Part shown: positions 1-64,000 of the stretch, piece after piece | Layout of the letters: the number at the start of each line of letters is the position of its first letter | Position numbering within the stretch: the first letter of the stretch is position 1 | Source: Saccostrea cucullata | Lineage: Eukaryota | Assembly (NCBI RefSeq): GCF_032062105.1 | Contig: NW_026934212.1 | Coordinates: forward strand, 496,001 to 560,000 | Reading direction: 5' to 3' | Length of the DNA: 64,000 nucleotides | The notes under the pieces: generated by a model | What the model was told of the DNA's origin: nothing | The model's database searches: none | What the model saw: the letters and a program-made list of their open reading frames with translations, nothing else | Position numbers and translations under genes: made by a program

Positions 1-11831: not shown

Positions 11832-14800
11832 ATGGATAAGTTTATCACCCGGAAAAATTTAAATTCAGTGTGTAGACCAAAATCTGTATCTAATGACAGC
11901 AACAGTGCCATAAATAACAGTGATGTGCCTACCTATCCAGATCTTGGTAAAATTATTCCCGAGTCAAAACACCAAATTTCAGATCACTGCAAAGTGGAAA
12001 TTCTCAAATCTAAATGGCATCAGCATGACTTTGAATTTCCGTCAAGGTTAGTACATACTACAATATGAACACATGAAGAAACCTTACAGTCTTCTAAAAT
12101 TTGTGAAATATGCTGATGGTGCCGACACCGTGCGAGCGGAGTACTTGTTATTTAAGGCCTAAGGGCCTATAAAGATCAGGCGCGGATCCAAGATTTTTTT
12201 TTCCGGGGGGGGGGGGGTCCAATTCTGTCCAAAAAATTCTACCCTAGACCTTTTCCTCTCCACAACTCATTTAATGAAATAAAAGATGGTCTTCCCAAAC
12301 CCCAAATTCTCAAAATATTAATTCGGGGGGGGGGGGGGGGGCTAGTACTTTTTCAAAGGACAGTAACTCTTTCCAAAATTCTCAAAATCCTAATCGGAGG
12401 GTGGGGGTGGGGGTGTGAGAGAGAGAAGAGTTTTTGCTACTCGCTACGTCAATTACATACCCCTCTTCCTTCCACCTTTTACCAATATATTCCGGGGTGG
12501 CAAACGAATAATTTTTTGTAATCCACAAATTCCAGTGGGGGGGGGGGGGGTCAGAGGTCATTTTTTAGTTACTCTACATTCTCTATTTTGCTATTCCGCA
12601 AATTCCAGGGGGGGCCCCTCAACCCCCCCCCCCCTTTAGATCCGCGCCTGAACATGTTAACGCATTCATTTAGGGGTGGTGCATGCTGACGTAGGCCTAA
12701 CATCGTATTTCATTTGAAATTGAACCAAAACGGGCTAACCTTAGACTATAACTTTACAACTGTTTTAGATATAAAATAGCGACGTTAACAATGTGTTAAT
12801 GACAAGATTCAAAATATCCTATAGATCTAGTACGTACAGGGTTCAATTTTAACAAATATAATTCTTGTAATGTTTACTACTAGGCCTAAAATAAAATATC
12901 GTTTGTTTCCCCTTACCCACCGACCCACCAAAATCGCCGCGACTCAAAAAATTTTATTGCCTCATCTGAGGAAAAAATATTTTTTAAATGATTTCATTCC
13001 TATCATACCTGAACTCGGTGGATGTGTCTAATATATTTGCTATTAAACATTGATAAACAAATTTAAACTTAATCAAAAAATTACAAATGATTGAACTTTA
13101 TTGTCTGATATCTAATAATTGTTGTTGGAAAAAAAATAAAATATTTTTCCTACCTACCGACCCTTAGGTCACAATGCTGAGTCGGAAAGGGGAAACAAAC
13201 AATATTCTAATTTAGGCCTTATGATAATATATTTATGGGATTCAACATACCTTTCTTTGCATATACGTAAATACTAATAAAAGGTATGTTGAATCCCATT
13301 AATCTAATTAAACTTTATCTAATTATGTGCGAGCTCTCTGTGACAGTCCGTGTTGCTTTGAACACAATATTTGCTGCTTTAGCTTCGTACCTAAATATCA
13401 GTAAACAATGAATTTATTTACCAAGATCATTGTTCAGATACACATCTACAAACTATAAGAAAGTAGAAAATTATTTTCATTCTAAATATTACCTTTGATC
13501 TTTGATATTTAGTCCTCAGACACTTGTGACATGGATCAAGACCCCCACCCCCTATTCCCACCTTATTAAGGTAAAAACTCATATACATGTGTCCTTCTAG
13601 CATGAATTACATTGACAGGGTTGCATAGTACTTTACATTGGTTTTCCTTTATTATGTTATCATTTGAATTGTAGATATTTGTACATAAAGCAGTCATATA
13701 AAAACAAGTCACACATCAAATTATCAATTTCATCATTTATTTATATTGATATTGGATAGACACATTTAATTTTTCTTGTACTTGCAATATAGATTTAAAT
13801 CAACCACCCCTTTTTTTGTCTTTGTCAAATTTGGTTTAAAAAATGTTGATAAGATTTGCTGATTACATAACTTTAATAATCCATGTCAGAGACAATAAAT
13901 AATTTTTTGGGGCTTAAATACAAAAAAAGTCAATCCCAGATTTAAAAAAAAAGAAATAAAAAAAACAAAAAAAGAAGAAATGAAATTAGCTGATTAGAGG
14001 AGGGATGGAATATTGATCCAAGTCCCAAGTACCGAACGTAAAATAATAAGCATTGTTGGTGGTTTGCACAAAGAAAATTGAGAGTTGGATGAGTGTACCT
14101 GAATGCTGGCTATATTTAAATTTTACAGGTCCTTTGGTACCAAATCTCGGCGATTCCAACCATCTTGGTTGAAAGACCATCATTGGATGCGCTATTCTAT
14201 TTCCACCGACTCTGTGTTTTGTGCGTACTGTTTCTTATTTGGCAATGCTGATTCGAAAGAAAAATCGTTCTTATCCAGTCCAATGACAGACTGGAAAAAT
14301 CTGCTATCAATTGCGCGGCGCCATGAAAATTTAGCATTTCATAAGGGTTGTGTAACGGCGGGGGAAGAATTTGTACGAGTAAGTGAAGGGAAGGGAGATA
14401 CCGTTGTGAGCATGCTATCATCAAGCCACAAAAAACATACTGAGAGAAATAGACATATACTTAAGACAATTATCGAAGTGCTATTACTATGTGGTAGGCA
14501 GAACATCCCTATAAGGGGACACACTGAAGATAAGAGTAACTTCATTGCCATCCTTTCTGAATTTGCCAAGAGAGACCCCGTCTTAAGCGACCACCTTGCC
14601 ACGCGTCACGCGTCACGCTCTACCTACTTATCCCCTGATATCCAAAATGAACTAATCAATCTGCTTGGAAACCAGGTGCGCAAAAACATTGTGGATTCTT
14701 GCAGGAATTCTAAGTTTTTGGGCATTATTGCTGACGAATGTACCGATTCCTCTACAAAAGAACAGATGTCTTTGTGCATTAGGTTTCTTGATAGTATCGA

Positions 14801-16175
14801 TGGTTGTCTTGAGATACGAGAAGAGTTTGTTGGCTTTAAATATGCAGAGAGTGTGAAAGGTATGGCAGTTTCCAATATCATCATTGGTTTTCTTGCTGAA
14901 TTGAACCTGAATATTCAGAATCTACGAGCTCAGTGCTACGATGGAGCTGCTAACATGTCGGGGAAATACAGTGGCGTCCAGGCCAGGATACTTCAAGTTG
15001 TTCCCGAGGCTTCTTATGTTCACTGCAAAGCACACTCGCTGAATCTTGCATTGATACACAGCAGCAAGGTTATGTGCATTCGAAACATGATGTCAACAGT
15101 GCAGGATGTGGCATTTTGTTTTGATTATTCTGCAAAGCGTTTGAAAGCATTCTCCGACGAACTGGCTGAAAACGATGACGTACAGGAGCAGATGGACCGA
15201 CGAACAAAACTCAGAACACTGTGCGAAACGCGTTGGTCAAGTCGAGCAGATTCACTGTTCACCTTCCGCTCAGCTTTCCCCGTGGTCGTTGCTGCCCTCC
15301 AATCACTTGAAGATGCTAAAGATGAGAAGGCATCGCAATACTTAGCTGCTATTTTGAGATTTGAATTTATCATTGCACTAGTTGTAGCGGAACACGTTTT
15401 GAGCTCTACAGTAGCCTTAACAAACTATCTTCAAAAAAAGGACATAGACCTTTTAGAAGCAGTAACAGAGGCCAAAGTCGTTATCAGGAGATTAACTGAT
15501 GAAAGAAACGACATTAGTGTTTGGGATGCATTGTATGGCAGGGCAACTGAAATAGCTGCAGAGCATGACTTGCAGCCATGCGTTCCAAGAAGAGCAGGAC
15601 GTCAACAACACAGAGAAAATCATCCCCTAAACAACCCGTCGGATTACTGGAGAGTTTCGTTGTATCTCGTCTTTTTAGATCACCTGGTAAACGAAATATC
15701 TAGTCGAGTAACAAAGAACGAAGAGAGATTTTTAATTTCGTATTTGCTACCAGCCAAACTGCAAGACCTTACAGCGGATGTTACAGATCGTCTGTACAAC
15801 GCCTATAAGTCAGACCTCACTAGCAAAGTAGAGTTTGTGGATGAAATAACAAGATGGAGGATTAGATGGAATCTTGCTGGTACCGATACAGGACCGAATA
15901 AAATCATCGATCTCCTGAATAAAACCAACAAAGACATTTATCCTGGCATTTTCTGCGTTCTGTCCATTTTCTTGACCATGCCAGTATCCTCGGCCTCTAG
16001 TGAGCGTTCGTTTAGTGCGATGCGTAGAGTTAAAAATTATTTGAGAACAACTATGGGAGACGAAAGGATGTCCAATCTTTCTCTGTTGCATGTACAACGT
16101 CATATGCCAGTTGACATTGATGCTGTAATTGACAATTTTGTTGCTGTGAAAAACAGAAAAATCAATTTCATTTGA
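11832..16175 (+). CDS. hAT transposase (ZMYM1/PRKRIR-like: TTF zinc finger, DUF4371-type region, hATC dimerisation domain), about 753 aa; exons 11832-12046 and 14129-16175
   Basis: Donor TCAAG|GTTAGT (phase 2) joins in frame to acceptor TTTTACAG|G; motifs FQPSW...VFCAYC, IIADECTD, QCYDGA, HCKAHSLNL, ETRW, SASSERSFS; no stops. Confidence 0.88.
12177..12650. mobile_element. hAT-like MITE nested in the transposase intron
   Basis: TIR CAGGCGCGGATC...GATCCGCGCCTG; flanks AAGAT/AACAT (4 of 5 match). Confidence 0.7.
12882..13219. mobile_element. Second MITE nested in the transposase intron
   Basis: Imperfect TIRs of about 32 bp AGGCCTAAAATAAAATATCGTTTGTTTCCCCTT / AAGGGGAAACAAACAATATTCTAATTTAGGCCT. 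Confidence 0.65.
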
Positions 16176-17345
16176 AGGAGAATTTGAATTTTAAAGCAAT
16201 AAAAAATGATAAAATTTTGTGGATAATCTTTTTAAAATCTTACACTAAATCCTATCAATTTCATATTACATGCACAAGTCATTTTTAATACAACACGTAA
16301 TACCACATGTCATGACTATGCGTGCAAAATCTGGTACAAAAATTCTTTAAAATTACATCATTTTAAAGATATTTGTAATACAAAATTTAATGTCTATTTC
16401 AATATTTTTGATGCTCAGAGTAGTGCAAATGAGTCCTAATATTTCAAAAATTTCTCGGGGGTGACCCCCCGAACCCCCCCAGCGGGAGGGGGTGACCCCC
16501 TCCCGCACCTACCCCCCTTTAGGCGCTTCGCGCCTCGGTGAAACCTTCGGTTTCATTCTTCGGCCTACACGTTACAATAGTCCTAGCTACGCCCCTGGTT
16601 TAGAATATTGTTCAAGAATTCATGGTAGTTTTTGGACTCATCAGGGTAACACAGATTTAATATTGTATACTGGCTATTTTGAGGATTTATTCTACAACGT
16701 TTCACAAGCTGTGATGGAGAGGTTGAATGATCTGTAAAGGAACTTGATAATTTCGATCTAAACATTAACTTGTATATAACTGAGGAACATTTTTTCTTGT
16801 GATACTCAACTCTGGAGACAGTGAAATAAATTATTTTACTTTTTTTTTATTTACAGACGATAAGTTATGGATAATATTTTTTAAACAAATTGTGTCTATT
16901 ATTAATGATTAACCAACCGACATCGTCTCAAGCCACGGTTCGGAGTCCGCATATATAGCTCCTACCAGAATGGGAGAGGATCGTACATTTTGGCCTTGGT
17001 TTGCGACGATGACCAACCGAGTATATGCAAGTTCCGACACCGATTAAAGTCTACAAAGAACCTTTAATTCACATTTAATACATGAATATTCCGTTCTGCA
17101 TTCATATGATACTATTATGTAGGTTATGATCTGTATTGTTGTATTCTGGTATTTGGATGTACTTAACTATATTATTTATGCTTAGATACTTCATACTTAG
17201 TAACTTCAACACCGCCCCCTCCCCTTCATATTATTAATATTCGTTAATTTTTATTCAATCTTGTATCGATCTAGTTTAATTAAATTAATTAATTGAGTCT
17301 ACCTTTTTATTTATTTTTTTTTTATTTAGTTATTTATTTATTTAT

Positions 17346-19319
17346 TACGAAAGCCGGATAGGCTCATTTGTGAAAAGATAAAAAAAATATTTAACTCGTT
17401 ATAACGAGTTAATTATCTCGTTATAACGAGTTAGTATCTCGTTATAACGAGTTAGTATCTCGTTATAACGAGTTAATTACCTCGTTATAACGAGATAATT
17501 ATCTCGTTATAACGACTTAGTTTTATCTCGTTATAACGAATTACTTATCTCGTTATAACGAGTTAGTTATCTCGTTATAACGAGTTAATATCTCGTTATA
17601 ACGAGTTAATTAACTCGTTATAACGATTTAGTTATCTCGTTATAACGAGTTAATTAACTCGTTATAACGAGTTAGTTATCTCGTTATAACGAGTTAATTA
17701 TCTCGTTATAACGAATTAATTATCTCGTTATAACGAGTTAATTATCTCGTTATAACGAGTTAGTTATCTCGTTATAACGAGTTAATTATCTCGTTATAAC
17801 GAGTTAGTTATCTCGTTATAACGATTTAATTATCTCGTTATAACGAGTTAGTTATCTCGTTATAACGAGTTAATTAACTCGTAATAACGAGATAATTAAC
17901 TCGTTATAACGAGATAATTAACTCGTTATAACGAGTTAGTTATGAATTAAGAATGGCTGTAGTTTTAATGCCATTGATGTTTAGTTGATAATTATCAGTC
18001 ATACATCACTTCAATATTGATAAAAAGTTGCAATTTTAATTTGCGATATGGTTTAAATAATATTCATCCTGAACTATCTTGCTGTCAATAATCACAATTT
18101 GATAAGTATAGCAATCATTATTTACACATTTATACGTGAACTTCTCCAAGGACACAATATAAAAAGAATCTATTACCAAAAGTACTTGCTTCAAAGTTTG
18201 ACAATTTATTTATGACAACTTTCTCCGATAAAAGACACTAATTTTTCTGATATGTTTGGATGACTTATTAGCTTTCATAACCAATGTCTTAGTACCGAAA
18301 TTAATACATTATAATAGGAAGCTAACGCAGGCGTTAATGCAACATATATCATATACACTTACAGTGTGATATATATATTATTTTGAGAGTCAGAAATGTT
18401 TTGAAGAAGGGGGATATGGAGACATCAGCAATGAGGCCATGGGCGTAAAATTCGAGGGCTACTGCTCACTCATAACACAACATCAAGAGGCAGTCATAAG
18501 TTTCCGTATACATGTATATGTATTTGTCTTCGGTTTTTTAAGTATACAATACAAATCAACTGCATCGTTTATACATAAACAGAATACAATCACAGGCACA
18601 ACCCCTCGAAAAACAAAAAAAAAATAAACTAGTTTGCTGTTTTTCAAGAAAAATCTTTATCATACACACTATAAACAAACTTGATCAACTTGGTTTTATA
18701 TGTTATACTATTATACTTCCTATCACTTAGATATATCAACTTTAGATCAGTTTTTAACTCGTCATAACGAGAAAATTGACTCGTTATAACGAGAAAAATT
18801 AACTCGTTATAACGAGTTAATTTTCTCGTTATAACGAGATAATTAACTCGTTATAACGAGATAACTAACTCGTTATAACGAGATAACTAAGTCGTTATAA
18901 CGAGATACTAATTCGTTATAACGAGATAATTAACTCGTTATAACGAGATAACTAAGTCGTTATAACGAGATAATTAACTCGTTATAACGAGATAATTAAC
19001 TCGTTATAACGAGATAACTAAGTCGTTATAACGAGATACTAACTCGTTATAACGAGATAACTAACTCGTTATAACGAGATAACTAAGTCGTTATAACGAG
19101 ATACTAATTCGTTATAACGAGATAACTAAGTCGTTACAACGAGATAACTAAGTCGTTATAACGAGATATTAACTCGTTATAACGAGATAACTAAGTCGTT
19201 ATAACGAGATACTAACTCGTTATAACGAGATAACTAAGTCGTTATAACGAGATACTAACTCGTTATAACGAGTTAATTTTTTTTTATCTTCTCAGAAATG
19301 AGCCTATCCGGCTTTCGTA
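17346..19319. mobile_element. Non-autonomous IS3EU-like foldback element with two inverted arrays of a 20-22 bp unit (palindromic core CTCGTTATAACGAG)
   Basis: TIR TACGAAAGCCGGATAGGCTCATTT...AAATGAGCCTATCCGGCTTTCGTA; 6-bp TSD ATTTAT within an (ATTT)n tract; arrays at about 17392-17940 and 18757-19277 around an ~820-bp spacer. Confidence 0.85.
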
Positions 19320-19459
19320 ATTTATTTATTTATTTATTTGAAATTGTTTTATTTGCATCGGGCTCGAAAAACCGTTTTCTGTTGTCTTTTCATCTCGCCA
19401 TTTCCGATTTGACATCCCTGTGATCATGAGTTTTCAGAGTTTATACTTGTAGTAACTAG

Positions 19460-19540
19460 TTGTAGCCCGACACGGAAGTAAACGAGCAAAAATCCTTTGT
19501 GAAGCAAGAAATAGTCCTTGCAGAATTTTATACCGTAAGT
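19460..19540 (+). promoter_or_regulatory. Candidate promoter and non-coding exon 1 of GTSF1 paralog A (copy 1)
   Basis: ETS-like CGGAAGT, locally CpG-richer, donor ACC|GTAAGT at 19534/19535. Confidence 0.5.
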
Positions 19541-20844
19541 TTATGATATCTTTTTTTTTTTTTTTTAAATTTTTACATTTTTGGTTTGACCGTGACTTGA
19601 GCAGCTGTTGAGGTATTGGCGCCAGTTCGCCATGATGCCTGAACGCCTTGTTGTCCTGGCCACGACAACTGAAGTCGTTTCACCGGTTGCAATTTGCCAC
19701 TGTTGAATAATTATTAGATTAATTAGTCTTGAAAAAAACAATGATAAGTAAAATTAATATTTACTAGGTGAATAACAAAATGAACTTACGCGAATGTGTG
19801 TACAGGTGGTTATCATGGTTATTGAAAATAAAAACAAGTGAATTTGGGACATTAACCACGATGTAACAATAAACCAATAACCTACAAGTAAAATGACTGA
19901 GTTAGCCCAAAATAGTTTATTTTATTAACACTGCATGAAGTTAATTCTCTTAATTATTATGAATTTAAATTTCGTGTGACAAATATATGTACACGTAATC
20001 AGCAATCATTGATTGGAAAGGGCTTGCACCATTGGAGAAAATTGAGGCGTGAAATAAACTATTGATGGTTCTAAGGTGCACATTTAATTTTTAACGATTC
20101 TGTTAAAAATGTTGTGTGTAAGAATTTCATAATTGTTTTTCATTAAATTTTGTTTTAAATGTAATCAATATCATCAGTTAAAAAGTCGTCAAAAACTACT
20201 TCCTGATATATGATATATTTAATAGCAACAAACTTTGAACAAAGGTATATCACCTCACTTATTTCTATGCTTATTCCAAATTTTAAAAATGTAAATCCCC
20301 AAATATGGAAGATTTGATCATATTGTTTACTTGATCCTTTAAATGAGCAGAACTGAATGCATGAAAAAAATCAGCTAAGTAATGAACAAAAATGTTTTCT
20401 AACATATTTCCTAATTTGGTATTTCTTTAAAAAATAAAATATATATGACCCCTTCATTTTCAAAATGAGACATTGTAAACAGGGAAATGTTGACAGTTGT
20501 GCCAGTGGTTCATTGACCTTCATATTTTTCCAATTGAAATCACTATGGGAACTAGTTTTAGCATTTTTAACACTTAATATGTATATACCTTAGTTTAGAA
20601 ATTTTACAATGCTACATGATCCAGAGACCTTGTCACCTTCATCATATAAGAAACTTTACTCCTGTGTATTCCCATACCAAAATAAACTAGTCATGATCCT
20701 ATGATAACTAGAATATGCATGGTTTTAAAAAAAATATTTCTGAAATAGCTTGTACGTACACAAGTTAGTGAATGACACTACCGGTACTAGTGAAAATAAT
20801 AAAAAAAAAAAAATAAACTAATGAATAGAGAGGTTATCATTTTA

Positions 20845-21125
20845 TTAATTGTTGGCCCCATGGTTAGAACTTCTGCTCTAGAGTTGCAAGTAAGGAGTAG
20901 ATCCTTATATCACTGAATTGATTTCCACTGTGGGACATTGAGACTGGTCCATTGGATTAGACTGTATAAACCATGCAAGGTCCAGTGTCACAGTAGGTGC
21001 TGGCACGAAAAAGATATCTAGCTGTTCATTGATGGGCAATTTGCAGCTCTCCACCAGCAAGTGGTGGCGTCTTCATATGAGTTAAAAATTGTCAAGAGGG
21101 ACGTTAAAAAAATAAACATTTTATC
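20845..21125 (+). mobile_element. Decayed tRNA-derived SINE-like element (second copy at about 24110-24390)
   Basis: 3' tail CATATGAGTTAAAAATTGTCAAGAGGGACGTTAAA resembles bivalve SINE tails as recalled; A/B boxes eroded. Confidence 0.4.
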
Positions 21126-21482
21126 AATTGATATATGTACTAAACTAGAAGGAACGTTAATTTTTGTTATGCAAACAAATTATTTTTAAAAAATGGTTTG
21201 GGGGGGTCTATATTCAGTGCACTGGCACTGGATCTACCTTTGATTATTGATTCCAGGCATATCCAGCATTGTATTGATTTCTGTAGCTGTATAAATTCAT
21301 ACAATTTAAAAACACAATGAAAGTATGGTGTAATGATTGATGCATAACAAATTTAAGCATTTATCTAACATTCACAGTAGAGGCAAGTATTGAAATTTCG
21401 GAGGTAATCATGCATATTGAATGAACACAACAAGTATTTAAACAATGTGTTATGAATAGGTTGTAAATTTGACACACTTTTT

Positions 21483-22110
21483 TAGGTCACCTGAGTCACT
21501 CAGGTGACATATTGCTATCCGTTTTCGTCCGTCGTTGATCGATGTCCGTCGTCCATCGTGTGTTAACATTTGAACATTTTCAACTTCTTCTCTGAAACCA
21601 CTGAAACCAATTTCAACCAAATTTGGTATACAGCATATATGGGTAAAGGGGAACAAAAATTATGAATTTTATGATCCCTGCCCCCCTGGGGCCTGAGGGG
21701 TGGGGCCAAAACCACTAAAATTAATGAAATCTTTAAAAATCTTCTTCTTTACTCCTGGACATCAAGCAGTCAAACTGTTTGCATGATTGTAATCAGCATT
21801 GAGTCTTCTACCAAAATTGTGAAATTCATGACCACAGGGTCAGGGGTTCTTGTGCTAGGGCGGGGCTCTATTGATTATATAGTGAAAATGCATTAAATCT
21901 TTGAAAATCTTCTTCTCTGCTCCTGGGTATTAAATAAACTAATTAAGTACATAGTTATGATGAGCAAGAGTGCCTCTTCCAAAATTGTGAATTTTATGGC
22001 CCCAGGGTCAGGGGTTCTGGTGCTAGGGTGGGGCTCTATTGATTTTTAGTGAAAATGCGTTAAATCTTTGAAAATCTTCTTCTCTGCTCCTAGGTATTAA
22101 ATAAACTAAG
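21483..22110 (+). mobile_element. Helentron/HINE-type non-autonomous element, truncated by the duplication junction
   Basis: 5' AGGTCACCTGAGTCACTCAGGTGAC, (CGTC)n microsatellite, ~165-bp monomers. Confidence 0.75.
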
Positions 22111-22729
22111 TTATAACGAGATAATTAACTCGTTATAACGAGATAACTAACTCGTTATAACGAGATAACTAAGTCGTTATAACGAGATACTAATTCGTTA
22201 TAGCTCGGTATAACGGGATAATTAACTCGTTATAACGAGATAATTAACTCGTTATAACGAGATAACTAAGTCGTTATAACGAGATACTAACTCGTTATAA
22301 CGAGATAACTAAGTCGTTATAACGAGATACTAACTCGTTATAACGAGATAACTAAGTCGTTATAACGAGATACTAATTCGTTATAACGAGATAATTAACT
22401 CGTTATAACGAGATAACTAAGTCGTTATAACGAGATAATTAACTCGTTATAACGAGATAACTAAGTCGTTATAACGAGATACTAACTCGTTATAACGAGA
22501 TAACTAAGTCGTTATAACGAGATACTAACTCGTTATAACGAGTTAATTTTTTTTTATCTTCTCAGAAATGAGCCTATCCGGCTTTCGTAATTTATTTATT
22601 TATTTATTTGAAATTGTTTTATTTGCATCGGGCTCGAAAAACCGTTTTCTGTTGTCTTTTCATCTCGCCATTTCCGATTTGACATCCCTGTGATCATGAG
22701 TTTTCAGAGTTTATACTTGTAGTAACTAG

Positions 22730-22810
22730 TTGTAGCCCGACACGGAAGTAAACGAGCAAAAATCCTTTGTGAAGCAAGAAATAGTCCTTGCAGAATTTTA
22801 TACCGTAAGT
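22730..22810 (+). promoter_or_regulatory. Candidate promoter and non-coding exon 1 of GTSF1 paralog A (copy 2)
   Basis: Duplicate of 19460-19540; donor at 22804/22805. Confidence 0.5.
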
Positions 22811-24745
22811 TTATGATATCTTTTTTTTTTTTTTAAATTTTTACATTTTTGGTTTGACCGTGACTTGAGCAGCTGTTGAGGTATTGGCGCCAGTTCGCCA
22901 TGATGCCTGAACGCCTTGTTGTCTGGTACACGACAACTGAAGTCGTTTCACCGGTTGCAATTTGCCACTATTGAATAATTATTAAATTAATTAGTCTTGA
23001 AAAAAACAATAATAAGTAAAATTAATATTTACTAGGTGAATAACAAAATGAACTTACGCGAATGTGTGTACAGGTGGTTATCATGGTTATTGAAAATAAA
23101 AACAAGTGAATTTGGGACATTAACCACGATGTAACAATAAACCAATAACCTACAAGTAAAATGACTGAGTTAGCCCAAAATAGTTTATTTTATTAACACT
23201 GCATGAAGTTAATTCTCTTAATTATTATGAATTTAAATTTCGTGTGACAAATATATGTACACGTAATCAGCAATCATTGATTGGAAAGGGCTTGCACCAT
23301 TGGAGAAAATTGAGGCGTGAAATAAACTATTGATGGTTCTAAGGTGCACATTTAATTTTTAACGATTCTGTTAAAAATGTTGTGTGTAAGAATTTCATAA
23401 TTGTTTTTCATTAAATTTTGTTTTAAATGTAATCAATATCATCAGTTAAAAAGTCGTCAAAAACTACTTCCTGATATATGATATATTTAATAGCAACAAA
23501 CTTTGAACAAAGGTATATCACCTCACTTATTTCTATGCTTATTCCAAATTTTAAAAATGTAAATCCCCAAATATGGAAGATTTGATCATATTGTTTACTT
23601 GATCCTTTAAATGAGCAGAACTGAATGCATGAAAAAAATCAGCTAAGTAATTAACAAAAATGTTTTCTAACATATTTCCTAATTTGGTATTTCTTTAAAA
23701 AATAAAATATATATGACCCCTTCATTTTCAAAATGAGACATTGTAAACAGGGAAATGTTGACAGTTGTGCCAGTGGTTCATTGACCTTCATATTTTTCCA
23801 ATTGAAATCACTATGGGAACTAGTTTTAGCATTTTTAACACTTAATATGTATATACCTTAGTTTAGAAATTTTACATTGCTACATGATCCAGAGACCTTG
23901 TCACCTTCATCATATAAGAAACTTTACTCCTGTGTATTCCCATACCAAAATAAACTAGTCATGATCCTATGATAACTAGAATATGCATGGTTTAAAAAAA
24001 AATATTTCTGAAATAGCTTGTACGTACACAAGTTAGTGAATGACACTACCGGTACTAGTGAAAATAATAAAAAAAAAAAATAAACTAATGAATAGAGAGG
24101 TTATCATTTTATTAATTGTTGGCCCCATGGTTAGAACTTCTGCTCTAGAGTTGCAAGTAAGGAGTAGATCCTTATATCACTGAATTGATTTCCACTGTGG
24201 GACATTGAGACTGGTCCATTGGATTAGACTGTATAAACCAAGGTCCAGTGTCACAGTAGGTGCTGGCACGAAAAAGATATCCAGCTGCTCATTGATGGGC
24301 AATTTGCAACTCTCCACCAGCAAGTGGTGGCGTCTTCATATGAGTTAAAAATTCTCAAGAGGGACGTTAAAAAAATAAACATTTTATCAATTGATATATG
24401 TACTAAACTAGAAGGAACGTTAATTTTTGTTATGCAAACAAATTATTTTTAAAAAATGGTTTGGGGGGGTCTATATTCAGTGCACTGGCACTGGATCTAC
24501 CTTTGATTATTGATTCCAGGCATATCCAGCATTGTATTGATTTCTGTAGCTGTATAAATTCATACAATTTAAAAACACAATGAAAGTATGGTGTAATGAT
24601 TGATGCATAACAAATTTAAGCATTTATCTAACATTCACAGTAGAGGCAAGTATTGAAATTTCGGAGGTAATCATGCATATTGAATGAACACAACAAGTAT
24701 TTAAACAATGTGTTATGAATAGGTTGTAAATTTGACACACTTTTT

Positions 24746-26348
24746 TAGGTCACCTGAGTCACTCAGGTGACATATTGCTATCCGTTTTCGTCCGTCGTTG
24801 ATCGATGTCCGTCGTCCATCGTGTGTTAACATTTGAACATTTTCAACTTCTTCTCTGAAACCACTGAAACCAATTTCAACCAAATTTGGTATACAGCATA
24901 TATGGGTAAAGGGGAACAAAAATTATGAATTTTATGATCCCTGCCCCCCTGGGGCCTGAGGGGTGGGGCCAAAACCACTAAAATTAATGAAATCTTTAAA
25001 AATCTTCTTCTTTATTCCTGGACATTAAGCAGGCAAACTGTTGGTGTGCATGTAATGAGCATTGAGTCTTCTACCAAAATTGTGAAATTCATGACCACAG
25101 GGTCAGGGGTTCTTGTGCTAGGGCGGGGCTCTATTGATTATATAGTGAAAATGCATTAAATCTTTGAAAATCTTCTTCTCTGCTCCTGGGTATTAAATAA
25201 ACTAATTAAGTACATAGTTATGATGAGCAAGAGTGCCTCTTCCAAAATTGTGAATTTTATGGCCCCAGGGTCAGGGGTTCTGGTGCTAGGGTGGGGCTCT
25301 ATTGATTTTTAGTGAAAATGCGTTAAATCTTTGAAAATCTTCTTCTCTGCTCCTAGGTATTAAATAAACTAAGTAAGTACATAGTTTGATGAGCAAGAGT
25401 TCCTCTTCCAAAATTGTGAATTTTATGGCCCCAGGGTCAGGGGTTCTGGTGCTAGGGTGGGGCTCTATTGATTATATAGTGAAAATGCATTAAATTTGAA
25501 AATCTTCTTCTCTGCTCCTGGGTACTAAATAAACTAAGTACATAGTTATGATGAGCAAGAGTGTCTCTTCCAAAATTGTGAATTTTATGGCCCCAGGGTC
25601 AGGGGTTCTGGTGTTAGCGCGGGGCTCTATTGATTACATAGTGAAAATTTAATTGATTATATAGTGACAATTCAAAATTGTCTTCTCTGCTTCTGTGTAT
25701 TAAGTAAACTAACTTAGTATAAAGTTATAATGCCTCATTCAAATTTGTGAATTTTATGACCCTTGTTTCAGGGTTTGCCATTTGGTGTAAGGGTGGTGGG
25801 GCTCTTTTGATTATATATTGAAAATACATTCATTCTTTGAAAATCGTTTTCTTTGCTCCTGGGTATTATGCTAATGATCCAAGTTTATATATATTTGATG
25901 AAGTAAGGTGCATCTAGCAAAATGGTTAATTTCCTGCCCCCTGGGTCACCGTCAGGGGTATCAAAGGGGGGGGGTACATAGTCTGAAAATAAATTAATGC
26001 TTTGAAATCTGCTCTTTGGTATTAATCAACCATTTATGATGAAATAAAATTTCTGATAAAATTTCCAAACTTTTGAAATATGTGGCCCCAGGGTCAGTGG
26101 TTCCTTCTGGGTGCACAACTGGTTATAAAGTGGAAGTGCATTTTCTCTTTGCTATTCTGGTCTACCTCTTGGTGTTAAGTAAATAGAGTAAGCATGCCTG
26201 CTTAGTTTTATAATTATGATAATCAATGGTGCCTCTCTCCAAATTTTCAGAATTTCATGGCCTCTGGTTTAAAACAAGAACCAAATTCAATTTTTGGAAA
26301 GTTGTTACATGATACTCAGGTGACCTATAAGGCACGTGGGCCTCTTGT
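24746..26348 (+). mobile_element. Complete Helentron/HINE-type element carrying ~165-bp satellite monomers
   Basis: Inserted in a T-run; subterminal IR GGTCACCTGAG/CTCAGGTGACC; 3' hairpin AGGCACGTGGGCCT followed by CTTGTT. Confidence 0.8.
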
Positions 26349-27317
26349 TTCTTTTTATAACAGCTTGTAATTTTCCATGTATCCGCTTACTCTATAGTTT
26401 GGAGAGGAGAGGGGGGTCAGGTAAACTCAGGGTCTAAAAATCTGTTTTATTGCTGGTGGATATATATTTATTGTCAAAATTTTAAATGAAAGAATTTTTT
26501 TTCAAGCACCCACCCCATTAATATTTTATCAACTTTTGCTTTATTATTTATGCTTATAGACGAACAAGTGATCGAAAGAGGGAAATGTCTCATTATTTTA
26601 GAAATGAATCAATACTCTAGCAATTTTCATTTTGATTTAGATATGTATAATGTTTTGTTCACATTCCATGACTCCAAAACAGGATGGTCTTTGCATCTCC
26701 TTCGATAATTACAGTCCCTTTATTTATGACTACCCAGCTTGTGCACAAATGAATTCAAGTAATACATATAGATATTTTTGTGATAGAGGGATACAGGTTT
26801 TAAGATGTAACCGGAATAAGTCCTATTAAATTTAACAAGATTTTTTTTGACAGATTTATAAGCTTTCAAAGTTTAAAAGCATATTTACTTCCAGTCATAA
26901 AACAGGCTCTACTTGTACAAATAGGAAGATGATGAAAGGCTTATTGTTTTCTCGATAGGGATATAGTGTTATGTCATATGTCGCTGAGATATAAAGAATG
27001 ACCCAGCTTGTTCAATTAAAAACAGCAGGAGTGATTAATAATTAGCGTATTAGAGAGAATCCTCCACTTGAGTTTCTCATTCTTCGTCTCTTGCTGTGAT
27101 AACACAACCACCTGTTTGGAACCACTGTTCCACACCAGTGGTAATCACTAAATCGTGAGATTGTGTCCCACTGTTTATTTTTTTTGTGGATGTAGAAGAG
27201 TTACGGGCTAGGGATTTGTAATTCTATCTCTGTGTGGCAGCTCACTTGTTCAAATTCTCAGTGCTGGTTTTTTTTTGTTCCAGTGAGAGTACAGTCCAGG
27301 ACCAGTGAAGTACAATC

Positions 27318-30300
27318 ATGGCTCAGTATAAAATTCCTGACCCTGAGGAGATGATTCCCTGCCCCTACGACAAGGTTCACATGATTAGGGCCAAAAGGAT
27401 GCAGTACCATCTGATGAAGTGCAGAAAGGTCAGTGTACTGTCACTCAAGCTTTTGACTGTTATGATAATTCTATAAATTTTATCTTAAAATTGGAATTTT
27501 GAAATTACACTTCTTGGGTTATGCTCTGAATTTTAATAATTTATAGGCATTGCTAGAGATACACTTAAATACAGATTCCATAAATACCTTAGATTCATTC
27601 AACTATTCATATCTATAATTATAAGAATAGGCATTTCCATTAACACTTTATTCAGATGAAAAGCTAAAATTACAAATAGATACCATCTAAAATACTAAAA
27701 TTGAATTTTGTGTTACTATAATAATAAAATTTCAAAATACAGCTTTTGAGAAGGATTTTCAACTCTTGGTTATTTTGTCCCTTCAGAACTATGTTGGAAG
27801 CGACTTTGCCACTTGTCCTTTCAATGCCAGGCATGAGATGCCCAAACCAGAGCTTCGTTATCACTTAGCTAACTGTCCTGACAAGGCTGTCATTGAGCCG
27901 ATGCTGGCCTATGGTAAGTCATTATAATCAAAAAGTCCATAAGCATTGGCGTCGGAATCAAATTAAAAGTGGGGGGGCTAAGTGTAAAAAAAAATTTTTT
28001 TTGTACCTCCAAAAAAACCTGACAAGCAAAAAAAAAAAAAGGAAATGTCTATTTCCCAAACACGAAAATCCTATTTCGTGGGGGGGGGGGGGGGGGGGGT
28101 AAGGTTCAAACTCCAGTACCAAAAATTTCCTACCTATACTAAGACGTATCTGTGGAAAGTGGGGGGGGGGGGGCTAAACTTACGAAGATATGTTCAATGT
28201 CTATACTAAGTACATATTTGAAAAAAAAGTGGGGGGGCTAAGCCCCCCGTAGCCCCCCCGGTTCCGACGCCTATGATAAGTGTGCAAATTTTTATTACTG
28301 TAAATAAGTTTCTGTTGAAATCATTCATTTTATAATCAATTTTGTTCCATTTTGTTAGGAATTTAAAGTGTGACTTGTTTAGTTTTGGGGAAATTTTTGC
28401 TCTGAACAATAATACATTAACCTTTTATGTGAGAATGAAAACTCTGAACAAAAATACATTGACCCTATATACAACAGTGAAAACTAAAAATGTGTTTTCT
28501 ATGAATATAGAGTTCGGTAGCCGTAAAATGTCAGGTTAGGTAAAGTACAACTCTTTTGAAAAAAAAAACCACACTCATAATTTACAATTATATGACCCTA
28601 AATATATATATGTACTTGTTCATATAATGATAAAATTGAAAAATATTTGACTAGAATTTGAAAGTTGAACATCTGTGCTTTGTTTTGACAGAGAGCAGTA
28701 AGAGGAATGGAGAGGCGTCCATGTTTAGAGGCTGTACTGATCTACCTGTCTATGATAATGTTGTAATTAACAGTGAGGAAAACTGGGACGATGGTAAATA
28801 CATATCTAACTTTGACAATTAATTCTATCAGAAATATGTATTGAAAGGGAAAGTCATTCTTAATGGCCATAAATCTCTGCTGCCACTTTTACTTCACCCT
28901 AGCCACAGGGAAGTGAACTACAGCGTCGTGCCATAAGTATTCGCGGAAAAATGGCGGACGTGATTTGAGAGTTATCGCGCTTGCAACATAAAAGTCACCC
29001 AAATACAACAAAAACAAAACAAACGCTTACCTTTAGTACTTTGTTAAATGTCCCTTGGATCGTATACATGCCATGATGCGTTTTGGGATGGATTTATAAA
29101 GGTTTTGAATATATTCTATGGTGAAATTCTGCCAAGTGTGCAAAATAACAGCGAACAGCTGATCAGGGGTGGTAATATCTCCGGCGTGATTTTGGATCTG
29201 TCTTTTAATTCTATGCCAACAATTTTCAATGATATTAATGTCCGGACTCTGGGCAGGCCACACCATACCCCAATATTATTTGCACGCTTATATTCCTCTA
29301 CAACACGGGCTCTATGTACCGGAGCATTGTCGTCTTGAAAAACGTAGTTGTTTGCAGGGAAATGTCGGGCAATAACAGGCCACAGGTGGTTGTCAAGGAT
29401 ATTTATATATTTCTCAGCATTAATATTACCTTGTACCTTGCATAGAGTCCCTGGACCATACCAGCTGATGCATCCCCATATCATTACGGAAACTTTTGGT
29501 TTTGAAATCGCATACATGCACTCCGGACGGTACGATTCCTGGGCGGATCTCCAGACGTACACACGATTATTTTATCCTATAACCACTTGAGATTCATCAC
29601 TAAATATGATAGATTTCCAGTTTTGTTCAACAGTCCATCTTCGTTTGAGTAAACACCATGCTAAACGTTTCTTTCTATTTACTTCTTTGACAACCATTCG
29701 TTTTCTCACTACTCGTCTGTAAATTTTGTTATTATGTAAAATCCGCTTGACTGTCCGTTCACTAATTGGTTCACAATAATTTCCATTATTAAAATCAGTT
29801 GTTATGTCCTTCAAAACACTTCCCCGGTTCTTCCTAACCATACGAAGTAATCTTACTTCACCACGTTTTGACACTTTCCTGGGACGTCCCGAATGAGGAG
29901 CTCTTTCCACACATTTTCGCTGATGAAACGTTTTTAAAATTGATCTACATGTAGATTCGGGAATTTTCATAATTCTTGAGATCTCACTGACTTTTTGTCC
30001 GTTTTCTTTCAAATCTATAATCAGCTGTTTTATCTCTAGTGACAGTTCTTTTGATTTTCTACCCATGTTGTTTACAGTCCGTAATATTCGGCAGTCTAAC
30101 TTTAGCAGACGTCAAACATGACATCACGGTAAACTTTGACCTTACGCGGTTTTGGGGATGATGTCAAAATACAAAAAAGCGATTGCATATTGATTTAGAA
30201 CAATTTGAAAAACGCGAAGCGTGAACGTTTTACGACGGCTGCCATTTTTCCGCGAATACTTTTGGCACGACGCTGTAGGTAGTATTATTGTGGATCCATT

Positions 30301-33300
30301 GAGCAGAAATGACAAAATTATTGTTAATTTTTTTTTTCTTTTTTTTTTTGTAATTTTATAACAAGTGTTTTTTCCACCCCTCCACCCATTATTATGTATC
30401 CATTAGATTTACTAGTATTGCTACAAAAGCTATTAGAGGTCCAAAGAGGCATGTTAAAAAACAAACAATGGTGTCCATTTTGATAATTTTCAAATTCTGA
30501 AAGACCTCATGATAATATTTTGTCAGTGCTATCACCATTTGTAATGTTAAGAAGACTTGCTTTGGAATAAATGTGTCAGCTTTGTGAAATAAAATAAAAA
30601 CATAAAAATATACACTTGTTTTAATTTCTACGTACAAGATTTCTCAATCTTCTTGTTTGTTGTTTTACAGAGATTCCTTCTGTGGCCAGGATCGGGGTGG
30701 ATCCACAATTTTTTGCACGTCAGGACCACATGATTATCCCAGGGTACTGTATATTTAACTTGAATGAGAATTTTTGTTTTAATTTCTACATTGTAAAGTT
30801 AATTAAGGTTTAAGACATATTATATTGATGATTTTTTACTATTTCAGTCTGACAAAATCAGAGAAGAGAGAGTTTGCCAAGCAGATGCACATTCCAGCAG
30901 AGGACAGGAAGTATGTGTTTCCTTATGATTTTCCTCTCTGCTAAAAAAGAAGGGGGTACAGTTGACATTGTTTGTCTGTCTACCTGTTTTCGTGATTATA
31001 TCAAGTTCATAACTTTTCAAGAGGGCAAAAATGGAAACATATCAATCAAAAATAGTTTCAAACCTTGAAAATTTTCATATTAACCTAAATTATTTGTTCA
31101 AGTTCAAGGTTATAGTGAAAAAGTGTACAATTTATTTACTATGTCTTCACAAGAAATTTTGAAACTGGAACTATTAAGATTGCTCCTGATCTGCCCCATG
31201 GTTTGCTATGTAAATGAAGAAAAGTAATACCTGTTCCTGCCATATTTTGATCATGGAGAAATACCTGGTCATTTTCTTAAGAACTTTGTAACAAAAACGC
31301 ATCAAAAGTGCATACTTCATACATGCACAATGTATTTATTGCCAGAAAACATGAACTGACCAAAGGTTATTAACTTAAATTCAAGTTGCAGAAAGAATAC
31401 TTAAAATCTGAATTGTAACCAACAATCTAGTTCTGTTCTCTGATTAAAATTTAATTTCACTTTTATAAGGTCGTTTTCTTGAAATAAGTAAATCTGTTTC
31501 TCAAAATTTGCCAAGCATTTCAATGTAAAACCTCTGTGATACCTTATTTTCCGTGTTCAATAACAGATACTTGGCCCACTACAAGGAGGCAGAGGAGCCC
31601 ATTAAGGATGAACAGCCCAAACTCCGCCTCCCAAAGACTGCAGCTCAGACTTATCTCCCTCACCAAAAGAAGCTCGATCAGCATCCATCGGCAGTGTTTG
31701 CATATTCATTATCCATGGCCGGTGTGGGGCGAGGGCTTCCAGGTATCAATGCTACAGAATGGATCAGTTATTAAAACAAGAACATCTTAAGATTGTAAAT
31801 TGCTAAGGCCTACAATATATTTTAAAGTCAAAACTTGACATTTGATATTGTTATATTGACAGCCAGCAGTCAGAATGGAGTAATGAATGGCTCTCAGAAT
31901 GCCCCACCTGGTATGAGTAGAGGGAGGGGGCGTGGGTCCAGCCCCGCGGTGGGGAGGGGAATCAGCGTGACTGAGATGAACGGTGACGTACCTCGCTCTC
32001 TAGGACGGGGAATGACCTACGGTGAGGTTCCCTCCTCGTCCCAGCAGGAAACCCCAGCAGTGAGACCAGCAGAGCCCCAGACTAACAGCCCGGTGTTTAG
32101 CGTGGGGATCGGCAGGGGATACAAAGTGCCTAATGGTTTGTATGCATTATTGATATTCTAACCCACAGGTTATGAATGTTTTTATAGGGTATAATTGAGG
32201 CCTATTCTCAAAAGGAGGCATTGATAAAAATATTTTTTAAAAATCTTATGTTAGTGTCTTTCACAGTATTTGCTATGTAATTCAAGATTACACTGTATTT
32301 TATCAAAACAAATACATACATAGAGAAGAAAAGAAGTTTGTCTTTGAAATCTCTTACTTCATGATGATGCTTTTCAATTGATGAGGAAGATTTTGATTAA
32401 GTTTCAATGTTCTAATTTAAAACCAACATTTACATAGAATTGTTTTTCCAGGAACAATTTCACCTCCATCCTTTGTGGTTCCTACAGTGCCCCAGCAGAA
32501 GAATAATGGTAAGAAATAACTCTCAGTATTATTATATTTTCATGTTACTCTGTAACTAAATGTAACTGGTTCACATGCATTTAACAATGCATTATGTTAC
32601 CCTTAGTATTAGCAATACACTTGGCAATATGGTTGCAATAAGTAGCACAACAACCTCATCACAAGTTTGTAATTTGCAAATGTAAGGGTTGTAGATTTCT
32701 CGTAACATCAGTTATGGTAAATGAATCAAAGATTGCATCCAATTTAAGAGTTGATTGTAAACAGCAAATGAAAGACAAAAATAATTTGATGTGCAAAAAT
32801 AGTCAAATTTAAGATGATAAAGAAGTGATAGAAAATTTTAAAAGCTTTATTTTGAGTAAAAATGAATGAGGAGTTTGAAATGGGATAAAAGTGTTAACAC
32901 TTATTTGTTGGATAGGAAAGGAAAAGGAATCAGACTTGGAATCAGAAGGCTCGCAGGTGATTGAAGATGTGGACAAGAAGCTCAAAAAGATTGAGAAGAA
33001 GTTGAGACAGATAGAGCTTCTGGAGGACAAGGTGGGGGAAGGATACACCTTGACTAAGGAGGAGGTAGGGGTTTGATATGTTGGCTATGGTTAAGTATAT
33101 CCCCTTTTAAGGAGTGTAGTTGATTTTATATCCATGACGTTATTAAATAGATGAACTACTGCTTTGCAATCTGTGTAAGTTTGTTTTACTATGATGCTAA
33201 ATAATGAATGTGAAACATATCTTGGGTTACATTTCAAGATGTACTGTATATCTGAACATGTATAATAATGTACATGTGTACATACATGAATATATTTTTA

Positions 33301-33429
33301 AACAAATGAATCAATGTTGCTTGTTCATCTTGACTTTTAAATATTTTGCAGACTGCAAAGGTGAACATGAAGGAGAGCCTTACAGCAGAGAGGGAGAATC
33401 TACAGGAGAATGCCAGGTTAAACAAGTAA
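27318..33429 (+). CDS. GTSF1: GTSF1/Asterix-like protein, paralog A (about 402 aa): 2 CHHC zinc fingers, acidic Trp motif, GRG-rich region, C-terminal coiled coil
   Basis: Phase-consistent GT-AG exons 27318-27428, 27787-27913, 28692-28793, 30671-30743, 30848-30910, 31567-31742, 31863-32135, 32452-32508, 32916-33064, 33352-33429; CPYDKVH...YHLMKC and CPFNARH...YHLANC; EENWDDE. Confidence 0.9.
27944..28275. mobile_element. hAT-like MITE with 5-bp TSD in an intron of paralog A
   Basis: TIR CATTGGCGTCGGAA / TTCCGACGCCTATG; ATAAG on both sides. Confidence 0.75.
28921..30275 (-). mobile_element. Full-length Tc1-family transposon (1355 bp) in an intron of paralog A, antisense
   Basis: 35-bp TIRs CAGCGTCGTGCCA(T/A)AAGTATTCGCGGAAAAATGGC with 1 mismatch; TA TSD on both sides. 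Confidence 0.95.
29033..30066 (-). pseudogene. Tc1 DD34E transposase with one nonsense codon (29572-29574) and one 1-bp frameshift (about 29270)
   Basis: HTH N-terminus, [39 protein letters not shown]; D-to-E spacing of 34 after repair. Confidence 0.9.
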
Positions 33430-34670
33430 ATGGATAAATGACTAGCAAGGAGGAGAGGATTGTACTGTACATATAGTAGTTACTCAGGATTGTTCTGTAT
33501 ATATAGCTCTTGGATGTGTTGCAGGAACTTTACATCTTTTATTTTATACCCTTTTATATGACTTGTTTTAAGGGGAGTTTTATTTCTATACCCAATGCTC
33601 AGATATAAATTGTACTGATAATACCAAAGTTTTGTAATTCTTTGTACTTTGTACATTGATGTTTGAGGTTTGTCTGAAGATGTTTAAATAATCTTTAATG
33701 TAGGAACTGATTGGGTTTTCTGTTGTCATTCTTCATTTGTTTATTTTTTTAAGCCTATCTAGTATTGTCATTCTTGTGCTTTGTCCATTTAGCACCATAT
33801 GGTACACAAAATTCTTTTTTGTATAGAAATGCATTGTGACTTTTGCCTACTATGATTTTTCAGGGCATTATGATAGGCATGCTAAGTTAAAAAAAAATTT
33901 CTTGTTGAGTGGCCCAGAGAATTTTTAGGGCACAAATAAAAGTAATATCTACACTTGATACATTTCAAAGAACCAAGATGTTTTGAAGATTGAAGATACA
34001 AAATGAGATCTGACAGTGTACTTTCATGTAACTCATAAAGCAATGTCATCAAAATGTATAGACAATTCAGCTGTTTTACCATTACATATGCTGGTGATGA
34101 TAATAAAATTGTTTTGGAAGTTAACATTTTACACTTAACCAAGATGGTTTTATATACTACCATGTATTTTACAGTACTGATGTATTTTAAAGTGCAAGTA
34201 TTGTTTAACATAAAGGAATGAAGATATTGCTTGTTTCTTTTTCTGCTCATTAAATTGTAACATATAATTTGACAGGGACATGAAAATGTTTCAAGAACAT
34301 GTTGATCATGAAGATCATACATGATAATTTTTGCAGTATGCTTTTTCCTCGTGGTAAAAAAAAATGAAAACATTTTTCCTATAGTAAAGGGGGGGGGTTA
34401 CTACTACATGTATCCTATGAAAGAGTATGATGTAAATAACGCAATATACAATTACATAACATAGATAAACGTGTGTAGTACACATTGAAATTTGAAAAGG
34501 TAAACAAAAATCAAGGTCATTTAGTTCTTTAAAGAAAAGTCTTGAAATCACTGAATATGCAGCAGTAATTTAAACAATGAATTTGCCATTTTAGATCAAT
34601 CGAAATATTCCAACTGTTCATCATGTACTGGATATTGGCAGGCAGCATCAGTGTTAATTCATTCATGCAG

Positions 34671-34940
34671 TCCATTCCCAAGTAACTTGAAGCCCTACCT
34701 AAATCGGAACTTGAATGGATGATGCATCTAGAGATGAACACAACCAGACTTGCTTTGGATGCTGGATCTGATCTACATTTACAAGATTAATGAAGTTAAA
34801 CTTTTGTGAGCAGGTCCTGTCCATTCCCAAATAGCTTGAAGCCCTACCTGGACCAAATTTGCATTGATGAATGATGCATCTAGAGATGAACACTACCAAT
34901 TGCTTTGGATGCTGGATCTGACCTACATTTTCCAGATTAA
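34671..34940. repeat. Two diverged direct copies of a ~120-bp unit (period about 148)
   Basis: TCCATTCCCAA...GAAGCCCTACCT...GATGCATCTAGAGATGAACAC...GCTTTGGATGCTGGATCTGA occurs twice. Confidence 0.7.
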
Positions 34941-35259
34941 TTTCGGTTGATTCCCCAGCTCCCCAGTGTCAATGAAACTAGCCAATATTATATAGTTTCC
35001 CATGATATTCATAATTTGGGTCAAGATCTCAAAAATGAATAACCCCCCTTTCAGAATTTTTTTTTTAACACACGTTTTCTACAAAAAAGCCAAGTTATTT
35101 ATTTTCTTTTTTATCACAGCTGTATCAAAAAGAAAATCCCAAAAGAAGAAAAAATAAATGAACCCATGTTCATGGAAAAAAAATTTAGATCCGTCCATGT
35201 GATAATGCATAAAAATTACGAAACAGTGGCTGGCGTTTGCATTCTATATTTAGAGGTCG

Positions 35260-35860
35260 CGTCATCAAGCACGTGACCTGGTGTATACATTGTTGGCGCT
35301 TAGCTTTGCAGTATCTTATTACAGACGATGTCCGTCAATATTTTTTGACTAATTTCAAGAGTTATTCAATTCTAAACAGGTTGGTAAGATTTCCCTATTA
35401 TGCTTATTAATACAGACTGTTCTCTGGTTTGTATGATGGAAAAAAAAAAAAAAACTTTCGATAACGAGCATCATAACTACGTACTTTGGGGAATCTACTT
35501 TTGTTTTGCCGCTTTGTTTATAGTCTCGTTCAACCAGACCCTCGGCTCTCTCCGTAAATCTCCGACCAGCCTGAGTTTGGTGTTCCAAATTAAAGATTAG
35601 TTTGTTAATGTAAAGTCACAATCCAGAAGAAGAAACATATATACCATTTGTTTTAAAAAAAGGATCGTCAAAATGAAAACAAGATAGCGCCCTCTGACGG
35701 TTACAAACGAAAACGTGTTTTTATACTTCCAAGTGCCTAAGAATTTCGCTATGCGAAAGTCTTACTTCCGGTTTATCCAAACTGAATAAAAAGACAAGTT
35801 CTGATTGGTCAATAACAAAATAAAATTTTACAGCTGGATAGATGTGAAGGTAAAAAATTT
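35260..35860 (+). promoter_or_regulatory. Candidate promoter region of GTSF1 paralog B
   Basis: CpG-containing patch with E-box CACGTG (about 35269), CTCF-like site (35685-35700), ETS ACTTCCGG, reverse CCAAT, candidate donors at about 35380 and 35849. Confidence 0.35.
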
Positions 35861-37484
35861 ATTTTTCATGGTATATTAAACGTTTGATAAACAGTTAGTT
35901 GCAGTATATATATATATATATTAGCCAATTTCAAAATAAATATCTGATTAATTTTTATATATTAAAAAAAAGTCATGATCGTTTTTGTGTATGTGTATTG
36001 ACATTGACCAAGGGTCAGAACTTGTCTTTTTATTAGATTTGGATAAAATAGTAAGACAGTCTAGCGAAATTCTTGGGACTTTTTTTTCAAATGAACATCA
36101 AACTTGAGCAACCATAATGAGTTGTTTCAGGAAAAATAAATATATTGAAAGTGCATATTAAATTGAACGAATTTTTTTTGATACAGTGTATGTTGTAGAA
36201 AGGCACAAATATGAAGGAAAAAAATACATGCAATTGTATAGATACCTTTTATATAAGGAAAATATATAAATAGTTAACATGTCCATGTCACTCTTTGTTT
36301 ATATTCATTTAACAATAAGGCTCTCTTAAATTTCACAGTGAGTTTGGTGTTCCAAATTAAAGATCTCAATATCATAATGATGTATGGATTTAAAGGAAAA
36401 AATATATACCATTTGTTTTAAAAAAAGGATCGTCAAAATGAAAAAAATTTGATTTTTACCAGACATTTTGTCTGGTAACAATTTTCAACTTTCGCGTAGA
36501 CTGGTTTACGGAGAAATGATGTTTTATTTTGAAACCAGGAAGGAAATCAGGAAATGTAAGGTTCACTCTGCATGCTGTGATAAGATAAATACCAGTAAAA
36601 CTATTTGGGGGAGGGGGTTGCCAGTCAGAGTTGACTAATAAGAAGCCAGTTAGAGTATGTTTACTTAGAATACACTTGTAGGAATAAGAAACAAAAGACC
36701 ATTTAATTTCACACCTCCCCTTCAATAATCTGCTAATTGGACCAATCTGCAATCATATACATTTACTAATGTGTAATTCTTGACAATATGTCAAAGGGAC
36801 TGTACACAAGTTAGAAAAGCTTGTATAGTCCTCTCCAAACTGGACATAAAATCTGAATTATAAGCCATACAACATTTATTAATAATTTTTTTTTTACAAT
36901 ATTAAACGTGTACATAGAAGAACAATTTTTTTTTTAAAATTTGTTTTTTTTTTAATAACTGAAGAAAATTTTGACAATTGAAAATAATGAAGATAATACA
37001 ATGTTGATTATCGTTACAAATAATAATTTCTATGCTGTTATTGCTTATAATCTTGTTTTTGAAAATAGAGTTATATTTCAAAACAGTGCTGTTATTTCTT
37101 TAATTAAAAAAGGAGACTAGAAGATGAATTTAATAATGTTTCAAGAAATAAAATGAATTAAAAAAAATTATTTCAAATTTGGTATTTAAATGTATGAATC
37201 TGAGAAGAAAAGTATGTAATATATGCATAGGATCATACAGACTTTAATCATATGAGAATCTAAGAATATTTTTATTATGGCCTTACACCCCATTCAGTTT
37301 GTCTTTAAAAGTTCGTTAGATGGCAAAACGTATTCTACTCCAATTTTGGAAGGTAAAAAACTAATCCTCCGAAAGGGAGTTCACCAAGACCTGTTCAGCC
37401 CTTTGACATTTTATCAAAACATTTTCTTTGATTTCCTATTTTGTTGTTCTCCTACAGAGACATCACAGCAAGCGTAGGGACAGT

Positions 37485-40400
37485 ATGGCGCAGTACAAAG
37501 TGCCAGATCCAGACAAAGATGAAGTCTGCCCTTATGACAAATCACACGTGTTTCCAGCCAAAAGGATGCAGTACCATCTCATGAAGTGCAGAAAGGTCAG
37601 AAAATGTATAATGTACCATGCTCGAGAAAATACAATTTATATCAACATCATGAAAATTAGACATAAATTTTTACTATTTCTACATATGGACAAACGTATA
37701 TTTCAGTATTTCAAAGTCATTATTTCTCCACAACCATGCTGCCAATTTTACCACAAAGTGCAATTGACCTGCTGTACTGATTTTTTACATTTTCTCTTGT
37801 AGAACCATAAGGGAAGTAGCTTTGCCACCTGCCCTTTCAATGCTAGACATGAAATGCCTAAACCGGAGCTGCGCTTTCATCTAGAAATTTGTCCAGACAA
37901 GGCAGTGATTGAACCATTGCTGGCTTATGGTAAATCAATGATGTCCTGTTTTATTTTTATAAATGTATGTTGGATTAAAAACAAAACAACAACATAACAA
38001 CAACAAATCCCACTGATGTTGTAAAGACAAGGTTTATGCAGATCACAGCATCTCTTAAAACTGTTAAAAATGGGAAAAGGACTTACAAATTATAATGGGT
38101 TCACAAAAGGCAGAAATATAGTTCCTAAATCTTTGATATTAAGAGTTGTAGGATAGCAAACTTTTAAGAGACACGATCTTGAGACCAGATGGTAATATGG
38201 TCACAATTACCTACTTTCTGTAATTTTTAAAAAAAACAGTTAAATTAGCCTTTTTAGATGCTAAGAATCATTAAACTTTGTCATTTAGTACATGATTATA
38301 CTTTAGAGCAATAAAATTAGCATGTTCAGAAGTAGGCAATTAACTGTTATGCATTTCATCAGAAGAACAATTCTAGATCCCTAAACCTATAGGTTTTCAA
38401 ATTGAATTCTGGCATTACTGTTTAGTTTGAAAACAAACTAATTTCAAAATGTTAAAACTTATTTGCTAATGAAAAGGTTGAACATTGTGCATTGTTTTTA
38501 CAGAGAACAGTAAGAGAAATGGAGAAGAGGGGTCCATGTTTAGAGGCTGTACCGATCTACCTGTGTATGACGACGTCACAATTAACAGTGAGGAAAACTG
38601 GGATGATGGTAAATCTACACAAGTACCACTTGCAATAATATCTGTAAAAAAGTACTTTAAAAAGAGAGAAATCTTCAGTACTTAAAAATTATATCTCTAT
38701 AATTCTTATAGCTGTCAGTCCAGTAAGATTTGAGTTGAAGTTATATACAAGAACATTCAATTTTAAAAACAAAATGGCATGTAATTTTTAAAATCATGAC
38801 TCGTATGTTTGAGTCATAACAGTTGCAATAGTTGTCCAAAGTTGTATATAGGATTTAGTGTAAGAAGCCAAGGCCTATTTATACACTGATGCATTTTTAT
38901 TTGGATTAAAAAAAAAATTGTTTGGTATATGAAGGTATCGATAATTTGAATTTTCAATAATTAGAAAATTCATATATTGAGATATTGGAGTGCAGTTGTT
39001 AGACTATTTATTTTTTTGTTGTTTAACAGAGATTCCTTCTGTGGCCAGGATTGGGGTGGATCCACAATTTTTTGCGCGTCAGGACCACATGATTATTCCA
39101 GGGTAGTGTATTCTTAAATTGAAAATATACATTTGTTATATGAATATAGTGGTATGTTTGTTCATTGCTGATTTTGAATATTTCAGACTGACTAAATCAG
39201 AGAAGAAAAAGTTTGCAAAACAAATGTATGTTCCTGCAGAAGATAGAAGGTATGTGGTATTAATTGTTGTTGGTTCCTTTATAAGAAACATTATCAATGC
39301 TTTGTCTGAGAATATGGAGTAAATGAAAACAAAAGGCCAGTATAAACATGATTATGAATTTACTTTATAACAGATACTGGACACATAACACGGAAACAGG
39401 ACCGCCATTAAAGGATCATGAGCAGTCCAATCTGCGTCTCCCTAAAACAGCGGCCCAGACTTACGTATCGAATCAGGAGAAGTCGCTTCAGCAGCCATTA
39501 GCAGTGTTTGCATATTCGCTATCTATGACGGGTATAGGAAGAGGAATACCAGGTAACTGTATCTAAGGAAGTATTAAAATAGTTCACAGATAAATTAAAA
39601 TAAATTGTTTTGCAAAATTTTTCATGCTGAAAGAGTTATAAATTTAATGCTAGTTTCATCAAGTTTCTTGTAATTTGCCATTTCTGTACAGATAATGGTA
39701 TGAGAAGAGAAGTGGATAAAAGACTAGGTCGCGGCAGAGGGAGGGGCCGTGGCTCCACCCCTGCGGTGGGGAGGGGGACCACTATTGCTGAAACAAATGG
39801 AAGGATGTCCCAGTCCCATGAAAATGGGTTAACTTTTGACAAGGGTGGTCAATTTTCCGCTGTCCAGACAGGAACCCCAGCAGCTGTTAGATCTGAGGGC
39901 CTGAAAAGCACCCCTGAGTTTAGTGTGGGGATTGGGCGAGGATACAGAGGATCTGATGGTAAGCGTGCAATTTATTTTAGATTTCAAAAAAAGAGTTTTG
40001 TCTTTCCTGAATTATTTTCAAAAACTCAAGGAAGAGGAACTGGAAAATAATGCATTCTGAACTTTTGATTATTTCAGGAACAACGTCATCCCCATTCTCC
40101 TCTGTATTAGATGCAATGCCTCAACAAAACAAGAATGGTAAGAAACTATTATTTAATGATATTCAACACATTATTCTGATGATTGTGGATTGTTCAAAGA
40201 TAGAAGAGGTACATGCCATGAAAAAGTTAATTAAAGCAGTCTGTTTTATAAAACTACAGCACAAGAAGACTTGGACAGTTTGAAGGATTTGGACAAAAAG
40301 CTGAAGAGAATTGAGAAGAAGCTGAGACAGATTGAGCTGCTAGAAGAGAAGATGGAGGAGGGGTATACTCTGACAAAAGAGGAGGTAGGAGCAGGTTGAC

Positions 40401-41168
40401 TTGATTGTACAGTCAAACCTTATTATCGTGAACTTAGTGGGGCAAAGAAAATAACTGAGATATATGTCCAAAGATTTGAGATACCGTATAAGTGGAAATA
40501 GTAGTGAGACGCAAATTTAGCGATTTCTCCATAAAAATTAGTATTTTATTCTTAGCGATAAGTAATTTTAGCAATTATAAAATGCTCACTAAAGAAGCTA
40601 TTACAGAATTTAATAAAATGCAATTAAAATTTAGCGATATTCAATAGTAGCAATCTTAACACCCTCGCTAATGATGCCAAAATTATTTCTCGCTAAGAAT
40701 TCTACTTATACAGTATCTAGGGTAAAATACTGAAAGAATAAGTATTAATTTGGACTTCCATATTATTTCAACAAATCCTTGGCGTTCATGATATTGGTGT
40801 TTAACTGTGCACAGCCCCTTAGTGAAACCATATCTGTATCATGTGTAATGAGAAACAAACTTGTGATTTAGTTTACTGAAAATTGTACGCAAGATAGTGC
40901 AACATACAGTATTCATGCATCTACTATGTACAGTATTTTGTTCATATACCTGACAGTTACATTTTAGTTAAGTACACATTAACTGTACAGTATTCAGATC
41001 ACAAACACACACATTTGGTACTGTATGTACACATATACTCTGTATAAATATTCATTTCTCTGATAAAAATTTTCTGATTTTTTATAGGCTGCAAAAGTTG
41101 GCATGAAGACAACTCTGAGAAATGAGAGAGAAGAGCTGCAACGGAAGAACGTGTCAAGAAAAATTTAA
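37485..41168 (+). CDS. GTSF1: GTSF1/Asterix-like protein, paralog B (about 396 aa), same exon structure as A
   Basis: Exons 37485-37595, 37803-37929, 38504-38608, 39030-39102, 39187-39249, 39374-39552, 39692-39958, 40078-40137, 40260-40384, 41088-41168; all phases match A; CPYDKSH...HLMKC and CPFNARH...HLEIC. Confidence 0.9.
40481..40715. mobile_element. Small MITE in the last intron of B, nested in an older CAGTCAAAC-type MITE (about 40408-40809)
   Basis: TACCGTATAAGTGGAAT / ATTCTACTTATACAGTA inverted ends. Confidence 0.5.
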
Positions 41169-41214
41169 TAACTCTGTGCAAGACTGAAAATGACTCCAAT
41201 CTATTATCAGATAA

Positions 41215-41219
<5 letters not shown>

Positions 41220-41251
<32 letters not shown>

Positions 41252-41327
41252 ATTCTGATCACATTTTGTCCGTCGTCCGTCCGTCTGTCCGTCCGTCTGT
41301 CTGTCTGTCCGTCTGTAAACTTTTCAC

Positions 41328-41364
<37 letters not shown>

Positions 41365-43367
41365 TGACCAAACTTGGTACAAAGCATCCTTGGGTGAAGG
41401 GGAATTTAAATTGTTAAAATGAAGGGACATATCCCCTCGCAAGGGGAGATAATCAAGAAAAGACAAAAATAGGGTTGGGTCATTAAAAAATCTTCTTCTC
41501 AAGAACCACTGGGCCAGTAAAGCTGAAACTTATGTGAAAGCATCCTGGGGTAGTGTAGATTCTAAATTGTTCAAATCATGACCCCTGGGGGAAGGGCGGG
41601 GCCACAATGGGGAATCAAAGTTTTATATAGAAATATATAGGAAAAATCTTTGAAAATCTTCTTCTCAAGAACCACTGGGTCAGAAAAGCTGAAACTTATG
41701 TGGAAGCACCCTGGGGTAGTGTAGATACTAAATTGTTCAAATCATGACCCCCGGGGGAAGGGCGGGGCCACAATGGGGTATCAAAGTTTTACATAGAAAT
41801 ATATAGGAAAAATCTTTGAAAATCTTCTTCTCAAGAACCACTGGGCCAGAAAAGCTGAAACTTATGTGGAAGCATCCTGGTATATTGTAGATTCTAAATT
41901 GTTCAAATCATGACCCCCGGGGGAAGGGCGGGGCCACAATGGGGAATCAAAGTTTTATATAGAAATATATAGGAAAAAATCTTTGAAAATCTTCTTCTCA
42001 AGAACCACTGGGCCAGAAAAGCTGAAACTTATGTGGAAGCATCTTGGTATAATGTAGATTCTAAATTGTTCACATCATGACCCCCGGGGGAAGGGCGGGG
42101 CCACAATGGGGAATCAAAGTTTTACATAGAAATATATATTGGAAAAATCTTTGAAAATCTTCTTCTCAAGAACCACTGGGCCAGAAAAGCTGAAACTTAT
42201 GTGGAAGCACCCTGGGGTAGTGTAAATTCTAAATTGTACAAATCATGACCCCCGGGGCAGGGCGGGGCCACAATGGGGAATCAAAGTTTTACATAGAAAT
42301 ATATATTGGAAAAATCGTTGAAAATCTTCTTCTCAAGAACCACTGGGCCAGAAAAGCCGAAACTTATGTGGAAGCATCCTGGTATAATGTAGATTCTAAA
42401 TTGTTCAAATCATGACCCCCGGGAGAAGGGCGGGGCCACAATGGGGAATCAAAGTTTTACATAGAAATATATATTGGAAAAATCATTGAAAATCTTCTTC
42501 TCAAGAACCACTGGGCCAGAAAAGCTATAACTTATGTGGAAGCATCCTGGTATAATGTAGATTCTAAATTGTTAAAATAATGACACCTGGGGGAAGGGTG
42601 GGGCTACAATGGGGAATCAAAGTTTTTTATAGAAATATATAGGAAAAATCTTTGAAAATCTTCTTCTCAAGAACCACTGGGCCAGAAAAGCTGAAACTTA
42701 TGTGGAAGCACGCCTGGGGTAGTGTAGATTCTAAATTGTTCAAATCATGACCCCCGGGGGAAGGGCGGGGCCACAATGGGGTATCAAAGTTTTACATAGA
42801 AATATATAGGAAAAATCTTTGAAAATCTTCTTCTCAAGAACCACTGGGCCAGAAAAGCTGAAACTTATGTGGAAGCATCCTGGTATAATGTAGATTCTAA
42901 ATTGTTCAAATAATGACCCCCGGGCAAAGGGCGGGGCCACAATTTGGAATCAAAGTTTTATATAGAAATATATAGGAAAAAATCTTTGAAAATCTTCTTC
43001 TCAAGAACTACTGGGCCAGAAAAAGTGAAGCTTATATATATAGAAGCATTCTAGGGTAGTGTAAATTCTAAATTATAGGAATCATGACCCCAGGGGGAAG
43101 GCCGGTGCCATTATAGGGAATCAAAGTTTTACATAGAAATATATAGGAAAAATCTTTGAAAATCTTCTTCTCAGGAACCACTGGGCCAAAAAAGCTGAAA
43201 CATATGTGCCCATGGAAGGATCATGGGTTAGTGTAGATTTCAAAATGTCTAAATTATGATCAGTGGGGTAGGGTGGGGATGCATTATGTATAACAAGGGG
43301 GAAATTTGGTAAAGAACAGAATGGTCAAAGCTTCTCAGGTGAGCAATGTGGCCCATGGGCCTCTTGT
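41220..43367 (+). mobile_element. Helentron/HINE-type element with about 11 tandem ~167-bp satellite monomers, about 50 bp after the stop of paralog B
   Basis: AGCTCACCTGAG...CTCAGGTGAGC IR, (CGTC/TGTC)n, monomer anchor AAAATCTTCTTCTCAAGAACCACTGGG, 3' GGCCCATGGGCC-TCTTGT. Confidence 0.88.
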
Positions 43368-44398
43368 TTTTGTTATGTAAAAAGTGTTCAAAGTTGAAAA
43401 CATTTTGTATGTGTAAATATTCAATTGATATCATTATGTAGTACATGTACTTTATGTTTTATAACATGCCAAGAAGCTTTTGCAGTTGTAATAAAACAAT
43501 TACTTGTATAAAAGTTGTAAATTTAGAATTTTATTCTTTTGCATAACAATTTCACAGTGTTCATGCATTTATTAAATTCTTCCTTTATAAATGAAGCTCT
43601 GCAAGATTTTACCATAGACTTAAATTGAAGGATTGAAAGATGTGGCGTATTTTTTATAAGTCCGGACTAACTAAAATTAAAATGATCTTTTTATTTGTTT
43701 TGTTTCTTTATATTAAGATAGGACTTTCATGTAAATTACACAATTTAAATCATTCGCTTTTCATAGATATCACAGAATTGAAACAAAAACTGATTTATTT
43801 CCTGCTCAGAATTAAATATCAAACACAGTTTAAGGTCAAAAGTTGGGGTATTTAAGTTCAAAATCTGTGAAATTTTGAATTTGAACGTAAATAAGAAATA
43901 TCATGTAACTCTACACTTGATCTCGTATTTTTATTTTTTAGCTCAGCTTTAATTAATTTTGCAGAAAATTATATGTATCAGTTACATGAATAACAATTGA
44001 ATAGTATACTACCTATCAGTGCCAGATCCCTTGAAACTCTTAATTAGCACTGTAGTCCCTTAGATAAGTTTTATGAATTGTTTTACGGATATTTTACATA
44101 CAATAAAATCAATATCTAATGACAACAAAAAATGATTCATTCATTTTATTAAATGTTTGGGAACAAAAGGAGGGAGATCCCCCTACCCACACACCCCCAC
44201 CCCCACCCATGCTCTTTATATCTACCAGTGCCATTGACTGTTGTATGAAAATTGTAATAATTTCTTTTTAAATTTTGCTTAGGACAAGCAATTTAAAAAT
44301 TTTCATTGTTCATTTATAAAATATTTTCAATGTGCATGTAAAAGGTGTACCAGTTACTGTATGAATATTATTACGAACGAACTGTCCAAAATATAGTT

Positions 44399-44498
44399 TG
44401 ACGTCATGAAATATATATAGCGGGAAAAGAAGAAGCTGAGAAAGTTGTCCAGTGTCACTTTAGGACGATGTAAATTTTGTTAGTCAGTTAAGGTAATA
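44399..44498 (+). promoter_or_regulatory. Candidate promoter and non-coding exon 1 of paralog C
   Basis: Full CRE TGACGTCA 44399-44406, TATA-like ATATATATAG just downstream, donor AAG|GTAATA at 44492/44493. Confidence 0.5.
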
Positions 44499-47400
44499 AT
44501 AGGAAAACTAATATAATATTTGATGACGGGGAAATACTTACCATTCTTAAAATCAAGAAAATGCGCGAAGATCGAAGATGGACTGCCCTGCATGCCTGAC
44601 CAAATGAGCACGATGAGTGTTTAGTTCTACTACACATTAATTAAAAAGATGACAATTAGAATTTGACGATTTAAAATCATAACTGATAATATAGGTAGTT
44701 TAAAAAATAAAAAATTAAAAGTAACGCATTTCTATACACAAAAAAACTTTTACAGAATTGTATTGCTTCGACATGTTTTGGATGAGTAAATGAGCTCCAT
44801 ACATGCTGTATTTAATTTATGTACTAAAGCCCTTTTGAACAATGTTGAAAGCTCGGTATTCCAATGCTTGGAAATTTAAAAAAGAAGTGAAGCTTGCCAG
44901 AGAAAAAATATTTGCCATTAACTAGAGCAAAGGCCGATACAAGGCAACGAGTAGGTCTTCAGACAGAGGATGCAGGCCTGTAGGTAGGAAGGAATTTCAG
45001 TTCGGGGGTTGGGGGGGGGGGGGGGGTACAGCCATACAATTTTATTTATGGGCACTATCAACTACCAAAAACCCTGGACAAGCAGAAAGTCATTACTTTT
45101 ATTTAGGGGGCACAAGCATATGTAGTAGCAAAGTTTTCTACAGTATTCTGTATACATGTATTTGCAATATACCCCCTCCCGGTGCCCCCTGCTTCCTATA
45201 TATGGCCATGCAATGGATGTCATAAATAATGTATATAGTCTTTATAAATTCAGACATTTCTTTGCATTAGATTGTCTCTTCTGGTTCAAAAATTGCAACA
45301 CGAAGGCCAAGAAAATCTTTACAGATTACAAATCATTTGAGTTGCGTCAAGCGAAAAGGGACCTTCGTGACATAAACGTAATTACGTCACAATAGCGTTT
45401 CAAAGACGTGACGTCGCGCCGGTGCGTTTGCCGATAAAAAAAATCTTATACGATGAAGCAAAACAAAAATTTATTTGTGTAATACTAATGTTAAGAAAAA
45501 AGACACGCCTATAACTGTCCGAAAAAAATGTTTAATGTCGTCAATTTATAGATTTACTGGTAATTTTTCCAAAAAAAGTATTCTAACTAATTGAATTTTT
45601 GATAGTTCATGAATGGCCTTATTCTTCATAAGAAGTGAAAACTATCTACAGTCTATATGAACAAATCCATGTACATGTATGTGTTTACCTCAGTAATCTG
45701 TGAAGACAAGCGCGTCATTGGCATCTCCGGCTGAGCTCCGGACTCTAAAGACAAGTGGTCTCCTGCATTTATTTCAATGTTTTTTTTGTTTTGTTTTTGG
45801 TGTGGGGGTGGGGGTTACATATTAAACATTCCAGGTTGTTTCTCTGTTTGTCAGAAAAGCCCTAGAATTGGCGATTAAGTAATCGAATCAAGTTAACTGA
45901 TACTAGCATAGTTCAATAGCATTTTGTCAATATACATATAAGTAGGAAAAAAAACATGAATGCAGCATCTAGGAAGCTGTAGCAATGTCATAAAGGATGA
46001 AGAGGCAAAAACCATACGGACTTCTGTATCTCCTCATCTACACCATCACCTTTTATTAAATTTTCTCAACACTCTGAGGTTTGAAAACTGACGTAATAAA
46101 ATGTGAAGATAATCATCAGTGGTCATTTTCAAAACTTATTGAAGGTCTTGTATTCATTGCCTAAATTTATTGAAATAAATTAAAATTAAACATGTTAATT
46201 TGGGTTAAACTGATGTTGTTAGCTTCAAGTCGAAAATTAAGACCGATGACTTCAAATATTTTCTGATTTGAAGTTTACTAATTTAATTTAAGACAAATAC
46301 AGAAGTTCCAGACATTTTGAGTCGAGCTTATAATCATGCACAATATTGTATAATTAAATGATTTAATTACCCCGCCCCCTCCTCCCCCACCCCAACCCCC
46401 ACACATCCTCGAGCGCGCACATTTTTTTTGGGGGGGGGGGGGGGGGGGGGGGCTTATGTTCGTTTTATATTACTATGGAAAAGGAATCTTTTCAAGAATT
46501 AATTCCGATTTTTTTTCGTTATTCTCTCTCTTGATTTCCTTTATTTTTTTTTTCTTTTTAATAAATTTATTTTGTTTCGGTTTTGCTTGTTCTTTTTCGT
46601 ATTTATGCATTAATTTACTATTAATTTCTTTTTTATTTTGACTAAAGGCACTTTGAAAATACAATCTCACATGCACCCCCCCCCCTCCCTTCTCTAAAAA
46701 GATCGCTCCTATATTTGATCAATTAAGTGCCGGAACATTAATTGTCTTGTTATTCACATCATCATCAATTGGTGGTAAAGATTCTTATTCTGTTTTTCAA
46801 ACAGTATCTCAATAGTTCCGTTTTCTTTATCATACACTGTATATGTAATTGCAGAAGATTAAAAGAATTTCATATTTTTAAAGTTGTGCAACCTCTTTCT
46901 TGATGTTGCCGTAGACCTATCTCAAATTACACTGCGATTGTGAAATCAATGATTATTTTCGCTCGTGCATGTTCTTAATAATATTGTCTGATGACTCCTT
47001 TTTTAAATATCAGACTGTAAAATAATGTACTTTTATAACGAATGAAGATTCTTTCTATGTGTCTGTTTACTGCATATGATTTTAAAAATATATACATTCT
47101 GTATATATATATTCTTTTGTTAATTATGTATGAGAGAAAGTTTGATCTTGTTACAACCTGACTATAAGAATAAGAAGTTGGACTTGAAAGAAAATACTGC
47201 GTTTTGTAAATAATATCCTATAATCATCATTAATTCGTGACTATAACTTTTTTTCTTTCTTTCTTTTCTTCTCTCTCTCTCTCTTTTTGGATATCACTCG
47301 GAGCTCCTCGGATGGCTCGAACCTGTTTGGAGTGAAGCGGAGTCTGCCGAGGATTACCGATTGAACAAATGCATAATGATCTATAACAAAATGATGCTGA

Positions 47401-47986
47401 CAGGGGCTGACAAATAGATTTTTCAAGCACTTGCCCACGGGCAAGTGCATGGTCAAATTTCACTTGCCCTACTTCAATTTTTACTTGCCCCACCAGCACC
47501 TTATATTCATCAAAATGAATTAATTTGTCTCTAAATCAAAAAAAATTTCAGCCAAGGATTGTTATTTTGAATATTAGCGACATTTAAAACCACCTGCCAT
47601 TAAGTACTGCGTACCATACAATCTGTTGATTGACTGAATGCTGTTTTACGTACCGTTCAAGAATAATACTTTCTTTCATATAGAGACGCGCTATAGTTTT
47701 CCACGAAATTAAAATTATTTTGTTATAAGAGTTATCTTCCTTCCTGTCACACTTCGTATGCAAACCACTATACTGGTTTGCATACGAAGTGTGACAGGAA
47801 GGAAGATAACTCTTATAACAAAATAATTTTAATTTCGTGGAAAACTATGACATTTTTAAAAATATTTATTGATTGGTTATTTTTTTGAGCCACTTGCCCA
47901 CGGGCAAGTGCCTATTAAAAATTCACTTGCCCGCCTCTAAAATTCACTAGCCCCGGGCGTCGGGCAATGGGATTTGTCAGAGCCTG
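47401..47986. mobile_element. hAT-like MITE with 6-bp TSD
   Basis: TIR CAGGGGCTGACAAAT / ATTTGTCAGAGCCTG; TGCTGA on both flanks; subterminal CACTTGCCC repeats. Confidence 0.75.
47693..47848. repeat. Perfect inverted repeat with 75-bp arms and a 6-nt loop
   Basis: Arms 47693-47767 and 47774-47848 are exact reverse complements. Confidence 0.92.
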
Positions 47987-50388
47987 TGCTGAGTATAAAT
48001 CTAAAGAAAGTTCCTCCGATGGCAGCGTGTATACGTATATTATATTCTTTGGATTTCAGGGGATGAGGCCCATGCATCCTACACCATTTAAACATATATT
48101 GTCTTGATCTCTTTGATACAGCTGAATATCAATTAAACTGATTATTTAAATACATGTACATGTAGGTAACTGTGTATCAAATGTTTATATTATACAGTTA
48201 GAATGTCATCCGGTACCATTGACTTATATAACGATTTTAGTATACTCTGAAAGTATGAATTTTCACGTCTGACTTTTATTGTAGTCTGACAAATTGTTCT
48301 GCATCAAGCCTATATATCTACATAACTTAGATATTTTTATCGGTATATTTTAGTGCTGAACAAATTCAATTCCTCAATATTTTAAGCATGAGAATAAAAT
48401 ACAAGATTTTCTCTTTACAAAATTGTACAACATACGATATTAGTCTTTAACAAATTTTTAAGAATTGCAAGCGAAGTAACGTGTCTTTGTTCCATGGCAA
48501 GTACAACTTGCAGGGCTAATTTTTGAAGAAGGCCTACCCCCACCCCGTTTCCCCATATAGTTAAGTCAAAATTATTGATACAATGTGTACCGCTATATTT
48601 TATTTGATTTTAGCATATCAAATCACTGTAATATATGCAAGTAACATCGTTAGGGGGGGTGCTAAAACAAACCCGTTTAATCTAATTAGATTTGGGGAAT
48701 TTTCAACATTACAATATAATTTTCAATTGGAATGAAATAAAAGGACATCGATTTTCAAAGTGTGATATAATTGATAAGTAAAAAAATAACAATGCCTGAA
48801 AGCTGCACCACACCAACACACCCCTAAAAAACATTGTTCAGGGAAGTACAACTATATCATTTCCAAAAAACACATGTACATGTAAGTACTGGGTAAGGGT
48901 TTGTTTTTGTGGAGGTAAGTTTGCTGACATTCCCGAAAGGGGAAAACAATACTTTGACCGGGATTTATCCTTACGACCTTACTACATGAATATAAATTTT
49001 AGTCCCTTGCAAGCAATCGTAAATACTCGGTCATTTCTGTGCATATAAAATATTTCTCCCTTGGAAAATATCCGTGTTGTTACGAATGCCTTGCGAGATA
49101 ACTTCTGATTAGGAACTTTTTTGGTTCTGTACAAATGGTCAGCGGCCTCTATCCCCTTATGGAGAGGGCTTATTTAAGCTATGCCTGCTGCCCAATCCAT
49201 TTATGTAATTGTTACATAATAAAATATGTTCAAATCAAATCCCCTTGTGAAGGACCCTTTCAAATACTAATTTTTCAGAGATTAAAGCATGCTTATATTC
49301 ATGTTGTAAAAAAGATGAAATGATGTTGTTGAATATATTCTTTAAAAATGTACGACTTACTTTATTATTTCAATATTGACCAACATATACATATACAAAA
49401 AATGCTTTTTTCCCAACAGCTAACGCTATTTTACAATGTATACGATCATATAGATGCTAAAATTTGGGGGGAGACGTTGAAAAACTTAAATACATGTAGA
49501 AAAAATAATTCATACCTGATACAAAAGGGTTATTTAGTAACAATAACGTTCCAAATATCAATAACGTTATGTGACGTTATTCAACGTTTTATAGCGTTAT
49601 CTTTTTAAAATTGCATTGCTTTCATTTTGAGTTTTAATAAGAATTTAGAAGGTATACAATAAAAAATTTGGTATCAAAATATTCAGAAAAACTAGCTCTT
49701 ACAGAATCGGTGAAAAAACGATTTTCTAAAATTTTGTCACGAAGGTCACTTTTCGCTTGACGCAACTCATTTTATACTTATTTGTGAAAATGGAAATCGG
49801 AGAAAAAGTGGGTGCAACGCTTTCAGTGTTTTGGTGGATGGGATGCCAATATTTACAGCTGTATAGGCTAATTGTATGTAGTATTGTGTATGTCCTATCA
49901 TATATCATGCAAAAATAATCTCCAGAGTTAAAATTTTTGAAAATTTGGTCAAAAATCAAGGTAAAGGGGTAAATAGCATGCTCAGAATTATTTTGTTAAA
50001 GGCAATGCACATGATAAATATGAAACAGTTACTTCGAGTAGGTCATGGGGTCATATCTCTTCTCAGTCAAAAGTTATGACCAAGGTTTAAGTTTTTGTGA
50101 CAGACTGACAAACAAACAAGATGTAATATCCCCATGCTTTTGCGAAAACAAGGGGCAATAATAGGAAACTGAAGGAAAACATTTCAGTTTTCCAAAGGAA
50201 GTAAAAAGACCTTAGTTTGGTACATATAATAGAGTGTAAAAAAATTTTTTAAAGTTGATCCTCCTTTTAAGAAAAGCAAAATCTTATAAACAAAAGCCGG
50301 ATTCAGGTGAGCTTTGTGGCCTGTAGACCTCAATATAAAATTTTTTACAGATTCCCTTGTTATTTCTTTAATTTACAGACTATCCTAA

Positions 50389-50513
50389 ATGGCGCAGTAC
50401 AGAGTGTATGATCCTGAGCAGGAGATTCCCTGTCCGTACAACAAATGTGAGATGATACGGGCCAAGCGAATGCCGTACCACCTCATCAGATGCAGGAGGG
50501 TCAGTCAGTTTTA

Positions 50514-50557
<44 letters not shown>

Positions 50558-50624
50558 ATTTTGTCCGGCGTCCGTCTGTCTGTCTGTCTGTCTGTAAACT
50601 TTTCATATTTTCGACTTCTTCTTA

Positions 50625-50655
<31 letters not shown>

Positions 50656-50664
50656 CCACAAAGT

Positions 50665-50699
<35 letters not shown>

Positions 50700-51286
50700 A
50701 AGGAAAGATGAAATCAGGAAAGATGAAACTTATGGAGAAACATCCTCAGGTAGTGTAGATTCAAATTTGTTAAAATCATGACCCCCGGGGGTAGGGCGGG
50801 GCCAAAATGGCCGACCAAAGTTTTACATAGAAATATATAGGAAAATTCTTTAAAAAATCTTCTCAAGAATGACAAAGCCATAATTCATCATATATATATA
50901 TTCAAGCATGCTCAGGTAGTGTAGATTCAAATTTGTTCAAATCATGACCCCTGGGGGTAGGGCGGGGCCAAAATGGCCAACCAAAGTTTTACATAGAAAT
51001 ATAGGAAAATTCTTTAAAAATCTTCTTCTCAAGAATGACAAAGCCATAATTCATCATATTTATATGGAAGCATGCTCAAGTAGTGTAAATTCAAGTTTGT
51101 TCAAATCATGACCCCCGGGGGTAAGGCGGGGCCAAAATGGCCGACCAAAGTTTTCAAAGATATATATAGGAAAATTCTTTAAAAATCATTTTCTAAAAAT
51201 AGCAAATCCATGATTGGTCATGGGACTACTTTTGGATTTAAACTTTACAATGAAAAAACATTTTCTACTTTTTCCTACCCTTAGTG

Positions 51287-51320
<34 letters not shown>

Positions 51321-51468
51321 CATAATTAATGGGGGGGGGGGGGGGTAAAATTAAGTATCAGATACCTTTGTTAAATTGCATCTGAGGTGCATGCTCTCAG
51401 TGTAGCTTTCAGGGCAAAACTTAAACATGACAGATATGGTTCACTTGGTCAAAACTTTCATGAAGTTA

Positions 51469-51511
<43 letters not shown>

Positions 51512-51591
51512 CATTTTGTCCGGCGTCCGTCTGTCCGTCCATCTGTCTGTCCGTCTGTCTGTAAACTTTTCACATTTTCGACTTCTTCTCA

Positions 51592-51622
<31 letters not shown>

Positions 51623-54600
51623 CAACAAAGTATCCTTGGGTGAAGGGGATTTGAGTTTGTTCAAATGAAGGGCCACGCCCTCATCCAAGGGGAGATAATT
51701 GGGAATTAATGAAAATTTGGTGGCATGTTTTAAAAATCTTCTTCTCAAGAACCACTGTGCCAGGAAAGATGAAACTTATGGGGAAACATCTTCAGGTAGT
51801 GTAGATTTAAGTTTGTTCAAATCATGACCCCCGGGGGTAGGGCAGGGCCAAAATGGCCGACCAAAGTTTTACATAGAAATATATAGGAAAATTCTTTAAA
51901 AATCTTCTTCTCAAGAATAGCAAAGCCAGAATTGATCATATTTATTTGGAAGCATCCTCAGGTAGTGTAGATTCAAGTTTGTTCAAATCATGACCCCCAG
52001 GGGTAGGGCGGAGCCAAAATGGCTGACCAAAGTTTTACATAGAAATATATAGGAAAATTCTTTAAAAATCTTCTTCTCAAGAATAGCAAAGCCATAATTC
52101 ATCATATTTATATGGAAGCATCCTCAGGTAGTGAAGATTCAAGTTTGTTCAAATCATGACCCCCAGGGGTAAGGCGGGTTCAAAATGGCCGACCAAAGTT
52201 TTACATAGAAATATTTAGGAAACTTCTTTAAACATCTTCTTCTCAAGAATAGCAAAGCCATAATTCATCATATTTATATGGAAGAATTCTCAGGTAGTGT
52301 AGATTCAAGTTTGTTCAAATCATGGCCCCCAGGGGTATGGCGGGGCCAAAATGGCCGACCAAAGTTTTACATAGAAATGTATAGGAAAATTCTTTAAAAA
52401 TCTTCTTCTCAAGAATAGCAAAGCCATGATTGGTCTTGGGACTACTTTTGGATTTAAGCTTTTCAAGTTTAAACCAATTTTCCTTTTTCCTAGCCACAGT
52501 GCTCAGGTGAGCTATGTGGCCCATGGGCCTCTTGTATATTTCTATGACATACCTCTTTTCAGAAAGTTTAATTAAGGTATATAATTAAGTTGTAATTTTG
52601 CTTGTAGAATCATCCCTGTTCAGAGTATGCTAGTTGTCCCTTGAATGCCACCCATGTGGTGCCAAAACCTGAGCTACGGTACCACCTTGAAAACTGCCCA
52701 GATAAACCACGACTGGAACAGGATATCTCCTTTGGTGAGTATGAAAATTACTGAATAGATTTTTAACTCTTTTGGCAGTATTCTTTAAATTCTTAATAAA
52801 AAAAACCTTCTGTTGGTTGAAATGCCATTTTAGAAATGAATTAAGATATGGGTTTTGAATTTTTCCAGGAATTTTCTTAAATACTGTAAATGTTTATTAT
52901 TTTGATGACTTTTGAAGTTAGCATAGATTTGATTTGGAGCATTTCTAAATTTTCTTATTTATGTGAAAATGTGCAAGACATTTAATTGTATTTGATTTTT
53001 GTGCGATCCACCAAAGCTGCTAAATAGAATACACAGCCAAATGTAATATGCTTACAGTATATATATGTCTTTTTGCACAGCATAAAACTTATTAAATGAT
53101 GGGGGTTTAAGGACACCAAAAAAGAAATTCTACCATGCATGGTTTGAACAGAAATTGTGATTCTTTGGAATTATGACCTCATAGAAACAAGTACATTTAC
53201 AATATATATACATGTACTTGCATCATTTCACAGCATTGATTTATTTACCATTACAAATCTGACAGAATAAATAACTAAGTCATGGAAAAATGGAAATATA
53301 TATTCTCCCTGTTTTATTGCTCTTCATTCTAAAATTGTCTGATTTTTAAATCAGAAGCACAGAAGAGGGAAGGAGGCACCCTGTTCACTGGTTGTACAAA
53401 GTTACCCACATACAGCCAGATAGACTTAAAGATTGAAGATGACTGGGATAAAGGTGGATTACTCATACAGTAGAATTTAATGTTACTGTATTCATCAAAA
53501 AAATTCTGAAAAGAAATGAATAATGGATAAGTACGGGTAAATGTAGATGTAAATGTTTTATTTTAAATACTCTGTTTTAATTTAATTTTACTAACATTGT
53601 ACATGTACTACTTTTTTTCTTGCTTCCAGAAATTCCTCTTCTTCCTCGTATTGGGGTGGATCCAAATATTTTTGCCAAAATGGAAGGAATTCAACTACAA
53701 GGGTAAGTGTTGTGTATACACCATTATGAAATTTAAATTTGCCTGATTTCATTGTAAAAATTTTTAGCAGAGATTATTTTTTTTTCTCAAATTTCTAAAC
53801 TAGGCTTACAACAGCAGAGAAGAAACACATGAAGGCACAGTATGCTCTGCCACAAGAGGAAAGAAGGTACGTATACATATATGTGCAAAGTAAAATTAAA
53901 GTGGATATTGTAGCAATTTTTTAAACCATCTCAATACTGTATTCTGGGAATTTTTTGCTCAATCTTATTTTCGCGGCTTCCGTCCTAAACATATAGATTG
54001 GCAAATTTAAAACTGGGCAAATTCAACAAACGCAGAATAATTTTTAAAAAAGAAATGTGACGTGGCGAATTTAAAACGGGTAATGTTGTTTGAAAGTACA
54101 TAAGGTCATAAATATCACTGGACAAAAATAACCCGTATACGGTACTTATAAAGATAAAGTTGTTTTCTGATTGTCACCAGTAATGGTTGTTATTTTAGGT
54201 ACTTTAAGAATCCAGATAAACCAGAGGAGAAGCCAGTAGCAGGTGCCCCAAAACAGGAGGAGGAGGAGGAAGAAGAACTGAGGATTCCTAACAAAGCCCC
54301 CCAGACCTACGTCCCTAAACCCCAGTCAACCAAACAGCAGCCCCACACTGTGTTCGCCTTCTCCTTATCCTCTACAGGAGTTGGCAGGGGTCAGACAGCA
54401 TCAACGGGGGAACAGCCCTCCATGGAGGGGCAGGGGGTGGGGATGGGAAGAGGAATGGCAGGTGTGGGTCGGGGGATCACAGGGGTGGGCAGAGGAAGGG
54501 CGGAGTCAGTCTGGCTTGGCAGTGAAAAGGTGGACAATTCTTTGAACTTGATTGGGAGAGGACAGAGTATTAGAGGGGGTCATGTGATGAGGGGTAGTGC

Positions 54601-54983
54601 AGGAGGGGGTCAGGTGATGACAGGTAGTGTGGGAAGGTTGATGATGGCAGGGACTGGACGAGGTATTTCCGTGGACAAGCTAGATAAACAAGGTACATTG
54701 GATTATGTTTGTTAAGCTGAGCTTTGTCTTCATTTACATTATGGTACTGCAGTGCCGAATTTGCCCTTCTATTCAGGAAAAAAATAATAAAACTGGAACA
54801 ATATATAAATGTTGAAGATCATACAGTAAATGAAAATGATTAATATTTAAAAATAATCTAAATTTTATTTGTGGGGATTCCATGTATAAGGGGAGAATTG
54901 AATTGAAAACAGTAAGGAGCTTGCTTAAAGCAACTAGTGTGGGAATTAATTATTAGTATGTTTTATTTACCATTTCAGATTGA
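50389..54983 (+). CDS. GTSF1: GTSF1/Asterix-like protein, paralog C (about 323 aa): altered first zinc finger, GRG-repeat tail, no coiled coil
   Basis: Exons 50389-50499, 52608-52734, 53355-53453, 53630-53702, 53804-53866, 54199-54692, 54979-54983 (last exon less certain; the unspliced frame stops at 54715); CPYNKCE...HLIRC and CPLNATH...HLENC; EDDWDKE. Confidence 0.85.
50515..51320 (+). mobile_element. Helentron/HINE-type satellite-carrying element in an intron of C
   Basis: Same termini and ~166-bp monomers as 41220-43367. Confidence 0.85.
51470..52535 (+). mobile_element. Second Helentron/HINE-type element in the same intron of C
   Basis: Same termini, microsatellite and monomers. Confidence 0.85.
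53935..54144. mobile_element. Small MITE in an intron of C
   Basis: TACTGTATTCTGGG / ACCCGTATACGGTA inverted ends. Confidence 0.45.
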
Positions 54984-55851
54984 TCAAAGTCTGAGAGGAA
55001 GTACCTACATTCAATTGTTTAACTTTTAGAAGGCTAAATATGAAAAACTGTTGTAAATTGTATTTAGGATGGCCACTTTAAAATATGCATTTCAAAGAAT
55101 TTTTTTGTTCCCAAAATAAGAATTGTGTTTTTCTTTTGATTACTGAAAGTGACTGTTTTGAATTCAGATTGAGAGGAGTTAACATTGAGAGTCTAATGAG
55201 AGGATTTTTTTGGTTATTTGGATATGTACTTGTATGCAAAATTTTCATAAAATACATGTAATGGACATTTATATGAGGCACAGAGTTTAGTTTTGTTAGT
55301 GAACATTTTATTGATATCATTTTAGCTGTGTTGCAATTTTCACACACTTCTTGCATCAAAGTCAAATGCATAATTTTAATTTACTAAATATTGTTTTACC
55401 TTTGTTTAGAAATTTGCATAAATAGTGCATTTACCCGTCCCCTTTTTTTTTAAATGTACAGTGAATTGGTACATCTTGATAGGAATATTTTTATGACTTT
55501 TTTGTGTAAAGCTAAGAATGAAAATGCAGTTAATAATATACATATGCAGTGAATAGACTGCTGTGGCTGTCTAGTATTATGACATGTACAGATTGTGTGA
55601 CACATATTGCTATAAACATTTTGTAAAAAAAAAAAAAAATGAAAATAGACTACAATCTTTTTAAAGTAAATACAAGTAGTTACTTTAAACTTGAAATAAT
55701 ATCAAAAAATTTTGAGAGTTTTCCATACTTTTGTTACAGTATTGTTTAGGATATCTTTTGTTTGTTTTATACAAATAAAGTATTTGTGAATCTCGACATT
55801 TCGATATTTTTTGTTTTATATACATGTATATGAGAAGCTTTTCATATTTTA

Positions 55852-57472
55852 AAACAATATGTGTTTTTGAAACACTGATGCCCCTGTATGGCAACAAAGC
55901 GAAGGTTAAATTTTTTCAAATGCAAATCAATCATATTGATACCCAAAGTAAGGCCTTCTCACGAGAAATACAAATGTTAAATATAACTTAAAAACCTTAG
56001 CACCACCTAATCAAAGGTTAAGGCCAAGGTTAACCATTTTTAAAGGTAGACAAAATTCTGGAGCCAAGGTCAAGGTTGTCATTTTTATAGAGAGACCTTG
56101 TCACAAAGATTTCATATGTTCATTATGAAAGCCCTAGCCCTAACTGTTCAAAAGTCAAATTGCCAAGCTTAAATTTTTTTTTAAAAAGTAGGCGAAACTC
56201 CAAGGTCAAAGGGTCAAAGTTGTTGGTATCCAAAAAAGGTCTTGTCACAAGGTTTGCATATGAGAAGTATGAAAGCCTTAGCCCTTACTGTTAAAAAGTT
56301 ATGCTTGTGACAAGACCTTTCTTAAGAAACCAACAACTTTGACCCTTTGACCTTAACCCTGGATTTTGACCTACCTTTCAAAAACTTATCCTTGGCCAGA
56401 ACTTTTGAACAGGTGGTGCTAGGGCTTTCTAATTCACAATCGTATTTCTTTTGAGTGACACTACTTTGGGTACTGATATACAGGTGACTCTCGATGGGTC
56501 GAACTCCGATCTCTCGAAGTGAACCTACGGTCCCGTTTTTTTCCTCTATATAACTAAGCAAATTTACTCCTGATCTCTCGAACTTTTATCTCTCGAACCA
56601 AAACCTGGGTCCCGTTACACATATTTCATTGAATTTTACTCTCTATCTCGAGAAGTTTTGATTGCGCGTGTATACTCGCCAATCAACCGTAAAATTGATG
56701 CAGCCTGGACTTACCTGGAAAACAGTAAACGCCTGGGGGTGGCTTGTAGGTGTTAACTGGGTGTTTACATAGATGACACTTCACCTGTGGGTCGTCCATG
56801 TGTTGATATAATTACAATGTAATTGATTATTATTGGTAAATAATAAACCATTAATTCACAATTTATTTTGACTTGAAAGCGAGACGATAATTTTTAGAAA
56901 ATTATTTATAGATGTTCGGTTCATTAAGTTCCCATAGACTATGACCTTTTATTAGAGGCTAGATAATCCCAGTATGGCAAATATTGCACAAGAAATTCCT
57001 TTCTCAAGGACTAAATACTGGTTAAGAAAAATCTGGTAAACACTGGTGAAGGAATTGTCCCGATCAAGCCGAGGAATAGTAAAACTGACAATGATATTTG
57101 GGTATCATGTAATCATGAAAAAAGAACAAATAAATATTGAAACTGTAGGAATTCCTTTTATTTATTCGAAATATGACCATAATTGTTGATATCAAGTAAA
57201 TTACCTGTAAAATATGATTGGAAACGAGCAATTACTTTATTTACATATACTTCCGGTATATTTAAAAGTAAAACATCGATGGTCGGAAGTGAAAATTCAG
57301 GATTTTATTGACTTTCTATATCTCGAACCCTTCGATCTCTCGAACTTTTCTCGCGGTCCCTTTAACCTCGAGAGATCGAGAGTCACCTGTATTTAATTTG
57401 CATTTAAGAAAAGTTTATTCATCGCTAAGATGCTATACAGGGGCATCAGTGTTTCACAAATACATCTTGTTT
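55852..57472. mobile_element. Repeat bounded by ~40-bp inverted ends; hosts a nested MITE
   Basis: AAACAATATGTGTTTTTGAAACACTGATGCCCCTGTATGGC vs GCTATACAGGGGCATCAGTGTTTCACAAATACATCTTGTTT. Confidence 0.55.
56481..57389. mobile_element. Tc1/pogo-type non-autonomous element (909 bp)
   Basis: TIR CAGGTGACTCTCGAT / ATCGAGAGTCACCTG; TA TSD; subterminal ATCTCTCGAA repeats. Confidence 0.8.
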
Positions 57473-58722
57473 ACTTATAACAATTAAATCATAAATTTGT
57501 ATAATCATAACAAATTTTAATTAACAATACTTTGAAAAGAAGACAATATCTGATCGAACAGACATGGTCAAATATGTTCCAGGGTGAACAAATCTGATAC
57601 CATAGATCATAGAGGTGGGATTTACATGTAGTACAAATTAATTGCTCTATTCTGTTAACTATATAGCAGATTGTATGGAAACAAATTTACATTCTTATTT
57701 GCTCCTCGAGCATAATTTATCAACTGCTAGGATATGATGATTCTATGGAGAACACGTTGAATTCTGTTCCCTAGTGTTGTGCAGATAGGTCCTCTGGTGG
57801 AGCAAATGTCTACAGTGTTTTAGAAATGTCAGTTTTAAATATATTCTGCATGTAAACGCATTTATGTTTATTTTCTAGCCATGAAGTGAAATCTAAACAA
57901 TTGGTGCCTCGACCAGGATACTCCAATGATGTGGCGATTTCACTGAGAGGGGAAGTGACAGGAAGATAGGTTCATATGTGACTTAATAGCTAACTGATAA
58001 ATAATTTGCTAAGAGTTCATGGGTCATGAGTCTAGCCAGGCTACACATGTACGAGCATATTGATAAATTATTTGTTACATCAATTCTTCAATTAATTTTG
58101 ATGTCTTAATTTGCAATATTTTTTTATAAAGACAAAGGTGTTGTATGGTATTTTCTAATATCAGATAATTTTCCAATGTCAAATAATCATTTGTTTTAAT
58201 GCCAGAAATTATCATTCTCGAGAAACTGAACTTGCAAATGAAATTACATCTTTATTATGTACAATATAGCAGATTTTCGTTGTTTAATATTCACACAATG
58301 TTTTTACTTTTTTATTGGAAAAAAAGGATTGATAATCTCTTAATCCATTAATATGTCATATTTTTATATTAAAGGGAATATTAGAAAATTCCAATGTATT
58401 TTTTTTTAATGTACGGGAAAAAAAAAAAAAAAAGAGTGTTCTGATTTAATAAATTCATTTTTTTTTTTTTTTTTGTAAAATTGTTCTTTATTTCTTTTTT
58501 CTAAAAAAATCAATATTAGAAATAAAGCTGTTAATTGAAAATTATCTGTTATTTTTAAAATACGTTTCTGATAATGTAAATTAGTCCCTTGATATTACGA
58601 ATATTTTACGTATGACTATTTCAAACTTTTAGGTCTGTCTTGCGCTTGTAAAGTACGAAAAAATCTTCAACGAAAAATACATATGTTATGACGCAGATCG
58701 TAACACACCACAACAACCCGAA

Positions 58723-60563
58723 ATGACTCAGTCGATTGTTGTACAAGGTAAATATTTTGTTGTGATTGATGTTGTAGTTAAATTCTTTGATTCATAAAGC
58801 ATATGATATGATAGATGACTTGATATACAATATTTAGCAGTAGAGACTTAGATGACAGTAGTTATAGCATGCAAGTTTTTTTTTGGTATCTTAAAATTCC
58901 TGAATACCAGTCTCATTGCATTGTTGCATGCAGTTTATATTTAAATGGCTTTGACAATATTTGTAGCCAAAAAAAAAAATTAATTTGGAGACTAAGCCAA
59001 TTAAGTTCTTAAAGTTAACATTTTATTATCACATCAAATATCATTTTAGTTGGTCAGTGTGGAAACCAGATTGGATGCAGATTCTGGGATTTAGCATTAC
59101 GTGAGCATGCTGCTGTCAATAAGGTAGGTGACATTTTTGTGGCATGACATGTCTACTGCTTCTGATCTAGTTGATGGATTACTTTTCAGAAGAGTGAATT
59201 TTGTGGTTTAGAGTCACATTTTCATTTTTACAGAATGGTGTCTATGATGAATCTGTAGGGAGCTTTTTTAGAAATGTTGATTCTCGATATGAAAACCCAT
59301 CAGACATTCCTTTGGGCCAAGGACAAGGAAAGATTAAGTCTCTAAAAGCAAGAGTGAGTCAATGTGAGATAAAATATTTACTTAAAGCTCACAAATCATT
59401 GAATAATACGATTATATCTCAATTTACCTAATAAAACTTTTATTAATATGGAGCATCCTTTACTACACTTAAATTTTAATAAAGAGTTACCTAATTGAGT
59501 TTGATAATTTTTTTTACACACATTTTCCAAGCAAGGTAATTTCTCTGGTTTGACTATATATCATATCATTAGTTTATCGTTTCTGTTCCTTATAGGCAGT
59601 CCTGGTGGACATGGAGGAGGGAGTGGTCAGTGAGATGACCAAGGGACCACTAAGGGAAGTGTTTGATTACCAGCAGCTCCTCACTGATGTGTCAGGGTCA
59701 GGAAACAACTGGTAGGTCACTGCTTTATACTGTAGACTCAGGAAGATTAAATGAACATCAAAGACACAAGACTTCAGATTACTGTAATTGGACCGACATG
59801 CCAGACATAAAAAAAAAAGTTTAAAACATTTTAAAGTACATGTACTTTCACAAGCTCAGAAGTAAACATTCAAGATAAATGCAAGATTAGATTTTTTTAA
59901 GTGGGTCAAACTCTAAGGTCAAGGTAAAACATACTTATAACATTTAAAAGGTCTTGTCACAAGAAATACACATATTTAGCATGAAAGCACTAGTACTAGC
60001 TGTTCAAAAGTTGTGTCCAAAGTTAAAATTTGGGGGGCTTTTTTGTACAGAGGTCAAGGTCAAGGGGTCAAATTTTGTGGTACCCCAAAAAAAGGTCTTA
60101 ACACAAGGAATACACCTGTGAAATATGAATGTCACAGCCTCACCTACTAGTCAAAAGTTATTTGCAAAGTTAAAATTTTTGCAGACACACAGATAAACAG
60201 ACAGACAGACAGACAAGGCTAAAACTATATACACCCAAACATTTGATTGTGGGAGCATCAAAAATTGGTCTAAATTTAGGAAGCAGTTTCATTAATTTAT
60301 AGATGATGAATGCTAAAAATGGCATTTTACTGATTTTAAAGTTATTTTTTAACAGTATAAAGTTAATTTCAGTACAGGAACATATACCTGTATTTCCTGT
60401 ATTCAATCTCATTGATTTTTTTTCTTACTGTTTGTATGTAGGGCAGTAGGACATAAAATGTATGGTACGATGTACAAAGAGAAGCTATTAGAGGTTATAC
60501 GGAGGGCAGCAGAATTCTGTGACTGCCTTCAGTGTTTCTTTGTTCTGCATTCAATGGGTGGAG
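58723..60563 (+). CDS. TUBE1: Tubulin epsilon chain, first 5 coding exons (continues beyond the window)
   Basis: Exons 58723-58747, 59050-59123, 59234-59353, 59596-59711, 60442-60563 give MTQSIVVQVGQCGNQIGCRFWDLALREH...LKARAVLVDMEEGVV...SGSGNNWAVGH...CDCLQCFFVLHSMGGG. Confidence 0.93.
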
Positions 60564-60656
60564 GTAAGTTCTATTATGCTTGTATAGATTTCTTTTACAT
60601 TGAGCTTTGTGGCATTATATACTTAAGTTATGCCCCCTTCAAACAAGTACAGACAT

Positions 60657-60865
60657 ACTGTAGATCACAAAATTTTGTGACACTTTATTTTCGGGAGATA
60701 GTCATTGACTCTTTATTTGCAAGACATAATTTTCACGAATTGTTGCTTTTCATCTATATAATCGTAAGGAATACTTTTGTACGCAAGAATGAAATTTTTG
60801 CGAGCCCATTGTCCCGCGTAATAACACGTAAATAAAGTTCTCACAAATAAAAAGTGATTTACAGT
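60657..60865. mobile_element. Small MITE in a TUBE1 intron
   Basis: ACTGTAGATCAC / GTGATTTACAGT inverted ends. Confidence 0.5.
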
Positions 60866-60925
60866 TTGCTTCTGTCTGTCGGTCCACCAACAATTTCTTT
60901 TCATTTTCTTCACAGAGGTTGCACA

Positions 60926-61146
60926 TACTGTAAATTCCTTATTATACGCGTGGAAATAATTATCGCGTAATTTCGCGAGAAGCACCAATCGCGAAATAAA
61001 ATTACTCGCTTTTATTTTTTTGATGCTAAATACAATGTAAAATCTCTTGATTAACCTTCAATTCGTGAATTATTATTCTCGCGATTTGACGTTGAAGAGG
61101 CCTTTCGCGATAATAAGTACTCGCGAAAAATAAGGAATCTACAGTA
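60926..61146. mobile_element. Small MITE in a TUBE1 intron
   Basis: TACTGTAAATTCCTTATT / AATAAGGAATCTACAGTA inverted ends. Confidence 0.65.
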
Positions 61147-61417
61147 CTAAAATGAAATTCAATATTCAGATTTGTTATAAGAATGTCCAAGTCAAGTTCT
61201 GTTTTGGGTACAATCGAGCAATTTTTGTCAGAGTGAAGGTTCCTCAACTTTGCTGAAAGAAGCTAAAAATTTTACTGTATTGTGATACAAATACTGTATA
61301 TCACAATACTGTTTGTCATATTATATATGACATTTCAAGAATTTAATATAATAAAAGAATGTGTTTTATGATAGATTTCCTATGTGTCTGTCTAGCTGTC
61401 CATCTGTTTGTCTCTGT

Positions 61418-62028
61418 TAGGTAACCTTAGTAAACTCAGGTGACTTAAGTAAACTCAGGTGACTTAAGTAAACTCAGGTGACTTAAGTAAACTCAGGTGA
61501 CCTAATTGCTATCCATTTTTGTCCTTCGTGGATTAATATTTGAACATTTTCAGCTTCTTCTCTGCAACTGGTGAATCACTTTTAACCAATTTGGTGTGTA
61601 AAGCATTTATGAGTGGGACAAAAATTGTGAATTTCATGGTCCCTGCCCTCCTGGGGCCTGAGGGGTGGGGTCAAAACCACTAATGGAATCTTTAAAAATT
61701 TCTTCTTTACTCCTGGACATCAAACGATCAAACTGTTGGTAAAATTATATTTAGCATTGAGTTCTCTACCAAAATTTTGAAGTTCATTGACACAGGGTCA
61801 GGGTTTCTAGTGCTAGGCTGGGGCTCTATTGATTATATAGTGAAAATGCATAAATTCTTTGAAAATTTTCTTTTCTGCTCCTTTGTATAAAAAAACAAAC
61901 AAACAAACAAACTTAATGTATAGTTATGATGATGAAGGGTGCCTCTTTCAAAATTGTGAATTTCGTGGCCCAAGGGTCAGGAGTTCTAGTGCTAGGATGG
62001 GGCTATATAGATTATATAGTGAAAATAC
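61418..62028 (+). mobile_element. Truncated Helentron/HINE-type element, same family as 24746-26348, with four tandem copies of a 19-bp 5' motif
   Basis: AGTAAACTCAGGTGACTTA x4, then sequence matching 24770-25320. Confidence 0.7.
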
Positions 62029-62475
62029 ATATGACTGCTGTCATGAGAAAAGGGCCCTTATCTTTTGACGTCACAATGCTCAGAAAACGACGTCAAAGTC
62101 GCGGTATTGAAAACACGGAAGTAATTTTTGTTGACTACATTTTGTTTACAACAAATAAAATTGAATTTCAAAGCGTAACAAAAATTTGAAACATGATGCA
62201 GACATTTTTTAATAGATCTATGCTATATTTACAGTTTAGTACGAAAATTTATTCATAATTTTGTTTTAGTATTTAACTTGATGTAGATATACATGTACGG
62301 GGCATTGGACATGCACGTTGCTAGCTCTGAAACAGCGATCAAAACGATGTCTATGCATGACTGAATTAAAGATGCTGCATATTTGTTTTCTGAGCAATTT
62401 ACAAATGCTTAATTGAATTTTGAATTCATGTTAAGAAGTCTTAATATTAAAAGTTATATTCCATGTACATGTATA

Positions 62476-62484
<9 letters not shown>

Positions 62485-62515
<31 letters not shown>
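62485..62515. repeat. (AG)n microsatellite
   Basis: About 15 perfect units. Confidence 0.9.
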
Positions 62516-62518
<3 letters not shown>

Positions 62519-64000
62519 ATGCATATATAGTAATTACCGTTCTTTTAAGCACTACTTTTTTCTGAAAAATATATACCATAATTTAAAACGCATTTACATG
62601 TAGCCATTTTAATTTTAATCCATAGTTTATCATACTGATATACCCCAATAACCAGCCTTGGTGAACTGTCGATTTAAAAATGTGTGTAAAAAAGGGGGGA
62701 GGGGAGAAGACAAGCCAAAAAATCTACGAATAAAAAGACCGGTAAAAATTATAGCTAAAAACATAATCCCTCTTTGTTTGAATAAAGATACTGGTAACAT
62801 GGGAGATCCAAACCTTTTACACAAACAATAAATATTTTTTTTTTTACTAAATTAACAGTAATAGAATATGCTAAGGGAAAAAAAAATACGAATGATGGGG
62901 ATGCTAAGTAAATTTTGCTGAAATAAATTTTGTTTCAAAAACTAATTTTAAATGATCAAATAAATACATTCCAAGGAATTGTATGGTACAGATTACTATT
63001 GTTTCAAATTTCTGAAATTGTTCCGATGAAATGAATGAATGAAATCCCTCTGGAACTTTTTTTGCAATATGTTAAGAAATTAAATACAGCTAATGTAGAC
63101 TTTTCCCAAAAGCAATATACCCAATGTTGAAGAAATTAACAATAATACATCGACAGTGATATTATGAATGAGGATATTTATAAACCAAAAGGAGGAAAAA
63201 CTATATCTAAGCAAAAAGACGTACAAATTTGTGGATAACATCAAATACATGTACATCACTGAAAGAGCAAAAAAGTATGTGTGAAAAATTGTTATGGGTG
63301 TAATTTCCAAAAGTTGTGAAAATGTTTAAAATCTTAAAAAAACTTTAATGAGCGTGAAATATATATCACTGACTATTCATGATATGAAATAAATAAGTCA
63401 CATTTTGCGTTGAAATCTTCAACTCTGATACATGTATCAAAATACCCGGCATATCTTGACATTAATTTCTTAAAAGTTCCGAGATAAGACTTTATACATG
63501 TATTATAATCCTAACATGACTCTACGGAGAGTAGTTAATAAACAAACACAATTTTTTCTTCTCTTAAATAAAATATTGGCCATTACAGTCGCACGCAAGT
63601 AGCAACGGAGGTTGGGGTGTACATTGATAGTCCCCCCCCCCCCCCCCCCCCCCCCCAACCTACACACACACACACATTCACACTTTATGTTGCATCATAG
63701 TCAAATTCGCACACTATAGGGCAAAAGAATAAGGCACTGTATAATGCTTGATTACGAAAATTTGATACTGAAAGAAGACTGAACCTAATCCCCCCCCCCC
63801 CCTCCCCAACAGCGAAATTGGATTCGAGTTTCGACACACACACACCCTGTTTTTGGTTGAGTAGGTTTTTTAAGGTAGATTTATTTTTTTCCTAACTGAA
63901 CCCCCCCCCCCCTCTTTTTTCAAACGAGTTGTGTGGGGACAGGCGAAGGTAAGAGTCAAATTCTTTTTTTTTATTTTGATTTGTTTGGTATGTTGTGAAG

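Follow-up and report, generated by a model that had tools for sequence, protein, structure and literature searches.

Three tandem GTSF1-family genes with long tails form a probable functional array in the hooded oyster Saccostrea cucullata

We analysed a window of 64,000 nucleotides of the hooded oyster Saccostrea cucullata (contig NW_026934212.1, positions 496,001 to 560,000; coordinates below are those of the window) and find in it three GTSF1-family genes that lie in tandem, are conserved as an array and are probably functional. As a whole, the observations are best explained by a functional array whose products would act as PIWI cofactors with divided labour. We favor this explanation with moderate confidence; the parts of it that we infer are the binding to PIWI, the function of the tail and how labour is divided among the copies. 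Judged by sequence comparison, all three copies are GTSF1-family genes, i.e., phmmer against PDB chains retrieves mouse GTSF1 (6x46, E 8.2e-24) as well as the Bombyx GTSF1 of the Siwi-piRNA-target-GTSF1-Maelstrom entries 9nhb/9nhc (E 8.1e-19, residues 7-151).

The first-pass annotation had described a head-to-tail triplet with open frames, and both statements hold: all genes lie on the + strand, encode 402, 396 and 323 aa, contain 0 internal stops and have GT-AG borders at every intron. Their spliced translations equal RefSeq proteins of S. cucullata exactly (LOC134240157, LOC134240159 and 'protein D7-like'). Searches with the window were run per exon, while full-length searches used the RefSeq proteins identical to our models; joined exons served for translation, local BLAST, trees and dN/dS. 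The gene models are as follows.

22759-22804, + strand: non-coding 5' exon of copy 1 (46 nt), spliced to 27284, located by blastn of transcript contig L003
27318-33429, + strand: copy 1 CDS, A-type, LOC134240157, 402 aa, equals P0129; 10 coding exons at 27318-27428, 27787-27913, 28692-28793, 30671-30743, 30848-30910, 31567-31742, 31863-32135, 32452-32508, 32916-33064, 33352-33429
37485-41168, + strand: copy 2 CDS, A-type, LOC134240159, 396 aa, equals P0024; 10 coding exons at 37485-37595, 37803-37929, 38504-38608, 39030-39102, 39187-39249, 39374-39552, 39692-39958, 40078-40137, 40260-40384, 41088-41168
50389-54983, + strand: copy 3 CDS, B-type, 'protein D7-like', 323 aa, P0046 maps exactly; 7 coding exons at 50389-50499, 52608-52734, 53355-53453, 53630-53702, 53804-53866, 54199-54692, 54979-54983

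Matching positions and phases had been proposed for the first six introns. We observe this for five of them in all three genes, while the sixth differs in copy 3: a single 494-nt exon spans the site of intron 6 of copies 1 and 2, and the sixth intron of copy 3 itself (54693-54978, phase 1) is located 5 nt ahead of the CDS end. Copies 1 and 2 have nine introns in common (phases 0,1,1,2,2,1,1,1,0). The copy 1 gene begins upstream of the annotated start with its 5'UTR exon, whose junction shows a GTAAGT donor and a polypyrimidine-AG acceptor. This exon has an identical duplicate at 19489-19534 within a 1.7 kb duplication; either may serve. The intron between the finger exons of copy 3 is 2.1 kb long and contains arrays of a ~165-bp satellite.

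When the exon chains are compared with transcripts, all introns are recovered for copies 1 and 2, while transcription of copy 3 is seen only for its Magallana gigas orthologue. For copy 1, contig L003 reproduces 9/9 junctions. The introns of copy 2 are likewise found as GT..AG joints (9/9) in spliced contigs of four runs from four studies; since these contigs are ~97% identical, they stem from a different individual or from a near relative. Exact-protein look-ups among transcript contigs gave no hit for copy 2 or copy 3, and the sequencing-run search returned no RNA run of S. cucullata, only small runs with 5-6% of the words. For the B-type orthologue of M. gigas, contigs of seven runs contain its reading frames without interruption. 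Within S. cucullata, it is the RefSeq model that points to transcription of copy 3.

GTSF1 is a cofactor for efficient PIWI cleavage; its CHHC fingers bind RNA in mouse and its central region binds PIWI proteins. Two such fingers had been claimed for each oyster protein. The Pfam model zf-U11-48K (PF05253, cut-off 21.1 bits) matches 6/6 finger exons, while finger 1 of copy 3 deviates from a clean CHHC.

27318-27913, + strand: tandem fingers of copy 1, exons 1-2 (PF05253 44.7 and 40.6 bits)
37485-37929, + strand: tandem fingers of copy 2 (PF05253 43.0 and 39.1 bits)
50389-52734, + strand: fingers of copy 3 (PF05253 23.6 and 39.9 bits), finger 1 variant and finger 2 canonical

That is, in finger 1 of copy 3 the second ligand is changed from His to Glu and a Cys is placed one residue earlier, with a score of 23.6 bits compared to 43-45 in copies 1 and 2. 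The variant is kept in 5/5 ostreid copy-3 orthologues. Finger 1 of copy 1 is identical to that of the Pinctada protein. The basic RNA-binding residues of mouse finger 1 (R26, R29, K36 and K39) align with basic residues at 4/4 positions in copy 1, 4/4 in copy 3 (two Lys replaced by Arg) and 3/4 in copy 2. Here, a Pro replaces Arg26 in copy 2 and likewise in S. echinata, and the same position is Gln in the 305-312 aa copies of Crassostrea/Magallana.

Downstream of the fingers, the acidic Trp motif is present as annotated, i.e., EENWDD in copies 1 and 2 and EDDWDK in copy 3. In the alignment, it is matched by ENWDDE in the Bombyx GTSF1 of the Siwi complex entry, and its Trp111 is invariant across 41 family members. 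For mouse GTSF1, the aromatic residues with which it binds PIWI are W98, W107 and W112. Where mouse GTSF1 uses three Trp, the oyster copies have one invariant central Trp, with a Tyr that is nearly invariant located 11 residues upstream of it; the homologues of Lingula, Owenia and amphioxus show two Trp spaced by nine residues. The single Trp makes the way in which the proteins would dock on PIWI uncertain and to that extent counts against the explanation we favor.

28692-28793 (copy 1), 38504-38608 (copy 2), 53355-53453 (copy 3), + strand: exon with the acidic Trp motif
30671-30743 (copy 1), 39030-39102 (copy 2), 53630-53702 (copy 3), + strand: exon 4 with the RIGVDP block
31567-31742 (copy 1), 39374-39552 (copy 2), 54199-54391 (copy 3), + strand: exon 6 block (in copy 1 LRLP..QTY and VFAYSLS..GVGRG)

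All blocks considered as extra compared to known GTSF1 proteins (RIGVDP, LTxxEK, LR(L/I)P..QTY and VFA(Y/F)SLS..G(V/I)GRG) are found, but LTxxEK has to be removed from that list, given that it is also part of the 149-aa Bombyx GTSF1. Exon 4 shows a DNA identity of 96% between copies 1 and 2, compared to 60-86% for the other exons, and paralogues of the same species are closer here than orthologues across species. The exon 6 block occurs at just three places of the 1.17 Gb genome, all within the array, and in 16 clusters among 1.8 billion representative proteins.

The remainder of the proteins is formed by a long tail with two distinct parts, of which the second is restricted to the A-type copies.

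31863-32135 (copy 1), 39692-39958 (copy 2), 54392-54692 (copy 3, fused to exon 6), + strand: disordered exon with GRG repeats
32916-33429 (copy 1, exons 9 and 10), 40260-41168 (copy 2), + strand: eIF2A-like C-terminal helical hairpin, none in copy 3

Each protein carries 5-6 GRG motifs, two of which are located at sites that are >90% conserved across phyla; the pLDDT of this exon is ~40. The motifs are possible methyl-arginine sites for Tudor proteins. Pfam reports no match in exons 6 and 7 nor in the tail of copy 3. For the C-terminal part, a profile of 17 tail sequences matches the C-terminus of eIF2A (8dys_A residues 550-600, E 1.7e-8), and AlphaFold predicts helices at 339-368, 375-382 and 384-401 of copy 1 with pLDDT 82-95. 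Copies 1 and 2 both end in this hairpin module, while copy 3 and its orthologues lack it. A-type tails also show an FVVP motif.

To assess selection, we compared each copy with its S. echinata counterpart. Values of dN/dS near 1, which had been named as a refuting outcome, are not observed: all copies are under purifying selection (copy 1 0.06-0.09, copy 2 0.23-0.28, copy 3 0.16-0.24), with values ≤0.05 in the finger region of all three and of 0.10, 0.45 and 0.38 in the tails of copies 1, 2 and 3. Copies 2 and 3 evolve 2.5-4x faster than copy 1. In S. echinata, copies 2 and 3 keep both the canonical splice sites and the exon lengths. In the tree, each copy groups with its own S. echinata orthologue (support 100/99, 100/100 and 100/100), and the A and B clades each comprise Ostrea, Magallana/Crassostrea and Saccostrea. 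Based on these trees, the A/B split is older than the ostreid radiation. Between copies 1 and 2, dS amounts to 1.3-2.1, compared to 0.4-0.75 between species. An AU test does not reject that copies 1 and 2 duplicated within Saccostrea only (p 0.43), and their duplication is thus dated only as older than the split of S. cucullata and S. echinata. A group of copy 2 with the Crassostrea 305-312 aa genes appeared in a quick tree only and was dropped, as the careful tree yields a polytomy. The proposed synteny anchor also holds, i.e., the array and a downstream tubulin gene are kept in both S. echinata and M. gigas.

60458-60835, + strand: exon of the downstream tubulin gene (Pfam Tubulin E 8e-6, under its cut-off)

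The annotation further emphasized the length of the proteins. While the contrast between 402, 396 and 323 aa and the short known proteins is real, it is not special to this locus: we find homologues of 320-560 aa in molluscs, a brachiopod, an annelid, nemerteans, amphioxus and echinoderms. Going by these homologous sequences, the long form is the common one in lophotrochozoans, amphioxus and echinoderms. The triplet is also not the whole GTSF1 repertoire of the genome, which elsewhere holds at least 5 open, intronless, short GTSF1-like genes plus further copies with stop codons.

To our knowledge, mechanistic work on GTSF1 has been done exclusively on short proteins (150-170 aa), with mouse, flies, moths, worms and a sponge as the sources. 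A conserved version that exceeds them two- to threefold in length, equipped with GRG motifs and a module otherwise of eIF2A/PYM type, is shared by many invertebrate lineages, amphioxus among them. Our literature searches combining GTSF1 with mollusc or oyster turned up no pertinent paper, and no description of a long GTSF1 form was found either. Given that paralogues with and without the eIF2A-like module occur side by side, the locus is a natural experiment on tail function. In oysters, both soma and germline express PIWI genes and piRNAs. Jehn et al. noted that the ping-pong mode of a tissue must depend on factors besides the PIWI level (PMC6128900), and GTSF1 paralogues of distinct structure, kept together in a conserved array, are testable candidates for setting it.

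How could the three proteins work? The promotion of slicing or silencing has reportedly been shown for the GTSF1 proteins of mouse, fly, moth and sponge. By analogy, each oyster protein would dock on a Piwil1 or Piwil2 complex engaged with its target and promote slicing or silencing. What sets the copies apart would be how they contact RNA, which PIWI protein they prefer or which factors their tail recruits; the B-type copy 3 has lost the hairpin module, and its first finger is changed. Such a specialisation is plausible from the sequences: the copy-specific differences in finger 1 and tail are conserved across species, as specialisation predicts. It is in line with the paralogue sets of other animals (mouse GTSF1L/GTSF2, Drosophila Tpp and others, Bombyx Gtsf1-like), which also comprise several, partly linked genes per genome and in which the diverging central and C-terminal parts set the PIWI preference (bioRxiv 10.1101/2021.05.04.442675; PMC9539491; PMC12184484). 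For mouse and moth, paralogues were found to discriminate PIWI proteins, where again the central and C-terminal parts decide (bioRxiv 10.1101/2021.05.04.442675). In contrast to these sets, the oyster copies differ by whole modules (hairpin present or absent) and a zinc ligand, beyond mere tail sequence, and a second, intronless short family is present in the same genome. What also counts against our favored explanation is the number of partners: two PIWI genes, Piwil1 and Piwil2, are reported for oysters (PMC6128900), facing three long and several short GTSF1-like genes. The RdRP partnership of nematode GTSF-1 (PMC13650160) and the RdRP genes of this genome weigh in the same direction.

The copies might instead be redundant duplicates that provide dosage or robustness within the same PIWI complexes and cells, such that their differences reflect neutral drift in a disordered tail. 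Most divergence is indeed found in that tail, exon 4 of copies 1 and 2 is undergoing homogenisation, and mouse knock-outs of Gtsf1l and Gtsf2 show no phenotype (PMC9539491). We nevertheless regard redundancy as unlikely, since the dS of copies 1 and 2 clearly exceeds that between species, the A/B split predates the ostreid radiation, and the changes affect a zinc ligand, an RNA-binding Arg and the whole C-terminal module while being kept in every orthologue examined. Decay of the array, i.e., copies 2 and 3 as degenerating duplicates or annotation artefacts beside a functional copy 1, would agree with their faster evolution and with the lack of an exact transcript match for both. It is contradicted by the intact frames, the conserved splice sites and exon lengths, dN/dS values well below 1, the spliced transcripts covering copy 2 and the transcribed B-type orthologue of M. 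gigas, and we give it hardly any credence.

One or more copies could also work outside of PIWI slicing, either as RdRP cofactors or as ribosome/mRNP regulators via the eIF2A/PYM-like tail and the GRG motifs. The genome contains at least 8 RdRP loci, several with long open frames, and such a role was raised as a possibility for lophotrochozoans (PMC13650160). Nematode GTSF-1, the cofactor of the RdRP RRF-3 in C. elegans, shares the tandem CHHC fingers and, like the oyster protein, has RdRP genes in its host genome; it works with an RdRP instead of PIWI, and its orthologue set lacks the PIWI-binding aromatic residues (PMC13650160). The oyster proteins, in contrast, retain the invariant Trp within the acidic motif of all three copies and align with Bombyx GTSF1 across the region seen in the Siwi complex entry. 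For the tail, the match with eIF2A and the 40S association of the equivalent part of human PYM favor a ribosomal link, while no such association was found for Drosophila PYM (PMC4072592). The RefSeq name of copy 3 after Xenopus D7 would likewise fit a function elsewhere. Overall, we consider a role outside of slicing quite improbable. A broader scenario, which we consider speculative and rather unlikely, would have a long ancestral bilaterian GTSF1, in which GRG motifs and an eIF2A/PYM-like hairpin linked this cofactor of PIWI slicing with ribosomes or mRNPs; only the short core would have been retained in vertebrates and insects, and oysters would have split the functions between A and B, possibly setting homotypic or heterotypic ping-pong by tissue.

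Returning to the proteins as PIWI cofactors, they share with GTSF1/Asterix of mouse, Drosophila and Bombyx (BmGtsf1) the two N-terminal CHHC fingers followed by the acidic Trp motif, and with BmGtsf1 also a GLTxSE block. They differ by being two to three times longer (323-402 aa compared to ~150-170 aa), by their single central Trp and by a tail that adds LRLP..QTY, VFAYSLS..GVGRG and GRG repeats, in A-type copies also FVVP and the eIF2A-like hairpin. The copies are thus outside of the ~20-30 kDa described for the family (PMC13650160), i.e., a long-tailed variant of it.

The RefSeq name of copy 3 derives from the Xenopus protein D7, a maternally supplied factor in the maturation of oocytes that belongs to the CHHC family as well; the name 'protein D7-like' is no functional evidence for copy 3. 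With the C-terminus of eIF2A/PYM, the oyster module has in common a length of ~50 residues, a sequence pattern (ten residues followed by ...G..L...E..K) and the helical hairpin, but it is attached to a GTSF1 core instead of a beta-propeller or a Mago-binding peptide. An association of this module with the 40S subunit, the 48S complex or mRNA is known only in the case of human PYM and of eIF2A (PMC4072592, PMC6208778). Caprin HR1 is a possible further relative: Foldseek superimposes the hairpin on Caprin-2 HR1 with an rmsd of 1.0 over 56 columns at an E of only 1.2.

Exon models of the three head-to-tail GTSF1-family genes were built by coordinates from stop-to-stop fragments matching block by block on the + strand of three sub-regions:

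27318-33429, + strand: copy 1, 10 coding exons, 402 aa
37485-41168, + strand: copy 2, 10 coding exons, 396 aa
50389-54983, + strand: copy 3, 7 coding exons, 323 aa

We searched the window exon by exon and used stored database proteins identical to the models for full-length searches. All introns are GT-AG, no internal stop occurs, and the RefSeq S. cucullata proteins of LOC134240157, LOC134240159 and 'protein D7-like' are exact translations of copies 1, 2 and 3, i.e., the genes are already in the annotation, though uncharacterised. The tandem triplet of long, open-frame paralogs proposed in the first-pass annotation is real and mostly as described, including every motif quoted there. It is a variant within the known GTSF1 family rather than a novel type of system. 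The claim of six intron positions matched across all three genes has to be reduced to five. Copies 1 and 2 have nine introns and their phases in common, and only introns 1-5 recur in copy 3; at the position of intron 6 it runs on uninterrupted in a 494-nt exon, and its final intron, 5 nt ahead of the CDS end, differs from theirs. The S. echinata orthologue of copy 3 shows the same exon-intron structure.

With regard to family membership, all 6 finger exons pass the cut-off of the Pfam zf-U11-48K model, which supports the reported double CHHC fingers except for a variant finger 1 in copy 3: its second zinc ligand is changed from His to Glu with a Cys one residue before, as in 5/5 ostreid orthologues. 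Matches were obtained to mouse GTSF1 (6x46, E 8e-24) and to Bombyx GTSF1, a 149-aa chain in the cryo-EM entries of Siwi-piRNA-target-GTSF1-Maelstrom (E 8e-19). The latter alignment covers the GLTxSE block as well as the acidic Trp motif. Thus, while all conserved blocks listed as extra are present, one of them (LTxxEK) is ordinary GTSF1.

Past about residue 155, the tail shows no Pfam match. An exon 6 profile retrieved 16 clusters from 1.8 billion representative proteins, and the full-length search yielded 67 relatives of ~250-560 aa from bivalves, gastropods, a chiton, a cephalopod, Lingula, Owenia and nemerteans as well as amphioxus, a crinoid, a brittle star and a sea urchin. Given this spread, the long form is widespread across these lineages and was probably already present in the bilaterian ancestor. 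Conserved across 41 of these relatives are the zinc ligands, a single invariant Trp, LRLP and two GRG sites. AlphaFold models the fingers and a C-terminal helical hairpin with confidence, places short helices at three blocks (Trp, RIGVDP, LTxxEK) and leaves residues 160-337 disordered. A profile of this hairpin (17 species) matched the last 50 residues of eIF2A (E 1.7e-8), which explains the RefSeq name 'eIF2A' (eukaryotic translation initiation factor 2A) of one M. gigas paralogue; in human PYM, the corresponding segment associates with 40S subunits (PMC4072592). Neither the hairpin nor the FVVP motif is present in copy 3 or its orthologues, whose tail is richer in GRG. The finding is of value for this conserved, undescribed tail and because the paralogues form a natural contrast, some carrying the eIF2A-like module and some lacking it.

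The exon-6 block occurs in only these three places of the 1.17 Gb genome. Trees join each copy to its S. echinata orthologue with full support and place copies 1 and 2 (A-type) in ostreid clade A and copy 3 (B-type) in the long-stemmed ostreid clade B. Since both clades hold Ostrea, Magallana/Crassostrea and Saccostrea, the A/B duplication came before the ostreids radiated. Copies 1 and 2 (dS 1.3-2.1) separated earlier than the two Saccostrea species (0.4-0.75); the careful tree leaves this duplication in a polytomy, and the AU test does not reject one confined to Saccostrea (p 0.43). Synteny is kept: a tubulin exon lies downstream of the array in the window, the three S. echinata genes are followed by a tubulin gene, and the M. 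gigas order is 307 aa, 312 aa, 294 aa, then tubulin. The adjoining 307- and 312-aa M. gigas genes (L013/L014; OY970749.1, 10.485-10.522 Mb) are shortened A-type genes with most of the GRG exon missing, and one of the two is the paralogue that RefSeq calls 'eIF2A' on account of its tail. Between copies 1 and 2, exon 4 (30671-30743; 39030-39102) shows 96% DNA identity vs 60-86% in other exons; the paralogues differ at 3/73 bases in S. cucullata and 5 in S. echinata, the orthologues at 8-9. This likeness points to a short local gene conversion tract or to nucleotide-level constraint.

All three copies are well under a dN/dS of 1, copy 1 evolving slowest; S. echinata proteins were mapped exactly onto their loci.

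dN/dS between S. cucullata and S. echinata (two methods; fingers; tail)
copy 1: 0.06 / 0.09; ≤0.05; 0.10
copy 2: 0.23 / 0.28; ≤0.05; 0.45
copy 3: 0.16 / 0.24; ≤0.05; 0.38

Transcripts confirm all nine introns of copies 1 and 2. For copy 1, a 2,086-nt contig of run SRR26159587 (99% identity, uninterrupted 402-aa frame) reproduces 9/9 junctions, extends the 3'UTR to at least 34226 and carries a 46-nt 5' exon found twice upstream in the window. For copy 2, GT..AG joints are seen at 9/9 introns in contigs of four runs, which belong to four studies (~97% identity to the window). The transcript evidence for copy 3 comes from M. gigas, not S. cucullata, i.e., uninterrupted frames of the orthologue in contigs from seven runs.

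The copies had been read as sub-functionalised partners of different PIWIs or tissues. GTSF1 paralogues tell PIWI proteins apart in mouse and moth (bioRxiv 10.1101/2021.05.04.442675); in oysters, two ubiquitously expressed PIWI genes are reported, and the ping-pong mode of each tissue is attributed to factors yet unknown (PMC6128900). Finger 1 of copy 1 reads as in Pinctada. At the RNA-binding Arg26 of mouse GTSF1, copy 2 and its S. echinata orthologue have Pro, and the 305-312 aa A-type copies of Crassostrea/Magallana have Gln. Such conserved site-specific differences, together with the ligand change and missing hairpin of copy 3, are what specialisation would predict. A simple three-for-PIWI reading is countered by at least 5 intronless short GTSF1-like ORFs (127-161 aa; further copies carry stop codons) and at least 8 RdRP loci (PF05183, eukaryotic family) in the S. 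cucullata genome; nematode GTSF-1 serves an RdRP (PMC13650160). Several RdRP matches lie in open frames of 738-1435 aa, so S. cucullata keeps RNA-dependent RNA polymerase genes (assembly contigs C2808, C5217, C11363, C23494, C12518 and others).

The short frames are dispersed (contigs C11786, C21757, C17586, C9490, C18820, C8649, C10273, others); among the fetched loci L005-L012, five have open frames and L011 is an 80-aa fragment. Two CHHC-like fingers are followed by KKG(D/N)TSLPxY...ENWD(D/E)E, and relatives were found in Logan-derived proteins only. They resemble tail-less retrocopies of the long genes.

Further elements of the window are:

3900-7181, - strand: 1,093-aa single-exon ORF, serine- and lysine-rich, no Pfam match
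14103-16175, + strand: intact 690-aa frame, DUF4371 and hAT dimerisation domain
18828-20500 and 22110-23768: 1.7 kb segmental duplication, 97.9% identity
21807-22109, 25055-25648: ~165 bp satellite arrays upstream of copy 1
29033-30066, - strand: Tc1/mariner transposase remnant in several frames (HTH_Tnp_Tc3_2, Sleeping Beauty HTH), in copy 1 intron 3
41487-43208: ~165 bp satellite arrays downstream of copy 2
50737-51215, 51782-52431: ~165 bp satellite arrays in intron 1 of copy 3

The 690-aa frame is either a hAT-type transposase or a domesticated descendant of one. The 1.7 kb duplication holds two identical copy 1 5'UTR exons, each with a GTAAGT donor, and is flanked by 22-bp tandem arrays (17391-17943, 18755-19276, 22110-22546).

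Follow-up and report, generated by a model that had tools for sequence, protein, structure and literature searches.

Long-form GTSF1 paralogs of the oyster Saccostrea cucullata carry an arm of dispersed GRG units and, in two of three genes, a C-terminal hairpin resembling that of eIF2A and PYM

The stretch of DNA analyzed here (hereafter the window; 64,000 nucleotides of the Saccostrea cucullata genome) contains three tandem, spliced GTSF1 paralogs, designated A, B, and C, all on the plus strand. Gene models with GT-AG introns were built by coordinates, and each yields an intact protein; the predicted masses of these long-form oyster GTSF1s are 36-45 kDa.

27318..33429, plus strand: GTSF1 paralog A, 10 coding exons, 402 aa, about 45 kDa (GT-AG model)
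27318-27428, 27787-27913, 28692-28793, 30671-30743, 30848-30910, 31567-31742, 31863-32135, 32452-32508, 32916-33064, 33352-33429, plus strand: coding exons of A
37485..41168, plus strand: GTSF1 paralog B, 10 coding exons, 396 aa
50389..54983, plus strand: GTSF1 paralog C, 7 coding exons, 323 aa, hairpin absent

The models of B and C are identical to deposited S. cucullata proteins (P0012 and P0046, the latter deposited as 'protein D7-like'), and that of A is 99% identical to the deposited P0002. Splicing was assessed with contigs assembled from four runs of a related oyster (X1, X2, X9, and X12; X1 is recorded as RNA and the others are guessed to be RNA), which report on splicing only and on neither tissue nor level. 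All nine coding introns of A are bridged in X1 and X9, and eight of the nine in X2. For the tail introns of B, bridging contigs come from X2, X9, and X12, with only X9 and X12 spanning the final one; introns 2-4 of C are bridged in X2 and X9, and its GRG exon is partly covered, with the flanking joints not seen. The contig joints rule out the GRG regions of A and B as an unspliced or out-of-frame artefact. In a tree of 65 chosen rows, A and B fall in a single oyster clade (98/90) and C in a separate clade (100/98) with copies from Ostrea, Magallana, and Crassostrea that carry five GRG units and likewise have no hairpin; the split between A/B and C is therefore older than these genera. Because the deep forks are open and long branches join, the tree is read for the oyster paralog groups only.

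The N-terminal 150 residues match mouse GTSF1 (PDB 6x46, E 8e-24), and the core also matches the GTSF1 chain of the SIWI-GTSF1-Maelstrom structure 9nhb (E 8e-19, residues 7-151), with the ENWD motif included. These two matches bear out the first-pass annotation of all three proteins as GTSF1. The CHHC family PF05253 scores above cut-off in both finger exons of A and of C, and twice in B.

27318..27913, plus strand: the two CHHC zinc fingers of A, exons 1-2 (Pfam PF05253, E 1.1e-11 and 2.2e-10)
28784..28792, plus strand: W111-D112-D113 of the ENWD motif of A (PIWI/Tudor-binding aromatic motif), aligning with the ENWD of 9nhb_E

The PIWI-binding tryptophan motif is intact in each paralog (ENWD W111 in A, ENWD W112 in B, DDWD W110 in C), and the earlier suggestion that these proteins may dock on Tudor scaffolds or enter nuage independently of PIWI finds no support.

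Elsewhere in the genome, 26 of 32 CHHC matches lie outside the window, in dispersed, intronless, short GTSF1-like copies, for which 20 stretches were read (L001-L020; G000 contigs C17586, C17750, C10223, C9490, C21757, C9895, C11866, C11786, C18820, and others). These copies have two fingers and a sometimes repeated ENWD, and many are broken by stops or frameshifts; their finger-bearing frames contain no GRG. Retrocopying could account for them, as could carriage by mobile DNA, and they are possibly PIWI decoys. On one contig, C9490, further frames adjoin two such copies:

L007:6005-6924, minus strand: frame adjoining a short GTSF1-like copy
L008:2960-4871, plus strand: frame adjoining a short GTSF1-like copy
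L008:7224-7690, plus strand: frame adjoining a short GTSF1-like copy

We take these frames to resemble polymerase and capsid-type genes of Polinton/Maverick elements; Pfam gave no confirming match among the frames scanned, and one CCHC knuckle.

In the window, a Tc1/mariner-type DNA transposon with 44-bp terminal inverted repeats occupies part of intron 3 of A (28918-30278), its transposase lying on the minus strand and interrupted by a stop, and a hAT-family transposase (DUF4371 and a hAT dimerisation domain) is encoded by an open frame of 690 codons at 14103-16175 on the plus strand. An open frame of 1093 codons (3900-7181, minus strand), mostly of low complexity and without a Pfam match, is probably a long exon of some gene. 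Satellite-like arrays with 164-168 bp units (41487-43208, 50737-51215, 51782-52431, 25055-25648, and 21807-22109) are a source of false positives in motif scans, because some of their frames read GRG by chance; minisatellite arrays of 22 bp lie at 17391-17943, 18755-19276, and 22110-22546. In the A-B spacer, a duplicated 150-bp unit (34670-34941) has very high contig depth in all four runs, and is therefore a highly repeated or highly transcribed element.

Six-frame translation places the GRG motifs of the three genes on the plus strand, downstream of the three CHHC finger pairs, and every motif that had been listed for A, B, and C in the first-pass annotation lies in the coding frame of the spliced models.

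31721-31735, plus strand: first GRG unit of A (GVGRG), closing a conserved 13-letter motif
31916-31936, plus strand: SRGRGRG of A, in a predicted disordered region
31946-31960, plus strand: AVGRG of A, in the same region
32000-32011, plus strand: LGRG of A, in the same region
32105-32119, plus strand: last GRG unit of A (GIGRG, in FSVGIGRG)
39531..39942, plus strand: seven GRG units of B, exons 6-7 (GIGRG 39531-39545, GRGRGRGRG 39727-39753, AVGRG 39763-39777, GIGRG 39928-39942)
54377..54664, plus strand: six GRG units of C, in a single long exon (GRG at 54383, 54446, 54467, 54488, 54554, and 54656)

The counts of 6, 7, and 6 in A, B, and C compare with shuffle means of 0.09, 0.21, and 0.35, and were reached in none of 1000 shuffles per tail. 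In A, the GRG region (residues 211-306) is predicted to be disordered, with pLDDT under 50. The description of these regions as tails holds for C, where the units lie in a true C-terminal tail; the region sits inside the protein in A and B, followed by roughly 100 further residues that include a folded hairpin. Neither the GRG region nor the hairpin of A and B matches a Pfam family above cut-off.

The motifs are kept while the spacers diverge, as had been noted: identity between A and B is 81% in motifs (27 codons) and 47% in spacers (146), and between A and C 74% and 25%, in alignments partly anchored on the GRG motifs themselves. Between A and B, motif codons have pS 0.59 and pN 0.13, and spacers pS 0.56 and pN 0.32; conservation therefore acts on the protein motif. 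An origin of the motifs as a DNA repeat is ruled out, since the Gly and Arg codons of homologous units differ between units and Tandem Repeats Finder reports no array over them; it does report a 30-bp duplication in C, between two GRG units (54573-54629). Individual units are dispensable: P0002 reads LGWG at the fifth unit of A, where A has LGRG, and the S. echinata orthologues carry a variant GRGHG unit.

The GRG motif is real, and more general than the first-pass annotation supposed: it is found across the family. From 232 database proteins and the three models, 221 were kept after removal of 7 rows by name (five fused or multi-copy, and two that duplicate B and C) and of 7 others that did not pass the core profile; reduction at 70% identity left 181 representatives, 136 of which are long-tailed (a tail of 100 residues or more). 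At least one GRG is present in 129 of the 136, and at least three in 93, as against 3 of the 45 short-tailed representatives, some of which are fragments. The long tails hold 459 GRG where shuffling gives 20.2 (maximum 34), a 23-fold excess, while GKG (10 against 12.3 shuffled) and RGG (29 against 19.9) show no such excess; it is therefore the arginine and both glycines that matter, and not charge. Almost none of the core arginines lie in GRG (3 of 1078), compared with 459 of 1989 in the tails, and G precedes 459 of the 575 RG dipeptides. Because the search query itself contained the GRG motif, a control was run on the 30 of the 136 proteins whose profile match ends before the tail; 27 of these have GRG, with 78 occurrences against 4.9 shuffled. 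The family consensus is G-(hydrophobic or R)-G-R-G, with a hydrophobic residue at -1 in 54% of units (background 20%) and G or S at -2 in 71%.

Carriers that can be named include bivalves, gastropods, a chiton, and a cuttlefish among molluscs, and an annelid, a brachiopod, nemerteans, echinoderms, hemichordates, amphioxus, Nematostella, and the sponge Oopsacas, which has one GRG. The number per homologue ranges from 1 to 9; named vertebrate GTSF1 copies have 0-2, one Crassostrea copy retains a single unit, and the two tunicates among the hits have none. The hits included no named protein from arthropods or nematodes, and the short size of theirs is taken from the literature. Nematostella GTSF1/D7 (P0101) has a double-stranded RNA-binding domain (PF00035) where the hairpin would otherwise be, and its C-terminus carries two GRG.

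Close relatives differ by gains and losses of units, which would suit neutral low-complexity sequence or some other, housekeeping function, for example as an import signal of transportin type; RG regions can reportedly bind transportin-1. Neutrality is ruled out by the 23-fold excess over shuffles in many phyla and by the synonymous-biased change between A and B, and we judge this whole class of explanation very improbable. It is also conceivable that the units act unmethylated, as arginine stickers for weak RNA binding and partition into condensates, with methylation merely tuning them. A preference for arginine over lysine is expected for cation-pi and RNA contacts in RG regions, and the family tails show that preference; the GRG region is also predicted to be disordered in A. 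GTSF1 is, moreover, described as an RNA-binding protein (PMC9539491). However, RGG, the usual RNA-binding form, is barely enriched, and the units are few, widely spaced (260 of 459 stand alone), and set in a fixed context at -1 and -2, like a recognised motif; a sticker role thus appears unlikely.

A recognised motif need not be a methylated one. The first GRG unit closes a longer 13-letter motif that bivalves, a gastropod, and an annelid retain, and amphioxus has one like it; hydrophobic-GRG could accordingly be a short linear motif bound unmethylated by a folded partner, methylation switching the binding off. The candidate partners would be a Tudor domain without an aromatic cage, as in Krimper-Ago3, or PIWI itself, and sDMA-independent Tudor binding is documented in the pathway by two reports: the Krimper Tudor binds unmethylated Ago3 (PMC12138184), and silkworm Gtsf1L binds the Vreteno eTudor through W99/D100, outside the aromatic cage, in a contact that survives cage loss (PMC10711660). 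Beyond the first unit, most have just the core tripeptide in common, and their number varies between 1 and 9; this pattern suits a modification site better than a single docking surface, and we consider the linear-motif explanation quite unlikely.

The reading that we somewhat favor is that PRMT5 methylates the GRG arm and multi-Tudor scaffolds then recognize it, an arrangement that would keep GTSF1 next to PIWI in germ granules. Because GRG is the PRMT5 consensus, both methylation of the arm and its docking on Tudor domains are plausible. The first-pass annotation had named the GRG arginines as PRMT5 sites of the kind that Tudor domains read on PIWI, and the literature agrees on both counts: PRMT5 is reported to have GRG as its canonical motif and to methylate it in vitro with no adaptor present (PMC11847536), and PIWI N-termini are modified by PRMT5 for Tudor binding (PMC9385479). 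In the oyster genome we find a PRMT5 gene, large multi-Tudor genes, and 46 Tudor matches, of which a single contig accounts for 13. The genome also has a PIWI-clade gene (G000 contig C22775) whose best PDB matches are to PIWIL2 (E 5e-21), and whose DNA-based model has six dispersed GRG units (GFGRG, PMGRG, SMGRG, and GGRGI among them) in four putative N-terminal exons bounded by GT-AG:

L032:1007-2089 (G000:C22775): N-terminus of the oyster PIWIL2-like protein, several GRG units followed by short leucine-rich stretches

In its dispersed, hydrophobic-flanked GRG units, the oyster GTSF1 arm resembles, as far as sequence can tell, the PIWIL2 N-terminus of the same genome. Hemichordate GTSF1 tails have a GRG-plus-hydrophobic run resembling that N-terminus. 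In a second Piwi-domain gene the start is a compact GRGRARARGRAR. The two Piwi-domain loci examined first, presumably AGO-clade genes judging by eye from their features, show no GRG arm in the stretches read.

As we would picture it, the zinc-finger and tryptophan core would bind and activate piRNA-loaded PIWI, as the family is known to do; the disordered arm, with its six to seven GRG units, would be symmetrically dimethylated by PRMT5 and then read by multi-Tudor scaffold proteins; and this docking would locally concentrate the activator at sites of target RNA slicing. Two published observations bear on the picture. GTSF1 speeds PIWI cleavage, sponge included, and mouse GTSF1 activates PIWI (PMC9385479) though named vertebrate copies have 0-2 GRG, which counts against the GRG-arm explanation. 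GRG is also not needed for Tudor docking, because the one GTSF-Tudor contact that we found published uses the WD motif (PMC10711660). In that silkworm system GTSF is docked on a Tudor scaffold in nuage-like granules, and the WD is present in all three oyster proteins; the silkworm contact, however, is a hydrophobic pocket without methyl-arginine, so that a GRG/sDMA route in the oyster would be a second interface. With the arms of PIWI (RG/RA) and the GRG tail of SmD1, both PRMT5 substrates, the oyster arm has in common a GRG consensus in disordered sequence; it differs from the PIWI arms in being on a cofactor and C-terminal to the folded core, and in being known here from sequence.

The first-pass annotation was right about the GRG units of A and B, and overlooked both their wide phylogenetic spread and what follows them, a predicted helix-turn-helix of about 50 residues:

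32963..33408, plus strand: helical hairpin of eIF2A/PYM type in A, aa 344-396, split by intron 33065-33351, pLDDT 76-92
40286..41141, plus strand: eIF2A/PYM-type hairpin in B, aa 338-388, split by intron 40385-41087, 56 bits to the hairpin profile

The hairpins of A and B are 74% identical (pS 0.8, pN 0.15), and that of A is near neutral in charge (12 K/R and 14 D/E); by profile score, paralog C has none. Searched against the PDB, a profile of 15 hairpins had as its sole significant match the last 50 residues of human eIF2A (552-601; E 2.6e-6, composition bias 18.9). In a protein search, three fly PYM proteins were among five non-GTSF1 matches, and hhalign gave 95% probability for the profile against PYM; the PYM score of 32 bits compares with at most 17 in 4000 shuffles and at most 3.5 for reversed sequences. 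A Magallana homologue (P0050) has been named eIF2A automatically. By these profile comparisons, the hairpin of A and B is homologous in sequence to the eIF2A/PYM C-terminus, sharing its pattern of conserved positions. PYM and eIF2A C-termini have themselves been described as alike (PMC4072592 and PMC12221301).

At least 20 bits are reached in 57 of the 181 representatives, some of which trained the profile. A profile made from molluscs and one annelid only scores amphioxus at 34-35, hemichordates at 39-50, Ciona at 17, and Oopsacas at 16; by sequence score, we regard the hairpin as secure in bilaterians as a whole, with a weaker case for the sponge. It occurs with zero GRG in two C. virginica copies and in Ciona. 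Structure searches with the hairpin placed Caprin-2 HR1 first (Z 8.3, rmsd 1.8, 63 residues), tied with unrelated hairpins; the Caprin-2 HR1 structure has been described (PMC11480233), and the searches do not tell its N-lobe hairpin apart from generic ones. An ESM Atlas search with B residues 330-396 returned unnamed clusters only, at 0.78-0.81, which is chance level, and a homodimer prediction gave no answer (score 0.00). The genome search with the hairpin exon of A, which recovered A, B, and one chance match only, is insensitive, because eIF2A and PYM were not recovered.

The hairpin could thus be a second, separable module of A and B, possibly binding the 40S subunit or RNA as that of human PYM does; this is the weakest step of the mechanism. 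Human PYM binds 40S, and Drosophila PYM keeps an eIF2A-like C-terminus without ribosome binding (PMC4072592). Homology alone does not, therefore, show 40S tethering by the hairpin; 40S association is known for human PYM only, and in A and B the domain is fused to a piRNA cofactor. On the sequence evidence, the long-form design likely anchors the protein in germ granules, and it might also connect GTSF1 with the ribosome.

With the GTSF1/Asterix/D7 family (6x46; 9nhb and 9nhc, SIWI-piRNA-target-GTSF1-Maelstrom), the oyster proteins share the two CHHC fingers, ENWD, and the next helix (residues 7-151), along with the habit of multiple paralogs per genome, but they are larger (36-45 kDa) and have the extra GRG arm and, in A and B, the extra hairpin. 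The review PMC9539491 places 'all' GTSF1 homologues under 20 kDa, and its available text mentions neither arginine, Tudor, nor mollusc; PMC13650160 gives a typical 20-30 kDa, and arginine goes without mention in the portion available. Among the matches listed in our literature search, no description of a GTSF1 GRG arm or an eIF2A/PYM-type hairpin was found, and titles and abstract openings contained no report of GTSF1 arginine methylation. The oyster long forms thus belong to a known family in a new architecture, with two modules that we did not find described and a mechanism that we infer.

A bolder proposal, to which we give little credence, is that the ancestral animal GTSF1 had three modules, namely a PIWI-activating core, a PIWI-mimicking GRG arm for Tudor docking, and an eIF2A/PYM hairpin tying it to 40S, and thereby coupled slicing guided by piRNAs to mRNAs in translation. 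Both outer modules would then have been lost from the standard laboratory animals, and the oyster paralogs with the hairpin (A and B) and without it (C) would be ribosome-linked and granule-only forms.

GTSF1 is a co-activator that makes PIWI slicing efficient, and the mechanistic papers that we consulted concern almost wholly the short vertebrate, insect, and nematode forms. Long forms with the GRG arm, often with the hairpin too, are found in molluscs, annelids, brachiopods, nemerteans, echinoderms, hemichordates, amphioxus, a cnidarian, and a sponge, and the oyster cluster includes natural variants of both kinds, hairpin-bearing and hairpin-less. Should the arm prove to be methylated, GTSF1 would join PIWI as a direct Tudor client, and its delivery to granules could be separately regulated; if the hairpin binds 40S, piRNA slicing would have a concrete connection to translation that can be tested.

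What the first reader, a model, noticed from the sequence alone, without database searches (positions are those of the whole stretch)
32916..33429. GTSF1 fused to a PYM/eIF2A-type C-terminal helical module (paralog A; same in B at 40260-41168)
Seen: the spliced C-terminus is [48 protein letters not shown] in A and [48 protein letters not shown] in B, well conserved while its neighbours diverge. From memory this matches the KKIxxLxKKLRQIExL...Lx(K/E)EQxxK...LxxELxxL signature at the C-termini of PYM1/WIBG and eIF2A. In PYM that region is linked to 40S association. I know of no characterised GTSF1 with this module. Inference: it could couple a PIWI cofactor to ribosomes or translation.
Basis: partly seen in the sequence, partly recalled or inferred. 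Interest (0 to 1): 0.8.

Follow-up and report, generated by a model that had tools for sequence, protein, structure and literature searches.

The report
GTSF1 with an eIF2A/PYM-type tail
Two neighbouring oyster genes encode the PIWI cofactor GTSF1 with a short helical end-piece otherwise found on the translation proteins eIF2A and PYM. The same fusion occurs in many invertebrates and in amphioxus, is not discussed in any paper my searches found, and may link transposon silencing to the ribosome.

Summary
Window 32916-33064 and 33352-33429 are the last two coding exons of a 10-coding-exon gene (A, 27318-33429). Its first two exons are CHHC zinc fingers. One 2086-nt cDNA contig carries all exons in order. 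Paralog B (37485-41168) equals a 396-aa RefSeq model from Saccostrea cucullata.

The tail is not a generic coiled coil:
- A profile of the two tail exons, run against 1.8 billion proteins, gave 20 hits. They were long GTSF1 proteins of bivalves plus true PYM proteins.
- A profile of 37 GTSF1 tails finds human eIF2A's extreme C-terminus as the only significant sequence among PDB entries (E 1.3e-9).
- Profile-profile comparison with PYM C-termini gives 98.9% probability. Column shuffles abolish the match.
- In the oyster's own genome, the GTSF1 tail and the PYM tail are each other's best non-self hits.

The fusion is old. It occurs in five mollusc classes, an annelid, a brachiopod, nemerteans and amphioxus. 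A phase-0 intron sits at the same module position in oyster, brachiopod and amphioxus GTSF1 and in oyster eIF2A.

Ribosome (40S) docking is an inference from human PYM and eIF2A. Drosophila PYM shows no such binding. No paper found links GTSF1 to this module.

The parts
27284..27428 (+). Gene A, first coding exon (ATG at 27318): CHHC zinc finger 1
   Evidence: Pfam zf-U11-48K at E 1.1e-11. cDNA contig L032 bases 47-191 match at 97%.
27787..27913 (+). Gene A coding exon 2: CHHC zinc finger 2
   Evidence: Pfam zf-U11-48K at E 2.2e-10. RNA joint 27912>28691 with GT..AG ends in 4 runs. 100% match to L032.
28692..28793 (+). Gene A coding exon 3: ends in the family-invariant E-N-W-D acidic/aromatic motif
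   Evidence: RNA joints on both sides. E110, N111, W112 and D113 are invariant in alignment A2.
30671..30743 (+).
   Evidence: RNA joint 28792>30670 in 4 runs. Matches L032. Per-exon identity.
30848..30910 (+). Gene A coding exon 5
   Evidence: RNA joints. L032 match at 100%.
31567..31742 (+). Gene A coding exon 6
   Evidence: RNA joints. L032 match at 100%.
31863..32135 (+). Gene A coding exon 7: RG/RGG-rich low-complexity region
   Evidence: Translation. RNA joints. L032 match at 98%.
32452..32508 (+). Gene A coding exon 8
   Evidence: RNA joint 32134>32451. 37 reads continue behind 32508 into an allele of exon 9.
32916..33064 (+). Gene A coding exon 9: acidic linker, then helix 1 and the Gly turn of the eIF2A-like module
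   Evidence: Profile search. eIF2A hits. hhalign. L032 bases 1062-1211 match at 98%. AF2 predicts a helix at tail-model residues 4-36.
33352..33429 (+). Gene A coding exon 10: helix 2 of the module and the stop codon. The 3'UTR runs on to at least 34226.
   Evidence: L032 bases 1210-2086 match 33350-34226. This part was not in the first query, yet it aligns with helix 2 of PYM and eIF2A.
37485..41168 (+). Gene B, paralog with the same 10-exon plan. Exons: 37485-37595, 37803-37929, 38504-38608, 39030-39102, 39187-39249, 39374-39552, 39692-39958, 40078-40137, 40260-40384, 41088-41168.
   Evidence: Each exon translates to a piece of P0037, RefSeq 'LOC134240159 Saccostrea cucullata', 396 aa. Tail exons are 40260-40384 and 41088-41168.
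50389..54691 (+). Gene C, third tandem GTSF1-family paralog without the tail
   Evidence: tblastn of P0189 ('protein D7-like', Saccostrea cucullata, 323 aa) matches five of its six exon pieces at 100% and the sixth at 96%. No tail match.

Best explanation
Genes A and B encode long GTSF1-family proteins of 402 and 396 aa.

Shown here:
- Two N-terminal CHHC zinc fingers.
- The family's invariant acidic Trp motif.
- A 24-aa block that is identical between A and B.
- An RG-rich, poorly conserved middle region.
- A C-terminal unit of about 55-60 aa that is predicted to form two helices joined at an invariant Gly.

This C-terminal unit is homologous to the 'eIF2A-like domain' at the C-termini of PYM (partner of Y14-Mago) and eIF2A. 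The fusion is ancient. It is present in Mollusca, Annelida, Brachiopoda, Nemertea and Cephalochordata, and one intron position is conserved. None of the GTSF1 papers my searches retrieved mentions such a tail, and from memory the GTSF1 proteins of flies, nematodes, silkworm and vertebrates lack it.

Inferred mechanism: the zinc fingers and Trp motif do the usual GTSF1 job of binding RNA and activating PIWI. The basic face of the helical unit docks the protein on whatever partner the module binds in PYM and eIF2A, most likely the 40S subunit or 48S complex. That would place PIWI activation on ribosome-associated transcripts.

My odds: module homology and true fusion about 0.9. That the module's job here is 40S/ribosome docking about 0.4.
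For: Architecture: Pfam zf-U11-48K in exons 1 and 2 and twice in every full-length relative tested.

Transcript: cDNA contig L032, RNA joints and the RefSeq model of B.

Homology of the tail:
- hmmsearch with only the A and B exon-9 profile against 1.84e9 proteins gave 20 hits at E<1e-3. These include bivalve long GTSF1 proteins and PYM proteins with Pfam Mago-bind: P0009 at 2.5e-6, P0012 at 1.2e-5 and P0016 at 2e-4.
- A profile of 37 GTSF1 tails against PDB sequences finds human eIF2A residues 541-601 of chain 8dys_A at E 1.3e-9 as the sole significant hit. The PYM profile against eIF2A gives 7.7e-13.
- hhalign of GTSF1 tails against 14 named PYM C-termini gives probability 97.7-98.9 and scores of 62-85 over 62-64 columns. 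Column shuffles average 11-12 (maximum 22.8) and the reversed alignment scores 13.3.
- Six-frame search of the 1.17-Gb genome: the tail profile hits A and B, then the oyster's own PYM at E 0.005. The PYM profile hits PYM, then the GTSF1-B tail exon at E 0.0034.
- The PYM-only HMM hits tails of long GTSF1 proteins from many phyla, down to E 2e-8.

Age of the fusion:
- The tail occurs in long GTSF1 proteins of Haliotis, Patella, Liolophura, Acanthosepion, Owenia, Lingula, Tubulanus, Lineus and Branchiostoma.
- A phase-0 intron lies 8 residues after the invariant Gly in oyster A and B, amphioxus, Lingula and oyster eIF2A.

Structure: AF2 gives mean pLDDT 84.5, with a helix at 4-36, a loop, and helices at 43-68.

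Function of the module elsewhere:
- The C-terminus of human PYM, noted as eIF2A-like, associates with 40S/48S (PMC4072592 and PMC10098021, both citing Diem 2007 and Gehring 2009).
- eIF2A binds 40S. Residues 529-556, which by my offset estimate overlap helix 1, restore translational inhibition when joined to the propeller domain (PMC10570035).
Against: - No experiment bears on this protein.
- Drosophila PYM, whose C-terminus is conserved, showed no 40S association. There the domain acts as a regulator of PYM's own activity (PMC4072592, PMC10098021).
- For eIF2A, which terminus binds 40S could not be resolved (PMC10570035).
- No Pfam model exists for the module. Pfam scans of the tail were blank apart from a chance-level SWIRM-assoc_1 match at E 0.06.
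- Foldseek found nothing significant. A two-helix unit is a very simple fold.
- Paralog C, many other CHHC genes in this genome, and the echinoderm long forms returned all lack the tail. It is therefore dispensable for at least some GTSF1 functions.
Confidence: 0.75

Rival explanations
1. The module is truly homologous to the PYM/eIF2A tail, but here it does not bind ribosomes. It could instead act as an intramolecular regulator, as proposed for Drosophila PYM. It could be a dimerisation or packing element like the first helical hairpin of the caprin HR1 domain. It could also be a general RNA-binding basic helix that helps assembly in nuage.
For: - No ribosome association was found for Drosophila PYM, and its C-terminal 54 residues restrain its activity (PMC4072592).
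- The best structural look-alike of the AF2 tail model is the Caprin-2 HR1 domain (8k9c): TM 0.76-0.88 and rmsd 0.7-0.8 A over 56-66 residues, although E is 0.84.
- The PYM profile touches Caprin-2 residues 34-78 at E 0.07.
- The protein also carries RG repeats typical of condensate and Tudor-binding proteins.
Against: In two independent human proteins the module lies in the part tied to 40S/48S association or to 40S-dependent repression (PMC4072592, PMC10570035). Its basic residues are the most conserved positions across all three families. That fits a shared, conserved ligand better than lineage-specific self-regulation.
Confidence: 0.4
2. The resemblance is only compositional: a Lys/Glu-rich amphipathic helix that matches many coiled coils by chance.
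For: - A single-sequence phmmer of exon 9 against PDB sequences ranked designed coiled coils above eIF2A, which reached only E 2.5.
- There is no Pfam family for the tail.
- Foldseek hits are all generic helical hairpins.
Against: - All 20 library-wide hits carry the same two-helix pattern with the Gly turn, and several are Pfam-confirmed PYMs. No myosin-like or other generic coiled coil appears.
- Shuffled and reversed profiles score 11-13 against 62 for the real one.
- eIF2A is the only significant hit among PDB sequences with the 37-sequence profile.
- Helix 2 was not part of the first query, yet it aligns as well.
- The two modules are reciprocal best hits within a 1.17-Gb genome.
- An intron position is shared with eIF2A.
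Confidence: 0.03
3. The tail exons belong to a different gene or to a read-through artefact and are not part of the GTSF1 protein.
For: At 95% identity almost no RNA reads were laid on 32916-33064.
Against: - The missing depth is allelic divergence. 37 reads leave exon 8 into a sequence that encodes the same start of exon 9.
- A single cDNA contig holds the whole ORF at 97-100% identity.
- RefSeq and Logan models in more than 20 species have the same architecture.
Confidence: 0.01

Closest known systems
GTSF1 / Asterix family (PIWI cofactors with two CHHC U11-48K-type zinc fingers)
   Same: Two N-terminal CHHC fingers (Pfam PF05253 twice) followed by an acidic Trp-containing motif. Sources name relatives 'gametocyte-specific factor 1-like', 'GTSF1' and 'protein D7-like'.
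   Different: It is 2-3 times as long as the roughly 160-170-aa studied proteins (a length I give from memory). It also has an RG-rich middle and a C-terminal eIF2A-like helical module. None of the GTSF1 papers retrieved mentions such a module.
C-terminal 'eIF2A-like domain' of PYM (PYM1/WIBG, partner of Y14 and Mago)
   Same: The same colinear pattern of about 55 residues: a basic helix with the KKL-x-QI core, an invariant Gly turn, and a second helix with a conserved Lys. It lies at the extreme C-terminus. hhalign probability is 98.9%. The two modules are reciprocal best hits in the oyster genome.
   Different: The N-terminal partner domain is a pair of CHHC zinc fingers instead of the Mago-binding domain. 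The loop is 2 residues shorter. In the oyster the PYM module is one exon, while the GTSF1 module is split by an intron.
C-terminal helices of eIF2A
   Same: A gapless 50-61-residue alignment to the last residues of human eIF2A at E 1.3e-9. A phase-0 intron lies at the same module position in oyster eIF2A and in oyster, Lingula and amphioxus GTSF1. NCBI's pipeline even named one oyster long GTSF1 protein 'eukaryotic translation initiation factor 2A'.
   Different: There is no beta-propeller (Pfam eIF2A domain). Oyster eIF2A has a second intron in the module that GTSF1 lacks.
Caprin HR1 domain, first helical hairpin
   Same: Best structural match of the AF2 tail model (8k9c, TM 0.76-0.88). There is a borderline sequence match of the PYM profile to Caprin-2 residues 34-78 at E 0.07.
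   Different: The match is not significant by either measure. The GTSF1 tail profile alone does not reach it at E<=1. In caprin the hairpin is part of a larger dimeric domain.

Membership tests
GTSF1 / Asterix family | Two tandem CHHC (U11-48K-type) zinc fingers at the N-terminus | tested here: met
   PF05253 in exon 1 (E 1.1e-11) and exon 2 (E 2.2e-10). Two stretches in P0001, P0004, P0005, P0007 and P0014.
GTSF1 / Asterix family | Acidic, aromatic (Trp) motif downstream of the fingers. From memory, this is the motif implicated in PIWI binding in mouse and silkworm. | tested here: met
   E-N-W-D is invariant across 7 long family members and is present at the end of A exon 3 and B exon 3. Its equivalence to the PIWI-binding motif is my inference.
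GTSF1 / Asterix family | Binds a PIWI protein and stimulates target cleavage or silencing | not testable with these tools
   This needs co-IP and slicing assays.
eIF2A-like C-terminal module (PYM / eIF2A) | Significant, colinear sequence-profile similarity to the C-termini of PYM and eIF2A | tested here: met
   Controls.
eIF2A-like C-terminal module (PYM / eIF2A) | Located at the extreme C-terminus as a helix, Gly turn, helix unit | tested here: met
   The module ends 8 residues before the stop in A. AF2 gives helices at 4-36 and 43-68 with mean pLDDT 84.5.
eIF2A-like C-terminal module (PYM / eIF2A) | Mediates association with the 40S subunit / 48S complex | not testable with these tools
   Reported for human PYM and not seen for Drosophila PYM (PMC4072592, PMC10098021). 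Nothing is known for GTSF1.
PYM (partner of Y14 and Mago) | N-terminal Mago-binding domain (PF09282) | tested here: not met
   No Mago-bind match in the A exons or in long GTSF1 proteins. The oyster's real PYM lies elsewhere, on C20832 and C5931. The protein is therefore not a PYM.
eIF2A | N-terminal nine-bladed beta-propeller (PF08662) | tested here: not met
   No eIF2A-domain match in A or its relatives. The oyster's eIF2A gene is on C5726. The protein is therefore not an eIF2A, despite one NCBI name.

The most novel reading that the evidence does not exclude
The ancestral bilaterian GTSF1 was a ribosome-tethered PIWI cofactor. Its eIF2A-like tail docks on the 40S subunit, so that PIWI slicing, or piRNA precursor processing, is activated on scanning or translating transcripts. 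The tail, which by its shared intron was probably acquired from an eIF2A-like gene, would then have been lost independently in the lineages where GTSF1 has been studied (insects, nematodes, vertebrates). That would explain why the link has gone unnoticed.
Probability: 0.25. Interest if true: 0.85.

Novelty: new variant of a known kind. Interest (0 to 1): 0.62.

Why it matters
As far as I know, GTSF1 has been studied only in animals whose proteins lack this tail (flies, silkworm, nematodes, mouse). In those animals it acts as a small PIWI-activating cofactor. This work shows that across much of animal diversity, and probably ancestrally, GTSF1-family proteins also carry RG repeats and the module that human PYM uses to sit on the 40S subunit.

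If the module keeps that activity, it would be a direct physical link between piRNA-guided cleavage and the translation machinery. That makes the link testable with simple tail-deletion and co-sedimentation experiments.

The finding also makes GTSF1 a third carrier of the little-studied 'eIF2A-like domain', alongside PYM and eIF2A. Protist proteins with tandem copies add further carriers, and caprin HR1 may be a distant relative. The 37-sequence alignment here could seed a family model, since no model in the Pfam copy searched here matched the tail.

Tried and rejected
- Pfam scan of each exon. The tail gave nothing except a chance-level SWIRM-assoc_1 match at E 0.06.
- Single-sequence phmmer of exon 9 against PDB sequences. 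Designed coiled coils outranked eIF2A (E 2.5), so one sequence alone is inconclusive. Profiles were needed.
- Word-index search with the tail region of P0001. It found only two Saccostrea proteins.
- My first splice model used a downstream AG for the exon at 30848. I rejected it when RNA joints revealed the extra exon 30671-30743 and use of the first AG.
- Regex search for an eIF2A C-terminal exon near the propeller exons. It failed because the module is split into three exons. An unfiltered HMM scan then found it.
- Hit C10009:144813 (L019) is a Lys/Glu-rich stretch in front of a WW-like domain. I take it as a false positive.
- Foldseek of the AF2 tail model against PDB structures. Nothing was significant.
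- The search of earlier findings returned nothing for this place.
- Literature searches pairing GTSF1 with PYM, eIF2A or oyster found no paper on this architecture.
- No search was run with a joined spliced model. All searches used single exons by reference or public proteins returned by searches (P0160, P0037). In one search exon coordinates were concatenated inside a script, only to count length and stop codons.
Full report
**What is at the coordinates**

The window is low-GC, intron-rich animal DNA. The stretch 32916-33429 holds two short exons on the + strand:
- 32916-33064 has an AG acceptor, a GT donor and ends in phase 0.
- 33352-33429 has an AG acceptor and a TAA stop.

The B copy at 40260-40384 and 41088-41168 does the same.

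**Gene models**

Upstream of the A tail lie two exons that each match Pfam zf-U11-48K, the CHHC finger (E 1.1e-11 and 2.2e-10). A-versus-B DNA comparison and RNA evidence fix a model of 10 coding exons for A:
- 27318-27428
- 27787-27913
- 28692-28793
- 30671-30743
- 30848-30910
- 31567-31742
- 31863-32135
- 32452-32508
- 32916-33064
- 33352-33429

All have canonical AG/GT sites and together make 1209 nt, or 402 codons plus the stop. I first guessed a wrong acceptor for the next exon and corrected it from the RNA joints.

RNA evidence for gene A:
- RNA-seq contigs and raw reads from four runs give GT..AG joints for exons 2-3, 3-4, 6-7 and 7-8.
- The joints for exons 4-5 and 5-6 are offset by one base in those runs, which I read as SNPs. 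The cDNA contig below matches the canonical junctions at 100%.
- All laid reads were only 95-99% identical to the reference. Exon 9 fell below the 95% cut-off in those individuals.
- Even so, 37 reads leave exon 8 at 32508 into a sequence that encodes the same first residues of exon 9.
- A Logan cDNA contig, L032 (2086 nt), has an uninterrupted 402-aa ORF (P0160). It is colinear with a 46-nt 5'UTR exon, all ten coding exons and about 800 nt of 3'UTR at 97-100% identity. This includes the 33064|33352 joint.

Every exon of B translates to a piece of P0037, a 396-aa RefSeq protein of Saccostrea cucullata. A third tandem paralog, C (50389-54691), matches P0189 ('protein D7-like' of the same species) at 96-100% per exon piece and has no tail. 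The tail is therefore spliced to the CHHC exons, and the organism is a Saccostrea oyster.

**Is the tail conserved beyond its neighbours?**

Between A and B the module is 37/48 identical (77%). The two preceding exons are 42% and 50% identical.

**Is it a PYM/eIF2A-type module or just a charged helix?**

- A profile made only from the two exon-9 peptides was run by HMMER against 1.84 billion representative proteins. Only 20 proteins scored E<1e-3.
- They are long GTSF1 proteins of oysters, scallop and mussels, a few fragments, and proteins that carry one or two copies of the same two-helix unit.
- The PYMs among them (P0009, P0012 and P0016, scanned) have a Pfam Mago-binding domain, so they are true PYMs. 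P0017 and P0019 show the same N-terminal motif by eye. No generic coiled-coil protein appeared.
- I then built an independent alignment of 14 source-named PYM C-termini, including the oyster's own PYM.
- hhalign between six bivalve GTSF1 tails and this PYM set gave 97.7% probability and a score of 61.9 over 62 columns.
- In 400 column shuffles the mean score was 11-12 and the maximum 22.8. The reversed alignment scored 13.3.
- With 37 tails from many phyla, the probability rose to 98.9%.
- The same 37-tail profile contains no PYM or eIF2A sequence. It finds the last 61 residues of human eIF2A (8dys_A) as the only significant sequence among PDB entries (E 1.3e-9). The accepted PYM-eIF2A similarity scores 7.7e-13 in the same test.
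- In six-frame searches of the oyster's 1.17-Gb assembly, the tail profile hits A and B and then the oyster PYM (E 0.005). The PYM profile hits PYM and then the GTSF1-B tail exon (E 0.0034).
- Helix 2 is encoded by the last exon and was not in the first query. It nevertheless aligns with helix 2 of PYM and eIF2A.
- The oyster's eIF2A also has the module, split over three exons on contig C5726.

**Distribution and age**

A profile search with full-length long forms returned 84 CHHC proteins. Scanning them with both the tail HMM and the PYM-only HMM shows the tail in these groups:
- Bivalves: oysters, pearl oyster, mussels, scallops, unionids and a partial match in Solemya.
- Gastropods: Haliotis, Patella, Bradybaena.
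- A chiton (Liolophura) and a cuttlefish (Acanthosepion).
- The annelid Owenia and the brachiopod Lingula.
- Two nemerteans (Tubulanus, Lineus).
- Amphioxus, where the protein is annotated 'GTSF1'.

The sea-urchin and brittle-star long forms in the list, and several paralogs, lack it.

The GTSF1 module carries a phase-0 intron exactly 8 residues after the invariant Gly. This holds in oyster A and B, in amphioxus and in Lingula. Oyster eIF2A has a phase-0 intron at the same place, whereas oyster PYM's module is a single exon.

With about 165 possible site-and-phase combinations and two eIF2A introns, a chance coincidence has odds of roughly 1%. I read this as one ancient fusion that predates the protostome-deuterostome split. 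The donor was probably eIF2A-like. The donor assignment is inference.

**Structure**

AlphaFold2 on the 37-tail alignment gives a confident model with mean pLDDT 84.5. It has a long helix at residues 4-36, a loop at the Gly, and helices at 43-68. Foldseek against PDB structures found nothing significant. The top match was the Caprin-2 HR1 domain (TM 0.76-0.88, E 0.84). The PYM profile also touches that domain at E 0.07. This is a lead, not a finding.

**What the module does elsewhere**

- In Drosophila no ribosome association was detected, and the C-terminal 54 residues restrain PYM's activity (PMC4072592, PMC10098021).
- Recombinant eIF2A binds 40S and represses translation. Residues 529-556 restore inhibition when joined to the propeller. 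By my offset estimate (8dys chain numbering minus 18) they overlap helix 1. Which terminus binds 40S was not resolved (PMC10570035).

**Most likely working**

Shown:
- It is a GTSF1-family protein with an added eIF2A-like helical unit.
- It is transcribed and spliced as one mRNA.
- It is conserved over large evolutionary distances.

Inferred:
- The CHHC fingers and the Trp motif act as in other GTSF1 proteins, in RNA binding and PIWI activation.
- The RG repeats offer methyl-arginine or Tudor docking sites, or RNA contacts.
- The tail's conserved basic face docks on the module's conserved partner, most likely the small ribosomal subunit.

I put homology and fusion at about 0.9 and ribosome docking at about 0.4. 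The main rival, also at about 0.4, is a regulatory or dimerising role.

**Novelty**

The proteins sit in public annotation as 'uncharacterized', 'GTSF1-like' or 'protein D7-like'. One is even named 'eukaryotic translation initiation factor 2A' and another 'translation initiation factor IF-2-like'. I found no paper that links GTSF1 to this module, and no Pfam model matched the tail. It is a new domain architecture of a known family.

No search used a joined spliced model. Exons were searched one by one by reference, and full-length comparisons used database proteins returned by the searches.

Noticed in passing
window 50389-54691 (+): A third tandem GTSF1-family gene (C). It matches P0189 'protein D7-like' of Saccostrea cucullata (323 aa) at 96-100% per exon piece. 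It has CHHC fingers and RG repeats but no eIF2A-like tail, and it ends shortly after a 'VDKLDK' stretch that may be a remnant of the start of the tail.
   Followed up: partly
window 30671-30743 and 39030-39102: Coding exon 4 encodes a 24-aa block ([12 protein letters not shown]...MIIPG). It is 100% identical between A and B, more conserved than the zinc fingers, and holds family-invariant residues (I116, D125, G139). Its function is unknown, and no Pfam match was found.
   Followed up: partly
window 31863-32135, 39692-39958, 54197-54691: The middle of all three paralogs is rich in G-R-G / RGG repeats, as are relatives in other phyla. These look like methyl-arginine sites for Tudor-domain docking.
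   Followed up: no
window 29033-30066 (-), inside intron 3 of gene A: Broken Tc1/mariner-type transposase ORFs. RNA contigs at low, even depth cover 28957-30277, probably from other copies.
   Followed up: no
window about 24800-25700 and 41200-42500: Tandem repeats of about 165 bp, each with the same short ORF, flank the genes. They are probably a satellite or a MITE array.
   Followed up: no
window 19489-19534 and 22759-22804: The 46-nt 5'UTR exon of the gene A cDNA matches two places equally well (97.8%). The leader exon, and possibly the promoter region, is therefore duplicated upstream.
   Followed up: no
window 27700-33500, RNA runs X1, X2, X4, X15: All laid reads are 95-99% identical and none reaches 99% or more. 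Exon 9 differs by more than 5% in those animals, and two exon junctions carry synonymous SNPs. The sequenced individuals are a diverged population or lineage relative to the reference.
   Followed up: partly
L036 = G000:C17608:77802-80858, match at contig 79302-79358: Another oyster gene begins with Met followed directly by helix 1 and the turn of the same module (EIRKLRKKLRQIENLERKEG...), then a splice donor. It may be a fourth carrier of the module in this genome.
   Followed up: partly
P0006, P0009-P0012, P0015, P0017-P0020 (metagenome/transcriptome proteins): Protist-like PYMs and other proteins carry two tandem copies of the module. P0015 (585 aa) and P0010 have no Pfam domain match that passes threshold. 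The module behaves as a mobile unit.
   Followed up: partly
own genome: At least 32 CHHC-finger exons lie on many contigs, so the GTSF1 family is strongly expanded in this oyster. Only A and B have the tail.
   Followed up: no
PDB 8k9c (Caprin-2 HR1), residues 34-78: The first hairpin of the caprin HR1 domain is the best structural match of the tail model and a borderline sequence match of the PYM profile (E 0.07). It may be a distant relative of the eIF2A-like module.
   Followed up: partly
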